Source: an uncultured virus (IMG/VR IMGVR_UViG_3300036715_001702) (lineage: Duplodnaviria > Heunggongvirae > Uroviricota > Caudoviricetes). Taken from it: a stretch of 64,000 nt of DNA. Of this stretch, positions 1 to 64,000 are shown one piece after another. The notes beneath the pieces are model-generated. The model made no database searches, was not told the origin of the DNA, and saw only the letters and a list, made by a program, of their open reading frames with translations. Positions within the stretch are counted from its first letter, which is position 1; the number at the start of each line of letters is the position of its first letter. The stretch is from IMG/VR virus record IMGVR_UViG_3300036715_001702; one strand, written 5' to 3'. The position numbers and the translations under genes were made by a program.

Positions 1-1241
1 TAAACATCTATACCTGGAAACTTTGGAAAGAAATCAGCAGGAAATTGTTTATTGAGTTCATCTTTTATTCTAGTTGTAACCAAACTGAGTGCAGTAGATA
101 ATTCCTGTTTAGCTATCTGTACTGGAAGTTCTTCATTCATAATTTCCAAACTTATGATGAAAGCCATCGGTTTGTTTTCTGATTTAGATTTTGCAACAGC
201 AGCTTCGTATGTTGGGTTATTTAACATTTTTAGATATGTATCCAATAAAGAATCTCCCAAGAATTTTTCCACTCTTATTCTTTCTCTTATTACATCTTCA
301 AATATTCTAGTATAAGTATCGATGTCTATATTTTCAAATAATGTCAATAATAAATAGTCTCTGTATATTTTATCAGATACAATGGAAAGAATATTTTTTA
401 TAACTTTGGTATTAAATATATCACTAGAAGCGTGATTCATAAACACACTTTTATTAGCATTTATATAATCTGATTCAGATATTATCTCTCTGAGAGATGC
501 ATTAGGGTCTATAATAGGTATGTAACTATTAGTATTCTGTGTACTGTTTCCTGTACTAGTATTAGTGCTGCTCTGGTTGACAGCATTTGTAGCATTTGAT
601 GCATTGGTTGTATTAGTGTTTGAGGTTGTTATAATGTTTCCAGAAGCATCAGTGTTTGAGGTTGTATTATTTACTCCTCCTGTAGGTTGTGATGTATTAG
701 TAGATGTTGTAGAATTTGTATTGGTCTGAGATGTAGTAGAACTACTGTTATTAGTCTGATTTGTTCCTGTTGATGGAATAGGACTTTTAGGTCTGTTAAT
801 ATCTATTAAAGCTAATGTTCCATCATTTAATCTTTTTACGAATGATGCTATGGCAGTATCAACTTTAAATTTTGTATTATAAAGAAATGTATCAATTTTT
901 ATATTGTCGGTATAATACGAAAGATCCTTCAATGTAAAATATTCCTCTTTGGAACTTGCTACAAATTGATCCAAAAGTTGTTGATCGTAATATGTGTCCT
1001 GTAACAGCTTTGTAACAGCCTTGTTTAAAACTTCATCAGCTTTTGTTTTATTGATATCCTTTAATATTAATTCGTAGAAAGATTTAACTTTTGGCTTTAG
1101 GTTTAAACTGTTTAAAGATTGAGCTTGTATGATAGAATCAAGAGTGTTCTTTTTTACAAGTTCTCTGAAAAAAAGAAGAGTTGATATTCTGAAATCATCA
1201 GAATTTATATAGTCTATAGAAACATCATATACTTGTAACAC
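1..1241 (-). CDS. Hypothetical protein with Thr/Asn/Ser-rich linker; runs off the left edge
   Basis: Frame from GTG at 1241 (MLQVYDVSIDYINSDDFRIS...) read by eye; low-complexity T/N/S tract ~530-780; missing from the ORF track, presumably because no stop falls in the window. Confidence 0.7.
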   Translation of the reverse strand, partial: MLQVYDVSIDYINSDDFRISTLLFFRELVKKNTLDSIIQAQSLNSLNLKPKVKSFYELILKDINKTKADEVLNKAVTKLLQDTYYDQQLLDQFVASSKEEYFTLKDLSYYTDNIKIDTFLYNTKFKVDTAIASFVKRLNDGTLALIDINRPKSPIPSTGTNQTNNSSSTTSQTNTNSTTSTNTSQPTGGVNNTTSNTDASGNIITTSNTNTTNASNATNAVNQSSTNTSTGNSTQNTNSYIPIIDPNASLREIISESDYINANKSVFMNHASSDIFNTKVIKNILSIVSDKIYRDYLLLTLFENIDIDTYTRIFEDVIRERIRVEKFLGDSLLDTYLKMLNNPTYEAAVAKSKSENKPMAFIISLEIMNEELPVQIAKQELSTALSLVTTRIKDELNKQFPADFFPKFPGIDV

Positions 1242-1251
1242 TATCTATTTA

Positions 1252-2280
1252 TTATTTTTTGGCAGCTTCTAGGTCTAAAAATGAAATTGGAAAATCTCTA
1301 TTATGATTTGTAAATAAAGCCCAGATGGTTTCCATATCATTATTCAGGATGAAGTCTCTTCTTGCTAATTTATCTCCAATAAACGAATCATTAAAATTTT
1401 TCATTGCTAAACCAAGATCTTTATTTACTAAACCATATTTCTCTGTAACAAGATTTGCATTGAATTTATCATGAGCATCCTTGTACAGTTTGTGATCTTT
1501 CAATATCTTTTCAATTTCAATATTCAGATCTATATCAAAGAAAGTTTTTACTCTGTTGAACATGTCTTGTTCTGTGTAAATACTATTAAATTTAGGCTTA
1601 TCTTTCTTCCATTCCAAAAAATCATGATACATCTTTCTTTTAGAATTTCGATGTTTCTTGGCGTTATTCTGATGTTCTGGATTGTAACTATCTGAGTTAT
1701 AAAAATGACATGATGTAACATATTCAAAAATATCATTCTTCTCATCAAATCCTTTTTCCCATTTCGATATATCCAAACCCATGAAATTCAAAATATCAAA
1801 TTTACTTTTTGATACGTTGATATAGTTAATCACATTTCCATTCTCTGGATCCTTTACAGTTCGTCTCAAACCTTCATGGCCATATTTGAACCCATGAAGA
1901 TGAACAAGATATCCTAATAAATTTCCTAGATCACCATGTTGATAAAATAATGTAGCAGATTCGTAGTTCTCTTCTCCCATGAGAATAAGATCTACCTGAA
2001 ATTCGTTATAGTCGAATGAATACATGTAAGAATTCTTGAACACTTCTTTTGCTCCTAACTCATCTTTTAACACATTGATCAGATCTACGTTCCAACCGTG
2101 ATAGGTCCTGACGATGATATCCAGATCTCCATGATCAGGTTTATTATGATAGTTTTTTAATACAGTCAAATCAGTATCCAACAATGATTGAAGTTTGGGC
2201 AAAAGCTCTGCAATCAGAGCTTTGTATTCCAAGTCTGGCAATCTTTTTGTTTTTACCGATTTGAGTGCATTTCCTCCCAT
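1252..2280 (-). CDS. Putative nucleotidyltransferase (pol beta-like fold)
   Basis: HGDLDI motif plus downstream QVDLI acidic strand. Confidence 0.55.
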   Translation of the reverse strand: MGGNALKSVKTKRLPDLEYKALIAELLPKLQSLLDTDLTVLKNYHNKPDHGDLDIIVRTYHGWNVDLINVLKDELGAKEVFKNSYMYSFDYNEFQVDLILMGEENYESATLFYQHGDLGNLLGYLVHLHGFKYGHEGLRRTVKDPENGNVINYINVSKSKFDILNFMGLDISKWEKGFDEKNDIFEYVTSCHFYNSDSYNPEHQNNAKKHRNSKRKMYHDFLEWKKDKPKFNSIYTEQDMFNRVKTFFDIDLNIEIEKILKDHKLYKDAHDKFNANLVTEKYGLVNKDLGLAMKNFNDSFIGDKLARRDFILNNDMETIWALFTNHNRDFPISFLDLEAAKK

Positions 2281-2282
2281 TT

Positions 2283-2540
2283 TTATTCTTGTCCTTTATC
2301 TGTTATTTGTTGAATCACATTTTCAGGAATTACAGAAGAAAAATTCATTTCTACTGGTACATCAATGATGTTTTCCTTAGTTTCAGCTTCTCTAGCTTTG
2401 GCTTCTTTTTCATTTTGAATATGATGCATGAATTGTTGGTACAATTGTTCCTGCAATCTTGTCTGTCTGGCCTTATCAGCCTTCAGACGTTCGTTTCTGT
2501 TCTTGATCTTCTTGTTGTGTTCTTTAGATTTCTTTCCCAT
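2283..2540 (-). CDS. Hypothetical coiled-coil protein
   Basis: 85 aa ORF abutting the next gene. Confidence 0.6.
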   Translation of the reverse strand: MGKKSKEHNKKIKNRNERLKADKARQTRLQEQLYQQFMHHIQNEKEAKAREAETKENIIDVPVEMNFSSVIPENVIQQITDKGQE

Positions 2541-2541
2541 G

Positions 2542-2581
2542 TTAAAAGCGTATTAGATTTATAAATCTAATACGCTTTTAA
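2542..2581. repeat. Perfect 40-bp palindrome (terminator or operator)
   Basis: ttaaaagcgtattagattta|taaatctaatacgcttttaa. Confidence 0.85.
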
Positions 2582-2600
2582 ACTCTAAAAGTTTTAAATT

Positions 2601-3722
2601 CTACAAATCTGAGTCCAAACTTAACGAAAATTTATCAAATGTAAAATATTTTGAATGCATATCTAAAACATCTTGGAGAGTTATAGTATCCAAAATAGCA
2701 TCAACATTCCAAGCTTCTGGCTCGATATACGAAGTCACATTGTTATAAAGATTGATCTGGCGTTTTTTGAAAGATATACGTTTAGAATCTAGGATCAAAT
2801 CAAATCTTTTCTGAGTCAAGTATTTATCAGGATTGTCTAACACTTCTTTTAAACCATCTGCCATATCCTGCAACTTGTTCTTAGTTGTAGATGTGAATAT
2901 CATAGGAAGAGCTAAAGATCCAATCTGCATCAATTCTGTTGCTACATAATAAGCAACTTGTCTGTTCTCTCTTATCTCTTTATAAAGAGGAGAATTTAAA
3001 CCTTGACCCAACATGCTTAATAAAAATTTAGCAATAGCGAAATCTTTTTTTAATAATTCTCCTGTGTATATAACAGAACATTTGGAATCATAAGAGTTTG
3101 TCTTTTCTAATGTTGCATTTGGATTAGATCTAATGTCATACGAAAATGGATTGTGGTTCAATTTCATGATGCTGTGATCTGCAAATTTTAAATCGTCGTT
3201 AACGTATTCAAAATCCTTAGAAACGTTGATGATCTTAGAAATATTTGTATACTGTTTTTTATGCTGAGCTAAAAGCATATCGTATGTAAGATCTTCTAGA
3301 TCCTTTTTTAATCCGATTGGTCCGTAGTGGTTCAATTTGGTACGAAACAGGTTCAAGAAATGGGCAGACTGTTGATCGTTGAAAGAGTCATCGTATTCCT
3401 GAAGGACTATAGAAACTTCTTCTTTGAATTGTTTCTCAGTGATGTCAAAGGTGTTCAAAGCATTAACAAAAGTATCTCTGTATTTTGCTAGGTTTTCTTC
3501 TAGACCAGTAAAATGGAATGTAATAAGCTCCGAACTTGTAAATGCGTTCCAAGCAATGCCATATTGATCTAGCTCATCTTGAAGATGCTCAAAAGATTTA
3601 CATTTTAAGTGTTCAAGTAAGTGTGAAACCCCGTAATATCCAGGATTTTCAAGGTTACAGGAGCCATAATACACTATATAGAAGCCAGAAAGATCTGTTT
3701 GTGATTTTAAGTTGATGATCAT
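2601..3722 (-). CDS. M16-family (insulinase-like) zinc peptidase
   Basis: Inverted zinc motif HLLEH, NAFTS, and SPLYKEIRE..AY in the C-terminal half. Confidence 0.9.
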   Translation of the reverse strand: MIINLKSQTDLSGFYIVYYGSCNLENPGYYGVSHLLEHLKCKSFEHLQDELDQYGIAWNAFTSSELITFHFTGLEENLAKYRDTFVNALNTFDITEKQFKEEVSIVLQEYDDSFNDQQSAHFLNLFRTKLNHYGPIGLKKDLEDLTYDMLLAQHKKQYTNISKIINVSKDFEYVNDDLKFADHSIMKLNHNPFSYDIRSNPNATLEKTNSYDSKCSVIYTGELLKKDFAIAKFLLSMLGQGLNSPLYKEIRENRQVAYYVATELMQIGSLALPMIFTSTTKNKLQDMADGLKEVLDNPDKYLTQKRFDLILDSKRISFKKRQINLYNNVTSYIEPEAWNVDAILDTITLQDVLDMHSKYFTFDKFSLSLDSDL

Positions 3723-3795
3723 ATATAATTTTAATTTTTGTTTAATTAAATCTATATATTCAAAATAGGTTTAAACAGTTAAATAATTGAAGATT

Positions 3796-4452
3796 CTATA
3801 TAGAATCTTCAATATAATTTAATAAATCTTCTCCTTTTTTCTTTGTTAATTTTTGTAATTTTGCAATTTTATCATCTGGCATATTTTTTCTTTTTGATAT
3901 AGCCATTGCTTCTTTTGGAGTTATAGAAGCTATAATTGATGAAATCTCTTTCATATTTTTTGTATTATTTAGCTCAATATTCTTTTGATTAATTTCTTCA
4001 GGTTTAAGTACTCTCCAATCATCTGCGCCGTTATTAATATCTTTATTTTTATTCAAAATTTTAACAAATTCAGCAGATGTGTATGTATCTTTCAACATAT
4101 TTATTTTACTACTAAATTGTTCTGCAATTTCGTCATCGTCCAAATCTTTTACGCTATTATTATTACACCATCTAACACTAAATGTTTTTGATGCTAAAAA
4201 ATATACAGCCATATCATATTCTTCTGCTATTGCTTCATCAGACCATATGCCCATCTTTAGTAATAAATCTGGATTTATATTGATAAATATTTCATATGAA
4301 ACATAATCTGGTGTATCAATAGCAGCTCTGTATTGAGTTGGAATATCAATTCCATTAATTTTTACACTGTCTAAATGTCCGTATGAATCTCCACCGTACT
4401 CATTTAGTTTATGATTTAAATTTTCATTTAAAAATTGTTTGAAATTTTTCAT
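3796..4452 (-). CDS. Hypothetical protein with capsid-targeting-like N-terminus
   Basis: Begins MKNFKQFLNE. Confidence 0.7.
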   Translation of the reverse strand: MKNFKQFLNENLNHKLNEYGGDSYGHLDSVKINGIDIPTQYRAAIDTPDYVSYEIFININPDLLLKMGIWSDEAIAEEYDMAVYFLASKTFSVRWCNNNSVKDLDDDEIAEQFSSKINMLKDTYTSAEFVKILNKNKDINNGADDWRVLKPEEINQKNIELNNTKNMKEISSIIASITPKEAMAISKRKNMPDDKIAKLQKLTKKKGEDLLNYIEDSI

Positions 4453-4539
4453 ATATTTAGTTTTTTTTTGATATTAATCAATATCTTATATATTAATCAA
4501 TATCTTCAAAAATGATATAAACAATTAAATATATAGATC

Positions 4540-4896
4540 ATGATAACAAATTTCAACAATTGGAAAACTTTAAACGAATCTGCAATCAAAGAAGATACTA
4601 TTGAAAAGGATTGATTGCCTGATGTATTATACCATGTATCGCCGATAAAAAATAAATCTTCTATATTAAATAATGGTATAGAATTAAAAACAGGTGGAAA
4701 TACATATTTAAATAGAACTTACGATCCAAGAATATATTTAGCAACATCTTTAATAGCAGCTTACGATATACAATTAAATTTTAGTTCACATACTGATTTA
4801 GATTATATCATATTTGAAATAGATACAAAAACATTGAATGGTAAATTCTATGAAGATAGTAAATTTGCTCATGGTGTCTGGACAGATAATCACTAA
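4540..4896 (+). pseudogene. Disrupted ADP-ribosyltransferase/KptA-like protein
   Basis: MITNFNNWKTLNE start; in-frame TGA at 4612-4614; LYHVSP..SIL..GI...RIYLA motif; 3' end runs into insertion element C. Confidence 0.55.
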
Positions 4897-5266
4897 AAAT
4901 ATATAAATATATTCCTAGCTTTGTAATTAAAAGAAATCATGAATGATTTCTAGAAACGTACTGGACTGATTATTGAGCCCACTATCATGTCAGATTGCTC
5001 TTTCACGAATACATTTGTTACACAAATGATCTTTTACATTTGTTTTACGTATGAATTTGTAAATTTCACACAACCAATACAGCAATGAACATTCATCAAT
5101 CAAACTAATAGTTAAAGTGGCTTTTTATTTCCTACCAGACATAAATGTCAGTCCTATAAGTTGTCATTTGTAAGCAAATGATTTAATCGATAGAGTATCT
5201 ATTAAATATAGTTGTTTTAGTTTAAATATTTTTATATAAATTAGTATAAATCTAGTTACTTAATAT
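4889..5266 (-). mobile_element. Non-autonomous IS element copy C (TnpB/omegaRNA-type remnant)
   Basis: Shares the left end and a ~70-nt internal block with copies A/B; its different right part reads ...DMIVGSIISPVRF*, resembling a TnpB C-terminal tail; right boundary approximate. Confidence 0.7.
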
Positions 5267-5384
5267 TATACGGAAAAATAAAAAAGTTTGAGATTTTAAC
5301 TCTACAAAATGAATTACGATGAAAATGATTTAGATGATTTATACAATAGTACTTGGATGGATTATGAAGAAAAATAAATAATTT

Positions 5385-5807
5385 TTATTTATTGAAATGT
5401 TGTAAAACATCTTTGTTTCTCCAAAAAACTAGTTGTTCAGCTTCTTCGAGTGTCATAAACTTGGCATCTGCAATCTCTTTAGTGCTCAACATCTTCTTTG
5501 GAAGTTTGAAATCTTCTCCGATATGGATACATTTTTTCAAATATACTGTATAATAGATGACAGATTTATAAAGTACTCCTTCCTTATCTTTGAAATCTAA
5601 TTGAAAAGGCCCTTCAGATAATTGATTAGGATTTATGCAAATTCCAACTTCTTCTCTTGTTTCGCGTATTGCAGTCTGAATAAAAGTCTCATTGTTTTCA
5701 CATTTACCTTTTGGAATAGACCATGTGTTCTCCTTCTTGCTACGAGCTGGTTTTGCTAATAAAAGCCTATTTTTATAGAATATAGCAAGTCCTGCTGAGT
5801 ATATCAT
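5385..5807 (-). CDS. Nudix hydrolase
   Basis: PKG...E....TAIRETREEVG Nudix box. Confidence 0.92.
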   Translation of the reverse strand: MIYSAGLAIFYKNRLLLAKPARSKKENTWSIPKGKCENNETFIQTAIRETREEVGICINPNQLSEGPFQLDFKDKEGVLYKSVIYYTVYLKKCIHIGEDFKLPKKMLSTKEIADAKFMTLEEAEQLVFWRNKDVLQHFNK

Positions 5808-5846
5808 GATATGTATTGTTTTAAATTTAATTAAAAAAGTTTATAT

Positions 5847-7589
5847 TTGTTTATGTTTTACGAAAAAATAATACTGGACGCTTTCAAAGAGCTGAAAATC
5901 ATACCAAGAAATGGCCAGATCGAGATAATAGATTTAATCATTAGCTCTTTTTTGAACGAACATAAAAAATATTTTATTCTTAATGCAAATACTGGTATTG
6001 GAAAATCTATAATCGGAATAGTTGTCAGCCATATCATGGCCAAAGAACATGACAAGAACGAGGCTGCATTGATTGTCACTTCTACAAAGTTGTTAATGGA
6101 TCAATATGAAGATTTCATGAAAGACAATTCTTCAACATTCTATAGCTCGATGAAAGGAGCATCAAATTATGAATGTCTGTTGAAGAAAGATCTGAACTAC
6201 ACGGCAAAACAATGCTATAGGAGAACCTCCATTTTCGAAAAAGAAATCAGCGATCCAAAGAGGAAAGAGTTCTATGACAAACAATGTGGATCTTGCCTAT
6301 ACAAAAAAGCAGTAGAGCAAAAGAACTATTCACGTTTTCTGGTGACTAACTATGCCTATCATTTCTTGGATAGATTATTCCTAGACAACAAAACGAATTC
6401 ACACGGAGCTAAAATGAGCATGAAGCCAAGATGTGTAACCGTGTACGATGAAGCTCATCTGTTGAACGATCAGTTTGTCAACCATTCTACTATATTCTTT
6501 TCAAAAGAGAGGTTTACAGAAATTCTACAGGATCTGGAAAATGATCATGCGACGCTCAAAGCCAAATTGTGGACTAAGGCTGTGTTTGATTCCATAATGG
6601 AAGAAATACAAGCTAAAATCCTGAACGAAACAAATATAGATTTTCATCTAAAAGCTCTGTTGAATGTGTATAGAAAAATCAGCAATTGGTACGATAATAA
6701 AATTCACCAACATCTTGATATTTCAGAATATATGAAATTCAAAATGTTGAAGGATAAATACTATGATTTTTCATGTAAGATAGATGATTATTTTATTTAT
6801 GGTTTTGAAACAGTTCTAGATATAGATTGTAAGACAGAACAAATTTCTATAAAACCTGTTTTTGTCAAGAGCATGTTCAAGAAGTTGACTAATTCTGATC
6901 ATGTGCTTTTTATGTCTGCTACTATATCTAAAGACTTGATAATGAATACTTTAGAACTAAAAGATGAAGAAATAGGATATTTAAAAACTGATCAAGTTTT
7001 CAATCCAGAAGACAAAACTGTTGTCATAGATCCAAGGCTGATGATCAAGATCAATTATCAGAACTTGGACGATATCAGAACTTCTATGTTTCTTTCTGAT
7101 AAGGTGAACCTGATATTGGATATACATGCGAATCAGAAAGGCATAATATTGGCTAACAGTTTTAAACTTGCAAAAGAGATTCATAAATCAATAAAAAACA
7201 GAAAAGTCTTCTTACATCAACATGATACAGACTTGGAAAAATTGATAAAAGCTTTCAAAAAAAGCGAAAATGGAATTTTATTATCACCAAGCATATTCGA
7301 AGGGATAGATCTTCCAGGTTCAGATTCTAAATTCAACATTTTTCTGAAAGCTCCTTATCCGAGCCTTTCTGAAAAAAGAATGCAGCATATCCTGAAGAAA
7401 TACCCGACTATATACAAGATCACAACAATACAGAAGATAGTACAAGGTATAGGAAGATCTACACGTTTCAGAGGAGATAAATCAATCACATATTTTTTGG
7501 ATCAAAACTTGAAAGATCTTTTTTACTCCTACTACAATGAATGGCAGGACGATTTTTTGGTTTTGGATTCGTACGATTTAATAAAATAA
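5847..7589 (+). CDS. DinG/Rad3-like SF2 helicase
   Basis: RNGQ Q-motif, NTGIGKS, Cys cluster, DEAH, SAT, EGIDLPG, QGIGRSTR. Confidence 0.9.
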   Translation: MFMFYEKIILDAFKELKIIPRNGQIEIIDLIISSFLNEHKKYFILNANTGIGKSIIGIVVSHIMAKEHDKNEAALIVTSTKLLMDQYEDFMKDNSSTFYSSMKGASNYECLLKKDLNYTAKQCYRRTSIFEKEISDPKRKEFYDKQCGSCLYKKAVEQKNYSRFLVTNYAYHFLDRLFLDNKTNSHGAKMSMKPRCVTVYDEAHLLNDQFVNHSTIFFSKERFTEILQDLENDHATLKAKLWTKAVFDSIMEEIQAKILNETNIDFHLKALLNVYRKISNWYDNKIHQHLDISEYMKFKMLKDKYYDFSCKIDDYFIYGFETVLDIDCKTEQISIKPVFVKSMFKKLTNSDHVLFMSATISKDLIMNTLELKDEEIGYLKTDQVFNPEDKTVVIDPRLMIKINYQNLDDIRTSMFLSDKVNLILDIHANQKGIILANSFKLAKEIHKSIKNRKVFLHQHDTDLEKLIKAFKKSENGILLSPSIFEGIDLPGSDSKFNIFLKAPYPSLSEKRMQHILKKYPTIYKITTIQKIVQGIGRSTRFRGDKSITYFLDQNLKDLFYSYYNEWQDDFLVLDSYDLIK

Positions 7590-7806
7590 ATTTTTTCGCC
7601 TAAAGTCGTATGTTTCATTAAAAAATGAAAGTTCAGCAACAAAAACCGCGTATATGTTGCTGGTAGACTTCACTCCTGAAAAACATACGACATTATGTAT
7701 ATAATAATAAATAATATTTATTTTTTGTTCGATATTTTGTCGATATTGACTGTATTTTAAAACTTTTTAACGATATTACATATAATTAAAAAACTAAACA
7801 ACTCAA

Positions 7807-8229
7807 ATGCAAGATTTTCTAGATATAGAACATAACCCAATCATCAATGGTAGTTTTGTGACCATGATGAACGACTCTACGAAAAAATATGTATGTAAGC
7901 ATGCTACAATAAACCAAGAAACTAAAATGTATCTTTTTCCACAAGGACATTTGGACATAACTGGTGATCGAACATCTTTAGAACTAACACAGGAGATCAT
8001 TGATAAAGGTCAGATCAAATTGGTAAAAACCATCATCATCAGAAGCAGTGAAGAACTTTTCTTGGAACTTCAAGCTATATCTAATGGTTTAAACACTCTA
8101 GGTGCTATTATACAGAATAATATGACTATAGATTATAGTTTATACGAAGAATGGTCCAAGATTGTAGATAATAATATAAACGATTTGACTGAATGGAAGG
8201 CAAAAGTTCAGAAATATCTGAATATATAG
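7807..8229 (+). CDS. Hypothetical protein
   Basis: 140 aa ORF after an AACTTTT..TATA promoter-like motif. Confidence 0.65.
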   Translation: MQDFLDIEHNPIINGSFVTMMNDSTKKYVCKHATINQETKMYLFPQGHLDITGDRTSLELTQEIIDKGQIKLVKTIIIRSSEELFLELQAISNGLNTLGAIIQNNMTIDYSLYEEWSKIVDNNINDLTEWKAKVQKYLNI

Positions 8230-8233
8230 ATTT

Positions 8234-8728
8234 ATGAAGAATTTCCGTGAATTTGTTTTTGAGAACCTAGATCATTCAGAAGATGAGTATACTCTTGTTG
8301 TTTCAAATACTATTCATGAGATTAAGTCTGCGTTAGAACAAGAGCTGATTGATGAATTAGAAATATACCCATTTCTTTATAATACTATGATTGTGGTTTC
8401 TGATATTGGAATTTTATCAATATTAAGAAAGGAATTAAACATCGTTTCTGAAAATTTAGGTAATTTTTATCCTGAAAAACATTCTTATAAGTTGTATTTA
8501 CATGTACCGAAAGTTTACGATATAGGACGAACTCACAGGATAGAAAAATTTTTAAAGAGTTTCAAACATCCAGCATTAAATATAGAATATTTGAAAAACA
8601 ATTCTATAGAGGATCAGATAATGTATGATTTGAATATCGTCACTATGGATAACAAAGAAAATGTTTTAAAATACATCAGAAGTGCTTTATTTTACTTGAA
8701 TAAGGGCGATGGTGTTTTAATAGATTAA
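8234..8728 (+). CDS. Hypothetical protein with capsid-targeting-like N-terminus
   Basis: MKNFREFVFE; AATATATAG at 8221. Confidence 0.7.
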   Translation: MKNFREFVFENLDHSEDEYTLVVSNTIHEIKSALEQELIDELEIYPFLYNTMIVVSDIGILSILRKELNIVSENLGNFYPEKHSYKLYLHVPKVYDIGRTHRIEKFLKSFKHPALNIEYLKNNSIEDQIMYDLNIVTMDNKENVLKYIRSALFYLNKGDGVLID

Positions 8729-8733
8729 TAATT

Positions 8734-8789
8734 AATCCTAACTAAATGTTAGGATTTTTTTTTATTTAAAATAAATATTTATATTTGTT
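8734..8789 (+). repeat. ~55-bp direct repeat, copy 1 (terminator plus TAnnTTTG promoter)
   Basis: aatcctaactaaatgttaggattttttt...atttaaaataaat..; recurs at 9787. Confidence 0.85.
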
Positions 8790-8791
8790 GA

Positions 8792-9229
8792 ATGATAAAT
8801 TTACTAGTTCCTAGAAATATCGAAGGTCGCAAGGAGAAACTGAAGCAGATGAACATTAGGTTACTTTCTCAGGAATTGATAGATGGAGATCTTATACTCG
8901 ATGAATCTTTCATGGACATTGATCCTAAATTTATAAAGTTCAAGAAAGTGAATGGTTGTGTAAGATTGACCGGAGGTCAATGGACAGAAATACCTGTATG
9001 GTTGAAAGATGTAGAAATAACTGGATATTTCGATTGCTCAGAAAATAAATTGACATCATTGAAAAACTGTCCTCAGAAAATAGGAAGAAATTTTTATTGT
9101 TCAGCCAATTTGTTAACATCTCTAGATGGATGCCCTGAAAATATAGGAGGAGATTTTCATTGTTATGATAATAAAGTCAAATTGAAGATTCCAGATTATG
9201 TTAAACTGAAATGTAAATTTTATAATTAA
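8792..9229 (+). CDS. LRR-like 22-aa repeat family paralog 1 (no capsid-targeting N-terminus)
   Basis: LLVPRNIEGRKEKL cap; two LTSL.(G/N)CP..IG..F.C repeats. Confidence 0.9.
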   Translation: MINLLVPRNIEGRKEKLKQMNIRLLSQELIDGDLILDESFMDIDPKFIKFKKVNGCVRLTGGQWTEIPVWLKDVEITGYFDCSENKLTSLKNCPQKIGRNFYCSANLLTSLDGCPENIGGDFHCYDNKVKLKIPDYVKLKCKFYN

Positions 9230-9241
9230 AATCTATAGATC

Positions 9242-9781
9242 ATGAAAAATTCCAAGACATTCGTAGGAAACCTATCGGTAAATGAGAATCTGTTGGTTCC
9301 ACGTAACCTCGAAGGCCGCAAGGAAAAGCTCAAACAGATGAACATAAAGTTGCTTTCTCAGGAATTGATTGATGGAGATCTAAATCTTGATGAATCCTTC
9401 ATGGATATCGATGCTAAGTTTGTAAAGCTCAAGAAAGTGAATGGATTTGTAACTTTGCAAGGTTGTGAATGGACTGAAATTCCTGCATGGCTGAAAGATG
9501 TAGAAATAACTGGAGTTTTTTCTTGTTCATATAATAAATTGACCACATTGAAAAATTGTCCACAGAAGATAGGAGGAAGTTTTAGTTGTTCACATAATAG
9601 CTTAATATCATTAGAAGGATGTCCAAAAACGATAAACAATAATTTTTCATGTAATAATAATCAATTAACATCTTTAGAAGGATGTCCTGAAAACATAGGA
9701 GGAGATTTTTATTGTGTCGGTAACAAAGCTAAATTAGAACTTCCTGATTATGTTAAACTGAAAGGTGAATTTATAAATTAA
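9242..9781 (+). CDS. LRR-like 22-aa repeat family paralog 2
   Basis: Same cap; three repeats. Confidence 0.9.
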   Translation: MKNSKTFVGNLSVNENLLVPRNLEGRKEKLKQMNIKLLSQELIDGDLNLDESFMDIDAKFVKLKKVNGFVTLQGCEWTEIPAWLKDVEITGVFSCSYNKLTTLKNCPQKIGGSFSCSHNSLISLEGCPKTINNNFSCNNNQLTSLEGCPENIGGDFYCVGNKAKLELPDYVKLKGEFIN

Positions 9782-9786
9782 AAGAG

Positions 9787-9841
9787 AATCCTAACTAAAT
9801 GTTAGGATTTTTTTTAATTTAAAATAAATGTTTAATTTGTT
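9787..9841 (+). repeat. ~55-bp direct repeat, copy 2
   Basis: Near-identical to 8734-8789. Confidence 0.85.
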
Positions 9842-9844
9842 TCT

Positions 9845-10258
9845 ATGAAAAAATCCATAATACATTTTAATAAACCAGCTTATATAAGAAAATATGATGG
9901 TATTTTACATATCAACATATTAAAAGAAGATTATTATGTAAGACCTAATTGTTTTGTTGATGTTGATATCAAATACAATGTTGATAAAACTTCGATAGAA
10001 GTCAATGCCAGAGAAACTGAAACTTTTAGTTTTTGGAGCTCGTACTTCATAGAAGGAAAAAGTAAATATTTCAAAAAATATTTTGATACGATCCATCCAG
10101 AACAAGCCAAAACTTTGAAGAAAAGAAAATTCTTCAATTGGAAGAATTTTAGATTTGATGAAGGTTTATGCATCGAAGACCATGTCGACTATCTCAAAAA
10201 AGAAGAATACTGGACAAAGGTGACTTTTACAACGCCTTGTTTCGTTATAACTGAATAA
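9845..10258 (+). CDS. Hypothetical protein
   Basis: 137 aa ORF. Confidence 0.65.
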   Translation: MKKSIIHFNKPAYIRKYDGILHINILKEDYYVRPNCFVDVDIKYNVDKTSIEVNARETETFSFWSSYFIEGKSKYFKKYFDTIHPEQAKTLKKRKFFNWKNFRFDEGLCIEDHVDYLKKEEYWTKVTFTTPCFVITE

Positions 10259-10337
10259 AAAGTACACTTTTTATAACAAAAATATCAATTTATAATAAAT
10301 ATTTATAAAAAACTAAACAAAAGTATCTTTTTTTAAT

Positions 10338-11885
10338 ATGAATTTCAAGAATATCAAGATTGACTCTGTCCTACACGAAAACTTAAAATCCTTCTGCAAG
10401 GATAAAGGTGTTTTCATCCAGGAATGGATAGAGAATATTATTTCTGAAAAAATAAAAAATAAAGACAAAACAATGTTTAGTAAAACTATTAATGAATTTG
10501 ATTTCATTGCAATCCAACAAATTGCAGAGAATTTAAATTCTGTTTCTTATTTCAGCCCTTCTTTTGAAACTACAGAAATTCCGTATCATTTAGAAAATGA
10601 CGTTACTTATTCTGGTAGTATGTCAATGCATATGAATAAAATAGAATTAGATCTTAAAATTGAAACGTTTGAAAACGAAGAATTATTCAGATCCAAAATT
10701 TCAGAATATATTTTAGATCTTGTCAAACAAGCTCCATCTGATTTCGAAGATTTGATATATCTAGAACCAAAAAATGATGATTCTATCAAAAAGATAATTT
10801 ATAAAATCATAAGTTCTTGTAATAACATAGCTTTAAAATCAAGATTAGGTCCTGCTAATTATATTTTTATGAATCCAGAGATTTATAATATTATGATAGA
10901 CTTAAATAATAGAAATATTTTAGGATTCACAACTGAAAAATTAAATAGCGATAAAAAATATTCTTTTTTTATTACAAACTCAGTACTAGCTAATATGAAA
11001 GTCGTAGTAGATAGTTCTTTATCTCTTTTTGATATTTATATTTGTAGATTTTCTTCAGATGTGATCAGTTCAGGTTTGAAATTATTTTATAATTACTTAG
11101 GATGTAATTATGATGAAATTAATTACAGTTTAAGCCATATTAAAGATTATGAAAAGAATTTTTTTACAAAGATAAAATTTGAATATCTAGATAGATCTAA
11201 GAATGATATAGAATATACACACAATCTGCTTAAAAATTCTTTTTTCGATGTAGAATTTTCCACTGATAAAAATTTCAAAGTTGATATATTTTCAAGTGAT
11301 TTAAATACATTTAATATACATGATAATTTCAATCATGATAAAATAAAAAAATATTTTTTAGCTGAACAATTTTCTACATTTAGATCATTTTTATTAGAAC
11401 ATATAAAATTAATGGATGAACATAATTATGATGTTTCTCATATTAAAACTATAAAAGAAATTAATCTTTATATAGATGGAATTTTATCTGTATTTACAGA
11501 AGGAGACCAAACAGATTTTTATATCATTGTTAATGGTTATATATCTTCAAAATTATTTAATGACCATCCTAATTTTATTAAAAATTACAACAATTCTAAT
11601 CTTATATCTAATGTTTCCGTTCCATATCATACAGGTGTGTATATGTTTGAAAATAAAAACATACATATTTATTTTGACCCTTTTATGAAATATAATGATC
11701 ATAGGATCATTCTAATGGATAAAAAAATTAAAGCTAAGATATATAAAGAATCTCATCCTGATGATGAAACGTATGCTAATTATATGACATTAAATGAAAA
11801 TAAAGCTACATATCATTCTGGTATAAATTATGATATGTATGTAAAGGGATGCAAAGTGTTAAATTTTGAAAACTTAAACATATAA
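10338..11885 (+). CDS. Ribbon-helix-helix-like N-terminus fused to degenerate gp23 capsid-like segments
   Basis: KNIKIDSVLHENLKSFCKDKG; SCNNIALKSRLGPANYIFMNP; HIYFDPFM. Confidence 0.5.
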   Translation: MNFKNIKIDSVLHENLKSFCKDKGVFIQEWIENIISEKIKNKDKTMFSKTINEFDFIAIQQIAENLNSVSYFSPSFETTEIPYHLENDVTYSGSMSMHMNKIELDLKIETFENEELFRSKISEYILDLVKQAPSDFEDLIYLEPKNDDSIKKIIYKIISSCNNIALKSRLGPANYIFMNPEIYNIMIDLNNRNILGFTTEKLNSDKKYSFFITNSVLANMKVVVDSSLSLFDIYICRFSSDVISSGLKLFYNYLGCNYDEINYSLSHIKDYEKNFFTKIKFEYLDRSKNDIEYTHNLLKNSFFDVEFSTDKNFKVDIFSSDLNTFNIHDNFNHDKIKKYFLAEQFSTFRSFLLEHIKLMDEHNYDVSHIKTIKEINLYIDGILSVFTEGDQTDFYIIVNGYISSKLFNDHPNFIKNYNNSNLISNVSVPYHTGVYMFENKNIHIYFDPFMKYNDHRIILMDKKIKAKIYKESHPDDETYANYMTLNENKATYHSGINYDMYVKGCKVLNFENLNI

Positions 11886-12020
11886 AATTCAAAAATTTAA
11901 TAATGCTAGTGAATCTCTGCACTATGCTAATCTTAGCAACTAATCATGAAATAGAAACATATAATAAAAGAAAATTCTTACTAATTTCTAAACCTTACTC
12001 AGAATAAAATTTTAAACCAA

Positions 12021-12220
12021 TTGAACTTTTTTACATTTTTACATTATAAGTTAATAACGAAATGAAAAACTTAAAAAAACATATTAAATGTGAATGCACC
12101 GGTAGCGGTAGTTGCAGGAGAGGGATCCTAGCTTGGGATTTATATTTATATGTATTAAAGAAAAATTAAAATATACTAATATAGATGTCCTAGCAAAAAA
12201 GCTAGGGTATTTTTATTTTA
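12021..12220 (+). promoter_or_regulatory. Attenuator 1: promoter, leader ORF, antiterminator and terminator before the Glu/Asp/Gly/Pro tRNAs
   Basis: TTGAAC-N18-TATAAG; ATG AAA AAC at 12062; ttgggatttatatt can pair with aatatagatgtcctag; terminator gtcctagc-aaaaaa-gctagggt plus T-rich tail. Confidence 0.7.
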
Positions 12221-12242
12221 TTTGAATTTGTAAAAAATATAT

Positions 12243-12326
12243 GTTGCATTAGTCTAGCGGTCCAGGACATCAACCTTTCACGTTGATGAACGAAAGTTCT
12301 CGAGTGTTCGAATCCCTCATGCAATA
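12243..12326 (+). tRNA. tRNA-Glu(TTC) with long variable arm
   Basis: Acceptor GTTGCAT/ATGCAAT; tcaac-ctTTCac-gttga; extra gaac-gaaa-gttc arm; TTCGAAT. Confidence 0.88.
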
Positions 12327-12332
12327 CAAAAA

Positions 12333-12404
12333 GGTTTATTAGTGAAATGGTTATCATCCTACGTCGTCAACGTAGAGTTTACAGTTCAATTCTGTGATAA
12401 ACTA
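12333..12404 (+). tRNA. tRNA-Asp(GTC), atypical C33 and A73
   Basis: GGTTTAT/ATAAACT; ctacg-tcGTCaa-cgtag; TTCAATT. Confidence 0.8.
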
Positions 12405-12417
12405 CAAAAATAAAAAT

Positions 12418-12490
12418 GCGTAAATATATCAGTGGTAGATAGCTTTACTTCCAATAAAGAGGCTGGTGAGTTCGATCCTCCCTTTGCGCT
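12418..12490 (+). tRNA. tRNA-Gly(TCC)
   Basis: GCGTAAA/TTTGCGC, U73; cttta-ctTCCaa-taaag. Confidence 0.85.
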
Positions 12491-12500
12491 TTTTAAATAT

Positions 12501-12586
12501 CAGCAGGTCGCGTAGTTAGGCCTATCGCACTGGATTTGGGATCCAGTTCAGAAATGAAATCTTAGGTTTGAATCCTAATCTGCTGA
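12501..12586 (+). tRNA. tRNA-Pro(TGG) with long variable arm
   Basis: CAGCAGG/TCTGCTG; ctgga-ttTGGga-tccag; ttca-gaaa-tgaa arm. Confidence 0.88.
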
Positions 12587-12611
12587 CAATAAAATAAATA
12601 TTAAAACTGTT

Positions 12612-13082
12612 ATGGAAACTAATATAAGAATAAAAAACAGAACTAAAGAAATCGGAACCAGACATCGTAGAAAACTGAAAAAATATTCAGATAACTTCAA
12701 TCTGATGTTTGAATTCTTTTTAAAATCTTACAGATCAGGATTATTGACATTCAGTGGAAGCTATATCGATGTGAGATATGATAGCAATGGCACTTGTGCG
12801 AAAGAAACTTTTAGGCTTTACGAGGATGGATTTTTCAAGAATAAATCTATTATACATACATCGCAACCAAATATAGTTTATGCAGTACTAAATGGTAAAA
12901 AATCTTGGGGTCTTTGGCTGCAGAACTGGACTGATGGTATATCTGAATGTAACTTTACAAAAGATGAAATTCTTGATCAGTTCAAAGATATAAAAATTCC
13001 AGAATCTTTATTGAAGAACTTTGATGATATTATCTTGAAGAAGAAATTGATTAGATATGAAAGAGATTTTCCAAATTTTTAA
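12612..13082 (+). CDS. Hypothetical protein
   Basis: 156 aa ORF after tRNA cluster 1. Confidence 0.7.
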   Translation: METNIRIKNRTKEIGTRHRRKLKKYSDNFNLMFEFFLKSYRSGLLTFSGSYIDVRYDSNGTCAKETFRLYEDGFFKNKSIIHTSQPNIVYAVLNGKKSWGLWLQNWTDGISECNFTKDEILDQFKDIKIPESLLKNFDDIILKKKLIRYERDFPNF

Positions 13083-13133
13083 CATTTACACTTTAAAAAT
13101 TAAACTCTTTTTATTTTTTTTTATATAATTGAT

Positions 13134-13430
13134 ATGGAAAAAATAAATATTTTAAAAGAATCAGACTTATTGGTAAACCATAGATCAGATGAAAAATCCA
13201 GACAATATGGTCCCTTCTCAGAAGGCATGCGTAGAGCTGCTAAGATCCTCTCTGGTATGAGAGGTAAAGAATTTACAGAAGATGATATGTTTGCAGCAAT
13301 GATTGCATTAAAACTAAGCAGAGAATCTTATACTCATAAGACTGATAACCTATTAGATTGTGTTGCATATCTGGGAGCTTGGAACAATTCTATAGATGAA
13401 AGAACACCTGACATTAATACTACAGAATAA
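13134..13430 (+). CDS. DUF6378-like phage protein
   Basis: RQYGPF...MIALKLSRE...DNLLDCVAY pattern. Confidence 0.6.
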   Translation: MEKINILKESDLLVNHRSDEKSRQYGPFSEGMRRAAKILSGMRGKEFTEDDMFAAMIALKLSRESYTHKTDNLLDCVAYLGAWNNSIDERTPDINTTE

Positions 13431-13586
13431 AAAATAATTAAGTGAAGCACTTAAAAATTTGAATGTATACAAATGTCTACTTATTTTAAATCATGGACTT
13501 TTTTCCAAATCACATGTGTTATTTTTTGTGTAGTAAAAAATAATAAAATTCATAAATTTACAATTTTGAGTAAAATTAAAATAATA

Positions 13587-13760
13587 TTGAACTTTTTAAT
13601 ATATTTGCAGTATAAATTAGTAATGAAAAACATTTTTACATATCAACAGCAATATCAACAGCAACCTAAAGTTGAATGCTATTGTATTGTGTAAAAATAA
13701 ATAAAAATATTTAAACAAAATAAAAAAGCTCAACTCAAAAAGTTGAGCTTTTTTATTTTT
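13587..13760 (+). promoter_or_regulatory. Attenuator 2 before tRNA-Tyr, tRNA-Gln and tyrS
   Basis: TTGAAC-N18-TATAAA; agttgaatgct in the leader can pair with agctcaact; terminator aaaaaagctcaact-caaaa-agttgagctttttt. Confidence 0.85.
13623..13694 (+). CDS. Tyr/Gln-rich leader peptide MKNIFTYQQQYQQQPKVECYCIV
   Basis: tat caa cag caa x2; ATG 6 nt after the -10 box. Confidence 0.85.
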   Translation: MKNIFTYQQQYQQQPKVECYCIV

Positions 13761-13764
13761 GTAT

Positions 13765-13847
13765 GGATACGTAGGTAAGTGGTTAAAACAAGAGCTCTGT
13801 AAAAGCTCCGCCTGCGGGCTTCGAAAGTTCAAATCTTTCCGTATCCT
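13765..13847 (+). tRNA. tRNA-Tyr(GTA), U73
   Basis: GGATACG/CGTATCC; gagct-ctGTAaa-agctc; long variable arm. Confidence 0.9.
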
Positions 13848-13861
13848 CAAAATATAAACTC

Positions 13862-13932
13862 TGGTAGATCGTCTAAGGGGAGGACTCAAATTTTTGACAT
13901 TTGCAATGAAGGTCCGATTCCTTCTCTACCAA
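13862..13932 (+). tRNA. tRNA-Gln(TTG)
   Basis: TGGTAGA/TCTACCA; caaat-ttTTGac-atttg. Confidence 0.88.
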
Positions 13933-13950
13933 CAATTTAAAACAAATAAC

Positions 13951-15355
13951 ATGAAAACTGAAACATTTCCACCGAATTCAATAATACCCAAAGAAAAATC
14001 AAGGGTTAAATTTGGCATAGATCCAACATCAGATAAATTACATCTAGGACATCTTGTTCCATTGAGAATGGTTAAAACACTAAAAGAGATGGGCCATACT
14101 ATCGATATAGTTCTCGGCAGTTTTACAGCGATGCTTGGTGATCCTTCTGGCAAAGACAAAATGAGACCTATGCTTTCAGATACAGAAACAAAAGCTAATG
14201 CTGAATCTATCCTGAGCCAAGTCAAGATGATACTTGGCTCAGACATATATAGTAATGTAAAATATTGAAAAATTATCCAACATTTTTTACTTATTGCTTC
14301 ATAGACACCAGTAACCTAGCATCTCCACGATCTTTTAGAACAGTCTCTTGTTCAGGTTCGGGTTTACTCATCCCTACCGAATATTTCATATTCGCACTTT
14401 TCAGTGCGAAAAATGTATTTTTATTACATTTGTTTTACGTATGAATTTGTAAATTTCATACAACCAACATGTCAATGAACATTAATCAATCAATTAATCA
14501 ATTAATAATAGAGTATATATTATACAAAAATGTTTTAGTTTAAATATTTTTATATAAATTGATATAAAATCAGTTACTTAATATTATACATTTCAATCAT
14601 ACATGGTTCGAGAAGATGTCTATTCCTCAGATGATGGACATAGTTTCTAAATTTAATGTTAATCATCTGTTGTCAAGAGATTCGTTTCAAAACAGAATCA
14701 AAAATAATAACAGTATCGGAATCCATGAACTTCTTGTTCCGATCTTACAAGGTTTGGATTCTGTAGAACTTAAATCAGACATCGAAATCGGAGGAACTGA
14801 TCAACTTTTCAATTTTATGATCAGTAGAGAGATGCAAGAAAAATATGGAATGAAACCAGAGATATGCTTGTTTGCTCCTATTATCAATGGTTTGGATGGC
14901 AGAAAGATGTCTAAATCTTTGAACAATTGTATATTCATCAATGACTCTCCAGAAGATGTTTTCGGTAAAACAATGTCCATCTCTGATGAAACAATGCATG
15001 AATGGGTAGAAGTATTTCTGAAGGATCCAAAAAATTCACATGCTTTTGAACTCAAGAAAGAGTTAGCGTTCTCTATCACAGAAGAAATATGGGGAATATA
15101 TTAGCAATCAAAGCTAAAAATCATTTCAGTTCTGTGATTTCATCTAAAAATACACCAGATGATATTCAAGAGATAGAATTCTCTGACATTATATCCATAA
15201 TTTGTTTGATCAGGAAATCATCAAAGACCGCTGCTAGAAATTTATTGATTTCTAATGCTGTTAAAGTGAATGGAAATGTTGCAACTTTGGAAACTATATT
15301 GAAATCTGGAGATGTGATCAAAGTTGGTAAACTTGATCATGTTAAAATGATATAG
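13951..15355 (+). pseudogene. tyrS: Tyrosyl-tRNA synthetase interrupted by insertion element A and a later frameshift
   Basis: GIDPTSDKLHLGH, GDPSGK, GGTDQLFN, KMSKS, C-terminal S4-like domain; insertion at 14252-14584; frame change near 15100. Confidence 0.92.
14252..14584 (-). mobile_element. 333-bp non-autonomous IS element copy A
   Basis: Near-identical reverse complement of 62533-62865; TATA on both flanks; splits tyrS. Confidence 0.92.
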
Positions 15356-15401
15356 AGTGTATTATCATTTTTTTTTATGATTTTTGATTATATTTGTAAC
15401 C

Positions 15402-16184
15402 ATGCAAGAAAAGTTCTGTCTTATAGAAATTTTGAAATCTGATGAACCATCTCAGTTGCTGGAGATTGCTGACACTATTGGTATATTGAATGAACATCTT
15501 CCTGAACTTATTGCTTTGAAAGGTATTGAAACAATTGATGGCATTTCGCATAAGGATAATTATATACATACTTTACAAGTGTTGAAAAATACATGCATTG
15601 TTTCAAGAGATCCTTATTTGAGATTGGTTGCATTGTTGCATGATATAGGCAAAGCTCCTACTAAGAAATTCGAAAATGGCAAATGGTCATTTACAAATCA
15701 CGAGCTTGTTGGAACTTATATGTTGAAAAAGATATTTGAAAGAAATGATATAAATTTCATACACTTCGACTATGTTGAAAAAATCATTCAATATCACGGC
15801 ATAATCAAAGAACTTACAAAACCTGAAGTGACGGATTCGGCAATCAGAAGAATGTGTACAGATCTTGGATATATGTACAATGATGCTATTTTGTTCTGTA
15901 AATGTGATTCGACTACTTCTAAACCTTGGAAGAAAGAGTTACATATGAATGATCTTTCAAAATTGAAAGACAGAGCCGAAGCAATATTGAAAAATGATAA
16001 AGAGAAAGCATACCGGCCGCCTATAGATGCTCATGATATAATGGCTATGTTTCCAGATAAACCTGCAGGAAAGTGGCTCACTGAGGCCAAAGACATTGTT
16101 GTATTTGCTATAAAGAATGGTATCATAAATGAAAACAAAGAAGAAGCACTAAATTTTATTAAAAATTTCATAAACGATAAATAA
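15402..16184 (+). CDS. HD-domain protein resembling the C-terminal part of CCA-adding enzymes
   Basis: HTLQVL, ALLHDIGK, TDSAIRR; no N-terminal NTase head. Confidence 0.8.
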   Translation: MQEKFCLIEILKSDEPSQLLEIADTIGILNEHLPELIALKGIETIDGISHKDNYIHTLQVLKNTCIVSRDPYLRLVALLHDIGKAPTKKFENGKWSFTNHELVGTYMLKKIFERNDINFIHFDYVEKIIQYHGIIKELTKPEVTDSAIRRMCTDLGYMYNDAILFCKCDSTTSKPWKKELHMNDLSKLKDRAEAILKNDKEKAYRPPIDAHDIMAMFPDKPAGKWLTEAKDIVVFAIKNGIINENKEEALNFIKNFINDK

Positions 16185-16596
16185 TCATGGATTTAAAAAA
16201 TTATAAAAATGAAAAAGATTAGAAAAAAATAAGTCAAAAGAAGATTTTTATAGAATGGTAAATCTACTATTGGAAAGAATTAAATCTAATCAATCTATTT
16301 CTGATAATGGAATAATAGATGGTTTGATCATTGGGTTTTTATACACGACAAGTTTTGTAATAGATTTATACCTTGATAAAGAAATGGGTCATATATTAGA
16401 TGGAACTCTACAAAAAATTAGAGCAGATAACTATATGGGTTTCAAATAATGAAGATGAACTATGTTGTGTAGTATTAATAAAGAAGCCTAAAAAAATAAT
16501 ATAAAATGGAAAAAGAAACATCAAGAGAAAAAGCTTGTTAAAAAATCAAACACTCTGAGAAATAAACTATCTGAGATAAGTTCTCAAATTAAAAAA

Positions 16597-16947
16597 TTGG
16601 ATATTGATGATAAGATTAAAAATCTATTGCAGTATGTAGGAAAATGTTTCAAGATATGTGAAAAAACAGAATTTATCAATTGTTGTCATTTATATGAAAT
16701 CAGTAAATCTGAAAATGGAAATATTGATCTTCATGGTATTAATGTTTTTCATTATGATAATGAATCATATTTTGGAATCCGACACGATGATATGTTTCTA
16801 TATGATGTTTTAAATAAAAATTCTACTGTTTCATGGTTGAATGATAACTCAGAAGATTCTGAGTTTATAGAGATAACCAAAGAGGAATTTGATAAACATC
16901 TAGATTTGGTAACAAATTTGATAAAAAGTAAAAATGACATTCGTTAA
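16597..16947 (+). CDS. Hypothetical protein, probably 5'-frameshifted (upstream ATG ~16506)
   Basis: ORF track; broken upstream frame. Confidence 0.45.
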   Translation: MDIDDKIKNLLQYVGKCFKICEKTEFINCCHLYEISKSENGNIDLHGINVFHYDNESYFGIRHDDMFLYDVLNKNSTVSWLNDNSEDSEFIEITKEEFDKHLDLVTNLIKSKNDIR

Positions 16948-17130
16948 GACAGAACCAAAATTTTATAAATCTGATATTGCTGGAAAAGCATACCTTTATG
17001 ATGAGTATCATTTATTTTGATCCTGTCATTCCTATGCGGTCTAAACAACCATAAATAAAATTAATAATTGATTATCTTTGATATTTTAATCATTTTAAAA
17101 TATATAAATCATAAAATAAAACAACTAAAA

Positions 17131-17430
17131 ATGCAAAATATTACCGATCAAGATTACAAAGAAATTTTAAAAAGTAACGAAAAAGTAGCAATCAAGATCC
17201 ATGCAGCATGGTGCTCTCCTTGCAAAGTTTTAGCTCCTATAGTCGAAGAAATCGCTTCAGAAATGACAGAAACATCTTTTTACAGCTGTGATGCAGATCA
17301 GAACAAAGAAATGTTAGCAGAATATGGAATTAGAAATATTCCAGCTATATTGTTCTTCAAAAATGGAGAACTTGTTGATAAGCTTATAGGCAATCAGACT
17401 AAAGCTAAGATTTTAGAAAAACTTAACTAA
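17131..17430 (+). CDS. trxA: Thioredoxin
   Basis: WCSPC active site, IRNIP. Confidence 0.95.
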   Translation: MQNITDQDYKEILKSNEKVAIKIHAAWCSPCKVLAPIVEEIASEMTETSFYSCDADQNKEMLAEYGIRNIPAILFFKNGELVDKLIGNQTKAKILEKLN

Positions 17431-17432
17431 TA

Positions 17433-17468
17433 AAAAAGCCTCAACTAAATATTGAGGCTTTTTATTTT
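17433..17468. terminator. Bidirectional intrinsic terminator
   Basis: aaaaagcctcaa-ctaaata-ttgaggcttttt between convergent genes. Confidence 0.8.
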
Positions 17469-17683
17469 TAATCTCCAGAATCTCCACCATAATCGCTGGT
17501 CGCATCTTTGTCATTGTTTAAATCGATATCAATGATAGAACTTTGTTGATTTATCATATAAGGTGCCATGTTTCCTAATCTGTAATTATTAGTGTTCTGA
17601 TCAGACTTCTTTTTTGAGGATTTTTTCTTTTTCTTATCAGATTTTTTCTTCTCTAATAAGAAATCTTTGAAATTTATGATCAT
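17468..17683 (-). CDS. Small Lys-rich protein with capsid-targeting-like N-terminus
   Basis: MIINFKDFLLE then a poly-Lys stretch. Confidence 0.65.
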   Translation of the reverse strand: MIINFKDFLLEKKKSDKKKKKSSKKKSDQNTNNYRLGNMAPYMINQQSSIIDIDLNNDKDATSDYGGDSGD

Positions 17684-17693
17684 ACGGTTTTAT

Positions 17694-17891
17694 TTATTTT
17701 ATTGAATGTGTTGTAACTATTTGGAATTTAAAACCATCCTCTTCTACAGATTTGATCTCTATGAAGGATTTATCCTTGAATTCGCTGATATCTAATACTG
17801 GCATAGCATTGCTAGAAAATGAATTTCCAGCAACTGTTTCAATTATCTCCTCTTTGGAGTCTTCTATTATTCTGATTTCTGCAGCCATCAA
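17694..17891 (-). CDS. Hypothetical protein
   Basis: 65 aa ORF. Confidence 0.55.
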   Translation of the reverse strand: MMAAEIRIIEDSKEEIIETVAGNSFSSNAMPVLDISEFKDKSFIEIKSVEEDGFKFQIVTTHSIK

Positions 17892-17914
17892 TATTTATAT
17901 ATATTGATGTAAAT

Positions 17915-18229
17915 ATGTCAAGTTCGGTCCAACAAATGTATAATCTCAAGTATCTGGTCATGATGCTTCACAGTAACTATGTCTCTGCATACTATAATGC
18001 ATATGATCTTATACTTCATTTTGATGGATCAGTATATGGTTTAAATGATCTGAACGATGGTGACGAAATAGAAAAACTATTCGAAGCCAAAGACCTCAGA
18101 GTAACTTTTATAGATAAGATATTGAGAACAGAACTAGAAATTGTACAATCTGAACTTCAGTATTATAAGTTGTATGAAACTAATATCTATATCAGAACTT
18201 CGAGAGGATCTATTAATCTTAACTATTAA
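17915..18229 (+). CDS. Hypothetical protein
   Basis: 104 aa ORF. Confidence 0.6.
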   Translation: MSSSVQQMYNLKYLVMMLHSNYVSAYYNAYDLILHFDGSVYGLNDLNDGDEIEKLFEAKDLRVTFIDKILRTELEIVQSELQYYKLYETNIYIRTSRGSINLNY

Positions 18230-18246
18230 TTTATTATTTTTATAAA

Positions 18247-18438
18247 ATGAAATCAGAAATAGCCAAAAAAGCGGAAAATGTTATTTTGAGTTGTCAGAAT
18301 GCTGAACAACTAAAAGTTGCAGAAAATTATGTGAAGCTGTATGAGTTGCAACATAAGACATGTATTTATAATGATGACTTGTTGAAACTTTATACATTGT
18401 TGCAATCAACAGGAATAATGTTCAGATCTGAAAATTGA
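18247..18438 (+). CDS. Hypothetical protein
   Basis: 63 aa ORF. Confidence 0.55.
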   Translation: MKSEIAKKAENVILSCQNAEQLKVAENYVKLYELQHKTCIYNDDLLKLYTLLQSTGIMFRSEN

Positions 18439-18512
18439 TTAAAATAATGTTTATTTTTACACTAAACTCGAGTTTAAAATCTTGATATATAAATCACAAA
18501 ACAAAAATCTAC

Positions 18513-18695
18513 ATGAAAAACATTTTAACAATCATCGCCTCTTTAGCATTATTCATCGCTTGTACATCAACTACACCAGTGCAAGAAGCAGAAACATTAA
18601 CAACTGACACTACAGCTGTTACAACTACAACAATCTCAACGGATTCTATATCAGTTGACACAACAGCTGTTGTTACAACAACATTAACAAAATAA
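18513..18695 (+). CDS. Small Thr-rich lipoprotein
   Basis: Signal peptide with FIAC lipobox; DTTAVTTT repeated; followed by gccacca/tggtggc terminator. Confidence 0.75.
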   Translation: MKNILTIIASLALFIACTSTTPVQEAETLTTDTTAVTTTTISTDSISVDTTAVVTTTLTK

Positions 18696-18848
18696 TTAAA
18701 TATTAATTAATATGTGTTGCCACCATTGAAAAATGGTGGCTTTTTTAGTTTAAATGGAGAAAAAAAGTTATTAACAATTTGAAAATAAGTTGTCCAGCCA
18801 TAAATAATTTTAGTAAATTTGCAATATCAATTTAACATTATAAAAAAA

Positions 18849-19217
18849 ATGGAAGAAACTAAAATAAGCATAAACATAGATGAAGATCTTTTATTAACTT
18901 TGATCTCAAAATATACTGTTGAAATAAACGTATATGGTTTCTCCCCTTTCTTTGAAAAAGCGATTAACGCTAAGGATTTATTAGATGAAATTCACACCGT
19001 TTCAAACTGTAATAAAGATGTTTTTATCGATTATGTTTCATGTTTAAGTTCTAAAGATCATAAAATTAAAAATAAATATGAACGCAATGAAAAAATAGAT
19101 ATATTATTTACTAATATAGAGTTTCCTGGAACTTTCAAAGTCGTAGGACATGAAGATCTTAAAAACTGTCCTTATATCCGTCATAGAAATATCAATAAAA
19201 CAATTAAATTATCTTAA
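18849..19217 (+). CDS. Hypothetical protein
   Basis: ORF after a TAnnTTTG promoter. Confidence 0.6.
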   Translation: MEETKISINIDEDLLLTLISKYTVEINVYGFSPFFEKAINAKDLLDEIHTVSNCNKDVFIDYVSCLSSKDHKIKNKYERNEKIDILFTNIEFPGTFKVVGHEDLKNCPYIRHRNINKTIKLS

Positions 19218-19226
19218 ATAAATATC

Positions 19227-19991
19227 ATGAGCCATTGCATAAAAGCTAATATCGCAAAGATAGAAGATCTAAAACCTAATTCTCAATATATTGAACTTGC
19301 ACAAGGTTTTTGTATAGTAAGAAATACTGAGGATATCATTTTTGATAAAAATTCTTTATTTGTAAGTACTGATTATTTTGGAGGAATGGGTGAACAGTAT
19401 TCAGAATTACATACAAATGGTTGTTCTGGACTAGAATTTAAATCTATCAATGATGGTTTAGAATTTATAGGAGTTGTTAAAGGAGAATATGATGAATTTG
19501 ATACACTCAAACTTGGTAATTTTAGAGGGTATGATGATATCGAATTAGCTTTCTCAGTCAAATATCCAGATGGCATTCTAAAAATAGAGATGCCTTTTAT
19601 ATTTTCTACATTTGAAATTCAAAACACTATTACATATTATAACAAGATCAAGGAAAGAGTATTGTTTGTATTTAACATGTTAAAAGGATTCAGTTATGAT
19701 ATAGATCATGATAATAATCTTGTAATCTCACCTTACAAATATCCAACAGAAACAATCATGTATTTTGATATTGAAGGATCAACAGTCAAAGTTTATATTG
19801 GTGTAAACATTATCAATAATAAAATGCAAACTGCTCAATTTGACATATCACTTTTAGAAAGTGATGATGCTTTAATTTCAAAAATTGCATTAGATTATGC
19901 AGACCTTGTTGAACAGTATCAAAGAAATAATAAGATTAAGTCAGTCATAGACTTGACAGGATTTACTGAACAATTTAAAAATAAAATATAA
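19227..19991 (+). CDS. Hypothetical protein
   Basis: 254 aa ORF. Confidence 0.7.
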   Translation: MSHCIKANIAKIEDLKPNSQYIELAQGFCIVRNTEDIIFDKNSLFVSTDYFGGMGEQYSELHTNGCSGLEFKSINDGLEFIGVVKGEYDEFDTLKLGNFRGYDDIELAFSVKYPDGILKIEMPFIFSTFEIQNTITYYNKIKERVLFVFNMLKGFSYDIDHDNNLVISPYKYPTETIMYFDIEGSTVKVYIGVNIINNKMQTAQFDISLLESDDALISKIALDYADLVEQYQRNNKIKSVIDLTGFTEQFKNKI

Positions 19992-20266
19992 TGGACCAAG
20001 AAACATCGAATAAGAATCTAGAACTTATCATAAAATATCCAAAATTGGCTGATTATATGAGACCTTTCAAGAAAGGAATTGATCCATTGGCCAATTATCG
20101 CAGATTCATGTTGAAGTTCTCTGAACTTCAGAAGAATGGTATAAAAAGAAATGTTGATGCATTGGAACATCTCAATGAAATGGGTTTGACTATATCAGAA
20201 GCAAGAACACATTTCACAAACCCTGACAATATTCGATATCATGATTTTTTCGATACTGTGTCCTAA
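19991..20266 (+). CDS. Hypothetical protein
   Basis: Translationally coupled 91 aa ORF. Confidence 0.6.
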   Translation: MDQETSNKNLELIIKYPKLADYMRPFKKGIDPLANYRRFMLKFSELQKNGIKRNVDALEHLNEMGLTISEARTHFTNPDNIRYHDFFDTVS

Positions 20267-20458
20267 AAAATAATATATGTTTTAATAAAAATAGTAATAT
20301 TAGTTGTAGCATGTGTATGCATGTTTGAATATAAAGAACTTGAAAATAACAATATAAGACATAACGAAAATAAGTATTTCGTCATAGCTGTCATATTGCT
20401 TATTATATTTTTGATCATATCTTTCATAGAGTCAGAAGAAATCAACTAAAATATAAAA

Positions 20459-20659
20459 ATGTCTAAAAATACTAATATATTGCAGCTCATGCATGATGCT
20501 ACAGGTCCTGTTAACAGTATCAAAGCTTGTATAACTCTTTTGAGAGATGGTAAATTGTCCAAAGAAGATACTGATAAATTATTGAATGCTATGGAAATAA
20601 GAACGAACGATATCAATAGAGTTTTGGACAATTTCTATATAATGAATAAAGATATTTAA
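20459..20659 (+). CDS. Stand-alone HisKA/DHp-like protein
   Basis: LMHDATGPVNSI H-box-like motif plus a second amphipathic helix. Confidence 0.55.
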   Translation: MSKNTNILQLMHDATGPVNSIKACITLLRDGKLSKEDTDKLLNAMEIRTNDINRVLDNFYIMNKDI

Positions 20660-20674
20660 TTTAAAAATAAAGTC

Positions 20675-20998
20675 ATGGAAAAATCAATTAGATATCAATA
20701 TCAACTTGAATACAGTGGACATAGCTGGTTCATTCTTTTTGCAGAAAATGAACAAAATGCATTAGAGCTTGCAAGATTAGAAATTGATAATTTTGATAAA
20801 GTATTCAGTGGCAGAATAGCAACGTATCCTATCGCTGTTTCAGGATATCCAGCATGGAGCCATAAACAATGGATGGATGAATATGATAAACTTGTAAAAA
20901 TAAAAATTGAACATAATTTATCAGTTGTTAAAGATGATAAATATTGGACTAGTCTTAATAAAGAATTAAATAAAACATTCAAATCTAAAACCAAATAA
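20675..20998 (+). CDS. Hypothetical protein
   Basis: 107 aa ORF. Confidence 0.6.
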   Translation: MEKSIRYQYQLEYSGHSWFILFAENEQNALELARLEIDNFDKVFSGRIATYPIAVSGYPAWSHKQWMDEYDKLVKIKIEHNLSVVKDDKYWTSLNKELNKTFKSKTK

Positions 20999-20999
20999 A

Positions 21000-22091
21000 A
21001 TGGATTTTACAAAAAGAGAATATTACGTTAATGATCAAGCTGAACTTGATCAAGCTTTAAAGAATGCCACAGATTTTGGTTACGAATATGAACCAAACTC
21101 TCATAAAATTGATGGAGAATCTAGTGGATTTTTCTTGAAGCTTTCTGAGAAGAAGCTAGGACGATTTGGTAAATGCGGATCTTGTGGAACACTGCAATCA
21201 GTTGTCGGAATATATTCTCATGGTAGAAAATGTGAGAATTGTGGAGAAGTTATTTCCCTTCAATATAAAAAAGATGATGTGTTGAGTTTCTCATTTATTG
21301 ATGAAAGATATTCTATGGATAGAATAAATCTGAAGATCTACAAAATAGACACAGAAACTTGCTCTATTTGGTTCTATATGAATGATCTTGTAGATGGTAA
21401 AGATCTGTTTGGTTCTTATTCAGGATCTTCTCCTGAGGAGACTATAAAGAAATTGGAAGAATTTAAACACTGTTATGGGATCGTTCAAGAACGAGATAGT
21501 GATGAAAAATTCTACATGTTCTACAATACAGTTAGAGGAACAATAAACCCTTTGACTAAGATAAACATATGTGATTCGAAACATTTCGATGGAACTCATT
21601 CTGGTATGAAGAATTGTAAAGTCGTTTACATATATGATGGCAAAGAATACCCAGAACATGGATATAAACCTGAAGATAAGATTCCAGTGATGGAGAATTT
21701 TCATATCTACAAGGACTGGTTAGTAAAGAAGAATATGGCTCATTTTTTACATAAAGTCGGTATCAATATTTATGCGGATTTCTATTCTGGTTGTGGTATG
21801 TCTAATATTGACAACGAAAAATTGTCTAATCTGAGATCAGAAATTGAAAAACATAAAGGTGTTGATGCTGCATACAATTTCAATCTGATGATGGAAGATG
21901 TCGATATGACTACATCATGCATCATCAAAAATTTATTCCATCTTGAAAGAGCTGATTACTGTTGGCCAAAGGCTGACAAATCTGAAATAAAAGACGATGG
22001 TATTTCTTCTAGAGTTTTACAAAACATGCTCAACATGACTAAAATGTTTCCAGATTTCAAAAAAGTTTTTGATAAATTTGAATCAAAATAG
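21000..22091 (+). CDS. Hypothetical zinc-ribbon protein
   Basis: CGSC...CENC. Confidence 0.7.
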   Translation: MDFTKREYYVNDQAELDQALKNATDFGYEYEPNSHKIDGESSGFFLKLSEKKLGRFGKCGSCGTLQSVVGIYSHGRKCENCGEVISLQYKKDDVLSFSFIDERYSMDRINLKIYKIDTETCSIWFYMNDLVDGKDLFGSYSGSSPEETIKKLEEFKHCYGIVQERDSDEKFYMFYNTVRGTINPLTKINICDSKHFDGTHSGMKNCKVVYIYDGKEYPEHGYKPEDKIPVMENFHIYKDWLVKKNMAHFLHKVGINIYADFYSGCGMSNIDNEKLSNLRSEIEKHKGVDAAYNFNLMMEDVDMTTSCIIKNLFHLERADYCWPKADKSEIKDDGISSRVLQNMLNMTKMFPDFKKVFDKFESK

Positions 22092-22329
22092 TCAATTTAA
22101 TTTATGTCTATGATCCTCTTGTTTGTATGCTTTTGCTTTTCTCTGTGAGATGAAATCTATCATAGATCTATCTACACACCAAATAGTGAAAAAATACATA
22201 TGAATAACGAATGAATTCTTTCCTTTCTCAAATTTAAACTTCTTCAAACTGAAAGTATCTATACAGAGTGTCCAAGCCATGGGAAAGAATTATTTTTATG
22301 ATTTATATATTTAAAAATATAACAAAAAT

Positions 22330-24090
22330 ATGAACATTAATAAAAAAGGTGATATTTATTTAAATTCAGGAGATATTAAAAGTGTTTTCAACTTGAGTAA
22401 AGAAGAAATATCTATTTTGGATAGTTCAAAAAACATAAATATACCTTTCAAATATTTTACTGAAGAGATATATGCCAAATTCAATATAAAAAATATATTC
22501 AATTCGTATAATGTTTTTAATGAACATGTATATTCTTTAAGAGATTTGGAAATCAAAAAGAAGAACGATTGGAAAAATCAGCAAGAAATTGATAGATTGG
22601 AACGAGAAAGAATTCGTGCTGAAATGGAAATATATAAAATTGAGCTTTCAAAAACGGTTCGAAATAATTTTGCCAAGGTTTGGTTTAGAAACAATAATAC
22701 AAAATACCATATTCATGTTGGAGCCACCAATTCTGGAAAAACTCACAATGCTATCCAACGGCTGATTAAATCTTCCAACGGTGTTTATTTAGCACCTTTA
22801 CGTTTATTGGCTTTTGAAGTTCAAGAGAAAATTTTATCATATAATATAAATTGCAATCTGATAACAGGCGAGGAAAAAATTGATAATCAAGCTTATATTA
22901 CAGCCTCTACTATAGAAATGATGGATCATACGCAGAGTTATGATTGTATAGTGATAGATGAATCTTTCATGATATCAGATCCTATCAGAGGAAAACAGTG
23001 GTTTAAATCCATCATGGAGAGCAGATCCAATGAGATTCATATAATTTCATCACTTGAATCATTAGAGCTTATAAAAATACTTTTGACTATAACTAACAAA
23101 CAGTTTGAAATTCATAGATATGAACGTAAAGTTTTATTGGAACCATCAGATCAGGTTTATGATCCTAAAAAAATTTTAAATAAGACTGTGTTTGTCACAT
23201 TTTCAAGAATAAATGTTTTAAGAGAGAAACATAGATTGGAAAATGAAGGACATAAGGTTTCAGTTTTATATGGAAATCTTCCTCCAGAAGTCAAGAAGCA
23301 GCAGATGCAAAAATTTATCGATGGTGAGAATAATGTCTGTGTTTCCACCGATGTAATAGGCATGGGATTAAACTTGCCTTGTGATCATATATGTTTCCTA
23401 TCACTTGAGAAATATGATGGAGACACTATGAGATTTATAAACAATACTGAAGTGAAACAAATCGCAGGCAGAGCCGGAAGATATGGTCTATCTGAAAAAG
23501 GAATGGTTTGGTGTATAAATAAAGGACACTCAACATATGTCAATCAAATTTTGAGATCCAACAAGATAAGAAACATCTCTTATGGTTACTGTCCGATAGA
23601 TTATGAAACTCTGATCAGGTTGCCACCAGAAACTCTATTGAAAAAACTTCAATTCTATGATCAACTGACATTGATTCCAGAAGAATTGAAAAACGTTATT
23701 CGAGTAGAAAATATTAATAAATATATCGAACTTTGTAGAAGTTCTGATTTGATTGATAAGTTGCCATTGGACTATGCATGGAAGTTGATCAATATGCCAA
23801 CTAAAAGGAACAACATGGAGATCTGGCATAAAATGATCAAATGTGTATATCAGAAAAAAGCACTAAGGATAACAATATCTGATAAAGCTCCTCATGTATA
23901 TGATATTTATTCTTTGAAAGATGTTGAAGATATGGTTTCAATAATAGAACTTGTGTTATATTTTTCAAATATTTCCATATTTAAAGATTTATGTTCAGAA
24001 ATAGAATTTGGTAAATTACACAATATCCGTTACAAATATATCGATGCTATCACAAATTATTTATTAAAGAAAAGAAAAGCTATCAAATAA
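22330..24090 (+). CDS. Suv3-like SF2 RNA helicase
   Basis: GATNSGKT, APLRLLA, TDVIGMGLNL, QIAGRAGRYG. Confidence 0.9.
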   Translation: MNINKKGDIYLNSGDIKSVFNLSKEEISILDSSKNINIPFKYFTEEIYAKFNIKNIFNSYNVFNEHVYSLRDLEIKKKNDWKNQQEIDRLERERIRAEMEIYKIELSKTVRNNFAKVWFRNNNTKYHIHVGATNSGKTHNAIQRLIKSSNGVYLAPLRLLAFEVQEKILSYNINCNLITGEEKIDNQAYITASTIEMMDHTQSYDCIVIDESFMISDPIRGKQWFKSIMESRSNEIHIISSLESLELIKILLTITNKQFEIHRYERKVLLEPSDQVYDPKKILNKTVFVTFSRINVLREKHRLENEGHKVSVLYGNLPPEVKKQQMQKFIDGENNVCVSTDVIGMGLNLPCDHICFLSLEKYDGDTMRFINNTEVKQIAGRAGRYGLSEKGMVWCINKGHSTYVNQILRSNKIRNISYGYCPIDYETLIRLPPETLLKKLQFYDQLTLIPEELKNVIRVENINKYIELCRSSDLIDKLPLDYAWKLINMPTKRNNMEIWHKMIKCVYQKKALRITISDKAPHVYDIYSLKDVEDMVSIIELVLYFSNISIFKDLCSEIEFGKLHNIRYKYIDAITNYLLKKRKAIK

Positions 24091-24117
24091 ATTTGTATTT
24101 TTGTAAAAAAAAATAAT

Positions 24118-24468
24118 ATGAAAAATTTAAAAGTGATAAAAGTGAATTCTACTGGAATTGAATTCGAAAACGGCATTAGATTATATTCTGAACATGAATC
24201 TGATTGCTGCGAATCACATGATTTATATTTTGATGATTTAACAATTGAAGATTTCAAAGATCTTGAATTTGATCTATCAGGAGATGATTTCTTTAACAGG
24301 ATTCCAGATTATGGCATAGAACTAATTCCAATTAAAGGATATTCTGTGAAAATAGCAGGACATGGTTACAATAATGGGTGTTATTCAGATCAACTGGATT
24401 TGATTTTAAATGGTAAAGATTTTTATAAAAAATATGATATCAGAGAGTGCCAAGATATAAAAGATTAA
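24118..24468 (+). CDS. Hypothetical acidic phage protein
   Basis: HESDCCES...NNGCYS motifs. Confidence 0.7.
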   Translation: MKNLKVIKVNSTGIEFENGIRLYSEHESDCCESHDLYFDDLTIEDFKDLEFDLSGDDFFNRIPDYGIELIPIKGYSVKIAGHGYNNGCYSDQLDLILNGKDFYKKYDIRECQDIKD

Positions 24469-24484
24469 TTTTTTAATAAAAAAC

Positions 24485-24730
24485 ATGAAAATATTATTAA
24501 CAATACTAATTATAGCCATGATGATTTCATGCGGTCCAAGAACTGGAACTCATCCTGAAAATGATCCAGAACAAACAGAACATACACCTGTAATCGAAAC
24601 TTGCGTAGTTCAAAATATTTCTTTATCTAATGGGAATTATCAAATTTTCATTGTTCATGTTAAGAATAAAAGAAAGTCTTATGATATATCTATGATATGT
24701 ACGAAGATACTATCACATATAAAGGAATAA
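24485..24730 (+). CDS. Putative lipoprotein
   Basis: Hydrophobic leader ending MISC. Confidence 0.5.
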   Translation: MKILLTILIIAMMISCGPRTGTHPENDPEQTEHTPVIETCVVQNISLSNGNYQIFIVHVKNKRKSYDISMICTKILSHIKE

Positions 24731-25166
24731 TGATAAAAATAGATTCATGTCTAGGTTTTAGTTCTTACGAAATTTCAAAGGGCTAAGAAATTATTTTCAG
24801 CCACTTATAAAATAAAAAAAATGGAATACATGAAAAAAAGCCGTATATGGCATCATAGAGAATGGAATTTATGGAACTAGAATTGTTTCAGGCATAGTGA
24901 CAGGAATCAGATATACTGAAGATAAACCATTATATGAAATTTCATTCTGAAAAGATACATGGCGGACAAATGAAATATCAGAAAATACAGAAGATTTTTT
25001 CAAACTGTTTAAATTAGTCTCTTTGTATAGAGTAAAAGAAACATATGGGCTTAAAATTAGATTTTAAAGCTAGACCTGGTAAGCATCTATTTGATTGTTA
25101 ATAACTTTGTTAATTAAACATAGTTAGAAATTTTTTACTCTGAATATTTATTCGTAAATTTACAGT

Positions 25167-26126
25167 ATGGAAAATTTCTTTAAAAATATCAAAAAGACTT
25201 CTTATCAGGATAAAGCTTTGAATTCCTTTCTAGCTTTGGAACCTATGAACAAATCCAAGTTTTCTGAAACTATGGGTTACATCAACCATATGTTGAGCAA
25301 TAACGAACCAGCTGCTATAAGATTATCAGATTTGATCAAGCAATCTGGAGAAACTCATTATAATTATACCAAAAATAGCACATATAACAAAACATCGAAT
25401 CTAACATTTCTTGAAGAAATTGATTATGGAAGATCTGAATCAATTTTAAAGAAATTTAAAAAAGAAAGTCTTACTCCTGTAGAACAAGAGTTATATGATC
25501 TTAGAAAAGATTGGCACCAGATCAAAAATGAAATTAAAATACATTCTGATAAACTTAAATCCAACATCGTTGTAAAGGAAGCTAAAAATTCAGTTCCTGT
25601 TATCAAAAAGATCTACCCAGAAGGAATTGCTGAAGATAGCATCACTGAGATCTTGTTAGAGCAGACTTCCATATTGAAAGAAGAATATATTGCACGAACC
25701 AAGGAATATGCTGATGTAACATTCAGAAAATGTAAGGCTATTTCAGAAATGAGCAGAGAAGAATTGATCAAAAAGTATCCGAGAACTATCATCAATTTCA
25801 AAAAAGAGCAAGAAACTGTTTTATCAAAAATAGGCTTAGATGTTTTAAATTCATCTTTAGCTATTGTAAAAGAAGGAATAGAAAAATATAAAGCAAACAA
25901 GGTTTATCATGCTGAAGTTCACTACTACGGTAGCATCAGAAGATTGGTTGAGAGACTTAGTTCTAAAGGAATAATTCAAGCTTCTGATTTCAAAATTGAA
26001 ACTGCCAGAGTATGCATCAATATCGAAACATTGATCAGACATAACGATGGCAAAACTACAAGAGCCTGGACTATAGTCGCTTCAGGAGAAATCATTGCAC
26101 CACATTTCAGATATTTAGTAAAATAG
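25167..26126 (+). CDS. Hypothetical protein
   Basis: 319 aa ORF. Confidence 0.75.
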   Translation: MENFFKNIKKTSYQDKALNSFLALEPMNKSKFSETMGYINHMLSNNEPAAIRLSDLIKQSGETHYNYTKNSTYNKTSNLTFLEEIDYGRSESILKKFKKESLTPVEQELYDLRKDWHQIKNEIKIHSDKLKSNIVVKEAKNSVPVIKKIYPEGIAEDSITEILLEQTSILKEEYIARTKEYADVTFRKCKAISEMSREELIKKYPRTIINFKKEQETVLSKIGLDVLNSSLAIVKEGIEKYKANKVYHAEVHYYGSIRRLVERLSSKGIIQASDFKIETARVCINIETLIRHNDGKTTRAWTIVASGEIIAPHFRYLVK

Positions 26127-26131
26127 AAAAT

Positions 26132-26554
26132 ATGAAAGTAGAAAAACAACTCATAGAGAGAAATTTAAAATTTGACAAAAGATACCAGTATATCGGCATC
26201 ACTAGAGGCTCTGTAGAAAGCTGTCAATTGACAAATTGTGACAACTGTGGAAAATTGATCACAAACATGATCAAAGTCATTCAGACCGATAATAAAAAAA
26301 TGCATGTCATAGGAACAGATTGCATGGAAACTTTAGTCAAAGCCAAATGTGTACACAATGGGCTGAACGAAGATTATGGAATGGATATTTATAGTTTCAA
26401 CAAAGCTTCAAAGGTTGCTACAGAATTAAACAAAGGTAAAACATATATCGAAGATTTCATCTGGATCAGAGTAGAAACAGACAAAGGCAAAATGATAGAA
26501 GCTTCTAAATCAGATATGGCCAAGTTCTATCCAGAACTGTTGAACAAAGCTTAA
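26132..26554 (+). CDS. Hypothetical Cys-motif protein
   Basis: CDNCGK...IGTDC. Confidence 0.7.
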   Translation: MKVEKQLIERNLKFDKRYQYIGITRGSVESCQLTNCDNCGKLITNMIKVIQTDNKKMHVIGTDCMETLVKAKCVHNGLNEDYGMDIYSFNKASKVATELNKGKTYIEDFIWIRVETDKGKMIEASKSDMAKFYPELLNKA

Positions 26555-26657
26555 AAAATTATTTATATTATATAAAAAGTTCATAACCAATTAGTTATGA
26601 ACTTTTTCATTTGGGAGCATTTTCAAGATATATATCTTAAGAACTAATGCACTAGAC

Positions 26658-27350
26658 ATGAATAAAGAATTTCAAAACTTTGCAACCAAACACATGGGAT
26701 TCACTTCTAGCAGCCTTGATAAGTATGCTAGACAAGTTCAGAAGCCTGTGAGTTCTATGACTAACGTCATAGCAGAAGGAAATCAATTGAATGTTTCTGT
26801 GATGGATGTGTTCTCAAGACTGATGTGTGACAGAATTGTTTTCTTAGGCACTGAGATCACTTCTGATGTAGCCAATGTAATCAACGCTCAGTTGCTTTAT
26901 CTTGATCACGTCGAGCCTGGTAAAGAAATAACGATATACATTAACTCCCCTGGAGGTTCTGTGTACGATGGTCTAGGAATATATGATACGATGCAGTTAC
27001 TGGATTCGAAGATCAAAACCGTCAATACAGGTTTGGCAGCTTCTATGGCTTCTGTGATACTTGCCGGTGGATCCAAAGGAAAAAGATACAGTTTGAAACA
27101 TGCAAGGGTTATGTCTCACCAGCCATTAGGATCTTTAGAGTATTCTCAAGCTACAGATATAGAGATTACTTCCAGAGAAATGCAGAGATTGAAGAAAGAG
27201 ATGTATGAAATATTAGCTGCTCATTCAGGAGCAAAATTAGCTGACATTACAAGAGATTTTGAAAGAGATTATTGGATGACTGCAATAGAAGCAAAAAACT
27301 ACGGCTTCATAGATCACATAATTACAAAAAGAAACAAAAATGCTAAATAA
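26658..27350 (+). CDS. clpP: Clp protease proteolytic subunit
   Basis: YINSPGGSV, GLAASMAS, HQPLG, ERDYWMTA. Confidence 0.97.
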   Translation: MNKEFQNFATKHMGFTSSSLDKYARQVQKPVSSMTNVIAEGNQLNVSVMDVFSRLMCDRIVFLGTEITSDVANVINAQLLYLDHVEPGKEITIYINSPGGSVYDGLGIYDTMQLLDSKIKTVNTGLAASMASVILAGGSKGKRYSLKHARVMSHQPLGSLEYSQATDIEITSREMQRLKKEMYEILAAHSGAKLADITRDFERDYWMTAIEAKNYGFIDHIITKRNKNAK

Positions 27351-27351
27351 A

Positions 27352-27627
27352 TTAGTTAGCAGATTTAAAATTCTCAGCATACCAACTTTTCAAAATATCT
27401 TCATCATTGCTTGAAATTTCATCAGTCTCATCAGTTATTCCGTAGATCACTTTGTTCAAGAAATCTTCTTCTGATGCAGAGGTTTTTAAAATTCCTATCA
27501 GATATTCTTCATCAAGATCTACTTCTTCAGGTTTGCCTTCATATTCTCCCATTATTTTTAAGCCTTCTTTGATAGAAAATTTAAGCTTTTCTTTATTATT
27601 TTTCCAATCTGATAATTTAGTAAACAT
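27352..27627 (-). CDS. Hypothetical acidic protein
   Basis: Likely start MFTKLSDWK. Confidence 0.55.
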   Translation of the reverse strand: MFTKLSDWKNNKEKLKFSIKEGLKIMGEYEGKPEEVDLDEEYLIGILKTSASEEDFLNKVIYGITDETDEISSNDEDILKSWYAENFKSAN

Positions 27628-27640
27628 ATTTACATTTTTT

Positions 27641-28315
27641 TTAATTTTTAAATTCACCTTTAAGTTCTACATAATTAGGAACTTTTAATATATTTTTATT
27701 AGTACGAGCATTATTAGAAATGGAAATAATATGCGATCCTATAGGTTTACGGCATATGAGATTTTTTCCTATTTTATATGGACAATTTTCCAATGAGGTC
27801 AAATTATTATTTGAACAATTAAAACTTCCAGTTATTTCAACATCTTTTAACCATTCAGGAATTTTGTTCCATTTTCCTGCAGCCAAATATACTGTACCAT
27901 TAACTTTCTTAAGCTTGACTAATTTAGGATTTATATCAACAAATGAATCGTCAAATTCTAAATCTCCATCAATCACTTCCTGAGAAATTTTTTGATTAGC
28001 CATCTGTTTTTGTTTCTCTTTAATCCCTTCAATATTACGATTGCCTATTAGATTATTTGTTATTTCGACATCTTTTAACCATTCAGGTATTTCAGTCCAT
28101 TGATCTCCAGTTAATCTAATATTCCCATTCACTTTCTTGAGCTTTACAAACTTAGCATCGATGCCCATGAAGGATTTATCAAGTATAAGATCTCCATCTA
28201 TCACTTCCTGAGAAAGTAATTTTATGTTCATTTGCTTCAGTTTTTCCTTGCGACCTTCTAGGTTACGTGGAACCAGCAGGTTTTCATTTACGAATTGTTT
28301 AAAATTTGTTATCAT
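27641..28315 (-). CDS. LRR-like family paralog 3 with duplicated cap domain
   Basis: MITNFKQFVNENLLVPRN; cap region present twice; one repeat. Confidence 0.9.
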   Translation of the reverse strand: MITNFKQFVNENLLVPRNLEGRKEKLKQMNIKLLSQEVIDGDLILDKSFMGIDAKFVKLKKVNGNIRLTGDQWTEIPEWLKDVEITNNLIGNRNIEGIKEKQKQMANQKISQEVIDGDLEFDDSFVDINPKLVKLKKVNGTVYLAAGKWNKIPEWLKDVEITGSFNCSNNNLTSLENCPYKIGKNLICRKPIGSHIISISNNARTNKNILKVPNYVELKGEFKN

Positions 28316-28397
28316 ATACTATATATTAAATTAAATTGAACTTTTTATATAATTCTAAGTAATATATAGAACTAACAACAACGATCTTTGACTTATT

Positions 28398-28793
28398 GGG
28401 GGTATACGTATCGACAGCGAAACCTGGATTATTAGGTCGCATGCATAGCTAGTTGGAAGCTATTAAAAATCCTAACAAAACAATAATTGGCAATATTACC
28501 AACGAAATCGGCAGCAAGGCTGATATTCTTCATGTTCTTAAAAACAACATGTTGACTGCTAAAACTCAAGAAGCAGAACTTGAGTTAGCAGCATAGGATC
28601 TGAACAATAGTAGGATTCTCCTGTAAATAATGCAAATGTCTTATCTTTTGGTCCATCAAATGGCGAAAGGAAAATAGATGACAACTGGCTATGAAAGTTG
28701 TAGGATTTGCCAAGTTATAAAACTTGGATAAAGCATGTAAATATCAATAAAACTTTTTGTCTGAACGCGGCTTCAAGGCCGCTACCTCCACCA
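28398..28793 (+). ncRNA. ssrA: tmRNA with ~35-aa tag
   Basis: GGGGGTA/TACCTCC-A-CCA with G3.U70; TCGAC in D region; T-arm; tag ORF 28489-28596 ends ELAA*. Confidence 0.92.
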
Positions 28794-28812
28794 CATTTTA
28801 ACCAAACAACCT

Positions 28813-29016
28813 ATGTCTTTAAACCTAAAAGTAGTATCAAAGAAAGAAACCATCAAGTGGGTTTCTAATAAAAATGTCTTAGAAGCTTATTTCTATGGCA
28901 AACTTAAATTAACAATCACTGAAGATTTCAGAATTGTGTTCAGAAATAGCATTGCTACCAAACCATATCGTGATCAACAATCTGCTAAAGTTGCAGCTGA
29001 GAAATTGATCAGTTAG
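28813..29016 (+). CDS. Hypothetical protein
   Basis: 67 aa ORF. Confidence 0.55.
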   Translation: MSLNLKVVSKKETIKWVSNKNVLEAYFYGKLKLTITEDFRIVFRNSIATKPYRDQQSAKVAAEKLIS

Positions 29017-29076
29017 AGAATATTTTAAAACTTTTCTATTTTTCGAAATATAGCATTTTAATAAATATTCAAAGCA

Positions 29077-29592
29077 ATGTCTAAATCAGTCATCATCAGA
29101 AAATGGAGCGATCGCTATAATAAGATAGTGGATCACTATTACTATCCAGAACTAGATAAAACAGTCTGTGCAGAAAGAATACGAGAAAATCGTAAAAAGA
29201 GATATCAGAATGTTATCTTAAGAAATGCAGATAAGAAATATACATCTAAATGGGCAAAGAGAAATCCAAAAAAGATCAAATCTTATACAGAAGAATCTAA
29301 ATTTAAAAAATTGAAAATTTCTTCTAATATAGAAAGAGCTAAAGAAGATTTCATCATTTCTAATATCCAAAGATTTGAAACAATCATCAGTTCTTATAAG
29401 ATGGAATGGGATATACCTTTTTTGAAAAAATCTATTAAGGATATAAATAATTCAAGTATTGAAAAGATTTTCAGAGATGTAGTTTCTTCATGCAGAAGAT
29501 CAGCTAAGGCATCACTTCTTAATAAATATGGAAGAACTAAAACAGAACAACTGCTCAAACAGGCAGATTTAAAAATCATAAAAAGTAAATAA
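29077..29592 (+). CDS. Hypothetical basic protein
   Basis: 171 aa ORF. Confidence 0.65.
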   Translation: MSKSVIIRKWSDRYNKIVDHYYYPELDKTVCAERIRENRKKRYQNVILRNADKKYTSKWAKRNPKKIKSYTEESKFKKLKISSNIERAKEDFIISNIQRFETIISSYKMEWDIPFLKKSIKDINNSSIEKIFRDVVSSCRRSAKASLLNKYGRTKTEQLLKQADLKIIKSK

Positions 29593-29596
29593 ATAT

Positions 29597-29971
29597 ATGT
29601 TTGAAGACGATTACGAAAATGACAATATAGGCTCTAATCAATCTGCTGATAGATTTGATAACCTGTTGGATGCAAGTTTTAATACAGCATCAGTGAAAGC
29701 TATGTTGAGCGAACAAATAGCAGAGATTGCTGAAGCTAATGATTGGAATGGAGAAGATTATTCCAAATTCAAAAACGAACAAGCTTGGTATGACGAAGAA
29801 GGAGATAATCTTGGATATCCAGCAGAACAGAACGTTTTAGAACGAATGATATCTGATATTCTTTCAGAAATGAATGTCAATATCAATCGTTTAGAAGGAG
29901 ATTTGTATGAATTATACGAAGGTATAATCAAAGATCAGTATCCTTTCTTGGATGTTGATCCAGTCGAATAG
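29597..29971 (+). CDS. Hypothetical acidic protein
   Basis: 124 aa ORF followed by aaaagccaatc/gattggctttt terminator. Confidence 0.65.
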   Translation: MFEDDYENDNIGSNQSADRFDNLLDASFNTASVKAMLSEQIAEIAEANDWNGEDYSKFKNEQAWYDEEGDNLGYPAEQNVLERMISDILSEMNVNINRLEGDLYELYEGIIKDQYPFLDVDPVE

Positions 29972-30005
29972 AAAAAAGCCAATCGACCAGATTGGCTTTT
30001 TTATT

Positions 30006-30422
30006 TTAGATTGATAAATATATCATTAATGATATTCCTATGCCAAACATAATAGTTCGGCTTACAGGAGTAAAGAACTTAGTTGTTAAGGCAGTAGATG
30101 TCGAAGACTGATCAAACCATTTCTTTTTGTAAATGTTGTTATTTAGCATATTTCTTATTGTGTAATACATACCATTGTGTATGAAAGAAAATATCAAACA
30201 ACAAGAAACAAAGAAAAGTAATAAATCCAAATTATTAACCGAGAAATATTCAAATTTTACAAATGTTAAAGATGTTAACATCAGAAACCTCTGTATCGTG
30301 AATATTATGTGTATATTAAATTTTCTATTATCTACTACAAATGACTTATAATGCCAGTAGTAGCCTTCTCTGTAAGCTTCACATAAAATGTAGCATATCC
30401 AAATTAAAAATAATAATATCAT
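30006..30422 (-). CDS. Membrane protein
   Basis: Several hydrophobic segments. Confidence 0.65.
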   Translation of the reverse strand: MILLFLIWICYILCEAYREGYYWHYKSFVVDNRKFNIHIIFTIQRFLMLTSLTFVKFEYFSVNNLDLLLFFVSCCLIFSFIHNGMYYTIRNMLNNNIYKKKWFDQSSTSTALTTKFFTPVSRTIMFGIGISLMIYLSI

Positions 30423-30754
30423 TAGATTTCTTGATTAACTAATTGTTTCCAGAACTTATAAAATCCTAAATATCCTATCACTATGCAAATTGCTGGTGGA
30501 ATCAACATCATGATTATTGCTGCTATTGCTCCAAAATAACTTTCATCCATAAAATTTTCAGTAACAGTATCAACGCACCAGTTTATTCTGATAAGTTCTA
30601 TCACAAAGAATATGAATGCTACACCAAATCTAAGGATGTAACCATTTTCATACATGATCTTGAACCACATTTTAAAGGAGTGATCTCCGTTTAATTCATC
30701 TTTTCTCATTTTATATTTGTTGTTTGATCTATATATTTCATATTTTGTTGTCAA
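30422..30754 (-). CDS. Membrane protein
   Basis: Two hydrophobic segments. Confidence 0.55.
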   Translation of the reverse strand: MTTKYEIYRSNNKYKMRKDELNGDHSFKMWFKIMYENGYILRFGVAFIFFVIELIRINWCVDTVTENFMDESYFGAIAAIIMMLIPPAICIVIGYLGFYKFWKQLVNQEI

Positions 30755-30805
30755 ACAATTATTTATGGTTATTCAAATCACTAATAAAATGTTTAAGTTT
30801 ACCAA

Positions 30806-31222
30806 ATGCCGAGAATAGATATACATAAAACATACATGAAGATGGCTCTGAACATAGCAGAGCTATCGTATTGCGAAAGGAAGAAAGTTGGTTGCATCAT
30901 GGTCAAAGATAAAGCCGTGATCAGTTGCGCATATAATGGAACTGTTGCAGGTTCTGACAATTCATGTGAAATAGACGGGGTCACTAAAAAAGAAGTGATT
31001 CATGCAGAACTGAATTGTGTAGCAAAAGTTTCCAAATCTACAAACAGCTCTGATGGATCTTCTATGTATATCACATTATCTCCATGTTTCGAATGTGCCA
31101 AAGTTATGTGTGCGTCAGGAGTTTCAAATGTTTACTATCTTGAAGTGTATCGAGATATGTCAGGAATTGAGTTTCTTGAACAGAACGGAATCAAATGCGA
31201 ACATATTAATTTAGAAAACTAA
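30806..31222 (+). CDS. dCMP deaminase
   Basis: HAELN and SPCFECAK zinc motifs. Confidence 0.93.
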   Translation: MPRIDIHKTYMKMALNIAELSYCERKKVGCIMVKDKAVISCAYNGTVAGSDNSCEIDGVTKKEVIHAELNCVAKVSKSTNSSDGSSMYITLSPCFECAKVMCASGVSNVYYLEVYRDMSGIEFLEQNGIKCEHINLEN

Positions 31223-31235
31223 AAATAAAATAAAT

Positions 31236-31613
31236 ATGTCAGTATACGGAAAAATAAAAAAGTTTGTAATTGTAGATCTTGAAACAGAACTTCAAAATTT
31301 GAGCCCTGAAAATAAATCATTAGACATTTATATCAGAATAAAACATGAAAATGCAGAGAAAAACAATAGATATATTGTAGCATTATATATAGAAGATCCT
31401 ATATTTGAAAAAGGATATCTCATAACAGTGAATGTTTTTCTACCAAAAGAATTGATTGATAACAATCTATTAGAATTAAACTCTTTTGCTGAATGCTCTT
31501 CAACTTCATGCAGTATAGAAATTCTGGGTATATTAGATCACTTCGACAGAGCTTATAATGGAGCTACTCAAATTCATGACAATCGATGTAAAAAGGATGT
31601 AATAAAAACCTAA
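31236..31613 (+). CDS. Hypothetical protein
   Basis: 125 aa ORF. Confidence 0.6.
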   Translation: MSVYGKIKKFVIVDLETELQNLSPENKSLDIYIRIKHENAEKNNRYIVALYIEDPIFEKGYLITVNVFLPKELIDNNLLELNSFAECSSTSCSIEILGILDHFDRAYNGATQIHDNRCKKDVIKT

Positions 31614-31643
31614 ACTTGTCAATCTTAAATTGATATAAGTTAT

Positions 31644-32381
31644 ATGATCAATTTTTCTAGTTTAGACATTTTTAAGGATCCAAAATTTATATTTGACGAA
31701 CCTTCTCATAAATATACATATGAAGGAGATCAGTTCATCAGTGTTACAACATTTTTACATCATTTCAAGTCTGAATTTGATGCTGATAAATGGGCTCAGA
31801 TAAAAGCTGATCAAGAAGGAATTACAAAAGAGGAGATGCTTTCAAGATGGAAGGAGAAATCTGATAATTCTTGTGTTCTTGGAACCAAAGTTCATTCATA
31901 TATTGAACATTTTTACAATGGTGAAAATCCTAATAAGCCTACAGAAAAAGATGTTTTATCAAGAGTTGATAAGTTTCACAGAGTTCACGAATCAAGACTT
32001 CATAAGTTGACACCTCTTGCTCAAGAACTAAGGGTTTTTTCTAAGAAATGGAAAATTGCTGGGACTATAGATGCTTTGTTTTATAAAGGAGATTTTTTAT
32101 ATGTTCTGGATTGGAAAACTAATGGATTGTTCAAGACTGCTAATCATCCAAAGGGATGTTATCAGAAATTGAAATATCCATTTGATGATATGTATGACAA
32201 TGAACACTCTTTATATTCTTTACAATTGAGTTTATATAGATTGATATTAGAAGAATATGGTATAGAAACACATGACTCGTTCTTGATCCATATAGGGCCA
32301 GATGACGAAGCTCAGGTTTATAAAGCAATGGATGTAAGAGACAAACTTAAAAAATATTTAAATGACGAATATGGAAAATAA
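31644..32381 (+). CDS. PD-(D/E)XK exonuclease
   Basis: SVTT, GTKVH, AGTIDAL..LDWKT, LQLSLY. Confidence 0.85.
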   Translation: MINFSSLDIFKDPKFIFDEPSHKYTYEGDQFISVTTFLHHFKSEFDADKWAQIKADQEGITKEEMLSRWKEKSDNSCVLGTKVHSYIEHFYNGENPNKPTEKDVLSRVDKFHRVHESRLHKLTPLAQELRVFSKKWKIAGTIDALFYKGDFLYVLDWKTNGLFKTANHPKGCYQKLKYPFDDMYDNEHSLYSLQLSLYRLILEEYGIETHDSFLIHIGPDDEAQVYKAMDVRDKLKKYLNDEYGK

Positions 32382-32961
32382 TATTGACAACATAGTAGAA
32401 AAAGAAACCAAATTTTGTGAAGAAAATAAATTTGAAAAGAACGAACAAGGAGTATTTATTTATAAATCTTCTAACGGTTTTAGCTCGATCAATCTTCCTT
32501 ATATCTTAAAGGATTATGTCGATCAATATTTAGAAAATAATAGACTTCATACTACATCAGATCTCAGAGATGAATGGAGAAAAGGGTATGATGAAGGATA
32601 TGATGAAGGATGCGATGAAAGATGTAATAAAGATTGTAAATATGTTTTTTCTAGTTATGAAAGTTCGGTTACTTTGAAAGAGCTTGAATATGAATATTCT
32701 GTAAAAACTATAAAGATTAAAACGCCATATGATGAGATGAAGTTTAATCTTGTTAAAGACATGTTTGATAGATTTGATCTAAATCAACTTGAAAAATTAT
32801 CTAGTAATGTTACTGAATATGATAAGTTGGAAAAGAAATATGAAGATTTGGAAGATAATGTTGATAATGTTGATAGTTTACAAAATTATGTAGAAAATAA
32901 CTATATTGACGACTATGCTATTGAAAATTTAATTCATAAAATAGAATCCTTAAAGTATTAA
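32362..32961 (+). CDS. Hypothetical protein with GYDE repeats
   Basis: 199 aa ORF. Confidence 0.65.
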   Translation: MTNMENNIDNIVEKETKFCEENKFEKNEQGVFIYKSSNGFSSINLPYILKDYVDQYLENNRLHTTSDLRDEWRKGYDEGYDEGCDERCNKDCKYVFSSYESSVTLKELEYEYSVKTIKIKTPYDEMKFNLVKDMFDRFDLNQLEKLSSNVTEYDKLEKKYEDLEDNVDNVDSLQNYVENNYIDDYAIENLIHKIESLKY

Positions 32962-32964
32962 TAA

Positions 32965-33396
32965 ATGATCAAAGAGTGGAAAAATAGTAAAGCTGGTTTT
33001 AATTATTTCATAGAACAAGAATATGAAGCTGGTATGATCTTGATAGGTTTGGAAGTTAAATCGATAAAAGATGGTAGATTTGATTTCTCAGGATCTTATG
33101 TAGCTTTAAAAGGAGAAGAATTATATCTTCGTAATCTACATATTTCATCTTGGAATAATCTAGAGATGCAATCAAAGAGGGATATAAAACTATTGTTGAA
33201 CAAATCAGAAATAAAAAAGGTGAAGGATTCCATCACGATAGATAGAATAGCAGCTTTTCCTACAAGCATAGTGGTCAATAAAAAAGGTTTGATAAAATTA
33301 CATATAGCAACAGGTAGAGGTAAGAAGAAAGCTGACAAAAGACAGACTATCATCAAAAGGGATGCCGAACGAAAAATGAAATCAGGAGATGAATAA
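32965..33396 (+). CDS. smpB: SsrA-binding protein
   Basis: YEAGMIL.GLEVKS, KLLL, GRGKKKADKRQTI. Confidence 0.92.
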   Translation: MIKEWKNSKAGFNYFIEQEYEAGMILIGLEVKSIKDGRFDFSGSYVALKGEELYLRNLHISSWNNLEMQSKRDIKLLLNKSEIKKVKDSITIDRIAAFPTSIVVNKKGLIKLHIATGRGKKKADKRQTIIKRDAERKMKSGDE

Positions 33397-34378
33397 ATTA
33401 GACGAAGATTATAAAATACTATTGAATCATATTTTAGCCAATGGCAAAGTAAAAAGTGATCGTACAGGAACAGGAACTTTATCTGTGTTTGATTACACTA
33501 TCAGACATAAGATGGAAGAAGGATTTCCTTTGCTTACAAGTAAAAAAATGTTTGTAAAAGGTATCATACATGAAGCTATATGGTTTCTTAGAGGCGATAC
33601 GAATATAAAATATTTAGTTGATAATGGAGTTCATATTTGGGATAATGATTGTTATAATTTTTATTGCAAAAATATAGATGATAAAAGCCTTATACATTCT
33701 AAAGAAGTTTTTATAGATTTGATAAAAAATAATCCTGAATTTGCTAAAGAATATGGAGATTTAGGTCCTGTTTATGGAGCGCAATGGAGAAATTGGAATG
33801 GTGAAATAGATCAGATAAAAAATCTTGTTCATGAATTAAAAAACAATCCAGATTCAAGGAGATTATTAGTTAGTGCTTGGAATGTTTCAGTTTTAAATGA
33901 TATTGCATTACCATCATGTCATTATGTATTTCAATGTTATACTGAAGAAATGACATTAGAAGAAAGAATTAAGCATTGGTGTGATTCTATTGGAAAAAGT
34001 GTTCATTACGGTGAAGATTTTTATCATGAAAAATTAGATAAAATAGGAGTTCCTAAAAGAAAAATAAGTCTTAAATGGAATCAAAGAAGTGTTGATGTTG
34101 GACTTGGCTTACCATTTAATTTAGCATCATATGGCTTAATACTTTATTTACTTGCACAAGAAGTAAATATGATTCCAAATGAATTGATATTTTCAGGAGG
34201 AGATTGTCATATTTATAAAAATCATGTCGAAGGTCTAAAGAAACAACTCACTCAAGAATCATATCCACTATCCACTTTAGTACTGAATAACAATTCAATT
34301 TTTGATGTAAAATATGAAGATATAGAAATCATGAATTATCAAAGTTCTGTTTTAATCAAATTAGATCTTTCAAACTAA
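33389..34378 (+). CDS. thyA: Thymidylate synthase
   Basis: DRTGTGT, GPVYGAQW, ALPSCH, QRSVD.GLGLPFN. Confidence 0.97.
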   Translation: MNKLDEDYKILLNHILANGKVKSDRTGTGTLSVFDYTIRHKMEEGFPLLTSKKMFVKGIIHEAIWFLRGDTNIKYLVDNGVHIWDNDCYNFYCKNIDDKSLIHSKEVFIDLIKNNPEFAKEYGDLGPVYGAQWRNWNGEIDQIKNLVHELKNNPDSRRLLVSAWNVSVLNDIALPSCHYVFQCYTEEMTLEERIKHWCDSIGKSVHYGEDFYHEKLDKIGVPKRKISLKWNQRSVDVGLGLPFNLASYGLILYLLAQEVNMIPNELIFSGGDCHIYKNHVEGLKKQLTQESYPLSTLVLNNNSIFDVKYEDIEIMNYQSSVLIKLDLSN

Positions 34379-34379
34379 C

Positions 34380-34616
34380 ATGAACCAAAATAATCCTGCT
34401 ACCAAAGACGAACTAGAATATTGGAAATTAATGTATAATTTTGAAGATACAGTGAGATTTTTTAATACAGGAATACTAAGTAAAAAGATGTGTATTGTTA
34501 ATATTAAACAATTTCTCAATGAAGCAAAAATTATCATACAGAGAAAAACTAATACTAATATTAAAGATTTTGATAATTTTGTTCAACAAGCTGAAACATG
34601 GATAAACAAGAACTAA
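34380..34616 (+). CDS. Hypothetical protein
   Basis: 78 aa ORF. Confidence 0.55.
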   Translation: MNQNNPATKDELEYWKLMYNFEDTVRFFNTGILSKKMCIVNIKQFLNEAKIIIQRKTNTNIKDFDNFVQQAETWINKN

Positions 34617-35119
34617 AAAACAAATCAAACAATATGTCTATATTCGGGCGTATCAAATTCAAAATCTTAAAAAGATTTGCCAAAACCAACAAAGGTTGGA
34701 ACAGGATAAAGAACAGAATAGATAACAAAAGCCATACTCTTGATTCTTATCAAGAGAAGGCTATCAAATTGTGGGATCTATGTCTTCATGACAAGGAAGC
34801 TCAGATATACTGCTCTATATCAACTTTTAAAAGACAGATAGAAAAAGATGATCTATTGATCATTCTAGCTCCTACTGGAAATAGAAATAATGGCATAACT
34901 ATCATAGATATGACTGATGGACATCATAATTGCTTCAATATCAATTTCAGTGATAGACTTGAAGGAGTGATTGATGATCTAAAAGAAGCTTTTGATGTCG
35001 AAATGGAAAAACGTGTAAGATATATAGAGTTTTCTAAAAAAGAGATCATGAACAAGGATTTGGATCATTTAGTATCTGTACAATCTGCAAAATATGTAAA
35101 AACAGAAGCATTATCGTGA
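34598..35119 (+). CDS. Hypothetical protein
   Basis: 173 aa ORF. Confidence 0.65.
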   Translation: MDKQELKNKSNNMSIFGRIKFKILKRFAKTNKGWNRIKNRIDNKSHTLDSYQEKAIKLWDLCLHDKEAQIYCSISTFKRQIEKDDLLIILAPTGNRNNGITIIDMTDGHHNCFNINFSDRLEGVIDDLKEAFDVEMEKRVRYIEFSKKEIMNKDLDHLVSVQSAKYVKTEALS

Positions 35120-35583
35120 ATATCATAGATATCCATTCTAAAGGTGTTTATCCAAGTAACTTACTAAGTAATTTTTATCATCATGATTTCATATTTGAAG
35201 ATATAAAAATCAGGAGCATGGAAAGCTTTTTACAATCATTGAAGATTCAAGATAAAGGAGCTCAAATTGCTTGTTGTGGATTGCCTTCGATGGCTGCAAG
35301 AAATTATGCTAACCAACAACCTAACTGGAAAAATACTAATAATTTATATTGGTTGGAAATAACGTATGATCGAAATAGTGTAGATTATCAACTTTTTTTA
35401 GCTAAAGCATTCTTTGCTATGATGAAGAATTCTGATAAATTTAGAAAGGCTATTATCGATACTGGAAATTCAGAATTAATCCATTCAATAGGAAAGAAGA
35501 ATATCAATGAAACAATACTAACAGAAGAAGAGTTCATCACACTTCTCAAGAAATGTAGAAAATATATTAATAAACATTATTGA
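35116..35583 (+). CDS. NADAR-family protein (T4 gp30.3-like)
   Basis: LSNFY..SMESFLQSLK..LYW..LIHSIG..TILTEEEF. Confidence 0.75.
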   Translation: MNIIDIHSKGVYPSNLLSNFYHHDFIFEDIKIRSMESFLQSLKIQDKGAQIACCGLPSMAARNYANQQPNWKNTNNLYWLEITYDRNSVDYQLFLAKAFFAMMKNSDKFRKAIIDTGNSELIHSIGKKNINETILTEEEFITLLKKCRKYINKHY

Positions 35584-35774
35584 AAAATTTGAATATATAA
35601 AATAAAATATAGAAATGATGGTTAATAAATATGCTCTATGTCTGAAAGATAAGATTGAAAAACTTTACACTTATGATTGTTTGAATTCAGATCAAGCTGT
35701 GATATTTTTTTTGCTCAAATGAAAAAATTGAATATTGATGATTTTTTAAATATTTTTAATGTGATAAAAGCTTA

Positions 35775-36047
35775 ATGGAAACAATAACAAGAGTACTTTT
35801 AGTTACAGGAGATGATGATTATCATGCAAACACTTTTGAGAATGAACATGGAGGAATCCTTGTAAAGAATATCTTAGACAATATTCAAGATTATTTCAGT
35901 AATGGCTATGAACTTGAGGTGTTAGCATTTAATGGTAACATAGATCCAAATTTCATTAAATTTATTAGAAGATATATTCAAGATTATGATCAAAGTAAGA
36001 CTACAAACTTCTATATGGAAAATTCTAAAGTAGGAGAAAGAGATTAA
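35775..36047 (+). CDS. Hypothetical protein
   Basis: 90 aa ORF. Confidence 0.6.
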   Translation: METITRVLLVTGDDDYHANTFENEHGGILVKNILDNIQDYFSNGYELEVLAFNGNIDPNFIKFIRRYIQDYDQSKTTNFYMENSKVGERD

Positions 36048-37183
36048 TCTATTGTTATTTTAATCACAGGTTTTCCTGAAAACATTCCTTCAGTGAATCC
36101 ATATTCTAAACAAACAATGTAATCTTGACATACTATTTTCAAAATGTATGGATTTTCTAATGTATAAAAAACTAAAGATGTACATGTTTCTGATAAAATT
36201 ATTTTATCATCAATAACATACGATTTACTTCCTGCCCATATATTTAATAGATCTTTGACTGCTATATCAAAATTACTCTTTAAAGATCCTGAAACGTCAA
36301 CTGTGCCATTATTTCCTTTCACGTCCCTTTTAAATGTTCTACAACCATCTATCACTAAATCTATGAATATATCTCTAACTACCAATTTATTATAAAGCTT
36401 TATAAATTCTTGATCTTCTTTGATAGTTTTTAAACAATGTTCGAAGTAATCTTTAAATTTTCGTATGTTGGCATTAAACTCTGTTATAAACAATCCTAAT
36501 ATTTTTTTGTGTGGATCCAACAATGTTGCATTATTCAATAGCTCTATATTTATAATTTCTTCCAAAATAAAAGATTTAGAATGTTTCCATATTTTTGGAT
36601 CGATTCTTGTTTTCATAAATTGGAACATCTCATTGACGGCATGATCCATTTTAGATTTGTATTTAGTCTGGTTTAAGTTGTTTCCTTCTCCAAATATAAC
36701 ATCAGATAATGAATTAAAATCTACCTTTTTAACAAAATTCTTATAACTTTCTAAAGAAACATCATATATACATATTTCATCTTTTACTATCAAAGATAAT
36801 TCTGGTGAAGTTTTATAAATTCCAACCTCTTTGATGTTTATGATGTTTTTTCTGATATTGTCTGCAAGATTCTGAGCTTTCTGAAGTATTTTTCTACCTT
36901 TGATTATATCAAATTCATCCAAAGGATCAAAGAAATCATTGAACATATTTTGATCTTCTGGTGCTCCTGTTTCATCTTTGTAGTATTTTATGATAGTTTT
37001 ATCATTCGATATGATTATTTGAAGATCTTTCAAAAATGATTGTTTATCAGCCAGGTATTTAGGTCTTGGTTTGTCAGATAATAGATTTGTTAAAAACTCA
37101 CTATTTGCTAAGCAACATAATGTGCATACAGCCAATACTTTATTATCGGTATTTAATACTTTTAAGTCTAATTTGTTCATCAC
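36044..37183 (-). CDS. Hypothetical protein (late-type promoter)
   Basis: 379 aa ORF; AATATATAG just upstream. Confidence 0.7.
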   Translation of the reverse strand: MMNKLDLKVLNTDNKVLAVCTLCCLANSEFLTNLLSDKPRPKYLADKQSFLKDLQIIISNDKTIIKYYKDETGAPEDQNMFNDFFDPLDEFDIIKGRKILQKAQNLADNIRKNIINIKEVGIYKTSPELSLIVKDEICIYDVSLESYKNFVKKVDFNSLSDVIFGEGNNLNQTKYKSKMDHAVNEMFQFMKTRIDPKIWKHSKSFILEEIINIELLNNATLLDPHKKILGLFITEFNANIRKFKDYFEHCLKTIKEDQEFIKLYNKLVVRDIFIDLVIDGCRTFKRDVKGNNGTVDVSGSLKSNFDIAVKDLLNIWAGSKSYVIDDKIILSETCTSLVFYTLENPYILKIVCQDYIVCLEYGFTEGMFSGKPVIKITID

Positions 37184-37232
37184 AAGTCTATATATTAGAA
37201 ATAAGGTTCTTGACTATTTCAATATATAGGAT

Positions 37233-37823
37233 ATGATAACAAATTTTAAACAATTCGTAAACGAAAACTTGTTGGTTCCACGTAACCTGGAAGGCCGCAA
37301 GGATAAATTAAAGCAAATGAACATAAAATTACTTTCTCAGGAAGTGATAGATGGAGATCTTATACTTGACGAATCCTTCATGGATATTGATCCTAAATTT
37401 ATAAAGCTCAAGAAAGTGAATGGTGATGTTTGGTTATCTGGAAATAAATGGACTGAAATACCTACATGGTTGAAAAATATTGAAATATCTGGATATTTTG
37501 ATTGTTCATTCAATAAATTGACTACATTAAAAAATTGTCCACAGAATATAGGAGGAAGTTTTTCTTGTACATATAATGAATTAGCATCTCTGGAAGGATG
37601 TCCTGAAAATATAGAAGGAAATTTTTGGTGTTCTTATAATTTATTAACGACTCTGAAAGGTTGTCCAAAAAATATAGGATGGGTTTTTGATTGTGTCGGT
37701 AACAGATTATCATCTCTAGATGGATGCCCTGAAAACATAGGAGGAGATTTTTATTGTAGTAATAATAAAGTCAAATTAGAACTTCCAGATTATGTAAAAC
37801 TGAAAGATGAATTTTATAATTAA
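37233..37823 (+). CDS. LRR-like family paralog 4
   Basis: MITNFKQFVNE; four repeats. Confidence 0.9.
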   Translation: MITNFKQFVNENLLVPRNLEGRKDKLKQMNIKLLSQEVIDGDLILDESFMDIDPKFIKLKKVNGDVWLSGNKWTEIPTWLKNIEISGYFDCSFNKLTTLKNCPQNIGGSFSCTYNELASLEGCPENIEGNFWCSYNLLTTLKGCPKNIGWVFDCVGNRLSSLDGCPENIGGDFYCSNNKVKLELPDYVKLKDEFYN

Positions 37824-37892
37824 TGTAAAATGCACCAAGAAAATCTATTTATCGATCATCTGAATATAGATTCTGCATATAATATATAGTAT

Positions 37893-38357
37893 ATGATAAC
37901 AAATTTCAAGACGTTCGTAAACGAAAACTTGTTGGTTCCACGTAACCTAGAAGGTCGCAAGGAGAAATTAAAGCAATTAAACATCAAGTTGCTTTCTCAG
38001 GAAGTGATTGATGGAAATCTTGAAATTGACGAATCCTTCATGGATATTGATGCTAAGTTTGTAAAGCTCAAGGAAGTGAATGGTGATGTTTGGTTAAGAG
38101 GATATCAATGGACAGAAACACCTGCATGGTTGAAAGATGTAGAAATAACTGGAGTTTTTTCTTGTTTACATAATAAATTGACCACATTGAAAAATTGCCC
38201 ACAGAAGATAGGAGGAACTTTTAATTGTTCAAATAATCAATTAACATCTCTAGAAGGATGCCCTGTGTTTATAGGAGGAAATTTTTGGTGTGATAATAAT
38301 AAAGATAAATTAAAGCTTCCAGATTATGTTAAACTGAAAGGTAAATTTTATAATTAA
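37893..38357 (+). CDS. LRR-like family paralog 5
   Basis: MITNFKTFVNE; two repeats. Confidence 0.9.
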   Translation: MITNFKTFVNENLLVPRNLEGRKEKLKQLNIKLLSQEVIDGNLEIDESFMDIDAKFVKLKEVNGDVWLRGYQWTETPAWLKDVEITGVFSCLHNKLTTLKNCPQKIGGTFNCSNNQLTSLEGCPVFIGGNFWCDNNKDKLKLPDYVKLKGKFYN

Positions 38358-38358
38358 T

Positions 38359-38997
38359 ATGAAGCATTTAAAAACATATATTGAATATTTAAAAGAGAGC
38401 TTGGATGGCATAGAAATGCCTTATAAAATATATCTGAAGGAATCTATTGGAGCAGAATTAGAAAGTTTGTTGAATGTACTAGATACTGAAAAGATTGATT
38501 TTTATACATTCTTTGATGTCACCAAGGATGATATATCTGAAGATGCCGATATAGATATTCTTGTAAAGAATAAACATTTTTTGCAAGCTTTAAGAGACAA
38601 ATTCTTGAAAAAGACCAATGTTGAAAACTCTGATGATTATGAGACTTTTTTGAAATCTCCTATCAGGTTTTTCTTCTTGTATGATAAAAATAAAAACAAT
38701 ATAGAAAATCCTGACTATATCATAGTTCAAGAATTCGATAAGAACATGAAAGTTTGGATACCTTTCAAAATGTACATCATCAAAGATTCTATGAACAAGT
38801 TTTATGATAAGCTAACCAGCAAAACCATAGAAATAAAAACTGGAAATGATACTTACATATACAATACAACTAATTCTGGTAACAACTGGCAACTCCAGAA
38901 TACAGAATTAGAAAATGATAAGTTCAAGAAAATGATGTCCTCAGAAGAGCTAGAATCACTTCTTGGTACAGATACCACTGTAAAAATAATTTATTAA
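38359..38997 (+). CDS. Hypothetical protein with capsid-targeting-like N-terminus
   Basis: MKHLKTYIEYLKE. Confidence 0.7.
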   Translation: MKHLKTYIEYLKESLDGIEMPYKIYLKESIGAELESLLNVLDTEKIDFYTFFDVTKDDISEDADIDILVKNKHFLQALRDKFLKKTNVENSDDYETFLKSPIRFFFLYDKNKNNIENPDYIIVQEFDKNMKVWIPFKMYIIKDSMNKFYDKLTSKTIEIKTGNDTYIYNTTNSGNNWQLQNTELENDKFKKMMSSEELESLLGTDTTVKIIY

Positions 38998-38998
38998 A

Positions 38999-39853
38999 AT
39001 GCATATAAAAAATTACAAAGATTTCTTATTTGAAAATAAAGCTGATCAGGATCTTGTCAGAAAATATTTCAGTATTAGTGCAAAAACTACATATTTCAAA
39101 GTCCCTTTGGATATATTCAAGATTTCTGAAAAGGCCTTTTACATGGGTTATAAAAATGAAGATAACAAAGAAATTGCTATGTGGTTTCCAAAAATAGGAG
39201 TTCAAGGACCTTTCACTACTCCAAAATATTTTGATATACAACCAAATGAAATGTATCACATTGCTTGGTGGTTGATAGATGGTGACGATAAGAAGAAAAC
39301 ACAATTTTTTACAGATTATGCCAAGTTTACAGAAACTATGATAGGTAAAGAAAATGAAAAATCATTCAACAAGGAGATAGAAGCAGATGATAAAATTTCA
39401 TCATACATAATAAACAAGCTGAATAAGTTTTTTGAATTTTTTGAATCTGATATAGTTGCTGTAAAAGTAGATATAGAAGATTTTGAAAAATATCTCTACA
39501 AGGTTAAAACTAACCATGGAGATTTTATAGTTATGTATAGAGGAGATTCGTATTTCAGGATAGATATCGATGCCAAAAAACCTGTATTCTTGATGAAAGA
39601 ATTAAACAAAAAGGATTATACTCAATATTTGGATTTATTGGCTATTATGAAATTTTTGAAAATGGATACAAAAAAGATTGAAAAGTATTTATTAGATCTG
39701 TTTAAATCTGAGTGTAAAGGTTATGATAAAGATTATCAGTATGCTCCACAATCTTCATCAAGGTATCGACAAGGTGTATATGTAAATAATTTTGCCAGAG
39801 AATTAAAAAAATACGGTTTTGAAAAAGAAGTAACGAAGATATTAAATGTATAA
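38999..39853 (+). CDS. Hypothetical protein with capsid-targeting-like N-terminus
   Basis: MHIKNYKDFLFE. Confidence 0.7.
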   Translation: MHIKNYKDFLFENKADQDLVRKYFSISAKTTYFKVPLDIFKISEKAFYMGYKNEDNKEIAMWFPKIGVQGPFTTPKYFDIQPNEMYHIAWWLIDGDDKKKTQFFTDYAKFTETMIGKENEKSFNKEIEADDKISSYIINKLNKFFEFFESDIVAVKVDIEDFEKYLYKVKTNHGDFIVMYRGDSYFRIDIDAKKPVFLMKELNKKDYTQYLDLLAIMKFLKMDTKKIEKYLLDLFKSECKGYDKDYQYAPQSSSRYRQGVYVNNFARELKKYGFEKEVTKILNV

Positions 39854-40151
39854 AATTGTCAGCGTCATATCCAATGTTGAGATAGAACTAAACGAAAGTG
39901 AATCAGTTCAACTTTCAAAAGTTCTAGCTGCAAAGAAGTGGACCAGAACTGAATGTGAGACTTTCGATGCCGAAATATGGCATGAAGAAAATGATCATGT
40001 CTATAGCATAGTCGATGAAGGAAAAGCTTTTTACAATGTGAACAGCAAGATGTGTTTGAAAGATCCTTTAGCAAAGAAACTATTGGATCGTTTGATAAAG
40101 CTGGAAGATGTCTATATAGAAGATATGCAAAAGGATATCGATATAAAATAA
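39846..40151 (+). CDS. Hypothetical protein
   Basis: 101 aa ORF followed by palindromic terminator agcctgataaa/tttatcaggct. Confidence 0.6.
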   Translation: MYKIVSVISNVEIELNESESVQLSKVLAAKKWTRTECETFDAEIWHEENDHVYSIVDEGKAFYNVNSKMCLKDPLAKKLLDRLIKLEDVYIEDMQKDIDIK

Positions 40152-40200
40152 AAAAGCCTGATAAATTTATCAGGCTTTATTTTTGTAAAAAATACATCTC

Positions 40201-43077
40201 TTAAGAAGAGCAAGCAATGCATCCATCAGGGCCTGAATCTAATGAGCAAACTATACCTTCATCAATAGTTTTTTCAGCATTGGTCAAATCAACACCCAAT
40301 GCTTTGTTAGCTGATGAATCTTTCTGAGTTCTTAGATAATACATTCCAGTTTTTAAACCTTTCTCCCATGCATAGAACAAAGCAGAAGTCAATTTGGCAG
40401 CATTAACAGAAGCAAAGAATATATTCATCGATTGTGTCTGACAGACAAAAGGCCCACGATCTGCTGCTAGATCTATCAGTGCTTTCTGCTTGATCTCCCA
40501 TATAGTTTTATAAACCTCTTTTAATTCTGTTGGTATCTCTGGAACATTTTGTACAGATCCTTCTCCTAAAATTAATTTATTTTTAAGATCGTTATTCCAT
40601 AATCCAAGATCTACTAGATCATTCACTAGATGCTTGTTCACAACTGTGAATTCACCAGATAAAGTATTTCTCTTGTAGATATTAGCAGTGAATGCTTCGA
40701 AACATTCATTATTTCCTAATATTTGAGAAGTGTTATGTGTAACTAAACCGTTATGGGTTAGAAATTCATGTACTTCTTGAACTTCAATATCCCATGTTGG
40801 TTTAAGTTCAGTTGATTTTTCAATTTTTGCTATTTTCATACCGATTCCGTCAATCGTTACAATATCATCATTTTCTACTAAATCTGAAGCACAGACCCAA
40901 ATTTGGTCATTGTTTATATTAATTAGAAATTTATGATTTTCTGTACATTCAAAGATAGATCCATCTTCCATATTAATCTTAATAGTTTCTTTTAAACCAT
41001 TATAGAATATTTTATCAGATGTTTTGATACCAAATCTTGTTTGAACTTGTATAGGTTCTTTGAAAAATAACCATTGTTGATCATTAGTTTTTTCTATTTC
41101 TTGCCAATTGATATCATTTTCAGTCATAATATCTTGATAAGATTTAGCACCATTTTCAGTTAATATCAAAGTATCACTTAAAAAACAACTAGCTGTTGGC
41201 ATTAATGCAACCAGTAGCGAATTTCTAACTCCGTGTTTCTTGATATTTTTTTTCAATGTTATAAAATCCCATCTTCCAGAAAGATCTTGTTCTGTCATTC
41301 CCCACATATCGTATTGTAAAATACCTTTCGATATAGGACTTCCTTCGTATGAATTATACGGACCGTGTTTTTTAGCCAATTCGTTTGAAGCTGTCAATGC
41401 TGCAAAGTAGATAGTTTCTGAAATTTCTTTATTCAATTTCTTAGCTTCTTCTGATTCGAAAGCAATTCCCATAATTGCAAATACATCAGCTAAACCTTGA
41501 ACTCCTAAACCTACAGGACGATGGTTCTCATTAGAGAACTTAGTCTCAGGAACTGGATAGAAATTATTATCGATCACTTTGTTCAAGTTGATAGTTGCTT
41601 GATGTGCAACTTTGAATAATAGTTCGTGGTCGAATTCAGCTTTCTTTTTCTTCTTATCTTTTCCTTTAGTGATTGTTAAAAACATAGGAAGTGCTAATGA
41701 AGCCAGGTTGCAAACCGCAATCTCGTTGATATTTTTGCCAGGATGGTTTTCTTTTTGCCATTTTGTAATTCCCGTAGATTGTAATATTTCCGAGCATAAA
41801 TTACTACTTCTGATTTGGCCAATATTGGATTGATTGGATTTTATATTCGCGGCATCTTTGTAAATAATATAAGGAGTTCCTCCTTCGATTTGAGCTTCGA
41901 TTATTTTTGCCCATAAATCTCTAGCTTGAATTCTCTTACCCTTTCCTTCATTTTCATATCTGATAAAATGATCTTCAAATTCTTTTCCGTATGTTTCATT
42001 CAATTCAGGAACTTCATCTGGAGAAAATAATGTCCAGTGAGATTCTTCTTTGACACGTTGCATGAATAAATCTGGAACCATCAAAGCCAAGAATAAATCT
42101 CTAGCTCTCATTTCTTCTTTTCCTTGATTTTTTCTCAACTCTAAAAATTCGTAAATGTCTGAATGCCAAGGCTCTAACCAGGCAGAAATGCTCCCTTTTC
42201 TGCGGCCTCCACCTTGATCGATTGCTCTTGCAATCTCATTCATGATCTTTAAGAAAGGAATTAATCCATTCGAATGTCCATTTGTCCCTTTGATATATGC
42301 TCCTTTACCTCTGATATTATTCATATTGATACCGATACCACCAGCATTTTTTGAAATTTGTGCAATATCGCCAAAAGATTTAAACATTCCTTCAATTGAA
42401 TCCCCTTCATTCTGAATCAAAAAGCAAGAACTCATCTGCGGACGTTTTGTTCCTGCATTGAATAATGTGGGTGTAGCGTGAGTAAAGAATTTCTGTGACA
42501 TCAAATCGTAAGTCTTGATTGCTTCGTTAACGTCATCTTTCCAAATTCCACATGAAACACGCATCAACATCTGTTGTGGTGTTTCTGCGATCACTTTATC
42601 AATTTTTAATAAGTAAGATCTTTCTAATGTTTTGAAACCGAAATAATCGTAAGAAAAATCTCGGTCGTGTATGATGGCTTCTTCTAATTTTTTGCTGTTC
42701 TTCTTGATAAATTCGTATACATCATCAGCTATCATTCCAGCTTTTTCTCCTGTTTTAGGATTTACATAATTGTATAAATTGGTTGTAACTTCCAAGAAGC
42801 TCTTTGGTGTGTTCTTATGCAGATTTGATAATGCAATCCTAGCAGCAAGAATTGCGTAGTCTGGATGCGTTCCTGTCATCGCAGCAGCTGTTTCTGATGC
42901 TAAACTATCAAGCTCTGATGTTTTAACACCATCATATAATCCTTGAATAACTTTTGCAGCTACCGAAATAGGATCCACAAAATCTGAATTTAATCCATAA
43001 GTCTGTTTTTTGATTCTAGCTACAATCTTGTCCAATTTTACTGTCTCTTTTCGACCGTCTCTTTTTAGTACTTCCAT
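40201..43077 (-). CDS. nrdA: Class Ia ribonucleotide reductase alpha subunit with intein
   Basis: ATP cone VLKRDG, SSCF, SNLCSEI, VCNLAS, MYYLR, C-terminal CIAC. Confidence 0.97.
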   Translation of the reverse strand: MEVLKRDGRKETVKLDKIVARIKKQTYGLNSDFVDPISVAAKVIQGLYDGVKTSELDSLASETAAAMTGTHPDYAILAARIALSNLHKNTPKSFLEVTTNLYNYVNPKTGEKAGMIADDVYEFIKKNSKKLEEAIIHDRDFSYDYFGFKTLERSYLLKIDKVIAETPQQMLMRVSCGIWKDDVNEAIKTYDLMSQKFFTHATPTLFNAGTKRPQMSSCFLIQNEGDSIEGMFKSFGDIAQISKNAGGIGINMNNIRGKGAYIKGTNGHSNGLIPFLKIMNEIARAIDQGGGRRKGSISAWLEPWHSDIYEFLELRKNQGKEEMRARDLFLALMVPDLFMQRVKEESHWTLFSPDEVPELNETYGKEFEDHFIRYENEGKGKRIQARDLWAKIIEAQIEGGTPYIIYKDAANIKSNQSNIGQIRSSNLCSEILQSTGITKWQKENHPGKNINEIAVCNLASLALPMFLTITKGKDKKKKKAEFDHELLFKVAHQATINLNKVIDNNFYPVPETKFSNENHRPVGLGVQGLADVFAIMGIAFESEEAKKLNKEISETIYFAALTASNELAKKHGPYNSYEGSPISKGILQYDMWGMTEQDLSGRWDFITLKKNIKKHGVRNSLLVALMPTASCFLSDTLILTENGAKSYQDIMTENDINWQEIEKTNDQQWLFFKEPIQVQTRFGIKTSDKIFYNGLKETIKINMEDGSIFECTENHKFLININNDQIWVCASDLVENDDIVTIDGIGMKIAKIEKSTELKPTWDIEVQEVHEFLTHNGLVTHNTSQILGNNECFEAFTANIYKRNTLSGEFTVVNKHLVNDLVDLGLWNNDLKNKLILGEGSVQNVPEIPTELKEVYKTIWEIKQKALIDLAADRGPFVCQTQSMNIFFASVNAAKLTSALFYAWEKGLKTGMYYLRTQKDSSANKALGVDLTNAEKTIDEGIVCSLDSGPDGCIACSS
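40732..41187 (-). other. 152-aa mini-intein in NrdA
   Basis: MPTAS|CFLSDT...LVTHN|TSQILG; no LAGLIDADG domain. Confidence 0.92.
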
Positions 43078-43101
43078 ATATTGTTTTTTAGTTTTTTGTT
43101 T

Positions 43102-44070
43102 TTAAAAATCTTCATCCATAGAGAATGAATTCTCCTCTTTTGATTTACCTACTCCGGCTTTATTATAATCAGCAACTCTTTTCTCAAAGAAATTAGTTTT
43201 ATTTTGTAATGCTATATTCTGCATAAAATCGAAAGGATTAGATGTATTGTAGATAGGATCGCATTTCAAAGCTCTCAATAACTGATCTGTCACATATTCC
43301 AAATATTCAGACATCAGTTTTGAGTTCATACCTATCAAACTAACAGGCAATGATTCCAAAATAAATTCCTTTTCGATCACTAATGCTGATTCGATGATTT
43401 CTCTGATTCGTTCTTTTGGTAATTTGTTCTCTATATGATTATTGTATAAATGTACAGCAAAATCACAATGTAAACTTTCATCACGAGAAATAAGTTCATT
43501 GCTGAAACTTAAACCTGGCATCAAACCTCTCTTTTTCAACCAGAAGATCGAACAGAAAGATCCTGAGAAGAATATACCTTCAACTGCCGCAAATGCTATC
43601 AGACGTTCAGCAAATGAATCAGACTCTACCCATTTCAATGCCCATTCTCCTTTCTTTTTGACTGCTGGAATAGTCTCCAGTGCGTTCAACAGATGATGTT
43701 TCTCTTCATTGTTTTTGATATAAGTGTCGATTAACAATGAATACGTCTCAGAGTGTACATTCTCTATAGCGATCTGAAAGCCGTAAAAGAATTTAGCTTC
43801 TGTGTATTGGACTTCTCTTACAAAATTATCAGCAATATTCTCATTCACTATACCATCAGAAGCTGCAAAGAACGCTAACACATTTTTTATAAAATGTCTT
43901 TCATTATCATTCAATTTATCATTCCAGTCTTCAAGATCTTGATACAAGTCTATCTCTTCTGCTGTCCAAGATGATGTTTGAGCTTTTTTATAGAAGTCCC
44001 AAATGTCTGGATGTTCTATCGGGAACAGGACAAACCTGCCATCGTTCTTTGTTAAGATTTTTTCGGTCAT
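43102..44070 (-). CDS. nrdB: Ribonucleotide reductase beta subunit
   Basis: [23 protein letters not shown]. Confidence 0.97.
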
Positions 44071-44250
44071 TTTTATTGTAAGTTTATGGTATTAAATATG
44101 TTCTTTATATATCTAGAAAAACAAAAAAGTTAACAACTCTCTGTTAACTTTATTTTTATATTTTTTATTTATGGTTGCTATTTTTACAACTGTTTAGTAC
44201 CCAATAAACTATGTTTTTAGGTCATTATTCAGGCCTGTTCCAGTTAAAGA

Positions 44251-45234
44251 TTATAAGTCTTCAGGATTTTCATAATCAGCCAAAGATTTTTCATAACACG
44301 TTGCAATTTTTAAAATTGTATAATTTTGAGCATCTACGTATTTTTTAAAAGATTCTAATGATGTTCCTTTTTCATTAAAAACGAATTGTACAGAATTCAA
44401 TTCATCCATACTGATCAATGGATTTAAAACTTTGGTAGTTTCTAATATGAAATCTTTTATCCAATTTCTTAGTTCTATAATAGCATTACAGAATGTCTTT
44501 TCTTGTACAATAAAGTTTGATATATTGTTATTTATAAATGTGTTTTTGTCTTCTAGTGTAGAATGATTGTATTCGTATACATCTTTTTTAAATTTTTCAA
44601 TATATTTCTTATAAAGTTCTTCACTTTTTTCATTAGATAATTTTATAGAATATTCATCATCAGTATAGTACCATTCAGGAATAAAAGTGCTAGATTTTAA
44701 TTTCTCAATACTTAATTTGAAATCATCAATATTATATTGATTAAGATCGTTCTTTTTAATTTTTTCTATAACTACATTTTTATAAAAGTTGTAGTTTTTT
44801 AAACAATCTGTAGTATATTCTTTCTCTTTGAATATTCTTTCATAAAAACTGACACCTTCTCCAAAAATATCTAAAGGTTTAAAGAATTCTATAATAGACT
44901 TAGGATCTCCTATTGTCAATTTAGCTTCCATTTTGTGATATGATATATTAATAAATCCATAAACCAATGCGAAATTTGCAAAATCCAATAATCTAAAATT
45001 CAATGGCGACGGATTTATATTTAACAAATCCATGGCATTATGAATAGCTTGAACTGTTTTATCATCACCACTCAATTTAAAAATAGAATTATCAAAATCT
45101 ATATGAAAGCATTTTTCCGTAAAGAAGTCAAGGTGCGATTTGTACAAATCGTCTTTATGGTGTTTATCCATAGATAAAGCTTTATCTGACATGAAAGCAT
45201 ATCTGTGTTCTTTTGTTAAATCTTGCAAAATCAT
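44251..45234 (-). CDS. Hypothetical protein
   Basis: Likely start MILQDL at 45234. Confidence 0.65.
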   Translation of the reverse strand: MILQDLTKEHRYAFMSDKALSMDKHHKDDLYKSHLDFFTEKCFHIDFDNSIFKLSGDDKTVQAIHNAMDLLNINPSPLNFRLLDFANFALVYGFINISYHKMEAKLTIGDPKSIIEFFKPLDIFGEGVSFYERIFKEKEYTTDCLKNYNFYKNVVIEKIKKNDLNQYNIDDFKLSIEKLKSSTFIPEWYYTDDEYSIKLSNEKSEELYKKYIEKFKKDVYEYNHSTLEDKNTFINNNISNFIVQEKTFCNAIIELRNWIKDFILETTKVLNPLISMDELNSVQFVFNEKGTSLESFKKYVDAQNYTILKIATCYEKSLADYENPEDL

Positions 45235-45256
45235 ATATTTATATTTTATTTTTTTT

Positions 45257-45832
45257 TTATACGAAGTCAATATCATCCAATTGTTTACCAACATTGCGAT
45301 ACTCTTCCAATTCTTTGATGATGACCATGGCTTCTCTCTTATCAAGCATCTTGAACATGCTCGCAAGATTATCTGAAAAATATTGAGAGTATTCTACGAA
45401 CAATTCACATATAGTGAAATTATAAGATTTCAAACTCTCTTTTATTATTTGAAAATTTATATTGAAATCAGCAGGTCCTGGTTTTCTTCTGCTCTTAGAA
45501 GGATCTATACCTATTTTATTTTTGATAATCTTGTACACTTCATCTACTAATTTCTGTTTTCTCAGATGATCTTGACTCTGTCTTGACTCTGTCCAATCAC
45601 TGCTAGTCGGATCTAAATCTATACCAGATGTAATAGTTTCGTTGATGTAAGATTCTTCTTGATCTTTAGGATCTTTCTTACCTTTGAAAATACTATCGTG
45701 TTTCAAACTATGCTTCTTGTATTCTTTATGTTTGGAATCTTTCTTCTCGAAAGTTTCATCCAAAAATTCCAGATTTGAATCTATGTTATCAGAGTTATAT
45801 TCTGAACTAGCTTTCTTTTTAAACCTTGCCAT
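45257..45832 (-). CDS. Hypothetical protein
   Basis: 191 aa ORF downstream of the helicase. Confidence 0.7.
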   Translation of the reverse strand: MARFKKKASSEYNSDNIDSNLEFLDETFEKKDSKHKEYKKHSLKHDSIFKGKKDPKDQEESYINETITSGIDLDPTSSDWTESRQSQDHLRKQKLVDEVYKIIKNKIGIDPSKSRRKPGPADFNINFQIIKESLKSYNFTICELFVEYSQYFSDNLASMFKMLDKREAMVIIKELEEYRNVGKQLDDIDFV

Positions 45833-45877
45833 GAAGATGTATACGTTTTATTTTTATATTCAAATCAGAGAAAAAGT

Positions 45878-47236
45878 TTAAGCCTCATCTGGAAAACGAT
45901 CATTGACTATTTTCAAGAATGTAGGATCTAAGTCGAACATGATCTGTTCTTTTGAAAAATCTCCATCTCTCAACTTTAATGCTTTCAGTCTATATCTGTT
46001 TACTTTTTTCATTTCAGGATTTCTGATGATGCCCCATAAAGTCTCAGATGTCTCAACTATAGCTTTTGATTCTGGTACATTGTTCATCGAAACATCGTTT
46101 GCTCCCCATCCTTCTTTTGCCATCTGCACTGCTGTGATCAGTGGACAGTTATTTTTAAAAGCTATAGCTCTCAAACCTTCTGCAAGATGTTTACCTCTGA
46201 GATATAAATTAGCCTCTAGATGCAATCCTTTTTCTGGAGCCATGATCTGTATATAGTCGCAGAAGATTACGTCAGGAACAAAATTCAAATGTTCTTTCAG
46301 TTTTGATAAATATGCGTCAAAATCACTTAGTGTTGCGGTTCCTGCTGCATATTCTTTTACTCTGATATCTCCAAGCTCAGTCCTAGAAAGAGATCCACTG
46401 TTTTTTGCATACCCTTCATTCAACCAATCTATGCGACTCTGCATATATTCAGAATCTTTACTTTTCTGATCGTATTCAGTAATAGGTATTTCTAATCTCA
46501 TTGTTCCCAATCTCTTCATTGTTTTTGCTTGGGACATTTCCAATGTAAAATAAACAACATTGAAACCAGCATTGGCCGCGTTTACTGCCATGTTCTGCAT
46601 CCACAACGATTTACCATTTCCAGTTTCTCCCATTATCACATGTAGAGTTTTTTTATCCCATCCTCCTGCAAGGATCTGGTCCATACAAGTAAAACCTGTA
46701 GTTACTTTCTCTCCATATGAATCCTGTATATGAGCATTAGGATCATTGAAACTTGCACCTAGATCTATATCATTAGTCCTGATCATGCACGCTTCGTTTA
46801 TCAATGATTTCAGAGCACCAGCTCTTGATTGCACTTCTTCTAATGATTCAATATTATTGATATCTCTTATAGATTCAATCGCTTCAGAAAGACTACTCTT
46901 CATCGCATTATTAAGTCTCCATGATTCTAAACGATTTTCGATCCACGTTTGATCATTTGCATAAGAATCTAGATCCACTTTCAGCATTGAAAGCAAAGCA
47001 TCGTTACTGATCTTGCTATTCAAATCTGCTAATTTTACTAGTTCTACAACTCTTTTAGGTTTCAGTATCTCCTTGGTTGTCATATCTCTGTATTCGTTTT
47101 TACATATGTTGAAAACGAATTGAATATCAGGATTTTTGAAGTAGTGCGTCTCTACTGCATTGTACAATCTTGGATTTTTCAAGATGTACGCAAAGAACAT
47201 ACGTTCGAATGATACTGTGGTACTTAATGTGCTCAT
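45878..47236 (-). CDS. DnaB/gp41-like replicative helicase
   Basis: GETGNGKS, TLEMS, DYIQIM, TAVQ, ESKAI, KLRDG. Confidence 0.9.
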   Translation of the reverse strand: MSTLSTTVSFERMFFAYILKNPRLYNAVETHYFKNPDIQFVFNICKNEYRDMTTKEILKPKRVVELVKLADLNSKISNDALLSMLKVDLDSYANDQTWIENRLESWRLNNAMKSSLSEAIESIRDINNIESLEEVQSRAGALKSLINEACMIRTNDIDLGASFNDPNAHIQDSYGEKVTTGFTCMDQILAGGWDKKTLHVIMGETGNGKSLWMQNMAVNAANAGFNVVYFTLEMSQAKTMKRLGTMRLEIPITEYDQKSKDSEYMQSRIDWLNEGYAKNSGSLSRTELGDIRVKEYAAGTATLSDFDAYLSKLKEHLNFVPDVIFCDYIQIMAPEKGLHLEANLYLRGKHLAEGLRAIAFKNNCPLITAVQMAKEGWGANDVSMNNVPESKAIVETSETLWGIIRNPEMKKVNRYRLKALKLRDGDFSKEQIMFDLDPTFLKIVNDRFPDEA

Positions 47237-47304
47237 GGCTTTTTAATTATTTTTAATTGCTTTTTATTGTCGTTCTAATAATATGATTTAAAATGGTGAA
47301 AGTT

Positions 47305-47679
47305 TTAAAATGCTAAATTTTCATCATTGAATTGATCCATGTCTGTAATGTCCAACAATACCAATTTATGCCATTCTTGTGGAATATCACCATGAGCTAT
47401 GATCAACATGTTGTTTGGATATATCTCATAATAACAATCATTCAAATCATATCTGAACTTCTGGGTTGATTTATGTTCGGATATACGATAATCTATATAA
47501 GTCACAGTATCAATCTCATGGAATTCATCAAATACTTTGATGAATTTTTGACCATATCGTATACCGTTGACGCATTTCAAAACATTTCCATTTTTCAGAT
47601 AATGAAGATCTATCTTACATGTTTTTGTATAAGTCTTTTCAGAAGGAGATCTTTTCAGAAGCCATTTTTTATCTACCAT
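47305..47679 (-). CDS. Hypothetical protein
   Basis: 124 aa ORF. Confidence 0.6.
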   Translation of the reverse strand: MVDKKWLLKRSPSEKTYTKTCKIDLHYLKNGNVLKCVNGIRYGQKFIKVFDEFHEIDTVTYIDYRISEHKSTQKFRYDLNDCYYEIYPNNMLIIAHGDIPQEWHKLVLLDITDMDQFNDENLAF

Positions 47680-48062
47680 TCTATTTTCGATTTGATGATT
47701 TCGAATATGTTATTTCTGAATACATATCTCCATATATCTCCATCTTCTCCAACCCATTGTATATAAGAACCTTCTTCTACATAAGGTGCAATTTGTTTTA
47801 ATAGAATCATTTCTTCTCCCAATTTTTCCCAAACAAAATCTATAGTGTCCAAATGTCCTGTTGTGCTATCAAAATCTATTTCGAAACCAAACACTTCGAA
47901 AAGATCTTCTAAATTATTTGTCGCTTCTATGTCTTCTTTTTCGACATATGATATTTTTTTATCGTATTTTATCAAAAAATCTTTTGTGTAAATGAAAGAG
48001 TCTTCTAAATTATCCTCTTTAATTAAGAATTTTGTTTCTGAAATACGTGCTGAATAACCCAT
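47673..48062 (-). CDS. Hypothetical phage protein
   Basis: IAPYVEEGSYIQWVGEDG. Confidence 0.7.
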   Translation of the reverse strand: MGYSARISETKFLIKEDNLEDSFIYTKDFLIKYDKKISYVEKEDIEATNNLEDLFEVFGFEIDFDSTTGHLDTIDFVWEKLGEEMILLKQIAPYVEEGSYIQWVGEDGDIWRYVFRNNIFEIIKSKIEW

Positions 48063-48153
48063 AATTTTTTTTTATATTTATTTGTATTATTTCTATTAAA
48101 AAACTGCAAACAAGTTTAAATAAAAAAATCCTCAACATGTGAGGATTTTTATA

Positions 48154-48405
48154 TTAGTCTACCAATTTAAGATCATGTATCAGTTTTGTTTTGAACACAT
48201 CTAAAAGTTCTTCGAACTTCGTATCATCAGGATTATCGAATATCGATAATTTGATTTGATTTTTGAATTTTTCATATTCTGATGTTTCCATTTTCGATGT
48301 AACCATGATATCGTATGAAACATCCATCAGGGCTTTAAAAAGATGCATATCACTAGGTTCTAATCTGTTGTATGCAGCTATGACTATTTTCAGATTATTT
48401 GTCAT
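48154..48405 (-). CDS. Hypothetical protein
   Basis: 83 aa ORF coupled to the recombinase C-part. Confidence 0.55.
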   Translation of the reverse strand: MTNNLKIVIAAYNRLEPSDMHLFKALMDVSYDIMVTSKMETSEYEKFKNQIKLSIFDNPDDTKFEELLDVFKTKLIHDLKLVD

Positions 48406-49562
48406 TATTCGAATAATTTTTCTGCATCAACATCATCAGCATTACCATGCTCTTCAAACTCAGCAGAAATCTTGTCTAATTCTTCTTCCACTGTTTGTAA
48501 TTCGTCCATATCTCTGTATTTGAAATAATCTTCCAAGATCGGAGCCATTGCGTTCAACACTTCAGGTGTAAAAACTTCTTTTGTGTTCAATCTTGCAGTC
48601 GGAACTGATTTATCCAAATGACGAATATACCAAAAGTTTCCACCTGGATTGATAGAAGTTTTCTTGCCTATAATTTCACCTGTAGATGTATCAACATCAT
48701 CTTCGATGACAGGTTTACCTTTAGCAATTCCGATTACATCGAAGTTTTCTGGAGTACACCAGAATTCTAAACCAGAATAAGGATTTGAACCTTTGTTGAA
48801 CGAAAGTTCGAATTTGATCTTCTTAGGTTTAGCTAAACGATTCTTCTGTGTCTTTGCTGATACTATGATTCCAGATTGTCCAAGATCTTGTTCATCTTCA
48901 TTGCCATCTTTTAATTTAGCTTTGGAAAGCATTAGAATAATAGAAGCATTATAGATAGCTCCTGTATTATGTGAAACAATACCATCTTCTAAGATATAAT
49001 GAGATGCATTTTCAATACAGATATCGTGAAGCTCATATTTTCCTTCTAATTTTTTTACTGAAACAACTGTTGTATCTTTACTTATTTCTGGTTCATCAAA
49101 CATGTTTTGTTCTGTTGTCACATATTGATTATCAAATAATAATACTTTTTGACCTTCTTTCATTTTTGTTACATAAGTCCAACCAGCTTTATGATCCCAG
49201 TTTGTAGAAGTTAAAAATCTATGATCATCTGAACATTTGTAAACTGAACCATTAGCGAATGTGATTTCGTAAGCTTCTTTTTGAAAGACAACTTTTTCAG
49301 CAACTATCTCAGCACCCATCAATGTTTCTACCCAGTCTCCTTGTTTGATATCAGAGATCTGTTTATAAGATCCATCAGACATTAATACTTTGGCTTCAGC
49401 ATTTAAACATCCACCTGAAAAAATCTCTCTTGGGAACATTTCCTGTGTATTATGAGCCACCACACCATTATCTAAGATGTAATGATGTACATCTTTGACA
49501 GTGATATCATGAACTGTTTGTTTTTCACCGATTGTGACACTTTTTATTTTTAGTTGTTTCAT
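48405..49562 (-). CDS. uvsX: UvsX/RecA C-terminal part: split-intein C fragment (49449-49562), 13-aa extein, cis mini-intein (48966-49409), C-extein
   Basis: MKQLKIKS...VAHN|TQEMFPREIFSGG|CLNAEA...VSHN|TGAIYNASIILML...KNRLAKP. Confidence 0.9.
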   Translation of the reverse strand: MKQLKIKSVTIGEKQTVHDITVKDVHHYILDNGVVAHNTQEMFPREIFSGGCLNAEAKVLMSDGSYKQISDIKQGDWVETLMGAEIVAEKVVFQKEAYEITFANGSVYKCSDDHRFLTSTNWDHKAGWTYVTKMKEGQKVLLFDNQYVTTEQNMFDEPEISKDTTVVSVKKLEGKYELHDICIENASHYILEDGIVSHNTGAIYNASIILMLSKAKLKDGNEDEQDLGQSGIIVSAKTQKNRLAKPKKIKFELSFNKGSNPYSGLEFWCTPENFDVIGIAKGKPVIEDDVDTSTGEIIGKKTSINPGGNFWYIRHLDKSVPTARLNTKEVFTPEVLNAMAPILEDYFKYRDMDELQTVEEELDKISAEFEEHGNADDVDAEKLFE

Positions 49563-49583
49563 ATTGTTTGATTATTTGATTTA

Positions 49584-51029
49584 TTATATTGTTATGTTTC
49601 TATTTTGTTTTAGTTTTAACCATTTATTATAAACTTTATGATCTATGATCATGAATTCAAATAACAGTCCCATTTTCTCACATGCTTCTTTTTTCATCAT
49701 ATTTATTTCATAATCATATTTAAAAGTGTATTCTGATTTGACTTCTATTATTTTGTTCTCGGATTTGATATAGAAATCAGGAAAATACACATGTTCTTTA
49801 TCATCTATAAAGTAAGAAATTTTAGATGTATGATATGTTATATCAAAATTATTTAAAACAATATCGTCTAAAGAGTATTTTTTTAATAATATTTCAAAAA
49901 ATGTATAATCTTCATATCCCTGGAAATTATATTTTATATCGTTTATAATATATGTTTTAAATTTAAAACTTGTGTTAGTTATAATTGATTTAAATGGAAT
50001 TTTATATTTTTCTATATTTTCTATTCTATCATATAGATCTGTAGATTGTAAAACATATTCTATTCCATAATTTTTAAATAATGTTGCTCTAGACTTCTTT
50101 TGGATTTCGATATTATTCATTGGAGAATTACCACCATACAATTCATTGCAAGTATCCATCCCTTTCTGTTTTATGATTTCATTTTGGGATGGTCGATCGG
50201 TTCCATAATTCTCTTTAAATGTTTCTGTGATCTTATCTTGCATACCTTCAATCTTGAAATTATGATCTACCCCATATCTTTCTATAAGAGTTTCTTTTGA
50301 TTTTTCATGTGTTTTGGCTAATTCAAATGGAGAAACATAACCATATTTCTCTATCATTTTCTGTTTGTATTCATCAGTTTGAGTATAAGATTCGACTCCA
50401 TATTTTTCTAATGAATTCTTTTTAGATTTGGCTGTTCTTTTTTCGTAGTATTCGTCGGTTCTAGATTTGGCAATATCTATCATTTTTTGTTTTGTAATTT
50501 TAGATACAGGTTTTTGACGAATTAAAGATCTGCATTCATTAGATCCACATGTTTTGATATATTCCAATTTATACCAATATAGATCCTTTGTATTACAATA
50601 AGGACATTTGATATTTTCTAATATATTATTTTTGATATGATACAATCTCTGTAATAATACTGTATCTTCATTTAAAAAAGAAGTTTTGTTTTTAATGAAA
50701 TTTAAAAGCTCTTTGTCTTTTTTAACCAATGTAGCTATTGTAGAATTTTCGCTACCTAATATTCTACATTTATGATTATCACAATGTTCTAAATATTTAC
50801 CTGATCTGCTGATCCACTTTGAATTGTTATGATTACAAAATATACAAATGATGGATTTCTTTATATCATTTTTAATATGATGATACCTTTGAGATATTTC
50901 AGCATTATTATTCAAAAATGAAGTTTTATCCCATATGTAATTTTTTAAATCTTGATTATATTTTATTCTCTTAGCTATAGCAAAGCTTGGAGAATTTAAA
51001 ATCATATCATCATATTCTATATTATTCAT
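49584..51029 (-). CDS. Putative free-standing homing endonuclease
   Basis: Zn-finger repeats, EKYGV repeats, C-terminal YFPDFY...IIEVKS nuclease motif; lies between the split-intein halves. Confidence 0.8.
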   Translation of the reverse strand: MNNIEYDDMILNSPSFAIAKRIKYNQDLKNYIWDKTSFLNNNAEISQRYHHIKNDIKKSIICIFCNHNNSKWISRSGKYLEHCDNHKCRILGSENSTIATLVKKDKELLNFIKNKTSFLNEDTVLLQRLYHIKNNILENIKCPYCNTKDLYWYKLEYIKTCGSNECRSLIRQKPVSKITKQKMIDIAKSRTDEYYEKRTAKSKKNSLEKYGVESYTQTDEYKQKMIEKYGYVSPFELAKTHEKSKETLIERYGVDHNFKIEGMQDKITETFKENYGTDRPSQNEIIKQKGMDTCNELYGGNSPMNNIEIQKKSRATLFKNYGIEYVLQSTDLYDRIENIEKYKIPFKSIITNTSFKFKTYIINDIKYNFQGYEDYTFFEILLKKYSLDDIVLNNFDITYHTSKISYFIDDKEHVYFPDFYIKSENKIIEVKSEYTFKYDYEINMMKKEACEKMGLLFEFMIIDHKVYNKWLKLKQNRNITI

Positions 51030-51070
51030 AAAGTTGAAAATATGGTTTGACTCAACAAACCATATTTTTA

Positions 51071-52075
51071 TTATACTAATTCTGATATTAATTCTGTAGA
51101 TAATATAATATCTCCAGATTGAAGTTCTTCAGCTTCTTTCCAACATTCGTCAGTCTCATCATTAGACCATTCTGGTTTAATTAAAAATTTATGGTTTGGA
51201 GTAACTTCAATAATCTTACCATCTTCTAGTTCTATTTTAAGAGTTGGAGCATTATCAAAAGAGTAAACTTCTTCTACCTCTTTTGGACCTTCTAAAGTTT
51301 GAACAAAATCGCCAATTTTAATGTCCTTAATCTCTTTAAGATCTCCATCTCCCATTGTAACTAATGTGTTAAATTTAGCGCAGAAGTAACTGTGATTTGA
51401 AAGCAAAAGTGGGATCGACAGTGTACCTAATTTTTGTGTAACGATACGAAAAATAGATTTTAATTGTTTAGCTCTCGTCATATCAGCTTTCTCGTTTCCA
51501 GATTCTGCATCATTGACTTCTTTATTTGATGCTAAGTTTCCTAATGAATCTAAAACTAATAAAACTTTAGGAAGTTCATAACCTTCATTCTTCATGTCTT
51601 GCATCTTCTTGATAAACTTAGCAAGGTATACTTTTAAATCTTCAACTGTGGCTATTGGATCAATACGAAATTTTGAAGTGTCAATACCAAATTTGTTACA
51701 TAAATTTAAATCTATTGCATTCTCTGAATCTAAATAAATCACATAATAGTCTTGCTTCTGGGCAGCTTTTGCAAAGTTTAAACATAAGTACGTCTTGCCT
51801 GTCCCAGATTCTCCGCCTATTCCAACAACCTTGTTATTTGGTATACCTCCACCTACTAATTTAGTAGATAATGCAGCATCCAGAACATAAATCCCAGAGG
51901 ATATAAATTCTTTAGTATTGATAAATTCATTAGTCTCTACTAAAGATCCTATAGGATTAACTTCTTTGCTAAGGAAATCATTCAATTTGCTAAATTCGAA
52001 CACCTTAGTGTTGCTTTTCTGAGCTGCCGCTTTTGCGGAACTACCAGCAGTCTTTACAGTTGCTTTTTTTGCCAT
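51071..52075 (-). CDS. uvsX: UvsX/RecA N-terminal part with split-intein N fragment (51071-51382)
   Basis: GESGTGKT, LDSENA, LDSLGNLAS, DMTRAK, SNHSYF|CAKFNT...VTPNHKFL. Confidence 0.92.
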   Translation of the reverse strand: MAKKATVKTAGSSAKAAAQKSNTKVFEFSKLNDFLSKEVNPIGSLVETNEFINTKEFISSGIYVLDAALSTKLVGGGIPNNKVVGIGGESGTGKTYLCLNFAKAAQKQDYYVIYLDSENAIDLNLCNKFGIDTSKFRIDPIATVEDLKVYLAKFIKKMQDMKNEGYELPKVLLVLDSLGNLASNKEVNDAESGNEKADMTRAKQLKSIFRIVTQKLGTLSIPLLLSNHSYFCAKFNTLVTMGDGDLKEIKDIKIGDFVQTLEGPKEVEEVYSFDNAPTLKIELEDGKIIEVTPNHKFLIKPEWSNDETDECWKEAEELQSGDIILSTELISELV

Positions 52076-52151
52076 TTTTATTTTAATTATTTGATTAATA
52101 TATGTCCTAAAACGTTAAAAGTTTAAGTCGATTTTTATCAATATATAGTTC

Positions 52152-52607
52152 ATGATAAATTTTGAACAATTCAGCAAAATAAATGAGATGTCTCTACCAC
52201 CAGATAGCGTATTGAGATTGAACGGGCATCAGATCCTCACAAGATTGGTTTTGGGCACAACTGCTCAGATCAAATTATACCATTGGCAGGCAACAAAGCA
52301 CAACACCCACACTATACTAGGAGATCTTTATGATTTTTTCAACGAAGCTTCAGATAAATTGATAGAAGTCCTGATGGGTCGATATGGCATCATTAATCTT
52401 GATATAGAAGATGTAAACAATACTCTGATGACGATGGATTTAAAAGAGATTACTGATATTGTTTCATTTCTGGATGTGACAATCTATATGTTGAAAAATA
52501 CATATGTGTTAAATCTTACCGAAGGAGCAGATGATGATATAATAAGCATCATCCAGGAAATAACAGCAGAGTTAGAAAAAACAAAATACTTGATCAAACA
52601 AGCATAA
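52152..52607 (+). CDS. Ferritin/Dps-like four-helix protein with capsid-targeting-like N-terminus
   Basis: QIKLYHWQ..H..LGDLYD...DKLIEVLMGRYG. Confidence 0.7.
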   Translation: MINFEQFSKINEMSLPPDSVLRLNGHQILTRLVLGTTAQIKLYHWQATKHNTHTILGDLYDFFNEASDKLIEVLMGRYGIINLDIEDVNNTLMTMDLKEITDIVSFLDVTIYMLKNTYVLNLTEGADDDIISIIQEITAELEKTKYLIKQA

Positions 52608-53360
52608 ATGGAGATATACAATTTCGAACAATTCAAAAAGCTTTACGAATCATCCGAACTTGATTGGTCCTTCAGCGGAGGAAATCCTGCAATGCCAGGA
52701 GGTCCTTATTCTGGATCTCATATAGATGATTACAATCTCTCTACTGATGGATATAGCAAATTTACAATCAGTCAGAAATCATGGTTGAATACGTTAGATT
52801 TTATCACAAAAGCTGTTTTCAGCAAAGACGAAGTTACACCTAGGGTTTACAAAGGATATATGCCTTTGCAGAACATCACTAATGTGATCATACAGCGTCT
52901 TGAAAACAAGATCGATTCTGTCGATGTTTATCTGACGTTCGTGATGGACGATATAGAATACTGGTCGATATTCAGAAATTATGGTAGAATGCAACCTCCT
53001 AAGTTTGTATCAGAACTGACATTTAACAAAGAACATCATTCATTGAGCTACGATAATTACGTGCGCTTGCAGGGCATATTGATCAATATGTTGGATGGTT
53101 TCTTTTCTAAGATAAACGGAAGATATAATTGTTTGAAAGATGGAGTTCTGGTTTATGACAAAATGGGAATAGATTATCTATTGAACAAAAAAACATATAT
53201 CATCGTAGAGGACATGAGCAATCAACCCTTCGATAGATTTATCAAGATGAAGATAAATATGGATAAAAATAATGTTAAAACTGTATACATGAGAGGTATA
53301 GATTGTCTGTACTTCAATTATTGGTTTGAACCTGTAGATTTAAAAAAAGAATTAATATAA
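52608..53360 (+). CDS. Hypothetical protein with capsid-targeting-like N-terminus
   Basis: MEIYNFEQFKKLYE. Confidence 0.7.
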   Translation: MEIYNFEQFKKLYESSELDWSFSGGNPAMPGGPYSGSHIDDYNLSTDGYSKFTISQKSWLNTLDFITKAVFSKDEVTPRVYKGYMPLQNITNVIIQRLENKIDSVDVYLTFVMDDIEYWSIFRNYGRMQPPKFVSELTFNKEHHSLSYDNYVRLQGILINMLDGFFSKINGRYNCLKDGVLVYDKMGIDYLLNKKTYIIVEDMSNQPFDRFIKMKINMDKNNVKTVYMRGIDCLYFNYWFEPVDLKKELI

Positions 53361-53362
53361 TC

Positions 53363-53890
53363 ATGATCACAGCTGAACAACTAACGAATATAATCGGTGT
53401 TAAATATGCCAACAAAGCGAGTCAGATAATTCCTTATCTGTTGCAGACTATAGAAATGTATCAGATAAATACTCCATTGAGACTGTGTCATTTTCTGGCT
53501 CAGGTTTTACATGAATCTGGAGGATTCTTCTATGTAGAAGAACTGGCTTCTGGAGCTGCATACGAAGGAAGAAAAGATCTGGGCAATATCAATGAAGGAG
53601 ATGGTGTAAGGTTCAAAGGAAGAGCTTACATCCAGATCACAGGTCGAGCAAATTACCAATCGATTACAAATGAATTCAAACACGATTTTGTTACAAATCC
53701 AAAGGATCTGTCCAACATAGAATATGCCATGAAGGCCTCAGGTTGGTTCTGGAACAAGAAGTCATTGAATCTATTGGCAGACAAAGATGATATAACAAGT
53801 ATCACTAAAAAGGTTAACGGTGGACTTAACGGTTTCGATGATAGAAAATTGTGGCTTTCCAAATGTAAAAAAGTTTTAATGCCGGTTTAA
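53363..53890 (+). CDS. GH19 endolysin
   Basis: FLAQVLHESG, YEGRKDLGN, FKGRAYIQITGRANY, VNGGLNG. Confidence 0.93.
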   Translation: MITAEQLTNIIGVKYANKASQIIPYLLQTIEMYQINTPLRLCHFLAQVLHESGGFFYVEELASGAAYEGRKDLGNINEGDGVRFKGRAYIQITGRANYQSITNEFKHDFVTNPKDLSNIEYAMKASGWFWNKKSLNLLADKDDITSITKKVNGGLNGFDDRKLWLSKCKKVLMPV

Positions 53891-53977
53891 AGATCATTGA
53901 ATTAGTAAAAAAAATAAAAAGGAACTTATATGTTTAAATATGTAATATGAATTTAAACATATAAGTTCACAAAAAAA

Positions 53978-54568
53978 ATGATAACAAATTTCAAGACATC
54001 CGTAAATGAAAACCTGCTGGTTCCTCGTAATATCGAAGGTCGCAAGGAAAAGCTCAAACAATTAAACACGAGGTTGCTTTCACAGGAAGTGATAGATGGA
54101 GATCTTGAAATTGACGAATCTTTCATGGATATTGATCCTAAATTTTTAAAGCTCAAGAAAGTGAATGGTGATGTTTGGTTAACAGGAAATCAATGGACAG
54201 AAATACCTGTATGGTTGAAAGATGTAGAAATATCTGGATATTTTGATTTTACATATAATAAATTGACATCATTAAAAAACTGTCCACATAAAATAGGAAG
54301 TAGTTTATATTGTTATCGTAACCAATTAATATCTCTCGAAGGATGCCCTGAAACTTTAAAAGGGACGTTTGATTGCTCATATAATAAATTAAAGTCTTTA
54401 GAAGGATGTCCTAAAAATATAGGAGGATATTTTGATTGCTCACATAATAAATTAACATCACTTAAAGGATGTCCTGAAAACATAGAAGGAAAATTTAAGT
54501 GTCATGATAATAAAACCGAATTAGAACTTCCTGATTATGTAAAATTAAAAGGTGAATTTATAAATTAA
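53978..54568 (+). CDS. LRR-like family paralog 6
   Basis: MITNFKTSVNE; four repeats. Confidence 0.9.
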   Translation: MITNFKTSVNENLLVPRNIEGRKEKLKQLNTRLLSQEVIDGDLEIDESFMDIDPKFLKLKKVNGDVWLTGNQWTEIPVWLKDVEISGYFDFTYNKLTSLKNCPHKIGSSLYCYRNQLISLEGCPETLKGTFDCSYNKLKSLEGCPKNIGGYFDCSHNKLTSLKGCPENIEGKFKCHDNKTELELPDYVKLKGEFIN

Positions 54569-54574
54569 ATTAAA

Positions 54575-54832
54575 TTAAACACCTTTTTTTAATGCATCAT
54601 TAATCGTGTTCATTAGTTGAAACCAGTGAATTTTGTATTCTTTCCAAGGATTTTCCTTACTGATAAAATACACAAAAGTATTAATATTTGTGTGTTTTTC
54701 AGTAGTATATGATGTTTTCTCATCTATGATTTCTACTTTAAAGTTAGGAAAACATTGTTCAGAAATCTTTTTTATTTCTTCTTTATTCTCTTCTGTTAAA
54801 GAAGATTTTATGGATTCTAAAAATAATTGCAT
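54575..54832 (-). CDS. Hypothetical protein
   Basis: 85 aa ORF. Confidence 0.55.
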   Translation of the reverse strand: MQLFLESIKSSLTEENKEEIKKISEQCFPNFKVEIIDEKTSYTTEKHTNINTFVYFISKENPWKEYKIHWFQLMNTINDALKKGV

Positions 54833-54833
54833 T

Positions 54834-55091
54834 TTAAAAATTTGTTTTATTGTTGAAATCTGTTTGTTCTTTTTTTATTAATTCTAAAAATTTTATCCAC
54901 TGTTTGTTATCGTTGACTATTGTGTCAATGCCAACTTCTTGTATGTGGTTTGCTATCATGAAACATCCTTCCAGATTTGAATGCATGTCTAGTTCGAAAC
55001 ATATTCTTGAAGAAGCATAGATACATATATTCATATCAGTTATGTCATATGAATTTTCTAAGATCTGCTTGATCAACCTTTCTATTTGCAT
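54834..55091 (-). CDS. Hypothetical protein
   Basis: 85 aa ORF. Confidence 0.55.
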   Translation of the reverse strand: MQIERLIKQILENSYDITDMNICIYASSRICFELDMHSNLEGCFMIANHIQEVGIDTIVNDNKQWIKFLELIKKEQTDFNNKTNF

Positions 55092-55666
55092 AATTCTATC
55101 AATTTTCCTAGTCTTGGCTCTGCTAATCCTGTTCCATAAATATAAGCATTATCTTTAAAAGTTCGAATTCCATATGATCCAAGTTCGCATTCTTTATCTT
55201 TTACCATTCCAACTATATCAATTGAACCATCATAGTTCTTGACAATTTTACAATTTATGTAATTTTTGAAAAAATTGAAGGCATCAGTAACCATACTGTG
55301 CAATATAACACCATTCACATCTTTAGTTTCGATGAGTTCTAATTTCATGAAATATTTTCCATGTAGAGAATCTTCGATATCGTCTCTGAAGCAAGGTGTG
55401 ATTGCACAATATCTGCCTTTAGGAAGGTCTTCATCCTCAATTTTTTGCAAGAAAGATTGTTCTCCAGAAGCGACTAACACTTTGTCTTCAACAAAGAAAT
55501 CTTTATGATGCTCAGGTTTTGTATGAACGCTGATATCTGGATAAACGGTCCAATCTACATCAGTGTATGTGTAACCCAAGTTTTCGTAATGATCTAGTGC
55601 TTCTATAAATCTTCTATAATTGATTATGTTTTCCATATTTAAATTAGTTTCTGTATCCGTTTTCAA
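55082..55666 (-). CDS. Minimal class II aaRS-like catalytic-core protein
   Basis: VASGEQSF, TPCFRD (motif 2), ELGSYG, YGTGLAEPR (motif 3). Confidence 0.75.
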   Translation of the reverse strand: MKTDTETNLNMENIINYRRFIEALDHYENLGYTYTDVDWTVYPDISVHTKPEHHKDFFVEDKVLVASGEQSFLQKIEDEDLPKGRYCAITPCFRDDIEDSLHGKYFMKLELIETKDVNGVILHSMVTDAFNFFKNYINCKIVKNYDGSIDIVGMVKDKECELGSYGIRTFKDNAYIYGTGLAEPRLGKLIELCK

Positions 55667-56714
55667 ATGCTCTTTTTGTTATATTACTAAATTTTTCAAG
55701 ATCTTCCATTTTCAATCCTTGATTTTCAGCAAAGGCTCTAATGGCACCATATAAATCTGATAGTTCTACCATCATCATAATCTTGCAATCTTGTTCCATA
55801 GCATCTTTTAGTTCTTCTAATTCTTCTTCTATTTTCGAAATATCTCCAAGTGTTCCTTTTTTGATATCTTTTAAATGATAACCTTTTTCTATTATATCAG
55901 GGAATATTTTTCCATCATTCCTTATAGAAAAAAGAATTTTGTCTGATGTATTTTCTGGATATGCTACTTTGCCATGTTCTGATGAAAATAACAATTCGTC
56001 ATTTGAATTTTTTATTGCATAATCGTATATGCAAGATTTAATCGGTGTATAGAATAAATCTTTCATCATTTCTTCTTGAGTATAGAATTTTTCTTTCTGA
56101 TAAGGAACTTCTCTATCATTATATTTATCTATGTTGTGATTTTTGTATTTCAAAACTTTGTGAGCAATAGGATAAACATGATATCTATGATAAGTTTTAT
56201 GAATCCCAGTTTCAGACATTTCTATTATCACATTATCAGTATTATCATAAGCTACTAACATTCCTGTTACAGATTCGTCGTCTCTTATTTTTACTAATGA
56301 ATTGATATCAATATTCTTATCATAGACTTCGTAGTAATATGTATCGCTGTATGAATACAATTTTTCTTTAATCTTTTTCTCTACATCCTTTGTGTTGTAG
56401 ATCATATCTAATGAACTATCGTCTATAGTATCCAATCCTATCAACAGGCTTTTTTGTTTTTCGTCTAGCTGTATGACTTTGTAGGGTTCACATAAAGGCC
56501 AAAGCTCATTCACTGTATATAAATAATCGTTTATCACATATGTTGTATTTATTGTTGATTCATAAACATGATCTATGTTTTCTACATTCATGTTTCCTGA
56601 TGCATTTTTTATCACTACTAATGAACCTGTTTTTAAGTTTGGATATCCTTCATATATTTCAGATAAGAACAAGATCTCGTTAAGATAGTTTCTATGTATG
56701 TGATATTTTGCCAT
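55644..56714 (-). CDS. Hypothetical protein with C-terminal MazG-like helical domain
   Basis: KIEEELEEL...ELSDLYGA. Confidence 0.6.
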   Translation of the reverse strand: MAKYHIHRNYLNEILFLSEIYEGYPNLKTGSLVVIKNASGNMNVENIDHVYESTINTTYVINDYLYTVNELWPLCEPYKVIQLDEKQKSLLIGLDTIDDSSLDMIYNTKDVEKKIKEKLYSYSDTYYYEVYDKNIDINSLVKIRDDESVTGMLVAYDNTDNVIIEMSETGIHKTYHRYHVYPIAHKVLKYKNHNIDKYNDREVPYQKEKFYTQEEMMKDLFYTPIKSCIYDYAIKNSNDELLFSSEHGKVAYPENTSDKILFSIRNDGKIFPDIIEKGYHLKDIKKGTLGDISKIEEELEELKDAMEQDCKIMMMVELSDLYGAIRAFAENQGLKMEDLEKFSNITKRAFENGYRN

Positions 56715-56772
56715 GTTTTATAAGTTTGATATTTTTATTACAAAATGACACAAAGTTTTAAATATATACACT

Positions 56773-57063
56773 ATGATTTTAAATTTTAAACAATTCTTAA
56801 ACGAGGACGCTTATGCTAATGCTGCAAATGTTACAGGTATGGGAGCAGTCGTAACATCGCAACCTTCTGCAATACCTGGAGATGCTTCTGGGGCCACAAC
56901 TGGTTCTGGTGATATAGGATTCCCTTTTGCTATGTATACAAAAATGCCACAATTCGGATATGGAAAATACGAACCCAAGATCAAAAAACCAAAGAAGGAT
57001 AAGAAATCTAAATCTAAACTTGCAAATTTGTACAGTTTTGATGAGTTTTCTATTCAAGATTAA
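56773..57063 (+). CDS. Small protein with capsid-targeting-like N-terminus
   Basis: MILNFKQFLNE; AATATATAC upstream. Confidence 0.7.
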   Translation: MILNFKQFLNEDAYANAANVTGMGAVVTSQPSAIPGDASGATTGSGDIGFPFAMYTKMPQFGYGKYEPKIKKPKKDKKSKSKLANLYSFDEFSIQD

Positions 57064-57096
57064 AAACTTTTATGATCATTTTGTATATTTGTTGTT

Positions 57097-57579
57097 ATGA
57101 CAACATCAAGTAAACTGCTCATACTGGGAAAAGGAGCTGCCGGAAAAGACCATCTTTGCAGACGCTTTGAAAAAAGAGGATTTACCAAATCTATCAGCTA
57201 CACAACAAGGCCCATCAGACTTAATGAAAAAGATGGTATCGATTATCATTTCATATCTGAAGAACAATTCAAATCAATGTCAGATGCTAATGCATGGCAA
57301 GAACAAGATTGTTTCAGAGGTTGGTATTACGGTACAACAAAAGATTCTTTTGAAGATAATAATCTTTTCATAAAAACTCCAAGAGTTTTGGCAGCAATGA
57401 AACCTGAAGACCGAGCTCAATGTTTTGTTATTTATTTAAATCCTCCAAAAGACATAATTAGAAAAAGACTAGAATATAGAAATGATGCCGATGATGTAGA
57501 ACGTCGCATAAGAACAGATGAAGAAGCCTTCGCAGATTTCAAAGATTACGATTTAATGATTACAGACCCAAATTTTTAA
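57097..57579 (+). CDS. gmk: Guanylate kinase
   Basis: GKGAAGKD, SYTTRPIR..EKDGIDYHF, YYGT. Confidence 0.9.
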   Translation: MTTSSKLLILGKGAAGKDHLCRRFEKRGFTKSISYTTRPIRLNEKDGIDYHFISEEQFKSMSDANAWQEQDCFRGWYYGTTKDSFEDNNLFIKTPRVLAAMKPEDRAQCFVIYLNPPKDIIRKRLEYRNDADDVERRIRTDEEAFADFKDYDLMITDPNF

Positions 57580-57582
57580 AAT

Positions 57583-58611
57583 ATGAACACAAGTATAGAT
57601 TACTACAGAATTTTAGAGACTAAAAATAATGCAACAGAGACTGAAATAAAAAAAGCTTTCAGAAATCTTTCCAAACAATATCATCCGGATAAAAATCCAG
57701 ATAATAAAGAATTTGAAGAGAAATTTAAAAGTGTAGCTGAAGCATATGCCGTATTAGGAGATAAAACTAAAAAAGCTGACTACGATAAAAAAAGTCATTT
57801 TGGAAACAACTACGATCCTAATTATGGTACTTATCAGAGTTTTGGAAATGGAGGTTTTGATCCATTTGCTCATATGAAACAAGCATATGCCAAAGCTGAA
57901 GAATCTAGACGCAGAGCTTTGGAATTATCCATAGCAATGACAGTTACGATCACATTAGCAGAAGCTTACAATGACGAGACTCTGACAAAAAAATATAAAA
58001 GAAGAGTTCCTTGTGATACTTGCAATGGTTGTGGCTACGATGATAAGAAGGATGTATATGATTGTGAACTATGTAATAACACAGGAAAAGATGCAAAAAC
58101 AGGAAAAAATTGTAAATCGTGTAAAGGCAGTGGAGCTTTAGGTATACATAAATGCGAGACTTGTAAAGGCAGAGGTTTAGTAGAGAAGGAATTTTCATTC
58201 AACATACAAAATCCTAGCAGGTTTATAAATAGCGAAGAACAACAATTTGTGAACCAAGGCCATGGTAATTATTCTGATGATATGTCAGAGCTTGGTCACC
58301 TCATCATCAATGTCAAGATTGAAGAAAATAATAAATATTCATTCCAGAACGGAGACATATACTATACCTTAGATCTGCATTATCAGGATGTTATAGATGG
58401 CATAAAGGTTCAACATCAACATTTGGATGGAAAGGTATATGCAGTACAAATTCCTGAAAAATGCAAAGATGGAAATGTATTAAAATTGGCTGGCAAAGGT
58501 ATAACATATCACAATCCTTACAATGGGCAGAAATACAGAGGAAATCTGTTATTAACAGTCAATGTGATTATTGATTATGATAGAGTACAATCTAAAGTTC
58601 AACAAAACTAA
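57583..58611 (+). CDS. dnaJ: DnaJ chaperone
   Basis: J domain with HPD; four CxxCxxxG repeats. Confidence 0.95.
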
Positions 58612-58635
58612 TTAACTTTTTTAAATAAAATATAC

Positions 58636-59412
58636 ATGAGCACTAAAAATTCAATCACAGATGTAAACTGTGTTTTTACAAAAGATGGACTGACTACATT
58701 TCTTGTCAACTTGCAAGATCTTGCAAAGATCAATAAAGATCATACCGTAAAGGTGATCTTTGATCATGATAAAACTTTAATGTATACGTTAAATGGTGCT
58801 ACAATATTCAAGACTTGTCAATTAGATAACAAAGATCTTTTTTCATCATTTCCAGATGAATTCAAAGAACAGATATCAATGATGATTTTAGATGCTGATA
58901 AGTTTGTAAAACGTATGGCATTCTATAGAGATTCTGAAGAAGTCAAAGCTACATTAGGTTACAGAAAGAATTATTCTGGACAAAACTATGTATATTATTT
59001 CAAAGCCAATGACAAGAAATTGAAAATGAGCATAGTGTGCGGAGAACAAAATAAATTGGATGTGATCACACGAACTCAGATACAGACGAAAGTAGATGCT
59101 CCTTCAGATTTCATATTTAATATAGATATAGAAAAGTTACAAAAAATCAAAAAATTGAGTGCATTATATCCAGATGATACGACTTTAACAATAAGGATAA
59201 AAAACAACAAGTTATTTTTTGAAGAAGAAGATAAATGGTCGATGCATGTTGATGATGTAGAAAGTGAGAATGCTTCATATAGATTTACTAAGAAATATAT
59301 CAATTCTATAAACAATAGCAATTCTGTAAAGATAGAAATGAAAGGTTTGTTTATGACAATTTCAAATGAAACAGTATTATTGATGATAGGATTGGAAGTT
59401 AGTGATTTCTAA
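58636..59412 (+). CDS. Possible sliding clamp (gp45/PCNA-like)
   Basis: 258 aa with a two-fold repeated alpha/beta pattern; replication context; no hard motif. Confidence 0.45.
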   Translation: MSTKNSITDVNCVFTKDGLTTFLVNLQDLAKINKDHTVKVIFDHDKTLMYTLNGATIFKTCQLDNKDLFSSFPDEFKEQISMMILDADKFVKRMAFYRDSEEVKATLGYRKNYSGQNYVYYFKANDKKLKMSIVCGEQNKLDVITRTQIQTKVDAPSDFIFNIDIEKLQKIKKLSALYPDDTTLTIRIKNNKLFFEEEDKWSMHVDDVESENASYRFTKKYINSINNSNSVKIEMKGLFMTISNETVLLMIGLEVSDF

Positions 59413-59426
59413 TAAATTTTAAAAAT

Positions 59427-60569
59427 ATGTATACAAAAGAAGAATTAGAGTACCTTGATTACAAGGAATCTTATTATTTGGGAAATCCAAAAATTTCAGA
59501 TCCTGAATTTGATAAATTTGAAGATCTACTAAGAAAGAAAGGATCCAGAGTTGTTGATATAGTAGGATATACGATCAAGAATAAAAAAGATGTATATGAT
59601 CATCCTTCAGATATGTTATCACTTGAAAAATTGCAAGTGAATGATGAAGAAAACATACCATTGGATGAACTTGAAAAATGGATGAACCAGATGTCAGGTA
59701 GTATCATCGAGATAAGCCCTAAATACGATGGCAATGCAATTAATTGTATTTATCAGGATGGTGTACTGATCAAAGCTTTAACAAGAGGTAGTAAAACTCA
59801 AGGGTTCGAAAGGATTAACAAATTGAAACACTTGGTTCCTAATATAATTCCATTGAAAGGAACTGTACAAATCAGAGGTGAAATAGTTATCACTGATAAA
59901 GAGTACCAAAAATACAGAGATCCTGAAAAAATATCAAATGCTCGTAATTTTGTTGCTGGAATTTTAAACAGAGATGAAGTTGATTTTGATATTATTAACG
60001 ATCTAGTATTTGTTGCATATTCATGTCTGTTGAATAATGGATACATAGATAATACTATGCAACAATTGGAAAATTTTGGTTTCAACGCTATACATAAACC
60101 TTTCCTTAGAAAATTTTCTAATATTTCAGATTTTCCAGCATTGTATAAAGAATTCAAACAATATAGAAAGAATATCAGTGAATTTCTGTTAGATGGTATA
60201 GTTCTCAAATTTCCTGAAAGTATTCGTCCTATTTTATCAGAGACTGATCATCATCCAAGGTGGGGTTTGGCAATCAAGTTTGAAACTGACATAGTAGAGA
60301 CTGAAATTTTAGATATTATCTGGAACGTTTCAACAACTGGCGAATTGTCTCCTGTTGCTATATTGAAACCTGTAGAACTTTTAGGAACCATAGTTCAGAA
60401 AGCATCTCTTTATAATTTAGGATCTATCATAACAATGAGATCTTTTCCTGGAGCTACAGTAAAGATTAGAAAATCTGGAGAAATAATACCACAAATATTA
60501 AGTGTTATAATTCCTTCACCAAATGAAGATCAATATTTAAAACAATATGAAGAAAGATGCAGAGTATAG
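59427..60569 (+). CDS. ligA: Minimal NAD-dependent DNA ligase (adenylation plus OB domains)
   Basis: ISDPEFD, MLSLEK, PKYDG, RGE, DGIVLK, AIKF, KSGEIIPQ; ends before Zn/HhH/BRCT. Confidence 0.9.
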   Translation: MYTKEELEYLDYKESYYLGNPKISDPEFDKFEDLLRKKGSRVVDIVGYTIKNKKDVYDHPSDMLSLEKLQVNDEENIPLDELEKWMNQMSGSIIEISPKYDGNAINCIYQDGVLIKALTRGSKTQGFERINKLKHLVPNIIPLKGTVQIRGEIVITDKEYQKYRDPEKISNARNFVAGILNRDEVDFDIINDLVFVAYSCLLNNGYIDNTMQQLENFGFNAIHKPFLRKFSNISDFPALYKEFKQYRKNISEFLLDGIVLKFPESIRPILSETDHHPRWGLAIKFETDIVETEILDIIWNVSTTGELSPVAILKPVELLGTIVQKASLYNLGSIITMRSFPGATVKIRKSGEIIPQILSVIIPSPNEDQYLKQYEERCRV

Positions 60570-60823
60570 AAGATATTAAAAAATCGGCATTGTTTTATTT
60601 GTTAGACTATAAAGATAAAACTTTTATAGCGATACACGAAACCAATATTGAGCAAACTCAGCAGATTGGATTTACGATAGCGTGGAATAAAAATAAAAAA
60701 GAATTTGATTATTCATATGGCCCAACATTCATGATGAATGAATATGTAGATCGTTGCATAGCGAACAAAAGATTTGATATGACAAATTCTTATGAAGAAG
60801 CATTGAAACATATCAAAAAATAA
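60557..60823 (+). CDS. Hypothetical protein
   Basis: 88 aa ORF. Confidence 0.55.
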   Translation: MQSIEDIKKSALFYLLDYKDKTFIAIHETNIEQTQQIGFTIAWNKNKKEFDYSYGPTFMMNEYVDRCIANKRFDMTNSYEEALKHIKK

Positions 60824-60907
60824 TATTTTACTCTAAAACTTTTAAAATAAATTTTCATATTACATATCTAAATATTAAATTAGCAATAAATAAAACAACA
60901 AACAAAT

Positions 60908-61132
60908 ATGGCAACTTCATCAACTAAAAAAGCAGCTCCTAAAAAAGCTGCAGCGAAAAAGACTGTCGCAGCGAAAGCTCCAGCAAAAAAAGCAACAACT
61001 AAAGCTGCACCAGCTAAAAAAGCTGCACCAGCTAAAACTACAACAGCTAAAGTTGCACCAGCAAAATCTGCTGCTAAGAAAGCTGTAGTGAAGAAATCAG
61101 CTCCTAAAAAAGAAGCTGCTCGTCCTCAGTAG
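60908..61132 (+). CDS. Histone H1-like Lys/Ala/Pro-rich protein
   Basis: AAPAKK repeats; palindromic terminator at ~61160-61190. Confidence 0.8.
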   Translation: MATSSTKKAAPKKAAAKKTVAAKAPAKKATTKAAPAKKAAPAKTTTAKVAPAKSAAKKAVVKKSAPKKEAARPQ

Positions 61133-61213
61133 TTATAATAAAAATAGTTAAAATAGATAAAAAACTCTAAACATATGTTTAGAGTTTTTTTTGATAAAAT
61201 ATTTTTTATTCAA

Positions 61214-61390
61214 TTGAACTTTTGTATATTTGTAAAGTATAATATAGTAATGAAAAACAATTCAACGATATTGACCTTATGTATGATGCTGATTCTGAAG
61301 ATTGGTACTGGGCTATATATTTGTTAAATGTTAGATAAACATATTTTAATAATAAAAGCTCAGCTCGTAAGGTTGAGTTTTTTTATTTTT
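61214..61390 (+). promoter_or_regulatory. Attenuator 3 before the Leu/Leu/Met/Ile/Cys/Thr tRNAs and leuS
   Basis: TTGAAC-N18-TATAAT; ctgggct in the leader can pair with agctcag; terminator agctcagct-cgtaa-ggttgagtt plus T run. Confidence 0.85.
61250..61327 (+). CDS. Leader peptide MKNNSTILTLCMMLILKIGTGLYIC
   Basis: 11 consecutive T/I/L/C/M codons; ATG 6 nt after the -10 box. Confidence 0.85.
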   Translation: MKNNSTILTLCMMLILKIGTGLYIC

Positions 61391-61394
61391 ATTT

Positions 61395-61468
61395 GCCTCG
61401 TTAGTAGAGTTGGTTCATACTTCAGATTTAGAATCTGAAGATCGCTGGGTCGGAACCGGCACGAGGTA
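61395..61468 (+). tRNA. tRNA-Leu(TAG), short variable loop, atypical T-loop
   Basis: GCCTCGT/ACGAGGT; tcaga-ttTAGaa-tctga; T-loop GTCGGAA. Confidence 0.82.
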
Positions 61469-61475
61469 CAAAAAT

Positions 61476-61548
61476 AGTGCATTGATGCAGTTGGTTGACA
61501 TATTGGACTTAAAATCCAAGTACATCGGATCGTTCCAGATATGCACTA
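61476..61548 (+). tRNA. tRNA-Leu(TAA), short variable loop, atypical T-loop
   Basis: AGTGCAT/ATGCACT; ttgga-ctTAAaa-tccaa; T-loop ATCGTTC. Confidence 0.78.
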
Positions 61549-61560
61549 CAAAATATAAAT

Positions 61561-61632
61561 TGCCATGTAGCTCAGTGATAGAGCAATTCCCTCATAAGGA
61601 ATAGGTCTCGAGTTTAATCCTCGACATGGCGA
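61561..61632 (+). tRNA. tRNA(CAT): elongator Met or Ile2
   Basis: TGCCATG/CATGGCG; attcc-ctCATaa-ggaat. Confidence 0.85.
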
Positions 61633-61642
61633 CAACTAATAT

Positions 61643-61715
61643 AGTCTTATATGTCAGTGGTTAGACGGTCAAACTGATACTTTGAAGGTCGTGTGTTCGA
61701 ATCACACTAAGACTA
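61643..61715 (+). tRNA. tRNA-Ile(GAT)
   Basis: AGTCTTA/TAAGACT; tcaaa-ctGATac-tttga; TTCGAAT. Confidence 0.9.
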
Positions 61716-61726
61716 CTTTTAAAAAT

Positions 61727-61798
61727 GCTCATATGGCCGAGTGACTAGGTCACGATCTGCAAAATCGTTGTACGTTGGTTTGATCCCAACTATGAGCT
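61727..61798 (+). tRNA. tRNA-Cys(GCA)
   Basis: GCTCATA/TATGAGC, U73; acgat-ctGCAaa-atcgt. Confidence 0.88.
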
Positions 61799-61810
61799 CA
61801 AAATAAAAAT

Positions 61811-61882
61811 GCCGATATAGTTCAGTGTTAGAATGTCACATTTGTAATGTGAATGTCCTGGGTTAGATTCCTAGTATCGGCT
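61811..61882 (+). tRNA. tRNA-Thr(TGT)
   Basis: GCCGATA/TATCGGC; tcaca-ttTGTaa-tgtga. Confidence 0.88.
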
Positions 61883-61938
61883 CCGAATACTGATAGTGGC
61901 TCAGATTTTTTCATACATAATAAAAATATTAATTATGT

Positions 61939-63117
61939 ATGAAAAATAAGACTCAGTTTGATTATGAAAAATTAAAAAAAATTATTAGATCAAGGATTGT
62001 CAATTGATGAAATTTCATTTGAAATGAAAACATCAATATCAAATGTAAAAAGAAAAAAAATTGAATTAAAAACTGGATTAAAATATAATCTTAGAATTGT
62101 TAAAGAAGTTGAAAAAAAATAAAATGTTTATATTGCAAAAATGATATAAAAACAACACCAAATGGACAAAGAAAATTTTGCAGTAGGGTATGCTCTATTT
62201 CATATAGAAATCAAAACAGTGATATTAAAAATAAGTGTTTCAATTGTGAAAATGAAATAGAATCTTCTGACAAAAGAAGAAAATTTTGTAATAGTTCTTA
62301 TGCATCAATTTATAATAATAAAATAAGAATTAAAAAAGAAGCTAAGCGTGCTGAAAAAAGGATATATCATAAAAGAAATAATCAAAATAAAAAAAATGTC
62401 AAAATTGTAATAGTATTGTGAAATATTCAAAAAGTGTATATTGTAGTTCTAAATGTCAAAATCAATATCAAAGGAAACTAAAATTTGAAAAGATTGAAAA
62501 TGGAGATTTAACATTATCAACAAGAGTGTATAATATTAAGTAACTGATTTTATATCAATTTATATAAAAATATTTAAACTAAACCATTTTTATATAATAT
62601 ATGCTCTATTATCAATTAATTGATTAATTGATTAATGTTCATTGACATGTTGGTTGTATGAAATTTACAAATTCATACGTAAAACAAATGTAATAAAAAT
62701 ACATTTTTCGCACTGAAAAGTGCGAATATGAAATATTCGGTAGGGATGAGTAAACCCGAACCTGAACAAGAGATTGTTCTAAAAGATCGTGGAGATGCTG
62801 GGTTACTGGTGTCTATGAAGCAATAAGTAAAAAATGTTGGATAATTTTTCAATATTTTGCATTACTATAAATTATATCTTATAGATAAATATGGAGCAAA
62901 ATGTATGATATGCGGTTGGAATGAAATCAATCCTAAAAGTGGTAAAGTTCCAATTGAATTAGAACATAGTGATGGAAATTCTGCCAATAATAATTTAAAA
63001 AATTTAAAATTATTATGTCCTAATCATCACTCATTAACTCCTACTTATAAAGGCTTAAATAAAGGTAATGGTAGAGCAAATAGAATGAAAAGATATCATG
63101 ATTGTAAATCATGGTAA
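61939..63117 (+). pseudogene. HNH endonuclease with Zn-finger repeats, broken by poly-A frameshifts and element B
   Basis: CxxC...(F/Y)CS repeats; ELEHSDGNSANNNLKNLKLLCPNHH; removing the element gives STRVY|KLYLIDKYG. Confidence 0.85.
62533..62865 (+). mobile_element. 333-bp non-autonomous IS element copy B with TnpB-tail/omegaRNA-like right end
   Basis: TATA at 62529-32 and 62866-69; gtagggatgagtaaacccgaa...gtggag...gtctatgaagca resembles TnpB 3' ends. Confidence 0.92.
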
Positions 63118-63218
63118 ACATAGGTTTATATAACATACAGTAAAAAATATTGTTTAAATAAACGCCAAGTGTTAGTTATATAAAAACTATGAAATAATAA
63201 TGAATAAAATCTTAGTGT

Positions 63219-64000
63219 ATGGAAACAAAAAATAAAATATACGTTAACGTTGCATTTCCTTATCCTTCAGGAGCAGGATTACATGTAGGTCATAGTTACA
63301 ATTATGCTATCATTGATAGCTACTGTAGATGGTTAACATATTATCAAAACAAAGAAGTGTTTCAACCTTTTGGTTACGACGCACATGGTTTACCGACGGA
63401 ATTATATGCTGCTAAACATAATAGAGAACCAAGAGATGTAGCTTATGAAAACATTAACAAATTCAGAAATCAGATGCAAGATATGCATACTAACTATGTA
63501 GAAAAATTAATCACATCGGATACATCTTATCAAAAATGGACACAATGGCTGTTTTTAAAATTAAAGGAACATGGATTATGTTATAAGAAGAAAGCTGTAG
63601 TTTGTAGATGTCCCAGTTGCGAAACAGTAGTTTCTAATGAACAAGTAGAAAACGGGAAATGTGAAAGATGTTCCACCCCTGTAGAACAAAAAGAAATGGA
63701 TCAGTGGTATTTCAAGATCACTGATTACAGAGAAAGATTAATTAAAAATTTAGGACATTTAGATTATCCTGCAAAGACGAAAAAGATGCAGATCAATTGG
63801 TTAGAATCTATTACTGATTGGTGTGTATCAAGACAACGTAAATGGGGATGTCCTATTCCTATAGAAGGAGAGCTGGACACTATAGATACATTTGTTGATT
63901 CAAGCATATACTATATCAGATATAATGATCCTGAAAACGAAAATGAATTATGCTCGAAAGATAAATACAAACAAGTCGATTTATATGTGATAGGTTCTGA
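63219..64000 (+). CDS. leuS: Leucyl-tRNA synthetase lacking the CP1 editing domain; partial
   Basis: FPYPSGAGLHVGH, GYDAHGLP, QWYFKIT, MQINW-LESIT-DWCVSRQRKWG, DTFVDSS. Confidence 0.93.
   Translation, partial: METKNKIYVNVAFPYPSGAGLHVGHSYNYAIIDSYCRWLTYYQNKEVFQPFGYDAHGLPTELYAAKHNREPRDVAYENINKFRNQMQDMHTNYVEKLITSDTSYQKWTQWLFLKLKEHGLCYKKKAVVCRCPSCETVVSNEQVENGKCERCSTPVEQKEMDQWYFKITDYRERLIKNLGHLDYPAKTKKMQINWLESITDWCVSRQRKWGCPIPIEGELDTIDTFVDSSIYYIRYNDPENENELCSKDKYKQVDLYVIGS

Follow-up and report, generated by a model that had tools for sequence, protein, structure and literature searches.

How an uncultured large phage controls the synthesis of its own tRNAs is the question raised by the stretch of DNA analysed here (the window; 64,000 nucleotides), in which the 12 tRNAs detected with ARAGORN and Rfam form three clusters, all on the + strand. 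The original prediction described a single layout for the three clusters, and searches for patterns, ORFs, terminators and tRNAs found it to be real, with the same order in all of them: a promoter box, a leader ORF beginning ATG-AAA-AAC, an intrinsic terminator preceded by a segment complementary to its 5' arm, and finally the tRNAs. Judging from the sequence, we put at about 80% the probability that each cluster forms an operon controlled by ribosome-mediated (leader-peptide) transcription attenuation, in which a given tRNA set is probably made only when ribosomes slow at its codons.

The box TTGAAC-N18-TATAA, a putative promoter, occurs exactly three times in the 64 kb (starts at 12021, 13587 and 61214), a count which is weak alone (3 versus 0.99 expected; 9 of 100 shuffles do as well). 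One of the five ATGAAAAAC sites follows each copy at a distance of 7-12 nt, and the 10-mer TTGAACTTTT is common to units 1, 2 and 3, with a fourth copy 62 nt upstream of the tmRNA (1 of 100 shuffles reaches four copies). The three leader ORFs have 23-35 codons and all end in TAA; the terminators (-12.9 to -19.1 kcal/mol) carry T-tracts, and the first tRNA starts 6-26 nt downstream. Since the terminators abut the first tRNA (within 26 nt), the tRNAs would be reachable only by read-through, the lack of space arguing against further promoters behind the terminators. If TATAA is taken as the -10 box, transcripts of units 2 and 3 would start at the ATG or no more than about 1 nt from it, so that either these two leaders are translated leaderless or the promoter assignment is off.

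Unit 1 begins with the promoter-like box at 12021..12049 (exact pattern match, containing the shared TTGAACTTTT), followed on the same + strand by the leader ORF MKNLKKHIKCECTGSGSCRRGILAWDLYLYVLKKN (12062..12169; 35 codons, ending in TAA), which is the sole ATG ORF before the terminator satisfying our selection rule, a rule blind to tRNA identity. Next come the antiterminator strand, complementary to the terminator 5' arm (12130..12152; duplex -11.8 kcal/mol), the intrinsic terminator with its T-tract (12178..12217, core stem 12183-12212; -13.8 kcal/mol; 26 nt before tRNA-Glu) and the array Glu(TTC), Asp(GTC), Gly(TCC), Pro(TGG) (12243..12587; ARAGORN, Rfam), whose tRNA-Glu and tRNA-Pro have long variable arms. 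The stop codon is only 9 nt before the hairpin, and a terminating ribosome might thus itself disturb the terminator. The idea that leader codons match the tRNAs behind them failed in this unit: Glu/Asp/Gly/Pro codons are not enriched (5/34 versus 7.8 expected; binomial p = 0.91), and Pro is absent from the 34 codons checked.

That match did hold in units 2 and 3. The unit 2 box (13587..13615, +; pattern match, containing TATATTTG) has the ATG 7 nt after TATAA, opening the leader ORF MKNIFTYQQQYQQQPKVECYCIV (13623..13694, +; 23 codons, ending in TAA), in which Tyr/Gln codons make up 9/22 (binomial p = 1.6e-5), all nine readable by the anticodons GTA and TTG. The antiterminator strand (13669..13689, +; duplex with the 5' arm -8.2 kcal/mol) is followed by the intrinsic terminator with its T-tract (13719..13757, +; -19.1 kcal/mol), so close to tRNA-Tyr (8 nt) that a separate promoter would not fit between them. 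Behind the array Tyr(GTA), Gln(TTG) (13765..13933, +; ARAGORN, Rfam), tyrS (13951..15104, +) starts 17 nt 3' of tRNA-Gln; it is split by a 343-nt repeat (14248-14590) into two pieces (13951-14268 and 14616-15104), both with PF00579 and TIGR00234.

Unit 3 follows a two-way terminator (61159-61190) that closes the operon upstream. Its promoter-like box (61214..61242, +; pattern match) precedes the leader ORF MKNNSTILTLCMMLILKIGTGLYIC (61250..61327, +; 25 codons, ending in TAA), with Leu/Met/Ile/Cys/Thr codons at 16/24 positions (binomial p = 2.8e-5) and all five amino acids of the array represented. The encoded peptide is hydrophobic. The antiterminator strand (61307..61327, +; core TGGGCT; duplex -12.0, fold -13.5 kcal/mol) and the intrinsic terminator with its T-tract (61348..61387, +, core 61354-61382; -12.9 kcal/mol; 8 nt before the first tRNA) are followed by Leu(TAG), Leu(TAA), Met/CAT, Ile(GAT), Cys(GCA) and Thr(TGT) (61395..61884, +; ARAGORN, Rfam). 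The gene leuS (63219..64000, +; truncated at the edge of the window, with 260 N-terminal aa; best family TIGR00396 leuS_bact, 261.7 bits) lies 1.3 kb behind the array, so that its co-transcription with the tRNAs is possible at most; no + strand terminator was found between the two. The claim of a synthetase behind two of the clusters holds only in part. Within the window, the true pairing of leaders with arrays is the best of the 6 permutations.

Comparison provides the decisive evidence. The same rule, blind to tRNA identity, was applied to 94 sources of related sequence (LR756502.1, LR756501.1, IMG/VR and metagenome contigs), which yielded 822 ARAGORN tRNAs, 80 sites with a terminator before a tRNA and, at 63 of these, an ORF, giving 59 unique leaders of 17-42 codons from 44 sources; detected units stand before arrays holding only 394 of the 822 tRNAs, and directly before 55 of the 247 clusters. 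The predicted agreement between leader codons and anticodons in relatives came out clearly positive under permutation: excess matches were 133.1 versus 3.0 ± 13.4 permuted for 23 leaders (0/20000), and 141.9 versus 0.9 ± 12.8 for 29 leader clusters with one representative each (0/100000). In LR756502.1 the true pairing ranks first among 720; 44 of the 59 leaders are individually significant (p < 0.05), and the leaders contain 192 of the 196 amino acids of their own arrays (130 ± 6 permuted). The matches are confined by frame and by position: 631/1682 codons (37.5%) match in frame versus 242/1623 and 225/1623 (14-15%) out of frame, and, with a background of 0.17, the fraction of matches rises from 0.05 at codons 2-3 to 0.51-0.73 over codons 8-17; counted back from the end of the leader, it is 0.32 at the last codon and 0.08-0.24 at codons three to nine. 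Small ORFs are common in AT-rich DNA and the promoter count is weak, yet a chance resemblance, or one produced by AT-rich composition and post hoc ORF choice, deserves almost no credence: the ORF rule ignored tRNA identity, and at the family level chance is rejected by each of the controls (permutation, frame and position).

Some leaders of the relatives sample many amino acids, six in the case of L156. Others contain long runs: QQQQQQQ before four tRNA-Gln, and PQPQHQPQ before Pro/His/Gln. Agreement at the codon level (wobble) is slightly above expectation (516 versus 488 of 616), and sensing of tRNA species and sensing of amino acids are therefore inseparable from these data. The erm-type and other non-specific leaders sense global ribosome activity or speed, and a general translation-coupled gate of this kind, with a translated leader and a real terminator but with the codon content as a by-product, would accommodate the full architecture of unit 1 without codon enrichment, the leaders spanning many amino acids and a codon-level agreement barely above expectation. 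We nevertheless consider it unlikely, because leader content tracks its own array (0/100000; 192/196; best of 720) and the Gln and Pro/Gln/His runs are hard to obtain as a by-product.

The dependence on frame also bears on a switch working without ribosomes, in which codon-like triplets would pair with the anticodons of uncharged tRNAs. T-boxes, found in Firmicutes, bind uncharged tRNA directly via one specifier codon without a ribosome; the phage units would resemble them in sensing tRNA status and in controlling terminator read-through before translation-related genes, and tRNAs and synthetases are the classic T-box clientele. Unlike in T-boxes, the phage signal is an open, frame-specific ORF, running in one frame from the ATG to a stop about 27 nt before the terminator; the leader frame is always open, and the two other frames of the leaders contain 136 and 171 stops. 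The Rfam T-box model gave no match at gathering score in the window, and neither it nor any other riboswitch matched at E<=1 around the three units; the only signal was a sub-threshold Thr_leader (RF00506; 29.2 versus 55 bits) covering just the unit 2 terminator (13707-13757). A switch of the T-box type is thus highly improbable.

Attenuation by a leader peptide also presupposes that the leader RNA competes for the terminator. In the relatives, leaders pair with their own terminator 5' arm at -10.2 kcal/mol versus -7.4 for mismatched pairs (0/5000), and better than with the reversed (p = 7.5e-4) or shuffled (p = 3e-10) arm, bearing out the complementarity noticed in the window. The gap from stop to terminator has a median of 27 nt (IQR 25-30), and that from terminator to first tRNA a median of 18 nt. 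The median distance between the centre of the antiterminator strand and the stop behind it is 22 nt; the segment falls within -30..-5 of the stop in 42/59 leaders versus 32/59 mismatched controls, a position only modestly more focused. In an alignment of the 9-sequence family of unit 3, the antiterminator helix is 91.4% paired with four pairs changed on both sides (1/500 shuffles), and the terminator 96.3% paired with five such pairs (0/500 shuffles as high); the covariation check proposed for the hairpins thus revealed compensatory changes in both structures. Together, the concordance permutations, the preference for the own arm and the compensatory changes support the leader-peptide attenuation reading of the tRNA clusters.

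These pairings also weigh on the idea that the leaders encode functional small peptides (hydrophobic or Cys-containing), the terminator ending their transcript and the tRNAs being expressed independently. Leader N-termini are conserved (M-K/R-N/T-x-x-N-I), as are some C-termini (G-Y-x-C), and the unit 3 peptide is hydrophobic, all of which would suit such peptides. We regard them as very unlikely all the same: orthologous leaders keep the composition of their middle part but shuffle its order (FEFDFFAAEADF, FDIAFFAAEEDY, FDFAFEFAAEAD), the conserved codons at the C-terminal end fall on the very stretch of RNA that pairs and covaries with the terminator, and the short space between terminator and tRNA (8 nt in units 2 and 3) has no room for a promoter.

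Folding of the window units is consistent with the two states that attenuation would need. With a ribosome stalled at the sensor codons, the 5' arm pairs with the upstream segment at -18.1, -11.1 and -13.5 kcal/mol in units 1, 2 and 3; in unit 1 (ribosome at codon 14) the pairing with 12130-12152 is made before the 3' arm, and in unit 2 it is found with the ribosome at codon 9. With the ribosome at the stop, which covers the unit 2 antiterminator, only the terminator can form in the three units. At equilibrium the terminator of unit 2 wins at any ribosome position (P about 0.99) and that of unit 3 mostly wins, so the antiterminator would have to act kinetically in both.

In the attenuation model, transcription would begin at the shared promoter box, and the 23-35 codon ORF would be made first and translated by a ribosome following the polymerase. 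The middle of the leader (about codons 8-17) is spelled in codons decoded by the downstream tRNAs, and its last codons hold the RNA segment complementary to the 5' arm of the terminator abutting the tRNAs. When read fast, the ribosome would reach the stop and cover the complementary segment, the terminator would form and no tRNAs would be made. When charged cognate tRNA is scarce (possibly through phage codon demand, host shut-off, starvation or an anticodon-nuclease defence), the ribosome would stall upstream and leave the segment free; this would then capture the 5' arm while the 3' arm has yet to be transcribed, letting the polymerase read into the tRNAs, and also into tyrS in unit 2 and possibly leuS in unit 3.

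Enterobacterial attenuators include trpL, hisL, pheL and leuL, and the multivalent thrL and ilvL/ivbL. The phage units resemble them in the promoter-proximal short ORF with regulatory codons, in the terminator before the regulated genes and in the alternative antiterminator pairing, which would be covered by a ribosome that has reached the stop codon; like thrL and ilvL/ivbL, they have multivalent leaders sampling several amino acids. They differ in being phage-borne, in several copies per genome with their own codon set each, and in regulating tRNA genes instead of biosynthetic enzymes; there is no sequence homology, Thr_leader being the sole Rfam signal. Short ORF, cognate codons, terminator and antiterminator are all present, whereas a conserved region 1:2 hairpin (pause or anti-antiterminator) overlapping the regulatory codons went undetected across the family (-6.2 versus -5.9 kcal/mol mismatched, 701/5000), units 1 and 2 of the window alone offering plausible pairings (-15.0 and -11.1 kcal/mol). 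This hairpin is typical of the trp type and is not required for attenuation logic.

In E. coli, pheM-pheST is a leader-peptide attenuator before synthetase genes. The phage units would share with such systems the control of translation-apparatus genes by stalling at cognate codons, with tyrS behind the Tyr-rich leader of unit 2 and leuS behind the Leu-rich unit 3; synthetase leaders gate one protein gene through one amino acid, whereas the phage leaders are multiplexed to a tRNA set and have tRNA genes as their first and main cargo. In the accessible text of the sources, PMC1183508 states the general principle of leader-peptide attenuation, PMC1262725 mentions attenuation of pheM-pheST and predicts classical attenuators before leuS and trpS in Streptomyces, and PMC2965389 describes, in bacilli, hisS paralogues preceded by a His leader; the same text of the last two papers says nothing of tRNA genes controlled in this way ('tRNA gene', 0 occurrences). 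We found no published case of leader-peptide attenuation of tRNA genes in the literature searched.

Phage tRNAs are regarded as supplementing the host tRNAs, or as replacing those that defence nucleases have cut (PMC10264068, PMC11555353, PMC12409363, as far as their accessible text goes), roles that give a plausible reason to want tRNAs on demand. In that same text these studies treat the function of the tRNAs and not the control of their synthesis, and the words 'attenuat', 'leader', 'terminator' and 'promoter' do not occur in that of PMC10264068. Because the regulated products are tRNA genes, the output of the proposed attenuators would feed back on decoding itself: the tRNAs made would relieve the stall and so close a feedback loop in each operon around its own codon set.

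The window has a G+C content of 29.8% and encodes a ribonucleotide reductase large subunit with an intein splicing domain (40201-43077, minus strand), a DnaB-like helicase, a NAD-dependent ligase and a weak Gp23-like protein; a capsid-like 515-aa neighbour had no relatives in IMG/VR or the phage collection. Relatives of the window in the phage collection were only huge uncultured phages: LR756502.1 (642 kb) and LR756501.1/LR756503.1 (735 kb). Its RNA genes are a tmRNA and 12 tRNAs, the latter in three plus-strand clusters. The common layout predicted for these clusters is present in all three (units 1, 2 and 3): a TTGAAC-N18-TATAA box (at 12021, 13587 and 61214, respectively, plus strand); a short leader ORF opening with ATG AAA AAC, 7-12 nt past the box; a T-tract hairpin; and the first tRNA, 8-26 nt further on. 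The box is weak as a count alone (3 matches against 0.99 expected, with 9 of 100 shuffles reaching 3), and what gives it weight is its placement.

The original prediction also held that leader codons match the tRNAs behind them, and this part stood for two of the three units. The unit 2 leader (MKNIFTYQQQYQQQPKVECYCIV) has Tyr/Gln codons at 9 of 22 positions compared to 1.7 expected (p = 1.6e-5), and is followed by tRNA-Tyr and tRNA-Gln; the unit 3 leader (MKNNSTILTLCMMLILKIGTGLYIC) has Leu/Met/Ile/Cys/Thr codons at 16 of 24 positions compared to 6.1 expected (p = 2.8e-5), exactly those tRNAs lying behind it. The unit 1 leader (MKNLKKHIKCECTGSGSCRRGILAWDLYLYVLKKN) does not match: Glu/Asp/Gly/Pro codons occupy 5 of 34 positions against 7.8 expected (p = 0.91), and it contains no Pro codon although its array includes tRNA-Pro. 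Among the leaders having the full architecture, unit 1 stands out most clearly as an exception. The true leader-array pairing is the best among the six possible in the window, and the observation is real, bar this one leader.

Relatives were gathered with a 156-aa ORF located between clusters 1 and 2 (alignment A1), giving 94 sources: the whole of LR756502.1, a 40-kb stretch of LR756501.1, 11 IMG/VR loci and 80 metagenome contigs. These were scanned by a rule blind to tRNA identity, which asked for a T-tract hairpin scoring -7 kcal/mol or better, a tRNA called by ARAGORN within 130 nt downstream, and the longest ATG ORF of 15-45 codons with its stop 5-50 nt ahead of the hairpin. The scan yielded 822 tRNAs and 80 terminator-before-tRNA sites, 63 of them with an ORF, corresponding to 59 unique leaders from 44 sources. 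Examples include: MTTSFQQQQQQQINRTD, followed by four tRNA-Gln; a leader containing PQPQHQPQ, followed by Pro, Pro, Pro, His, Gln, Gln, His and Gln tRNAs; one containing FEFDFFAAEADF, followed by Phe, Glu, Asp, Ala, Ala and Glu tRNAs; and one containing TPAPAVAFRRGTGTGTGTCVPAGCG, followed by Arg, Thr, Val, Ala, Gly and Pro tRNAs. The 17 sites without a rule-passing ORF were inspected: 10 were hairpins within or between tRNA-like sequences; two were cut by contig ends; two belonged to a single 46-codon leader beyond the 45-codon limit (AASWAPSYEPSSAYE, with Tyr, Pro, Ser, Trp, Glu, Glu and Ala tRNAs behind); one lay inside the leader of another unit; one terminated a long ORF; and one, in the related sequence L206, had no ORF at all. 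One further site (L171:6485) passed the rule and resembles an ordinary ORF end, with 0 of 23 matches; it was retained in every count.

Only 394 of the 822 tRNAs belong to an array that follows a detected unit, and only 55 of the 247 clusters come directly after one. ARAGORN misses many of the odd tRNA-like genes of these phages and Rfam recovers more, so the arrays as counted are incomplete. In two of the relatives (L121 and L156) the gaps between ARAGORN tRNAs hold many tRNA-like sequences seen by Rfam only, among them a tRNA-Sec-like match at 4424-4510 of L121 (48.2 against 47 bits). In LR756502.1 (L144), a tRNA is immediately preceded by a GOLLD RNA (16685-17091, 275 bits). Long tRNAs are a further peculiarity: in the window, tRNA-Glu(TTC) (12243-12327, 85 nt) and tRNA-Pro(TGG) (12501-12587, 87 nt) carry long class-II-like variable arms, and long Lys, Glu, Thr, Asn and Gln tRNAs occur in the relatives too.

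Permutation of arrays among the relatives, the check proposed with the prediction, came out strongly in favour of leader-array concordance. The excess of matches over the proteome background was 133.1, compared to 3.0 ± 13.4 when arrays were permuted among 23 unique leaders (0/20000), and 141.9 compared to 0.9 ± 12.8 with one representative for each of 29 leader clusters (0/100000); in LR756502.1 alone the true pairing ranks first out of 720. The signal is frame-specific, with 631 of 1682 codons matched in frame against 242 and 225 of 1623 in the other two frames, which contain 136 and 171 stops. It is also confined within the leader: the fraction of matches is 0.05 for codons 2-3, reaches 0.51-0.73 over codons 8-17 and falls to 0.08-0.24 over the ninth-last to third-last codons (last codon 0.32; background 0.17). 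Array amino acids were found in their own leader in 192 of 196 cases, compared to 130 ± 6 in permutations, the Pro of window unit 1 being one of the four absent. Individually, 44 of the 59 leaders reached p < 0.05. Codon agreement at the wobble level was only slightly higher than expected (516 against 488 of 616), and consequently sensing of isoacceptors and sensing of amino-acid supply are not separable by this measure.

The spacing of the elements is regular in the relatives: the median leader has 29 codons, the stop-to-hairpin gap has a median of 27 nt (IQR 25-30) and the first tRNA follows the hairpin by a median of 18 nt. Each leader pairs more strongly with its own terminator's 5' arm than with those of other units (-10.2 versus -7.4 kcal/mol, 0/5000 permutations), and reversing (p = 7.5e-4) or shuffling (p = 3e-10) that arm also weakens the pairing. 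The pairing (antiterminator) strand is centred at a median of 22 nt ahead of the stop codon, and falls within -30 to -5 of the stop in 42 of 59 leaders compared to 32 of 59 mismatched controls, a modestly tighter placement. Covariation, also proposed as a check, was analysed in the nine members of a Cys/Val/Leu leader family that includes window unit 3 (alignment A2), and compensatory changes were found in both helices. Pairing in the antiterminator helix is 91.4%, and 4 of its pairs have changes on both sides (1/500 shuffles); its core in unit 3 is TGGGCT (codons ACT GGG CTA) opposite AGCTCA. The terminator reaches 96.3% pairing and has 5 such double-changed pairs (0/500 shuffles). Neither pairing survives a one-column shift of the partner, and the double changes come mostly from window unit 3 and two relatives (L162 and L207) out of these nine sequences. 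Region 1:2 pairing, the would-be anti-antiterminator, was not supported across the family.

Equilibrium partition functions, calculated by ribosome position, do not discriminate the alternative states: in unit 2 the complete terminator wins at every position (P about 0.99), and in units 1 and 3 the states are partly separated, with the terminator mostly winning in unit 3. We therefore folded the RNA from behind a ribosome stalled at the sensor codons to the terminator loop, i.e. before the 3' arm is made. In these folds the 5' arm pairs with the upstream strand in the three window units (-11.1, -13.5 and -18.1 kcal/mol in units 2, 3 and 1, respectively), and a ribosome at the stop codon covers this strand, leaving the terminator as the only structure able to form. 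Since the terminator is favoured at equilibrium, the antiterminator would have to act kinetically, as is usual for antiterminators.

The 10-mer TTGAACTTTT has four copies in the 64 kb, all on the plus strand and each ahead of a stable-RNA gene: three precede the tRNA leaders and the fourth (28336-28345) lies 62 nt before the tmRNA (28398-28793). This box may represent a promoter class for the stable-RNA genes of the phage. The region upstream of the tmRNA has neither a leader ORF nor a terminator despite the box, indicating that the leader-terminator module is an add-on peculiar to the tRNA operons. In the relatives, TAnnTTTG, the Bacteroidota -7 element, occurs within 90 nt upstream of 47 of 59 leaders compared to 8% of random windows; the untranslated regions of these leaders are also A-rich and about 40-60 nt long. 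The window departs from this arrangement: TATAA occupies the place of TAnnTTTG and the ATG follows 7 nt later in units 2 and 3, whose mRNAs would be leaderless if TATAA is the -10 box.

A loose scan of IMG/VR for the promoter plus ATGAAAAA was dropped, as its 120 loci were mostly unrelated and only 4 had a tRNA. A fourth plus-strand ATGAAAAAC in the window starts a 60-codon ORF (18513-18692) with a terminator behind; this ORF encodes a lipoprotein-like signal (LALFIAC) and Thr-rich repeats and has no relation to the tRNA leaders. No RNA run containing 11900-14300 was found, and contigs from four DNA runs aligned to this stretch showed no variant letters within the leaders. In three of the four DNA runs, short contigs match just the unit 2 promoter and first leader codons (13586-13632) with 8 differences, and may be additional paralogous leader starts in the same samples.

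Synthetase genes had been predicted behind two of the arrays. This stood for tyrS, which belongs to the Tyr/Gln-gated operon of unit 2, given that it starts only 17 nt past tRNA-Gln; the partial leuS starts 1.3 kb behind array 3, and although no plus-strand terminator was detected in between, leuS is only a candidate member of the unit 3 operon. A 343-nt element (14248-14590) splits tyrS into two ORFs; an inverted copy, 97% identical, lies between array 3 and leuS (62527-62869), and a partial copy, 85-92% identical, near 5.1 kb (5034-5271). The element matched no Rfam family at E ≤ 1, and no T-box, riboswitch or intron was found in the tyrS insert; a mobile insert and an intron of unfamiliar type are both candidates for its nature, and tyrS may be disrupted by it.

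Genes for tRNAs are a textbook case of growth-rate or constitutive control, and leader-peptide attenuation is the textbook mechanism of amino-acid operons and a few synthetase genes. The phage units share the logic of the attenuators of amino-acid operons and pheST, and differ from known leader-peptide attenuators in having tRNA genes as cargo and a multiplexed sensor per operon. The attenuators of Streptomyces leuS/trpS (PMC1262725) and bacillar hisS (PMC2965389) follow the same logic. The units belong to no Rfam leader family, and a T-box identity was rejected, as no T-box, riboswitch or intron was found around them in Rfam even at E ≤ 1. A full-text literature search, mostly outside subscription journals and bioRxiv supplements, found no description of leader-peptide attenuation of tRNA genes; a key paper on phage tRNA function (PMC10264068) lacks the words attenuat-, leader, terminator and promoter.

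Comparative sequence evidence beyond chance thus supports leader-peptide attenuation of these phage tRNA operons. Each leader would gauge the current decoding speed of exactly the codon set served by the tRNAs of its operon; unit 2 would bring the matching synthetase along, and the tRNA products would shut off their own synthesis again, making each operon an autonomous closed-loop controller. Attenuation joined to tRNA genes would let decoding speed feed back directly on tRNA supply, in a modular feature (constant N-terminus, swappable sensor, covarying switch) that recurs widely across a clade of very large uncultured phages and that offers synthetic biology compact codon-specific sensors. 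We place at slightly better than even (roughly 0.55) the probability of the full reading, in which many such controllers make up a homeostat of the translation apparatus, run per codon family. If true, a large phage with many units would have a homeostat that triggers by itself when particular tRNAs are lost to host anticodon nucleases or host shut-off: a self-aiming, built-in counter-defence and, for stable-RNA genes, a new class of regulation. How phage tRNAs are linked to tRNA-targeting defences becomes directly testable, and for the 50-year-old question of why phages carry tRNAs, the leaders spell out in codons which shortage each set answers.

Follow-up and report, generated by a model that had tools for sequence, protein, structure and literature searches.

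A ribosome-sensed attenuator probably stands before four phage tRNA genes, and its original leader, of an Ala/Val/Gly type, has probably been put out of frame by a genuine extra A (probability about 0.6). The copy in this window is best seen as a mutant that arose in nature and lost its proper tuning. Sequence comparison strongly supports a class of leader-terminator units in related large phages, in which the leaders match the tRNAs downstream. The unit described here, attenuator 1, lies in a window of 64,000 nucleotides (64 kb, G+C 30%), the first part of a 71,852-bp virus record. The window holds 12 tRNA genes, which are grouped in three clusters. All three clusters and the tmRNA gene are preceded by predicted promoters consisting of TTGAAC, an 18-nt spacer and a TATAAT-like box.

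The first-pass annotation had described hairpins, a terminator, a 35-aa ORF and an A7 run at 12021-12220. All of them were found as claimed, and the build is that of an attenuator (Table 1). A short ORF is located between the predicted promoter and the tRNA genes, a terminator precedes the first tRNA gene, and a predicted antiterminator, mutually exclusive with the terminator, overlaps both the ORF and the terminator. The strands of the 1:2 hairpin are ATCCTA (12125-30) and TGGGAT (12134-39). The terminator hairpin at 12183-12212 has a predicted energy of -13.9 kcal/mol and is adjoined by its T-tract; tRNA-Glu begins after a gap of 30 nt. The region is more stably folded than shuffled sequences (z -3.1, 2/200). 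The antiterminator duplex alone is borderline at this unit (-11.8 versus -8.4 +/- 1.9, 51/1000 shuffles). Control codons for the four tRNAs are wanting in the open frame, where the cognate share of 0.24 equals the chance level and a single codon of the sensing zone is readable. Two of the tRNA genes, tRNA-Glu (12243-12327) and tRNA-Pro (12501-12587), measure 85-87 nt and carry long variable arms.

Table 1. Features of attenuator 1 and related elements (positions in the window).
Feature	Position	Strand	Basis or remark
Predicted promoter, TTGAAC-18 nt-TATAAG	12021..12050	+	motif shared with other leaders
Leader ORF as the DNA stands, 35 aa	12062..12169	+	ATG 12062, TAA 12167-69
A7 run	12073..12079	+	one base longer than syntenic leaders between ATG and N-I codons
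Family-like control frame with Val/Ala/Pro/Gly/Glu codons, TAG 12129-31 and in-frame GTG 12090	12075..12131	+	family comparison
Continuation of the shifted frame past TAG to TAA 12156-58	12132..12158	+	stop 24-25 nt before the terminator, at the family median; alignment
Small 1:2 hairpin	12125..12139	+	predicted -6.4 kcal/mol
Predicted antiterminator, 12131-45 paired with 12179-94	12131..12194	+	-15.6 kcal/mol with inner helix
Intrinsic terminator hairpin and T-tract	12183..12223	+	predicted fold
tRNA-Glu(TTC), Asp(GTC), Gly(TCC), Pro(TGG)	12243..12587	+	ARAGORN; Rfam 44-52 bits
156-aa ORF, recurring passenger of large-phage tRNA clusters	12612..13082	+	no Pfam/PHROG family
Sister unit 2: intact leader (ATG 13623, Y/Q run), terminator, tRNA-Tyr, tRNA-Gln, then tyrS	13587..13933	+	cognate share 0.89
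Sister unit 3: intact leader (ATG 61250), terminator, tRNA-Leu, Leu, Met, Ile, Cys, Thr	61214..61884	+	cognate share 0.91
tmRNA gene	28336-28793		promoter motif as in the three tRNA leaders
Contigs over A7	X1 11784-12581; X3 11925-12240; X4 11924-12907		X2 without cover

With the 156-aa ORF as bait, loci of the family were gathered from collections of viral, metagenome and genome sequences as well as from related records taken whole. The final set comprised 157 loci and 736 tRNA clusters, with overlapping loci counted twice. A terminator within about 110 nt was detected for 98 of the 736 clusters, and 96 of these 98 had an ATG-initiated ORF of 14-48 codons. Leader ORFs were chosen by position only, and every family leader was defined with an ATG start. 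The 70 distinct leader peptides were reduced to 54 by a collapse at 60% identity, and to 53 by removal of the focal unit; the two intact sister units of the window are among the 53. Other searches, with a promoter-plus-start pattern (23 loci), DUF6378 (80) and tyrS (10), yielded 11 tRNA clusters and no leader. Viral contigs contained no match to exact DNA patterns taken from the leader or tRNA-Pro.

Leader peptides of the family correspond to the tRNAs they precede. The cognate residue share of the leader core was 0.603, compared with 0.229 +/- 0.025 in permuted pairings (0/10,000, n=53). Other frames of the same leader DNA gave 0.164, and the in-frame value was higher in 50/53. With one unit for each of 29 module types the shares were 0.61 versus 0.22 (0/2000 in all 50 draws). 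Five of the 53 units had a share of no more than 0.25; in three of them the position rule had picked the wrong ORF. The wrong picks were retained in the cognate-share, permutation, off-frame and module-type tests, and were dropped, together with the window's own units where stated, from the frame-profile, ribosome-masking, codon-usage and antiterminator tests. The antiterminator duplex was more stable than in shuffled leaders (mean z -2.06; p<=0.05 in 25/44). Ribosome footprints were masked in an equilibrium proxy run without a shuffled control; in 38/43 units a footprint at the stop favoured the terminator more than one over cognate codons (median 4.1 kcal/mol). Control codons from four-codon boxes ended in T 16 times (73 expected) and in G 49 times (11 expected). 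The preference for G- and C-ending over T-ending codons is opposite to the usage of phage genes. Sister unit 3 showed little switching in a simple sequestration model; a class I synthetase gene 3' of it was read by eye as leuS. One contig with three leader units (L251) is filed in a Methanobacterium MAG and is probably a mis-binned phage.

The hairpin of attenuator 1 might also be an ordinary terminator behind an untranslated or irrelevant small ORF, the tRNAs being made through leaky read-through, a phage antiterminator or another promoter. Neither frame of the unit is enriched for Glu/Asp/Gly/Pro, its antiterminator duplex is the borderline one given above, and most tRNA clusters lack a detected terminator. 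This explanation is improbable, however, as the promoter aims into the leader, the hairpin ends just 30 nt before tRNA-Glu, and codon matching is frame-specific in the sister units as well as in the 50/53 relatives.

The frame one base over from 12075 reads KNILNVNAPVAVVAGEGS* and contains CCG, GGA, GAG and GGA. That this shifted frame, favoured in the first-pass annotation, is the family-like leader was supported by the family comparison with respect to the N-I motif, the codons and the Ala-rich core. N6-I7, the commonest motif of the family (18/41 leaders), is present in it. The profile score over residues 6-10 is +5.7 for the shifted and -6.1 for the assembled frame (family median 2.2); on the same N-terminal profile, off-frame family DNA has a median of -0.7 and a 97.5th percentile of 7.8. 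Four zone codons (CCG, GGA, GAG, GGA) are readable by the anticodons of the cluster in the shifted frame versus one (GAA) in the assembled frame. Codons ending in G or A are a further family-like trait of the shifted frame. By a codon score, the shifted frame falls at the 78th percentile of true frames and the assembled one at the 2nd; this is weak evidence, as the same score chose the wrong frame for both sister leaders.

The proposed fit of the shifted frame to Pro, Gly and Glu stands for the four readable codons but not for composition. The share of Glu/Asp/Gly/Pro residues is 0.25, compared with 0.24 in the assembled ORF, whose match to these tRNAs is as weak as had been stated. An Asp codon is absent from the shifted frame. 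Adding Val and Ala raises its share to 0.69. Its best-scoring relatives are L135, from a Val-Gly-Ala cluster, and L114, from an Ile-Gly-Gly-Gly-Ala cluster, both of which stand immediately before the same 156-aa ORF as here. In an alignment with L133, L135 and L114, modest evidence from four AT-rich sequences, the window is one base longer before an invariant AACATA, and its TAA at 12156-58 coincides with the stops of L133 and L135. The shifted frame is likely, judged from sequence, the family-like leader frame, an Ala/Val/Gly-type sensor that was frameshifted in nature.

Alternatively, the 35-codon frame may be the current leader, re-tuned to Glu, Gly and Asp codons by an adaptive slip. It is open from its ATG, provides GAA, GGT, GGT, GGG and GAT, and has a stop that is predicted to favour termination. 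The proposal is quite improbable, with a cognate share at chance level, GGT codons that anticodon TCC does not read under standard wobble and that have the T-ending form avoided in the family, a GAT past the switch point, and a stop closer to the stem core than in any of 29 family units.

The distance from stop to stem core ranges from 16 to 31 nt in the family (median 26, n=29). It amounts to 14 nt for the assembled ORF, 52 nt for the TAG at 12129-31 and 25 nt for the later TAA at 12156-58. From the end of strand 2 to this TAA there are 17 nt, which equals the family median. Stops lie 15-30 nt before the terminator in 47/48 units under a second rule that favours no distance inside its 8-60 window, and a distance of about 51 nt, as for the TAG, occurs in 1/48. 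The TAG may represent a second lesion because family stops occupy the position of the later TAA. The spacing suggests an ancestral leader of 31 codons ending at that TAA. A folding proxy points the other way or is neutral on this ancestor: with the ribosome at positions up to 12117 it gives a termination bias of -3 to -6 kcal/mol, compared with -9.0 kcal/mol at the TAG, -8.0 at the later TAA and -8.6 at the assembled stop, and in the folding model strand 3 is freed best with the ribosome around the TAG. Recoding of TAG as a sense codon was rejected. TAG terminates 15/80 ORFs of at least 100 aa, and the coding density rises under recoding from 0.79 to 0.82, a gain like that of the TGA control. 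TAG therefore serves this genome as an ordinary stop, and recoding cannot extend the shifted frame.

The A7 run had been suspected to be an assembly indel. This was not supported by contigs of three of the four high-share runs (X1, X3 and X4), which cross the site without a mismatch or a gap. The evidence consists of contigs rather than raw reads, at a depth of 4-6, and contigs drop rare alleles. The four runs may belong to a single campaign, and the source sample may be among them; in four low-share runs no listed piece covers the A run. An assembly slip is an unlikely origin of A7. An assembly or sequencing error with an intact leader in the phage itself is hardly credible, given three separately assembled runs with the same seven bases, even though A7 is a homopolymer and a second one-base break, in tyrS, falls outside the contig cover. 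Of the homopolymer indels elsewhere in the window that were mentioned earlier, one was seen, the tyrS break at a G run near 15090.

With A7 genuine, the shifted frame could still be in use, entered by a ribosome slip on the Lys codons, a polymerase slip on the A run or a restart at the GTG at 12090. The TAG between hairpin strands 1 and 2 would then be a working stop, and Gly, Glu and Pro would still be sensed. The four readable codons fit the anticodons present and are placed at the predicted switch point (12117-19), predicted termination is strongest, and strand 3 most fully freed, with a ribosome on the TAG, the GTG has an A-rich context, and the RNA switch is predicted to be intact. Continued use is doubtful, however, as an A7 or longer within the first 30 nt is found in 0/51 family leaders, which are distant ones, the stop spacing of the TAG is almost without parallel, and the family leaders are all defined with ATG. 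Slippage on A7 is expected to be rare. There is a small chance that large phages organise their tRNA supply in closed-feedback modules, each gated by its own set of control codons, and that A7 is a working part here, serving either as a slip site that would open the Gly/Glu/Pro codons upon stalls at Lys codons or as a reversible A6/A7 toggle that would change the tRNA shortages sensed.

The preferred reading, a leader put out of frame by a real extra base, agrees with the neighbourhood of the 156-aa ORF. Homologues of this ORF are 44-60% identical, apart from one at 90% (L136). At least two Ala occur in the core of 24/26 leaders found at the 156-aa ORF, and 17/26 of this Ala-rich-leader set have tRNA-Ala in their own unit; some syntenic Ala-rich leaders are without a detected tRNA-Ala. 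The shifted frame holds three Ala. A tRNA-Ala is found within -1500/+700 nt of the ORF at 38/56 non-redundant loci and a tRNA-Val at 12/56. The suggested loss of tRNA-Ala is backed by this synteny and by the Ala-rich leader cores, and loss of tRNA-Val finds weak support. ARAGORN and an Rfam search revealed no tRNA-Ala in the 64-kb window and, beyond the four genes of the cluster, no tRNA remnant up to 13760, of tRNA-Ala, tRNA-Val or any other kind; low-threshold ARAGORN extras elsewhere in the window were counted as noise. Either gene may lie elsewhere, as the record comprises 72 kb of an incomplete genome. The 90% relative, L136, begins downstream of the leader. In L136 (187-260), the 3' portion of tRNA-Pro is missing and the acceptor stem of tRNA-Asp differs. 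These changes may indicate a fast turnover of the tRNA cluster of attenuator 1. An attempt to assign the tRNA whose end opens L136 gave no identity.

The 156-aa ORF has a confident predicted fold (pLDDT 88). Searches gave no clear structural match (Foldseek best E 0.9, VIA best Z 5.3, no usable hit in Atlas); such weak model-based matches indicate neither a new fold nor a function. Ala-rich leaders at the ORF even without a detected tRNA-Ala hint at an Ala-linked role. No relative was retrieved for the upstream 515-aa gene.

Leader attenuation of tRNA operons is inferred here by analogy. In the intact design, a ribosome would trail RNA polymerase along the leader. With ample charged tRNA it would reach the stop and cover the 5' strand of the antiterminator, so that the terminator forms. 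Slow decoding of the control codons would hold the ribosome upstream of strand 2, so that the antiterminator could form and transcription would run on into the tRNA genes. The attenuator would act as a negative feedback of the tRNAs on their own supply. In the natural copy, the start at 12062 would place mostly Cys, Ser, Gly (GGT), Thr and Arg codons in the sensing zone. Because ribosomes from 12062 would read these other codons, the switch is predicted to be mis-tuned. It should still flip, answering a general slowing but tuned to the wrong tRNAs. As a reconstructed order of events, the slip was probably unselected after tRNA-Ala had left the cluster.

Enterobacterial multivalent attenuators (ilvGMEDA and thr; also trp, his and leu) combine leader codons for several amino acids with 1:2, 2:3 and 3:4 hairpins and a terminator. 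The phage unit resembles ilvGMEDA and thr in its short multi-amino-acid leader, its alternative hairpins and an intrinsic terminator before the regulated genes. It differs in its targets, phage tRNA genes instead of biosynthetic enzymes, and in the frameshift of this copy. A classical amino-acid operon attenuator (trp, his, thr, ilv, phe) does not apply, as tRNA genes follow. No Rfam leader family was detected at gathering score; a single Thr_leader match of 29 bits (cut-off 55) fell on the terminator of unit 2. Ribosome-sensed control of the charging side of tRNA is represented by the pheM-pheST attenuator of E. coli. His leaders precede hisS paralogues in bacilli, as described in PMC2965389. 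Units 2 and 3, which are followed by synthetase genes, resemble these bacillar leaders and pheM-pheST in control of the charging side. The first regulated products of the phage units are, in contrast to both, the tRNAs themselves. T-box riboswitches bind uncharged tRNA directly and set a terminator or antiterminator by tRNA charging. The charging-dependent choice is shared, whereas the signal in the phage units would be the codon content of an ORF. Rfam gave no T-box match at gathering score or at E<=5.

The phage that carries the unit shares tRNAs, synthetases and tmRNA with the huge-phage sets (Al-Shayeb 2020, PMC7162821). The main text of that paper contains 0 occurrences of 'attenuat' or 'leader'. 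No description of attenuation of tRNA genes was found in the literature searched, which was covered at the level of listings and abstracts and mostly outside subscription journals. The new aspect is a classical-type leader attenuator aimed at phage tRNA genes, of which this copy lacks the cognate codons in its open frame. Candidate reasons for phages to carry tRNAs are codon bias, starvation and the need to replace tRNAs that host defences have cleaved. If tRNA genes are activated when their own codons are decoded slowly, the tRNAs would form an on-demand repair kit, and each leader would state which shortages the phage watches. The natural mutant likely records the lost tRNA-Ala and is a case of a leader losing its match to the tRNA cluster. 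The class matters more than the broken copy, which alone is a detail.

Further genes of the window encode ribonucleotide reductase, RecA, DnaB, ligase and pieces of tRNA synthetases. The window is probably part of a very large phage genome, because homologues of the 156-aa ORF are located in phage records of 642 and 735 kb and in viral contigs of up to 369 kb. From their sizes, the two records presumably belong to the PMC7162821 set, for which Bacteroidetes hosts are predicted for genomes >634 kb. TAnnTTTG precedes 10/67 genes of the window (shuffle mean 2.7, shuffle maximum 10), and Shine-Dalgarno words precede 1/67. These counts and the published host prediction weakly point to a host among the Bacteroidota. 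The ATGs of the sister leaders (13587-13623, 61214-61250) are positioned 6 nt 3' of the predicted -10 box, and the mRNAs could be leaderless; an overlapping TAnnTTTG motif offers an alternative possible start.

The tyrS gene (13951-15355) near unit 2 is split by an insert of roughly 346 bp (about 14245-14590). An inverted copy of the insert, 97% identical, occupies 62527-62872, and there are partial copies near 5034-5271. Relatives from three runs are continuous across the insert site. Insert and frame break in tyrS, together with the truncated tRNA-Pro of L136, fit relaxed selection nearby. Intein matches at 40201-52075 fall in the large subunit of ribonucleotide reductase and in the recA region; two of the pieces have a DUF7487 ORF between them. 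Immediately 5' of unit 3, a 74-aa histone-like ORF rich in Lys, Ala and Pro is found at 60908-61132.

What the first reader, a model, noticed from the sequence alone, without database searches (positions are those of the whole stretch)
13587..13951. Attenuator 2: (YQQQ)2 leader before tRNA-Tyr, tRNA-Gln and TyrRS
The leader has eight consecutive Tyr/Gln codons (tat caa cag caa x2) immediately before exactly tRNA-Tyr(GTA) and tRNA-Gln(TTG). A classic 1:2/2:3/3:4 arrangement is visible: agcaatatcaac with gttgaatgct, agttgaatgct with agctcaact, and agctcaact with agttgagct plus a T run.
Basis: partly seen in the sequence, partly recalled or inferred. Interest (0 to 1): 0.9.

Follow-up and report, generated by a model that had tools for sequence, protein, structure and literature searches.

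The report
Codon-sensing attenuators control phage tRNA genes
A huge phage puts a tiny "test" gene, spelled in Tyr and Gln codons and followed by a stop signal for transcription, in front of its tRNA-Tyr and tRNA-Gln genes, so it probably makes these tRNAs only when ribosomes run short of them; relatives do the same for nearly all their tRNAs.

Summary
At 13587-13760 lie a promoter-like motif, a 23-codon ORF (MKNIFTYQQQYQQQPKVECYCIV) and a strong hairpin with a U-run. The U-run ends 4 nt before tRNA-Tyr(GTA). tRNA-Gln(TTG) and a tyrosyl-tRNA synthetase gene follow.

YQQQYQQQ is the only run of five or more Tyr/Gln residues in any frame of the 64-kb window. The antiterminator forms only while a modelled ribosome sits on or before the Tyr/Gln codons.

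The same module precedes the window's other two tRNA clusters. It recurs in distant huge phages (44-57% protein identity), where the leader peptides spell out the downstream tRNA set. Examples are SWSASSYEPSYPAYE before Tyr, Pro, Ser, Trp, Glu and NNNNQQQYQQNNY before Asn, Gln, Tyr. Swapping leaders among 16 families never reached the observed match (0 of 200,000). Cognate leader/terminator pairing beats non-cognate pairing (0 of 100,000).

Best reading (0.85): ribosome-mediated attenuators whose regulated products are tRNA genes, acting as a decoding-capacity feedback. Nine full-text searches found no description. There is no expression evidence. The first module in the window (att1) matches its tRNAs poorly.

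The parts
13587..13616 (+). Promoter-like motif of att2: TTGAAC, an 18-nt spacer, then TATAAA. A TAtaTTTG motif lies inside the spacer at 13600-13607.
   Evidence: Read. The same motif at the same spacing precedes the other two tRNA modules and the tmRNA gene. The transcription start is inferred, not measured.
13623..13694 (+). Leader ORF of att2, MKNIFTYQQQYQQQPKVECYCIV plus stop. It starts 6 nt after the -10-like hexamer and has no Shine-Dalgarno motif.
   Evidence: Only 1 of 45 long ORFs in the window has a Shine-Dalgarno-like motif, so its absence here says nothing. The ATG AAA AAC start is shared by all three modules.
13641..13664 (+). Sensor block: eight consecutive Tyr/Gln codons (TAT CAA CAG CAA, twice).
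   Evidence: It is the only run of 5 or more Y/Q residues in six frames of the window. 9 of 22 leader residues are cognate to the downstream tRNAs, binomial p = 2.1e-5.
13632..13698 (+). The 1:2 hairpin (anti-antiterminator and possible pause hairpin). It holds region 2 when no ribosome is on the leader.
   Evidence: Minimum-free-energy structure of -17.5 kcal/mol; 2 of 200 shuffles fold as well.
13670..13680 (+). Region 2, AGUUGAAUGCU: the 5' strand of the antiterminator and a near copy of the terminator's 3' arm.
   Evidence: It pairs with 13727-13735 when the ribosome A site is at codons 2-13, and not at codon 14 through the stop or without a ribosome. The energy gain from this pairing is -5.3 against -0.6 +/- 1.0 kcal/mol in 200 shuffles, z = -4.6.
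13727..13760 (+). Intrinsic terminator: 5' arm AGCUCAACU 13727-13735, loop 13736-13740, 3' arm AGUUGAGCU 13741-13749, then U6AU5 to 13760. An upstream A-run can lengthen the stem.
   Evidence: The hairpin is -19 to -21.5 kcal/mol. The U-run ends 4 nt before tRNA-Tyr, so the tRNAs can only be made by read-through. The simple scan did not list it.
13765..13848 (+). tRNA-Tyr(GTA), first regulated gene.
   Evidence: ARAGORN; Rfam RF00005 at 50.1 bits.
13862..13933 (+). tRNA-Gln(TTG), second regulated gene.
   Evidence: ARAGORN; Rfam RF00005 at 51.6 bits.
13951..15355 (+). Tyrosyl-tRNA synthetase gene, probably co-transcribed (17 nt after tRNA-Gln). It is in pieces: 13951-14268, 14616-15104 and 15089-15355.
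   Evidence: PF00579 and S4 domain hits and TIGR00234 tyrS. No + strand terminator was listed between 13760 and 14100. The same tRNA-Gln-then-TyrRS junction is present in L047.
12021..12222 (+). Sister module att1: promoter motif 12021-12050, leader ORF 12062-12169, terminator 12183-12212 plus U-run. It precedes tRNA-Glu, Asp, Gly and Pro (12243-12587).
   Evidence: The architecture is the same, but the codon match is weak: 5 of 34, p = 0.9.
61214..61392 (+). Sister module att3: promoter motif 61214-61243, leader ORF 61250-61327 (MKNNSTILTLCMMLILKIGTGLYIC), antiterminator strand CUGGGCU 61308-61314, terminator arm AGCUCAG 61357-61363, U-run. It precedes tRNA-Leu, Leu, Met, Ile, Cys and Thr (61395-61884).
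   Evidence: 16 of 24 leader residues are cognate, p = 2.4e-5. TILTLCMMLIL is the densest C/I/L/M/T 11-mer in six frames of the window, 11 of 11.
28336..28793 (+). Internal comparison: the tmRNA gene has the same promoter motif but no leader ORF and no terminator.

Best explanation
The region is a ribosome-mediated (leader-peptide) transcription attenuator whose regulated products are tRNA genes.

Proposed mechanism for att2:
1. Transcription starts at or just before the AUG of a 23-codon leader ORF.
2. If Tyr and Gln codons are decoded quickly, the ribosome runs on towards the stop codon and covers region 2. If no ribosome loads, region 2 is held in the 1:2 hairpin.
3. In either case the 3:4 terminator forms and transcription ends 4 nt before tRNA-Tyr.
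4. If decoding of UAU, CAA or CAG is slow, because too little charged tRNA-Tyr or tRNA-Gln is available, the ribosome stalls in YQQQYQQQ.
5. Region 1 is then covered and region 2 pairs with the terminator's 5' arm.
6. RNA polymerase reads through into tRNA-Tyr, tRNA-Gln and probably the TyrRS gene.

The output relieves the stall, so this is a negative-feedback loop on decoding capacity.

The same device, with other sensor codons, precedes the window's other two tRNA clusters. In related huge phages it precedes almost the whole tRNA complement.

Shown directly: the sequence anatomy, the match between leader codons and downstream tRNAs, and the specific leader/terminator complementarity. Inferred: the transcription start, translation of the leader, and the direction and size of the response.
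For: 1. Anatomy of att2.
- The order is promoter motif, leader ORF, terminator, tRNAs, with only 4 nt between the U-run and tRNA-Tyr.
- In the footprint model the antiterminator engages 7-9 nt of the terminator arm with the A site at codons 2-13. It engages 0 nt from codon 14 to the stop, and 0 nt with no ribosome.

2. All three tRNA clusters in the window carry the module, and the tmRNA gene with the same promoter does not.

3. Blind survey of the window plus 20 relatives.
- The relatives were L017-L037, with L032 dropped as identical to L031.
- The rule found 29 modules in 16 families among 145 tRNA-cluster starts.
- The leader/tRNA amino-acid match scored 5.23 against 2.83 +/- 0.40 when tRNA sets were permuted among family representatives. 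None of 200,000 permutations reached it. With tight tRNA sets, 1 of 200,000 did.

4. Whole genomes.
- In the complete 642-kb genome LR756502, 7 modules lie upstream of 43 of 46 predicted tRNAs. One example is MTTSFQQQQQQQINRTD before four tRNA-Gln; another is SSRSRSS before Arg, Ser, Arg.
- In a 30-kb stretch of the 735-kb genome LR756501, the leader TPAPAVAFRRGTGTGTGTCVPAG precedes Arg, Thr, Val, Ala, Gly and Pro tRNAs.

5. An independent homologue of att2 was found through TyrRS. In L047 the leader MRFNNNNQQQYQQNNY... plus a terminator precedes three tRNA-Asn, then Gln, Tyr, Gln, TyrRS and Gln. Its antiterminator is -30.3 kcal/mol.

6. Codon level. 123 of 158 informative leader codons are readable by a downstream anticodon under strict wobble. 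For example, three ATA codons sit before tRNA-Ile(TAT).

7. Antiterminator specificity.
- The energy gain from pairing the terminator's 5' arm exceeded dinucleotide shuffles in all 27 modules tested (z from -1.4 to -4.8; p <= 0.05 in 23 of 27).
- Cognate leader/arm pairs average -9.9 kcal/mol against -4.2 for non-cognate pairs. None of 100,000 permutations reached this. The cognate arm ranks first in 9 of 13 families.

8. In most modules the antiterminator stops being available within a few codons after the last cognate codon.
Against: - There is no expression evidence. No RNA run holds the sequence and the transcription start is only inferred.
- att1 has the architecture but not the match: 5 of 34 cognate residues (p = 0.9), no Pro codon, and its cognate arm ranks 6 of 13.
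- att3 has no 1:2 hairpin. When only a 30-nt footprint is masked, its terminator arm finds some upstream partner at every ribosome position, so its switch is not clean thermodynamically.
- For att2 the cognate arm ranks only 3 of 13, because the att3 and F8 arms resemble it.
- Whole-peptide binomial tests are weak for several modules: L017 Glu/Tyr 0.12, Ile/Gly/Ala 0.085, LR756502 Pro/Asp 0.22.
- The blind rule gave no module at 116 of 145 cluster starts. Many of these are gaps inside operons that hold inserted ORFs, but that was not checked case by case.
- Three of the 29 modules look like false positives.
- 12 of 15 TyrRS relatives have no tRNA within 3 kb. Of the 3 that have tRNAs upstream, only L047 showed a Tyr/Gln leader.
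- The simple terminator scan missed the att2 terminator.
- The host is unknown, as is the degree of transcription-translation coupling in it.
Confidence: 0.85

Rival explanations
1. The machinery is the same attenuator, but the limiting signal is amino-acid charging (Tyr or Gln starvation, or aaRS activity) or a fixed infection programme, not tRNA abundance. For example, the leader codons might be ones the host decodes poorly. The module would then be open early and close once phage tRNAs accumulate.
For: - A stalled ribosome cannot tell a missing tRNA from an uncharged one.
- TyrRS follows the tRNAs with no terminator listed in between, both in the window and in L047.
- In E. coli the Phe-tRNA synthetase operon is controlled this way (recalled from knowledge, not from a call).
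Against: - Most modules have only tRNAs downstream.
- 12 of 15 TyrRS relatives lack nearby tRNAs, and a leader was seen in only 1 of the 15. The module therefore tracks tRNA genes rather than synthetase genes.
- Nothing here separates the signals. This is a variant of the best explanation rather than an alternative to it.
Confidence: 0.1
2. The short ORFs encode small functional peptides, or are chance ORFs, and the hairpin is an ordinary leaky terminator. On this view tRNA expression does not depend on leader translation.
For: - Several leaders are hydrophobic (for example LVLLLCLLV) and could pass for small membrane peptides.
- The att1 peptide shows no significant match to its tRNAs.
Against: - Leader composition tracks the downstream tRNA set across 16 families; 0 of 200,000 permutations reached the observed match.
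- The match extends to rare codons such as ATA.
- The Y/Q run is unique in the window.
- Each leader carries a segment complementary to its own terminator arm; 0 of 100,000 permutations reached the observed energy.
- A peptide function would not predict any of these.
Confidence: 0.02
3. The leader is an RNA sensor that binds tRNA directly (T-box-like). Its codons would pair with tRNA anticodons without a ribosome.
For: - The output is tied to tRNA identity.
- T-box elements control tyrS in Firmicutes (recalled, not from a call).
Against: - No T-box or other riboswitch family matched at the gathering threshold in the window, or at E <= 1 in 13400-15400.
- The cognate codons are many, contiguous, in one frame, and bounded by an AUG and a stop codon, with a conserved N-terminal motif M-[KR]-[NT]-x-x-N-I.
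- The antiterminator boundary follows ribosome-footprint geometry.
Confidence: 0.02
4. Translation of the leader acts after transcription. It might control processing or stability of the tRNA precursor, for example access of RNase P or RNase E, rather than termination.
For: The leader and the tRNAs are on one precursor, and tRNA 5' processing must remove the leader.
Against: This does not explain why a canonical hairpin plus U-run and a specific competing helix are conserved in every family.
Confidence: 0.03

Closest known systems
E. coli pheST attenuator (pheM leader peptide). Recalled from knowledge, not from a call.
   Same: - A leader ORF rich in codons for one amino acid is followed by an intrinsic terminator with a competing antiterminator.
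- The regulated product belongs to the decoding machinery (an aminoacyl-tRNA synthetase), as TyrRS does downstream of att2.
   Different: - Here the first regulated genes are the tRNAs themselves.
- The element is phage-borne.
- It has no Shine-Dalgarno motif, and possibly no 5' leader before the AUG.
trp, his and pheA operon attenuators. The pheA scheme was read in passages of PMC3082878. The general principle appears in the abstract of PMC1183508 in the listing.
   Same: - att2 has the full 1:2 / 2:3 / 3:4 layout.
- The regulatory codons lie in region 1 and the stop codon lies close to region 2.
- Termination is the default when no ribosome is loaded.
   Different: - The output is tRNA genes, not amino-acid biosynthetic enzymes, so the loop closes on decoding capacity rather than on amino-acid supply.
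- No Rfam leader family reaches threshold. Thr_leader scores 29.2 against a gathering score of 55 bits, and only on the terminator.
Multivalent attenuators: ilvGMEDA (Ile, Leu, Val codons) and thr (Thr, Ile codons). Recalled, not from a call.
   Same: One leader senses several amino acids at once. att3 does this with Thr/Ile/Leu/Cys/Met, and many relatives do it too.
   Different: - The phage leaders sense up to 13 amino acids (L027).
- The set of sensed amino acids equals the set of tRNA genes downstream and changes with it.
T-box riboswitches upstream of aaRS genes, for example tyrS of Firmicutes. Recalled, not from a call.
   Same: - Both sense tRNA status.
- Both control read-through of a terminator by means of an antiterminator.
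- Both have tRNA-related genes as the output.
   Different: - The T-box binds uncharged tRNA directly through a single specifier codon.
- Here there is a translatable ORF with many cognate codons and no T-box match.
Leaderless polycysteine short ORFs that act as Cys-responsive attenuators in mycobacteria (bioRxiv 10.1101/834739; only the abstract in the listing was seen).
   Same: A short sensor ORF begins at or next to the transcript's 5' end, and runs of one codon report the supply of that amino acid.
   Different: - That system regulates Cys-related operons in a bacterium.
- Here the targets are phage tRNA clusters.
- The leaderless state here is only inferred, from the 6 nt between the -10-like hexamer and the ATG.

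Membership tests
Ribosome-mediated (leader-peptide) transcription attenuator | A short translatable ORF lies between the promoter and the regulated genes. | tested here: met
   A 23-codon ORF at 13623-13694 follows the promoter motif. The ATG AAA AAC start is shared by 3 of 3 modules. Translation itself was not shown.
Ribosome-mediated (leader-peptide) transcription attenuator | Codons cognate to the regulated product are clustered in the leader. | tested here: met
   Eight consecutive Tyr/Gln codons sit before tRNA-Tyr and tRNA-Gln, and the run is unique in six frames. Family-level permutation gave 0 of 200,000. att1 does not meet this feature (5 of 34, p = 0.9).
Ribosome-mediated (leader-peptide) transcription attenuator | An intrinsic terminator lies between the leader ORF and the regulated genes, with no separate promoter after it. 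| tested here: met
   The hairpin is -19 to -21.5 kcal/mol and is followed by U6AU5, which ends 4 nt before tRNA-Tyr. The simple consensus scan did not list it.
Ribosome-mediated (leader-peptide) transcription attenuator | An antiterminator uses the terminator's 5' arm. A ribosome on the sensor codons permits it and a ribosome near the stop codon blocks it. | tested here: met
   For att2 the arm nucleotides engaged are 7-9 at codons 2-13 and 0 afterwards. Pairing is specific against shuffles (z = -4.6) and against non-cognate arms (0 of 100,000). This is a thermodynamic model only.
Ribosome-mediated (leader-peptide) transcription attenuator | A 1:2 hairpin sequesters region 2 when the leader is not translated. 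| tested here: met
   For att2 the hairpin 13632-13698 is -17.5 kcal/mol. att3 does not meet this: its antiterminator forms in the free RNA.
Ribosome-mediated (leader-peptide) transcription attenuator | The regulated genes are amino-acid biosynthesis or aaRS genes (the classical targets). | tested here: not met
   The first regulated genes are tRNAs. A TyrRS gene follows only in att2. This is the point of novelty. The target class is historical and not mechanistic, so the failure does not bear on how the element works.
Ribosome-mediated (leader-peptide) transcription attenuator | Read-through depends on leader translation and on the supply of the cognate charged tRNA. | not testable with these tools
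   No RNA run holds the stretch. This needs a reporter assay or a coupled in-vitro assay.
T-box riboswitch | Conserved T-box sequence and specifier-loop architecture (the Rfam model). | tested here: not met
   No T-box hit at the gathering threshold in the window or at E <= 1 in 13400-15400.
Curated Rfam amino-acid operon leaders (Thr_leader and others) | A score at or above the family's gathering threshold. | tested here: not met
   The best match is Thr_leader at 29.2 bits against a threshold of 55, covering only the terminator at 13707-13757.

The most novel reading that the evidence does not exclude
The largest known phages run essentially their whole tRNA complement through a set of codon-specific attenuators. 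Each tRNA operon carries a leader peptide that acts as a barcode of the tRNAs behind it.

The phage would thereby measure, codon family by codon family, whether the infected cell can still decode. It would make replacement tRNAs, and in att2 also a synthetase, only on demand. Such demand could arise when host tRNAs are scarce for phage codon usage, are degraded during infection, or are cut by anticodon-nuclease defences.

The sensor block evolves in step with gain and loss of tRNA genes, while the N-terminus M-[KR]-[NT]-x-x-N-I and the terminator logic stay fixed.
Probability: 0.6. Interest if true: 0.92.

Novelty: new variant of a known kind. Interest (0 to 1): 0.9.

Why it matters
How phages regulate the many tRNA genes they carry is largely unknown. 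tRNA genes are not among the classical targets of leader-peptide attenuation.

If these modules work as their anatomy says, several things follow:
- They would be the first described case in which transcription of tRNA genes is fed back from the decoding of their own codons. Nine full-text searches and two papers read in passages gave no precedent.
- Huge phages would monitor and correct the host's decoding capacity, which bears on codon-usage mismatch and on tRNA-targeting defence systems.
- Leaders give a sequence-only way to define tRNA operons and to check tRNA identities in uncultivated phages, because the leader lists what follows.
- They provide compact natural sensors for the decoding of chosen codons, and these could be tested directly in coupled transcription-translation systems.

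Tried and rejected
- Own genome: none is held for this window.
- Exact-pattern scan of viral contigs with the promoter-plus-ATGAAAAA motif: 16 loci on short contigs, 0 of 16 with a tRNA. These are unrelated and were dropped.
- The same kind of pattern in LR756502: 0 matches. Relatives use other promoter sequences, and many show TAnnTTTG.
- RNA evidence: no RNA holder is listed.
- Laying contigs of four DNA runs (X1-X4): pieces identical to the window and no informative variants in the attenuator. One contig showed a 3-nt deletion at 13734, at depth 2 of 5.3 in X4.
- Covariation within one family (F8, 7 sequences, alignment A2). By eye the core pairs are nearly invariant, with a single compensatory change (C-G to U-A in L024). 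I did not run the count of structure pairs. I relied instead on shuffles and on cross-family pairing.
- TyrRS-based search for homologues of att2: 15 loci, 12 without tRNAs within 3 kb and only L047 with a Tyr/Gln leader.
- My recollection that E. coli tRNA-Phe genes have a Phe-codon leader was wrong for pheV. About 105 nt separate yqgA from pheV and no such ORF is present.
- Group I/II intron or any Rfam family in the TyrRS insert 14269-14615: none at E <= 1.
- The consensus promoter scan does not discriminate in this 30% G+C DNA: 18 sites against 11.8 +/- 3.3 expected.
- The 11-mer ATTGAACTTTT with up to 1 mismatch is not over-represented: 8 against 10.4 expected. Only the 4 exact copies lie at stable-RNA genes.
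- A script error (a wrong L047 coordinate) was corrected.
Full report
**What is there.** The window is 30% G+C DNA with 12 tRNA genes in three clusters and a tmRNA gene. No whole genome is held for it.

Its only relatives among GenBank phage records are the 642-kb and 735-kb uncultured huge phages LR756501, LR756502 and LR756503. Al-Shayeb et al. 2020 (PMC7162821, passages read) place their genomes above 634 kb in the Mahaphage clade and predict Bacteroidetes hosts. The main text of that paper does not contain 'attenuat' or 'leader'.

**The finding, from 5' to 3'.**
- TTGAAC 13587-13592, an 18-nt spacer, then TATAAA 13611-13616.
- Six nucleotides later, ATG at 13623, opening the ORF MKNIFTYQQQYQQQPKVECYCIV, with its stop codon at 13692-13694.
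- An A+T-rich spacer.
- The hairpin AGCUCAACU-CAAAA-AGUUGAGCU (13727-13749), then U6AU5 to 13760.
- tRNA-Tyr(GTA) from 13765, tRNA-Gln(TTG) from 13862, and from 13951 a tyrosyl-tRNA synthetase gene (PF00579, TIGR00234).

**Is it more than chance?**
- YQQQYQQQ is the only run of five or more Tyr/Gln residues in any of the six frames of the 64-kb window. None of 200 block shuffles gave a run of eight, and 9 gave a run of six or more.
- The leader transcript folds far better than shuffles (z = -8.05).
- The pattern TTGAACTTTT-N-TAWAW-N-ATGAAAAAC occurs three times, at 12021, 13587 and 61214. Each lies in front of one of the three tRNA clusters, and none of 100 shuffles gave three matches.
- The three modules align over the promoter, the first three codons, the spacer and the terminator, but differ in the body of the ORF.
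- The tmRNA gene has the same promoter motif (28336) but no ORF and no terminator. The leader is therefore a feature of the tRNA clusters and not of the promoter.

**The switch in att2.**
- Free RNA forms a 1:2 hairpin (13632-13698, -17.5 kcal/mol) and the terminator.
- I masked a ribosome footprint from 14 nt before the P site to 10 nt after the A-site codon, and cut the RNA before the terminator's 3' arm.
- Region 2 (AGUUGAAUGCU, 13670-13680) then pairs with the terminator's 5' arm (13727-13735) whenever the A site is at codons 2-13, which runs up to the last Gln codon. From codon 14 to the stop no pairing occurs, and none occurs without a ribosome.
- Region 2 is a near copy of the terminator's 3' arm.
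- The energy gained by engaging the arm is -5.3 kcal/mol, against -0.6 +/- 1.0 in 200 dinucleotide shuffles of the upstream segment.
- This is the classical layout. The U-run ends 4 nt before the tRNA, so the tRNAs can only be made by read-through.

**The other two modules in the window.**

att3 (61214-61392):
- It encodes MKNNSTILTLCMMLILKIGTGLYIC ahead of tRNA-Leu(TAG), Leu(TAA), Met, Ile, Cys and Thr.
- TILTLCMMLIL is the densest C/I/L/M/T 11-mer in the whole window, 11 of 11. 16 of 24 leader residues are cognate (p = 2.4e-5).
- Its antiterminator is CUGGGCU (61308-61314) paired with AGCUCAG (61357-63).
- It has no 1:2 hairpin. In the footprint-only model its terminator arm finds weaker partners at every ribosome position.

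att1 (12021-12222):
- It has the same architecture and a long antiterminator.
- Its peptide matches Glu, Asp, Gly and Pro poorly: 5 of 34 residues, p = 0.9.
- I cannot explain this.

**Relatives decide the question.** The 156-residue ORF that lies between the first two clusters retrieved 20 huge-phage loci at 44-56% identity, plus LR756502 at 56.8%. All are rich in tRNAs.

I applied a rule that does not look at tRNA identity:
- a tRNA whose upstream gap is at least 100 nt;
- a hairpin plus T-run of -9 kcal/mol or better within 130 nt upstream;
- the longest ATG ORF of 12-45 codons ending from -12 to 70 nt before that hairpin.

The rule gave 29 modules among 145 cluster starts. L032 was dropped because it is identical to L031. 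I sorted the modules into 16 families by leader similarity.

Examples of leaders and their downstream tRNAs:

| Locus | Leader or sensor | Downstream tRNAs |
|---|---|---|
| L019 | MRNSVLTSWSASSYEPSYPAYE... | Tyr, Pro, Pro, Ser, Trp, Ser, Glu |
| L019 | ...VIIKHIKHVIAK... | Lys, Lys, Ile, Val, Ile |
| L027 | MKQFKHIQSFIMCSKWADERDICMF... | Ala, Ile, Phe, Glu, Asp, three Lys, Trp, Arg, Cys, His, Gln, Ser, Met |
| seven loci (family F8) | ...LVLLLCLLV... | Cys, Val, Leu |
| six loci (family F9) | ...FEFNFDAAEAD... | Asp, Phe, Glu, Ala |

Permuting the tRNA sets among the 16 family representatives never reached the observed match. Three likely false positives and att1 were kept in. The observed score was 5.23 against 2.83 +/- 0.40, with 0 of 200,000 permutations at or above it. 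With only the tightly clustered tRNAs, 1 of 200,000 reached it.

**Whole genomes.**
- The complete LR756502 genome has 46 predicted tRNAs, and seven leader modules lie upstream of 43 of them.
- Its modules include MRTINKHKHFSKLNKWF... before Phe, His, Phe and three Lys; ...SSRSRSS... before Arg, Ser, Arg; and MKTMNLNMNLNTLTVVNNTL... before Asn, Asn, Leu, Val, Ile, Thr and others.
- MTTSFQQQQQQQINRTD precedes four tRNA-Gln.
- The modules beyond the two already found by the rule in L017 (a stretch of this genome) were found by inspecting the same kind of listing, not by the blind rule. Three of the seven have weak whole-peptide statistics (p = 0.085-0.22).
- In LR756501 a leader with TPAPAVAFRRGTGTGTGTCVPAG precedes Arg, Thr, Val, Ala, Gly and Pro tRNAs.

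**A homologue of att2.** A search with the TyrRS N-terminus gave 15 loci. 12 have no tRNA within 3 kb, and near TyrRS no leader was seen in 14 of the 15.

The exception is L047, from a 482-kb contig. It has the leader MRFNNNNQQQYQQNNYSGCVLLFSPVSVD: 13 consecutive Asn, Gln and Tyr codons. A terminator follows, and an antiterminator of -30.3 kcal/mol competes with it. Downstream come three tRNA-Asn, then Gln, Tyr, Gln, then TyrRS 16 nt after the last tRNA, then another tRNA-Gln.

Two points follow. The Tyr/Gln leader has gained Asn codons where Asn tRNAs are present. And the module follows tRNA genes rather than the synthetase gene.

**Codon level and antiterminator specificity.**
- Among leader codons for amino acids with more than two codons, 123 of 158 can be read by a downstream anticodon under strict wobble. 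Examples are three ATA codons before tRNA-Ile(TAT), and TTA, TTG, CTC, CTT and CTA before five Leu isoacceptors. No baseline was computed for this count.
- In most modules the antiterminator remains possible up to the end of the cognate block and stops within a few codons after it.
- The energy gain from engaging the terminator arm exceeded shuffles in all 27 modules tested, with p <= 0.05 in 23 of them. Two modules without a cognate residue were left out.
- I paired every leader with every family's terminator arm, for 13 families with the three likely false positives left out. Cognate pairs averaged -9.9 kcal/mol and non-cognate pairs -4.2. None of 100,000 permutations reached this, and the cognate arm was best in 9 of 13 rows. 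att2 ranked third and att1 sixth.

**Translation signals.**
- Only 1 of 45 long ORFs in the window has a Shine-Dalgarno-like motif. Its absence before the leaders therefore says nothing.
- In att2 and att3 the ATG lies 6 nt after the -10-like hexamer, which suggests a leaderless or nearly leaderless message.
- Many relatives show a TAnnTTTG motif 20-40 nt upstream of the ATG. I recall this as the Bacteroidetes promoter consensus.
- All transcription starts are inferred.

**Interpretation.** The anatomy, the co-variation of leader content with tRNA content, and the specific competing helix fit ribosome-mediated attenuation with tRNA genes as the output. Slow decoding of the sensor codons opens the terminator, and the tRNAs that are then made restore decoding.

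The alternatives fare as follows:
- Chance or peptide function is excluded by the permutation results.
- A T-box-like RNA sensor finds no support.
- An effect on processing does not explain the conserved terminator logic.
- The sequence cannot tell whether the limiting quantity in vivo is tRNA amount or tRNA charging.

**Novelty.** Nine full-text searches gave no description of leader-peptide attenuators in front of tRNA genes, in phages or elsewhere. Only open-access papers and bioRxiv preprints were searched, and supplements were not examined.

The mechanism class is classical and the regulated target and the barcode-like multi-amino-acid leaders are new. I therefore rate it a new variant of a known kind, of high interest. 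Experimental proof is outstanding.

Noticed in passing
window 28336-28793: The tmRNA gene (Rfam, 53 bits) is driven by the same TTGAAC-N18 promoter motif as the three tRNA modules. It has no leader ORF and no terminator.
   Followed up: partly
window 13951-15355: The TyrRS gene is in pieces: 13951-14268 (tyrS profile positions 33-118), 14616-15104 (positions 142-302) and 15089-15355 (S4 domain, in an overlapping frame). The 347-nt insert has no Rfam match at E <= 1. It could be an unrecognised intron, a mobile insert or a pseudogene.
   Followed up: partly
window 12112-12138: In att1 the +2 frame reads Q-E-R-D-P-S-L-G. These are Glu, Asp, Pro and Gly codons, exactly the four tRNAs downstream, while the MKN frame matches them poorly. 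This frame opens only with TTG, directly after a TAG. It may be coincidence or frameshift-dependent sensing; it is unexplained.
   Followed up: no
window 12243-12327 and 12501-12587; many in L018-L037: tRNAs for class I amino acids are 83-91 nt long and have a long variable region, for example tRNA-Glu at 85 nt and tRNA-Pro at 87 nt.
   Followed up: no
L019 1152-1225; L020 14514-14605; L026 7466-7544: Some relatives carry tRNAs with anticodons CTA, TTA or TCA (suppressor type). This hints at stop-codon recoding in part of the clade. No such tRNA lies in the window.
   Followed up: no
L017 4714-5339; L019 3735-3896; L021 5121-5402: ORFs are inserted between tRNA genes of relatives. By eye they look like GIY-YIG and HNH homing endonucleases. 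They split tRNA operons downstream of a single leader.
   Followed up: no
all leader ORFs: Most families share the N-terminus M-[KR]-[NT]-x-x-N-I ahead of an otherwise unrelated sensor block. This suggests a common origin with swapping of the sensor codons.
   Followed up: partly
window 60909-61133: A Lys/Ala/Pro-rich, histone-H1-like ORF with its own terminator lies just upstream of att3.
   Followed up: no
window 15384-16184: An HD-domain protein (PF01966, E = 7.7e-12) lies directly downstream of TyrRS. It may be tRNA-related.
   Followed up: no
window 8792-9229 and 9242-9781: Two tandem paralogous ORFs contain repeats of the form LTSL-GCP-x-I-G-x-F-C.
   Followed up: no
window 12000-14300 in runs X1-X4: Contigs from four DNA runs labelled sediment or microbial-mat metagenome carry pieces identical to the window.
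   Followed up: partly

What the first reader, a model, noticed from the sequence alone, without database searches (positions are those of the whole stretch)
61214..61882. Attenuator 3: one leader covering five amino acids that match six downstream tRNAs
In MKNNSTILTLCMMLILKIGTGLYIC, 16 of the last 20 residues are T/I/L/C/M, 11 of them consecutive. The cluster is Leu(TAG), Leu(TAA), CAT, Ile(GAT), Cys(GCA), Thr(TGT). All five Leu codons (TTG, TTA, CTG, CTG, CTA) are ones these two Leu tRNAs read; there is no CTT/CTC. ctgggct (61308-14) can sequester the terminator arm agctcag, extended by ttgttaa/ttaataa and atgtt/aacat.
Basis: partly seen in the sequence, partly recalled or inferred. Interest (0 to 1): 0.92.

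Follow-up and report, generated by a model that had tools for sequence, protein, structure and literature searches.

The report
Leader-peptide switch before phage tRNA genes
A tiny gene made mostly of the very amino acids that the six tRNA genes behind it serve, followed by a transcription stop signal, looks like a sensor that lets a giant bacterial virus make those tRNAs only when they run short.

Summary
At 61213-61390 a promoter-like site, a 25-codon ORF (61250-61327) and an intrinsic terminator ending 4 nt before tRNA-Leu precede six tRNA genes. After the start codon, 16 of 24 residues are Leu/Ile/Thr/Met/Cys (6.3 expected), 11 of them consecutive.

It is one of three such modules in the window, all behind one shared promoter word. 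The Tyr/Gln module matches strikingly. The Glu/Asp/Gly/Pro module does not.

The same design recurs in relatives: eight units in the 635-kb phage LR745206.1, seven in metagenome contigs and two in the 735-kb LR756501.1. Leader content tracks array content. In 11 units 109 of 276 residues are cognate, against 46 expected, and 0 of 200,000 permutations reach that. The match holds only in the ATG frame (0.40 against 0.17 and 0.14).

Each ORF carries a complement to its own terminator's 5' arm just 3' of the cognate run. A ribosome stalled in the run spares this antiterminator; one that passes melts it.

Best reading: classical ribosome-mediated attenuation applied to tRNA genes, giving demand-driven tRNA supply. 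No expression data exist. Nine literature searches found no prior report. This is a new variant of a known kind, of high interest.

The parts
61213..61243 (+). Promoter-like site. An 11-base word at 61213-61223 is shared with the other two tRNA clusters and the tmRNA gene. The -35-like hexamer is at 61214-61219 and the -10-like hexamer at 61238-61243, 6 nt before the ATG.
   Evidence: 10 of 12 consensus positions, spacer 18; exact copies of the 11-mer at 12020, 13586, 28335 and 61213; the word plus a -10-like pentamer gives 3 matches against 0.04 expected; alignment.
61250..61327 (+). Leader ORF of 25 codons plus stop, with no Shine-Dalgarno-like sequence and at most a very short 5' UTR.
   Evidence: 16 of 24 residues are cognate to the downstream tRNAs against 6.3 expected. 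Frames +1 and +2 give 6 of 24 each.
61265..61297 (+). Regulatory run: codons 6-16, 11 consecutive Thr/Ile/Leu/Cys/Met codons. This is the proposed stalling zone.
   Evidence: One search gives the residue list. With the A site on any of these codons, the terminator's 5' arm stays sequestered (0.73-0.77).
61308..61314 (+). 5' strand of the antiterminator, inside codons 20-22. It pairs with 61357-61363; the whole antiterminator helix spans 61308-61363.
   Evidence: MFE folds. Duplex of the ORF with its own 5' arm is -12.0 kcal/mol, against a mean of -6.7 for the 15 other leaders.
61271..61281 (+). Second pairing segment, in codons 8-11. In the untranslated RNA it pairs with the terminator loop and 3' arm (61366-61376).
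   Evidence: MFE fold.
61354..61390 (+). Intrinsic terminator: hairpin at 61354-61382 (12 pairs, 3 of them G-C, loop of 5), then a T-rich tail ending 4 nt before the first tRNA.
   Evidence: The hairpin alone folds at -11.6 kcal/mol.
61395..61884 (+). Array of six tRNA genes: Leu(tag), Leu(taa), CAT (Met or Ile2), Ile(gat), Cys(gca), Thr(tgt).
   Evidence: ARAGORN. (Rfam RF00005, 43.6-65.8 bits).
13586..13933 (+). Sister module 2. It has the same promoter word and a 23-codon ORF at 13623-13694, in which codons 7-14 are twice one Tyr followed by three Gln. A terminator at 13719-13757 is followed by tRNA-Tyr and tRNA-Gln. A split class I Trp/Tyr-type aaRS gene starts 18 nt further on.
   Evidence: 9 of 22 cognate against 1.7 expected. 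Textbook three-state fold behaviour. Fold z-score -7.65.
12020..12587 (+). Sister module 1. It has the same promoter word, a 35-codon ORF at 12062-12169 and a terminator at 12178-12217, followed by tRNA-Glu, Asp, Gly and Pro. The architecture is kept but the leader is not enriched in cognate residues.
   Evidence: 5 of 34 against 7.4 expected. Own-arm duplex -10.2 kcal/mol, rank 1 of 16.
28335..28793 (+). The same promoter word in front of the tmRNA gene (28398-28793), with no ORF and no terminator between. This is an internal control: the leader and terminator are an add-on specific to the tRNA arrays.

Best explanation
The element is a ribosome-mediated (leader-peptide) transcription attenuator that gates a six-gene tRNA array of a huge phage.

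Proposed sequence of events:
1. Transcription starts at the promoter shared by all stable-RNA loci of the window.
2. A ribosome loads on the ATG at 61250, which has no Shine-Dalgarno sequence and sits at or near the 5' end.
3. If Leu-, Ile-, Thr-, Met- and Cys-tRNAs are plentiful, the ribosome runs through codons 6-16.
4. From codon 17 on, its leading edge enters 61308-61314 and melts the antiterminator (61308-61314 paired with 61357-61363).
5. The terminator hairpin (61354-61382) then forms, and RNA polymerase stops in the T tract 4 nt before tRNA-Leu.
6. If any of these aminoacyl-tRNAs is short, the ribosome stalls inside the run. The antiterminator persists, and polymerase reads on into the six tRNA genes that relieve the shortage.

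The result is a negative-feedback, supply-on-demand control of phage tRNA genes.

Shown in silico: all sequence parts, their arrangement, the composition match, its frame specificity, the antiterminator complementarity, and the recurrence of the design in relatives.

Inferred: translation of the ORF, coupling of ribosome and polymerase, stalling, and the direction of the response.
For: (1) All parts are present and contiguous. There is no room for another promoter between the terminator and tRNA-Leu.

(2) Composition: 16 of 24 residues are cognate against 6.3 expected, P = 3.8e-5, including a run of 11.

(3) The module is repeated behind the same promoter word before all 12 tRNA genes of the window, but not before the tmRNA gene. 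The Tyr/Gln module has 9 of 22 cognate against 1.7 expected.

(4) Relatives. LR745206.1 has a LeuRS-like protein 68% identical and 61 tRNA matches. It holds eight units whose leaders follow the arrays. Examples are 7 Gln of 15 before three tRNA-Gln, 4 Lys of 8 before four tRNA-Lys, 11 Ser/Arg of 23 before tRNA-Arg and tRNA-Ser, and 29 of 37 before a large Asn/Arg/Leu/Val/Ile/Thr/Met array.

(5) Eleven units together: 109 of 276 cognate against 46.4 expected. Permuting tRNA sets among leaders reaches this in 0 of 200,000 trials.

(6) Replication with a fixed automatic rule on 52 metagenome loci (21 of them with tRNAs) and on LR756501.1. Ten units give 101 of 280 against 44.4 expected; 10 of 200,000 permutations reach this.

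(7) Frame control on 20 units: 185 of 463 (0.40) in the ATG frame, against 81 of 463 and 66 of 463 in the other two frames.

(8) Antiterminator. The summed duplex energy of each ORF with its own terminator 5' arm is -158.4 kcal/mol. Permuted pairings give -102.3 (sd 9.3), and 0 of 100,000 reach the observed sum. The orthologous leaders in L040 and L054 have different terminator stems, and their in-ORF partner differs accordingly.

(9) Geometry. In 16 units, sequestration of the 5' arm stays on a plateau while the A site is in the cognate run and falls 0-2 codons after it. Cognate codons are 149 of 323 before the switch against 20 of 101 after it (Fisher P = 1.5e-6). Here the plateau is 0.73-0.77 through codon 16, 0.55 at codon 17 and 0.30 at codon 24.

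(10) Negative control. The same rule applied to tRNA regions of two unrelated phages gives 2 ORF-plus-terminator hits in 21 gaps, with 1 of 40 and 1 of 12 cognate.
Against: - There are no expression data, so translation, stalling and read-through are all inferred.
- One of the three window modules (12062-12169) has the architecture but no cognate enrichment (5 of 34 against 7.4 expected).
- For this element the computed contrast is modest: 0.73-0.77 falling to 0.30-0.55. The whole-leader fold is only marginally better than shuffles (z = -1.92; 7 of 200 shuffles fold as well).
- Without a ribosome the antiterminator is the default state (arm paired 0.86). Untranslated transcripts would therefore read through, unlike the trp attenuator.
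- Five cognate codons (18, 20, 22, 24, 25) lie after the switch, where a stall should not help read-through.
- A full-length equilibrium scan with ribosome footprints gave no clean pattern.
- Codon-level matching to the anticodons is not above chance: 93 of 109 against 88.2 expected.
- An ORF starting right after the leader's stop (61328-61438) would carry ribosomes through the terminator if it were used.
- The units in LR745206.1 were picked by eye from ORF lists. Automatic detection missed or mismatched some gaps: 2 of 9 terminator-bearing gaps and 1 of 4 have no ORF, and one ORF scores 3 of 43.
- Many units in relatives are orthologues of one another and so are not independent.
Confidence: 0.75

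Rival explanations
1. Same attenuator hardware, but the quantity sensed is amino-acid supply (charging) rather than tRNA abundance. This would resemble the bacterial biosynthetic and pheST leaders, with the tRNA genes riding along with phage aminoacyl-tRNA synthetase genes.
For: A stalled ribosome reads aminoacyl-tRNA and cannot tell low tRNA from low charging. The Tyr/Gln array is followed after 18 nt by a class I Trp/Tyr-type synthetase gene. The Gln unit of LR745206.1 is followed by a gene that looks like a Gln/Glu-type synthetase by eye. A further leader-plus-terminator in LR745206.1 stands directly before a class II Asp/Lys/Asn-type synthetase gene with no tRNA between.
Against: For the element in question, the genes directly gated are six tRNA genes. 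The LeuRS-like gene lies 1.3 kb further on, behind other ORFs. Making more tRNA does not help amino-acid starvation, whereas it does relieve tRNA shortage.
Confidence: 0.15
2. The ORF is a general sensor of translation capacity, of the kind found in antibiotic- or stress-sensing leader ORFs. On this reading the amino-acid content has no specific meaning.
For: Without a ribosome the antiterminator forms by default, so any failure to translate would switch the array on. The Glu/Asp/Gly/Pro module keeps the architecture without cognate enrichment.
Against: Leader content follows array content across units: 0 of 200,000 permutations and 10 of 200,000. The cognate codons sit just before the switch point.
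Confidence: 0.08
3. The ORF encodes a small hydrophobic membrane peptide, for example a type I toxin-like product, with its own terminator. The tRNAs would then be made by leakage or from another start.
For: The peptide is strongly hydrophobic and 25 residues long.
Against: The sister leaders behind the same promoter, and their counterparts in relatives, are Gln-, Ser-, Lys- or His/Phe-rich rather than hydrophobic. The terminator ends 4 nt before the first tRNA, leaving no room for a promoter. Composition tracks the tRNA sets.
Confidence: 0.03
4. The leader RNA binds tRNAs directly by codon-anticodon pairing, in the manner of a T-box, without translation.
For: Cognate triplets are present in the RNA, and a terminator/antiterminator pair exists.
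Against: The match exists only in the frame set by the ATG: 0.40 against 0.17 and 0.14. No T-box or other riboswitch model matches, either at gathering score or among the 13 sub-threshold matches.
Confidence: 0.02
5. Chance: an AT-rich spacer happens to hold an open frame rich in Leu/Ile/Thr.
For: AT-rich DNA favours Ile/Leu codons, and the fold z-score is only -1.92.
Against: P = 3.8e-5 for the composition. The other frames give 6 of 24. The module recurs in the window and in relatives.
Confidence: 0.02

Closest known systems
Multivalent leader-peptide attenuators of bacterial amino-acid operons (ilvGMEDA: Ile/Leu/Val; thr: Thr/Ile; also trp, his, leu, pheA). Recalled from textbook knowledge, not from a call.
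   Same: A short ORF with a run of regulatory codons, an intrinsic terminator, and an antiterminator whose 5' strand a ribosome reaches only after the run. Several amino acids are sensed by one leader.
   Different: The regulated genes are tRNA genes, not biosynthetic enzymes. Five amino acids are sensed at once. There is no anti-antiterminator in this element, although the Tyr/Gln sister has one. The ORF lacks a Shine-Dalgarno sequence and starts at or near the 5' end. The element is carried by a phage. No Rfam leader family reaches its gathering score.
pheST attenuator of E. coli (Phe-rich leader before phenylalanyl-tRNA synthetase). Recalled, not from a call.
   Same: Leader-peptide attenuation applied to a component of the translation apparatus that handles the same amino acid. 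The nearest parallels here are the Tyr/Gln module with its synthetase gene and the leader before a class II synthetase gene in LR745206.1.
   Different: pheST controls a protein gene. Here the direct products are the tRNAs themselves, so the regulated product is the very molecule whose shortage stalls the ribosome.
T-box riboswitches (recalled)
   Same: A terminator/antiterminator decision upstream of translation-apparatus genes, keyed to a specific tRNA.
   Different: A T-box binds uncharged tRNA directly and needs no translation. Here the signal is frame-specific, an ORF is present, and no T-box model matches.
tRNA arrays of huge phages, Mahaphage clade (Al-Shayeb et al. 2020, PMC7162821; passages seen)
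   Same: The arrays, synthetase genes and tmRNA seen here are the kind of translation-gene repertoire that paper reports. LR745206.1 and LR756501.1 have the sizes the paper gives for its largest genomes, which it predicts to infect Bacteroidetes.
   Different: The main text of that paper has no occurrence of words starting 'attenuat', 'leader' or 'terminator'. Its supplements were not read.

Membership tests
Ribosome-mediated (leader-peptide) transcription attenuator | A short translatable ORF between promoter and terminator | tested here: met
   25 codons at 61250-61327, between the promoter-like site at 61214-61243 and the terminator at 61354-61390.
Ribosome-mediated (leader-peptide) transcription attenuator | Clustered regulatory codons for the amino acid(s) tied to the regulated genes | tested here: met
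   16 of 24 cognate against 6.3 expected, with a run of 11. Frame-specific.
Ribosome-mediated (leader-peptide) transcription attenuator | An intrinsic terminator directly upstream of the regulated genes | tested here: met
   Hairpin at 61354-61382 plus a T tract ending 4 nt before tRNA-Leu.
Ribosome-mediated (leader-peptide) transcription attenuator | An antiterminator that shares a strand with the terminator and is disrupted only by a ribosome that has passed the regulatory codons | tested here: met
   61308-61314 pairs with 61357-61363 in the MFE folds. Arm sequestration is 0.73-0.77 up to codon 16, then 0.55 falling to 0.30. Own-arm complementarity is specific across units. All of this is in silico only.
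Ribosome-mediated (leader-peptide) transcription attenuator | An anti-antiterminator (1:2 hairpin) that enforces termination when the leader is not translated | tested here: not met
   Without a ribosome, the 5' arm is sequestered in this element (0.86). The Tyr/Gln sister module does have this feature (0.05 without a ribosome).
Ribosome-mediated (leader-peptide) transcription attenuator | The regulated genes encode amino-acid biosynthesis enzymes or an aminoacyl-tRNA synthetase (all described cases that I recall) | tested here: not met
   The gated genes are six tRNA genes. This is the respect in which the element departs from the known kind.
Ribosome-mediated (leader-peptide) transcription attenuator | Read-through rises when the cognate aminoacyl-tRNA is limiting | not testable with these tools
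   No RNA data: no RNA holder is listed among the 17 runs.
Curated Rfam leader families (Thr_leader, Phe_leader, Leu_leader, His_leader, Trp_leader) | Covariance-model score at or above the family's gathering score | tested here: not met
   No leader family is found at gathering score in the window. On 61180-61400 the best is Phe_leader at 17.6 bits against a threshold of 55, covering only the terminator. On the Tyr/Gln leader, Thr_leader scores 29.2 bits against 55.
T-box riboswitch | A match to the T-box model (specifier loop and conserved T-box sequence), with action independent of translation | tested here: not met
   No T-box match. The cognate signal is confined to the ATG frame.
Type I toxin-like small hydrophobic peptide gene | A conserved hydrophobic peptide family with an antisense RNA partner | not tested
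   Only the hydrophobicity was seen. The sister leaders are not hydrophobic.

The most novel reading that the evidence does not exclude
Huge phages of this clade run an autonomous tRNA homeostat, amino acid by amino acid. Each tRNA sub-array, and some synthetase genes, carry a 'barcode' leader peptide whose codon content is rewritten as the array gains or loses tRNAs. The phage would thus measure, on the host's own ribosomes, which decoding capacities are failing and transcribe exactly those tRNAs. The failure could come from host tRNA-cleaving defences, from phage-induced decay of host tRNA, or from mismatched codon usage. The default-on state without translation would make the system fail-safe when translation collapses.
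Probability: 0.35. Interest if true: 0.95.

Novelty: new variant of a known kind. Interest (0 to 1): 0.87.

Why it matters
Leader-peptide attenuation is a textbook mechanism. As far as I recall, and as far as nine full-text searches show, it has been described only for protein-coding operons, never for tRNA genes.

Here the regulated product is the very molecule whose shortage stalls the sensor, which is the shortest possible feedback loop for translation capacity. That would explain how phages with 60 or more tRNA genes avoid making them blindly.

The design also gives a sequence-level read-out of which tRNAs a phage treats as one supply unit. It offers a natural set of compact sensors, specific for up to seven or eight amino acids, for synthetic biology.

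Finally, it makes an open question directly testable: why phages carry tRNAs at all. The candidates are codon-usage compensation and replacement of host tRNAs that are degraded or cleaved by defence systems. The leaders say what is being measured.

Tried and rejected
- A scan of viral contigs with the promoter-plus-ATG pattern gave 16 loci. None holds a tRNA, so they are chance matches.
- Searches of viral contigs with the ligase and with a 515-aa neighbour found no relative.
- blastn of 60500-63000 against phage records hit only single tRNA genes.
- Sequencing runs: no RNA holder is listed among the 17 runs.
- Laying contigs of four DNA runs on 61150-61950 gave no variation in the leader. Three runs are identical where they cover it, and the fourth does not cover it. 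This allows no micro-evolutionary test.
- A full-length equilibrium fold with a ribosome footprint at each codon gave no interpretable pattern for this element, and a terminator always formed for the Tyr/Gln one. I replaced it with folds of the transcript truncated before the 3' arm and of the RNA 3' of the ribosome only.
- The codon-level anticodon match is not above chance.
- The identity of the CAT tRNA (Met or lysidine-Ile) could not be settled. Nor could the question whether the leaderless lone CAT tRNAs of relatives are initiators.
- For the Glu/Asp/Gly/Pro module I considered an alternative TTG-started frame (12112-12225). It has Glu, Asp, Pro and Gly within its first nine codons, just before the antiterminator partner. 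It has no ATG and runs through the terminator, so I left it as unexplained.
- Coordinate or parameter slips.
Full report
**Context.** The window is AT-rich (26-34% G+C in 4-kb steps) and looks like part of a huge phage.
- It encodes ribonucleotide reductase with an intein, thymidylate synthase, DnaB- and RecA-like proteins with inteins, DnaJ and an NAD-dependent ligase.
- It also holds the start of a class I Ile/Leu/Met/Val-type synthetase, a tmRNA and 12 tRNA genes in three clusters.
- The synthetase fragment is 68% identical to a translated stretch of the 634,780-bp uncultured phage LR745206.1, and other phage hits are annotated as leucine-tRNA ligase.
- The paper that reported such genomes says those above 634 kb are predicted to infect Bacteroidetes and form the Mahaphage clade (PMC7162821, passages seen).
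- Placing the window in that clade is my inference.

**Observation.**
- The ATG at 61250 opens a 25-codon frame that stops at 61325-61327.
- After the start codon, 16 of 24 residues are Leu, Ile, Thr, Met or Cys. Codons 6-16 are 11 such residues in a row.
- Window ORF composition gives these amino acids a frequency of 0.262, so the count has P = 3.8e-5 and the run about 6e-6.
- The other two frames of the same bases give 6 of 24 each.
- The six tRNAs are as stated.
- A terminator-like hairpin at 61354-61382 with a T tract ends 4 nt before tRNA-Leu. A promoter-like site lies at 61214-61243.
- The proposed pairing of 61308-61314 with 61357-61363, with both inner helices, is the minimum-free-energy structure.
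- The one point without weight is the Leu-codon detail. All five are readable, but the chance of that is 0.35. Over 11 units, strict-wobble decodability is 93 of 109 against 88.2 expected.

**A repeated module.**
- An 11-base word at 61213 recurs exactly at 12020, 13586 and 28335. With a -10-like pentamer it gives 3 matches against 0.04 expected.
- Three copies stand before the three tRNA clusters. Each is followed by an ORF with the same first three codons, then a terminator that abuts the first tRNA.
- The fourth copy stands before the tmRNA gene, with no ORF and no terminator. The promoter therefore serves stable RNAs in general, and the leader and terminator are an add-on for tRNA arrays.
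- In the Tyr/Gln module (ORF 13623-13694), codons 7-14 are twice one Tyr followed by three Gln: 9 of 22 cognate against 1.7 expected.
- In the Glu/Asp/Gly/Pro module (ORF 12062-12169), only 5 of 34 are cognate against 7.4 expected. That module does not fit by composition.

**Relatives.** LR745206.1 has 61 tRNA matches, mostly in five arrays.
- I listed all 27 gaps of 60 nt or more before ARAGORN-called tRNAs in six array regions.
- By reading the ORF lists I picked eight gaps that hold a short ATG ORF followed by a hairpin directly before the next tRNA. Seven of the hairpins have a T tract.
- Cognate counts are as follows:

| Downstream tRNAs | Cognate residues |
|---|---|
| His/Phe/Trp | 6 of 30 |
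| four tRNA-Lys | 4 of 8 |
| Arg/Ser | 11 of 23 |
| Glu/Tyr | 7 of 27 |
| Ile/Gly/Met | 9 of 26 |
| Asn/Arg/Leu/Val/Ile/Thr/Met | 29 of 37 |
| Pro/Asp | 6 of 30 |
| three tRNA-Gln | 7 of 15 |

- By my count from the coordinates, about 51-53 of the 61 tRNA matches lie behind such a unit.
- Most other gaps hold, by eye, tRNA-like sequences that ARAGORN did not call. After the Ser/Arg unit, two of these have Ser-type anticodon loops that would read the AGT and TCT codons of that leader (read by eye).
- A ninth leader-plus-terminator stands before a class II Asp/Lys/Asn-type synthetase gene.

**Statistics and replication.**
- Over the 11 units (three from the window, eight from LR745206.1), 109 of 276 residues are cognate against 46.4 expected. 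Permuting the tRNA sets among the leaders gave a mean of 41.9 and a maximum of 97, with 0 of 200,000 reaching 109.
- Because I had picked those eight units by eye, I wrote a fixed rule. It takes the last hairpin-plus-T-run within 120 nt before a tRNA, and the longest ATG ORF of at least 7 codons ending within -65 to +9 of the 5' arm.
- I applied the rule to 52 metagenome loci that encode relatives of the synthetase at 57-71% identity. Of these, 21 hold tRNAs.
- It found 9 terminator-bearing gaps, 7 of them with an ORF.
- In six regions of the 735-kb phage LR756501.1, whose synthetase is only 31% identical, it found 4 such gaps, 3 with an ORF.
- The 10 units give 101 of 280 cognate against 44.4 expected; 10 of 200,000 permutations reach this. 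One unit is a clear miss (3 of 43) and one is short and weak (4 of 10).
- Several units are orthologues of those in LR745206.1, so the units are not independent events.
- The same rule recovers 3 of 3 gaps in the window.
- In tRNA regions of two unrelated phages it finds 2 ORF-plus-terminator hits in 21 gaps, with 1 of 40 and 1 of 12 cognate.
- Over 20 units the cognate share is 185 of 463 in the ATG frame, against 81 and 66 of 463 in the other frames. The signal is therefore read by translation, not by bare RNA.

**RNA switch.** A full-length equilibrium scan was uninformative, as it would be for the trp leader, where the terminator is also the more stable helix (recalled).
- I therefore asked whether the terminator's 5' arm is already sequestered before its 3' arm exists. 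I used a ribosome footprint of A-15 to A+12. I then allowed only RNA 3' of the ribosome to fold.
- In 16 units the arm stays sequestered while the A site is in the cognate run and is released 0-2 codons after the last codon of the run. Cognate codons are 149 of 323 before the switch and 20 of 101 after it (P = 1.5e-6).
- Here the value is 0.73-0.77 through codon 16, 0.55 at codon 17 and 0.30 at codons 24-25.
- The Tyr/Gln module behaves as in the textbook: 0.05 without a ribosome, about 0.85 with the A site on codons 6-12, and 0.05-0.19 afterwards. Its fold z-score is -7.65.
- Each ORF is specifically complementary to its own terminator arm. The sum is -158.4 kcal/mol against -102.3 (sd 9.3) for permuted pairs, with 0 of 100,000 permutations as low.
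- This element scores -12.0 against a mean of -6.7 for the other leaders.
- The three Gln units fail this test because their partner lies past the stop codon.
- The orthologous large-array leaders of L040 and L054 have different terminator stems and correspondingly different partners inside the ORF.

**Mechanism.** The best reading is ribosome-mediated attenuation.
- A ribosome that runs through codons 6-16 melts the antiterminator, and polymerase stops before tRNA-Leu.
- A ribosome starved of any of the five aminoacyl-tRNAs stalls in the run and leaves the antiterminator intact, so the six tRNA genes are transcribed.
- The parts, the geometry and the comparative pattern are shown. Translation, coupling, stalling and polarity are inferred.
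- The -10-like hexamer ends 6 nt before the ATG, and no Shine-Dalgarno-like sequence is present. The mRNA is therefore leaderless or nearly so. That fits a Bacteroidetes host, whose mRNAs largely lack such sequences (recalled).

**What does not fit.**
- The Glu/Asp/Gly/Pro module has no cognate enrichment.
- This element has no anti-antiterminator.
- Its computed contrast is modest and its fold z-score is only -1.92.
- Five cognate codons lie after the switch.
- An ORF starts right after the leader's stop and runs through the terminator (61328-61438).
- The Lys units of relatives have a hairpin without a T tract that abuts the stop codon. They may work differently.

**Comparison with known systems and novelty.**
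- The element works like the multivalent leader-peptide attenuators of amino-acid operons and like the pheST leader (recalled).
- It differs in its target (tRNA genes), in the number of amino acids sensed, in its default-on state and in its carrier.
- No curated Rfam leader or T-box family matches.
- Nine full-text searches found no report of leader-peptide attenuation of tRNA genes. I saw search listings only, plus passages of PMC3082878 (irrelevant) and of PMC7162821 (no mention in the main text; supplements not read).
- Subscription journals are outside that library, so prior description cannot be excluded.
- I rate it a new variant of a known kind.

Noticed in passing
window 12062-12225: The leader of the Glu/Asp/Gly/Pro cluster keeps the promoter, ORF, antiterminator and terminator but is not enriched in cognate residues (5 of 34). 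An overlapping TTG-started frame (12112-12225) has Glu, Asp, Pro and Gly within its first nine codons, right before the antiterminator partner. Unexplained.
   Followed up: partly
window 13951-15104 and 62639-63117: The class I Trp/Tyr-type synthetase gene after tRNA-Gln is split (13951-14268 and 14616-15104) by an insert of about 350 nt. A stretch of about 190 nt of that insert recurs, inverted and nearly identical, at 62665-62852. There it lies next to an 86-aa ORF (62857-63117) that looks like an HNH endonuclease by eye but has no Pfam hit. Probably a mobile intron or homing element.
   Followed up: no
window 28335-28793: The tmRNA gene (Rfam 53 bits, not called by ARAGORN) sits behind the same promoter word as the tRNA clusters. 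By eye its tag reading frame ends in the usual Leu-Ala-Ala.
   Followed up: partly
window 61395-61549 and 12243-12587: The tRNA sizes are unusual. Both Leu tRNAs are short (74-75 nt, with no long variable arm), while the Glu and Pro tRNAs are long (85 and 87 nt, with an extra arm). The phage's own LeuRS-like gene at 63219 may be needed to charge the short Leu tRNAs.
   Followed up: no
window 61328-61438: A 36-codon ORF starts at the ATG directly after the leader's stop codon and runs through the terminator into tRNA-Leu. If used by re-initiating ribosomes it would counteract termination. The sister modules have no counterpart.
   Followed up: no
L029 1921-1950; L048 11766-11801; L096 12011-12049: The Lys units of relatives are very short ORFs of 8-11 codons after the start, each with 4 Lys. 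The stop codon abuts or nearly abuts a strong hairpin that lacks a T tract. The LR745206.1 copy (L029) has a Shine-Dalgarno-like sequence by eye. They probably represent a different switch type.
   Followed up: partly
L043 about 1610-1760, then 1764-2942: In LR745206.1 a 16-codon leader with three Asn and two Arg codons, plus a terminator, stands directly before a class II Asp/Lys/Asn-type synthetase gene. The same device also gates a synthetase gene with no tRNA between.
   Followed up: partly
L056 654 and L057 654; L038 1915-1988: ARAGORN calls a tRNA with anticodon CTA (labelled Pyl, i.e. an amber-reading tRNA) in two metagenome relatives. It also calls a tRNA with a four-base anticodon in LR745206.1. 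These may be suppressor or frameshift tRNAs.
   Followed up: no
window 40201-43077, 48405-49562, 51071-52075: Intein or Hint domains occur in the ribonucleotide reductase large subunit and in two neighbouring ORFs, one of them RecA-like.
   Followed up: no
L029, L031, L038, L040 upstream of leaders: The leaders of LR745206.1 are preceded by a recurring motif pair. By eye it resembles the Bacteroidetes -33/-7 promoter type, followed by a second A/T-rich box just before the ATG. A similar -7-like word also lies inside the window's promoter spacers at 61225-61232 and 13600-13607.
   Followed up: no
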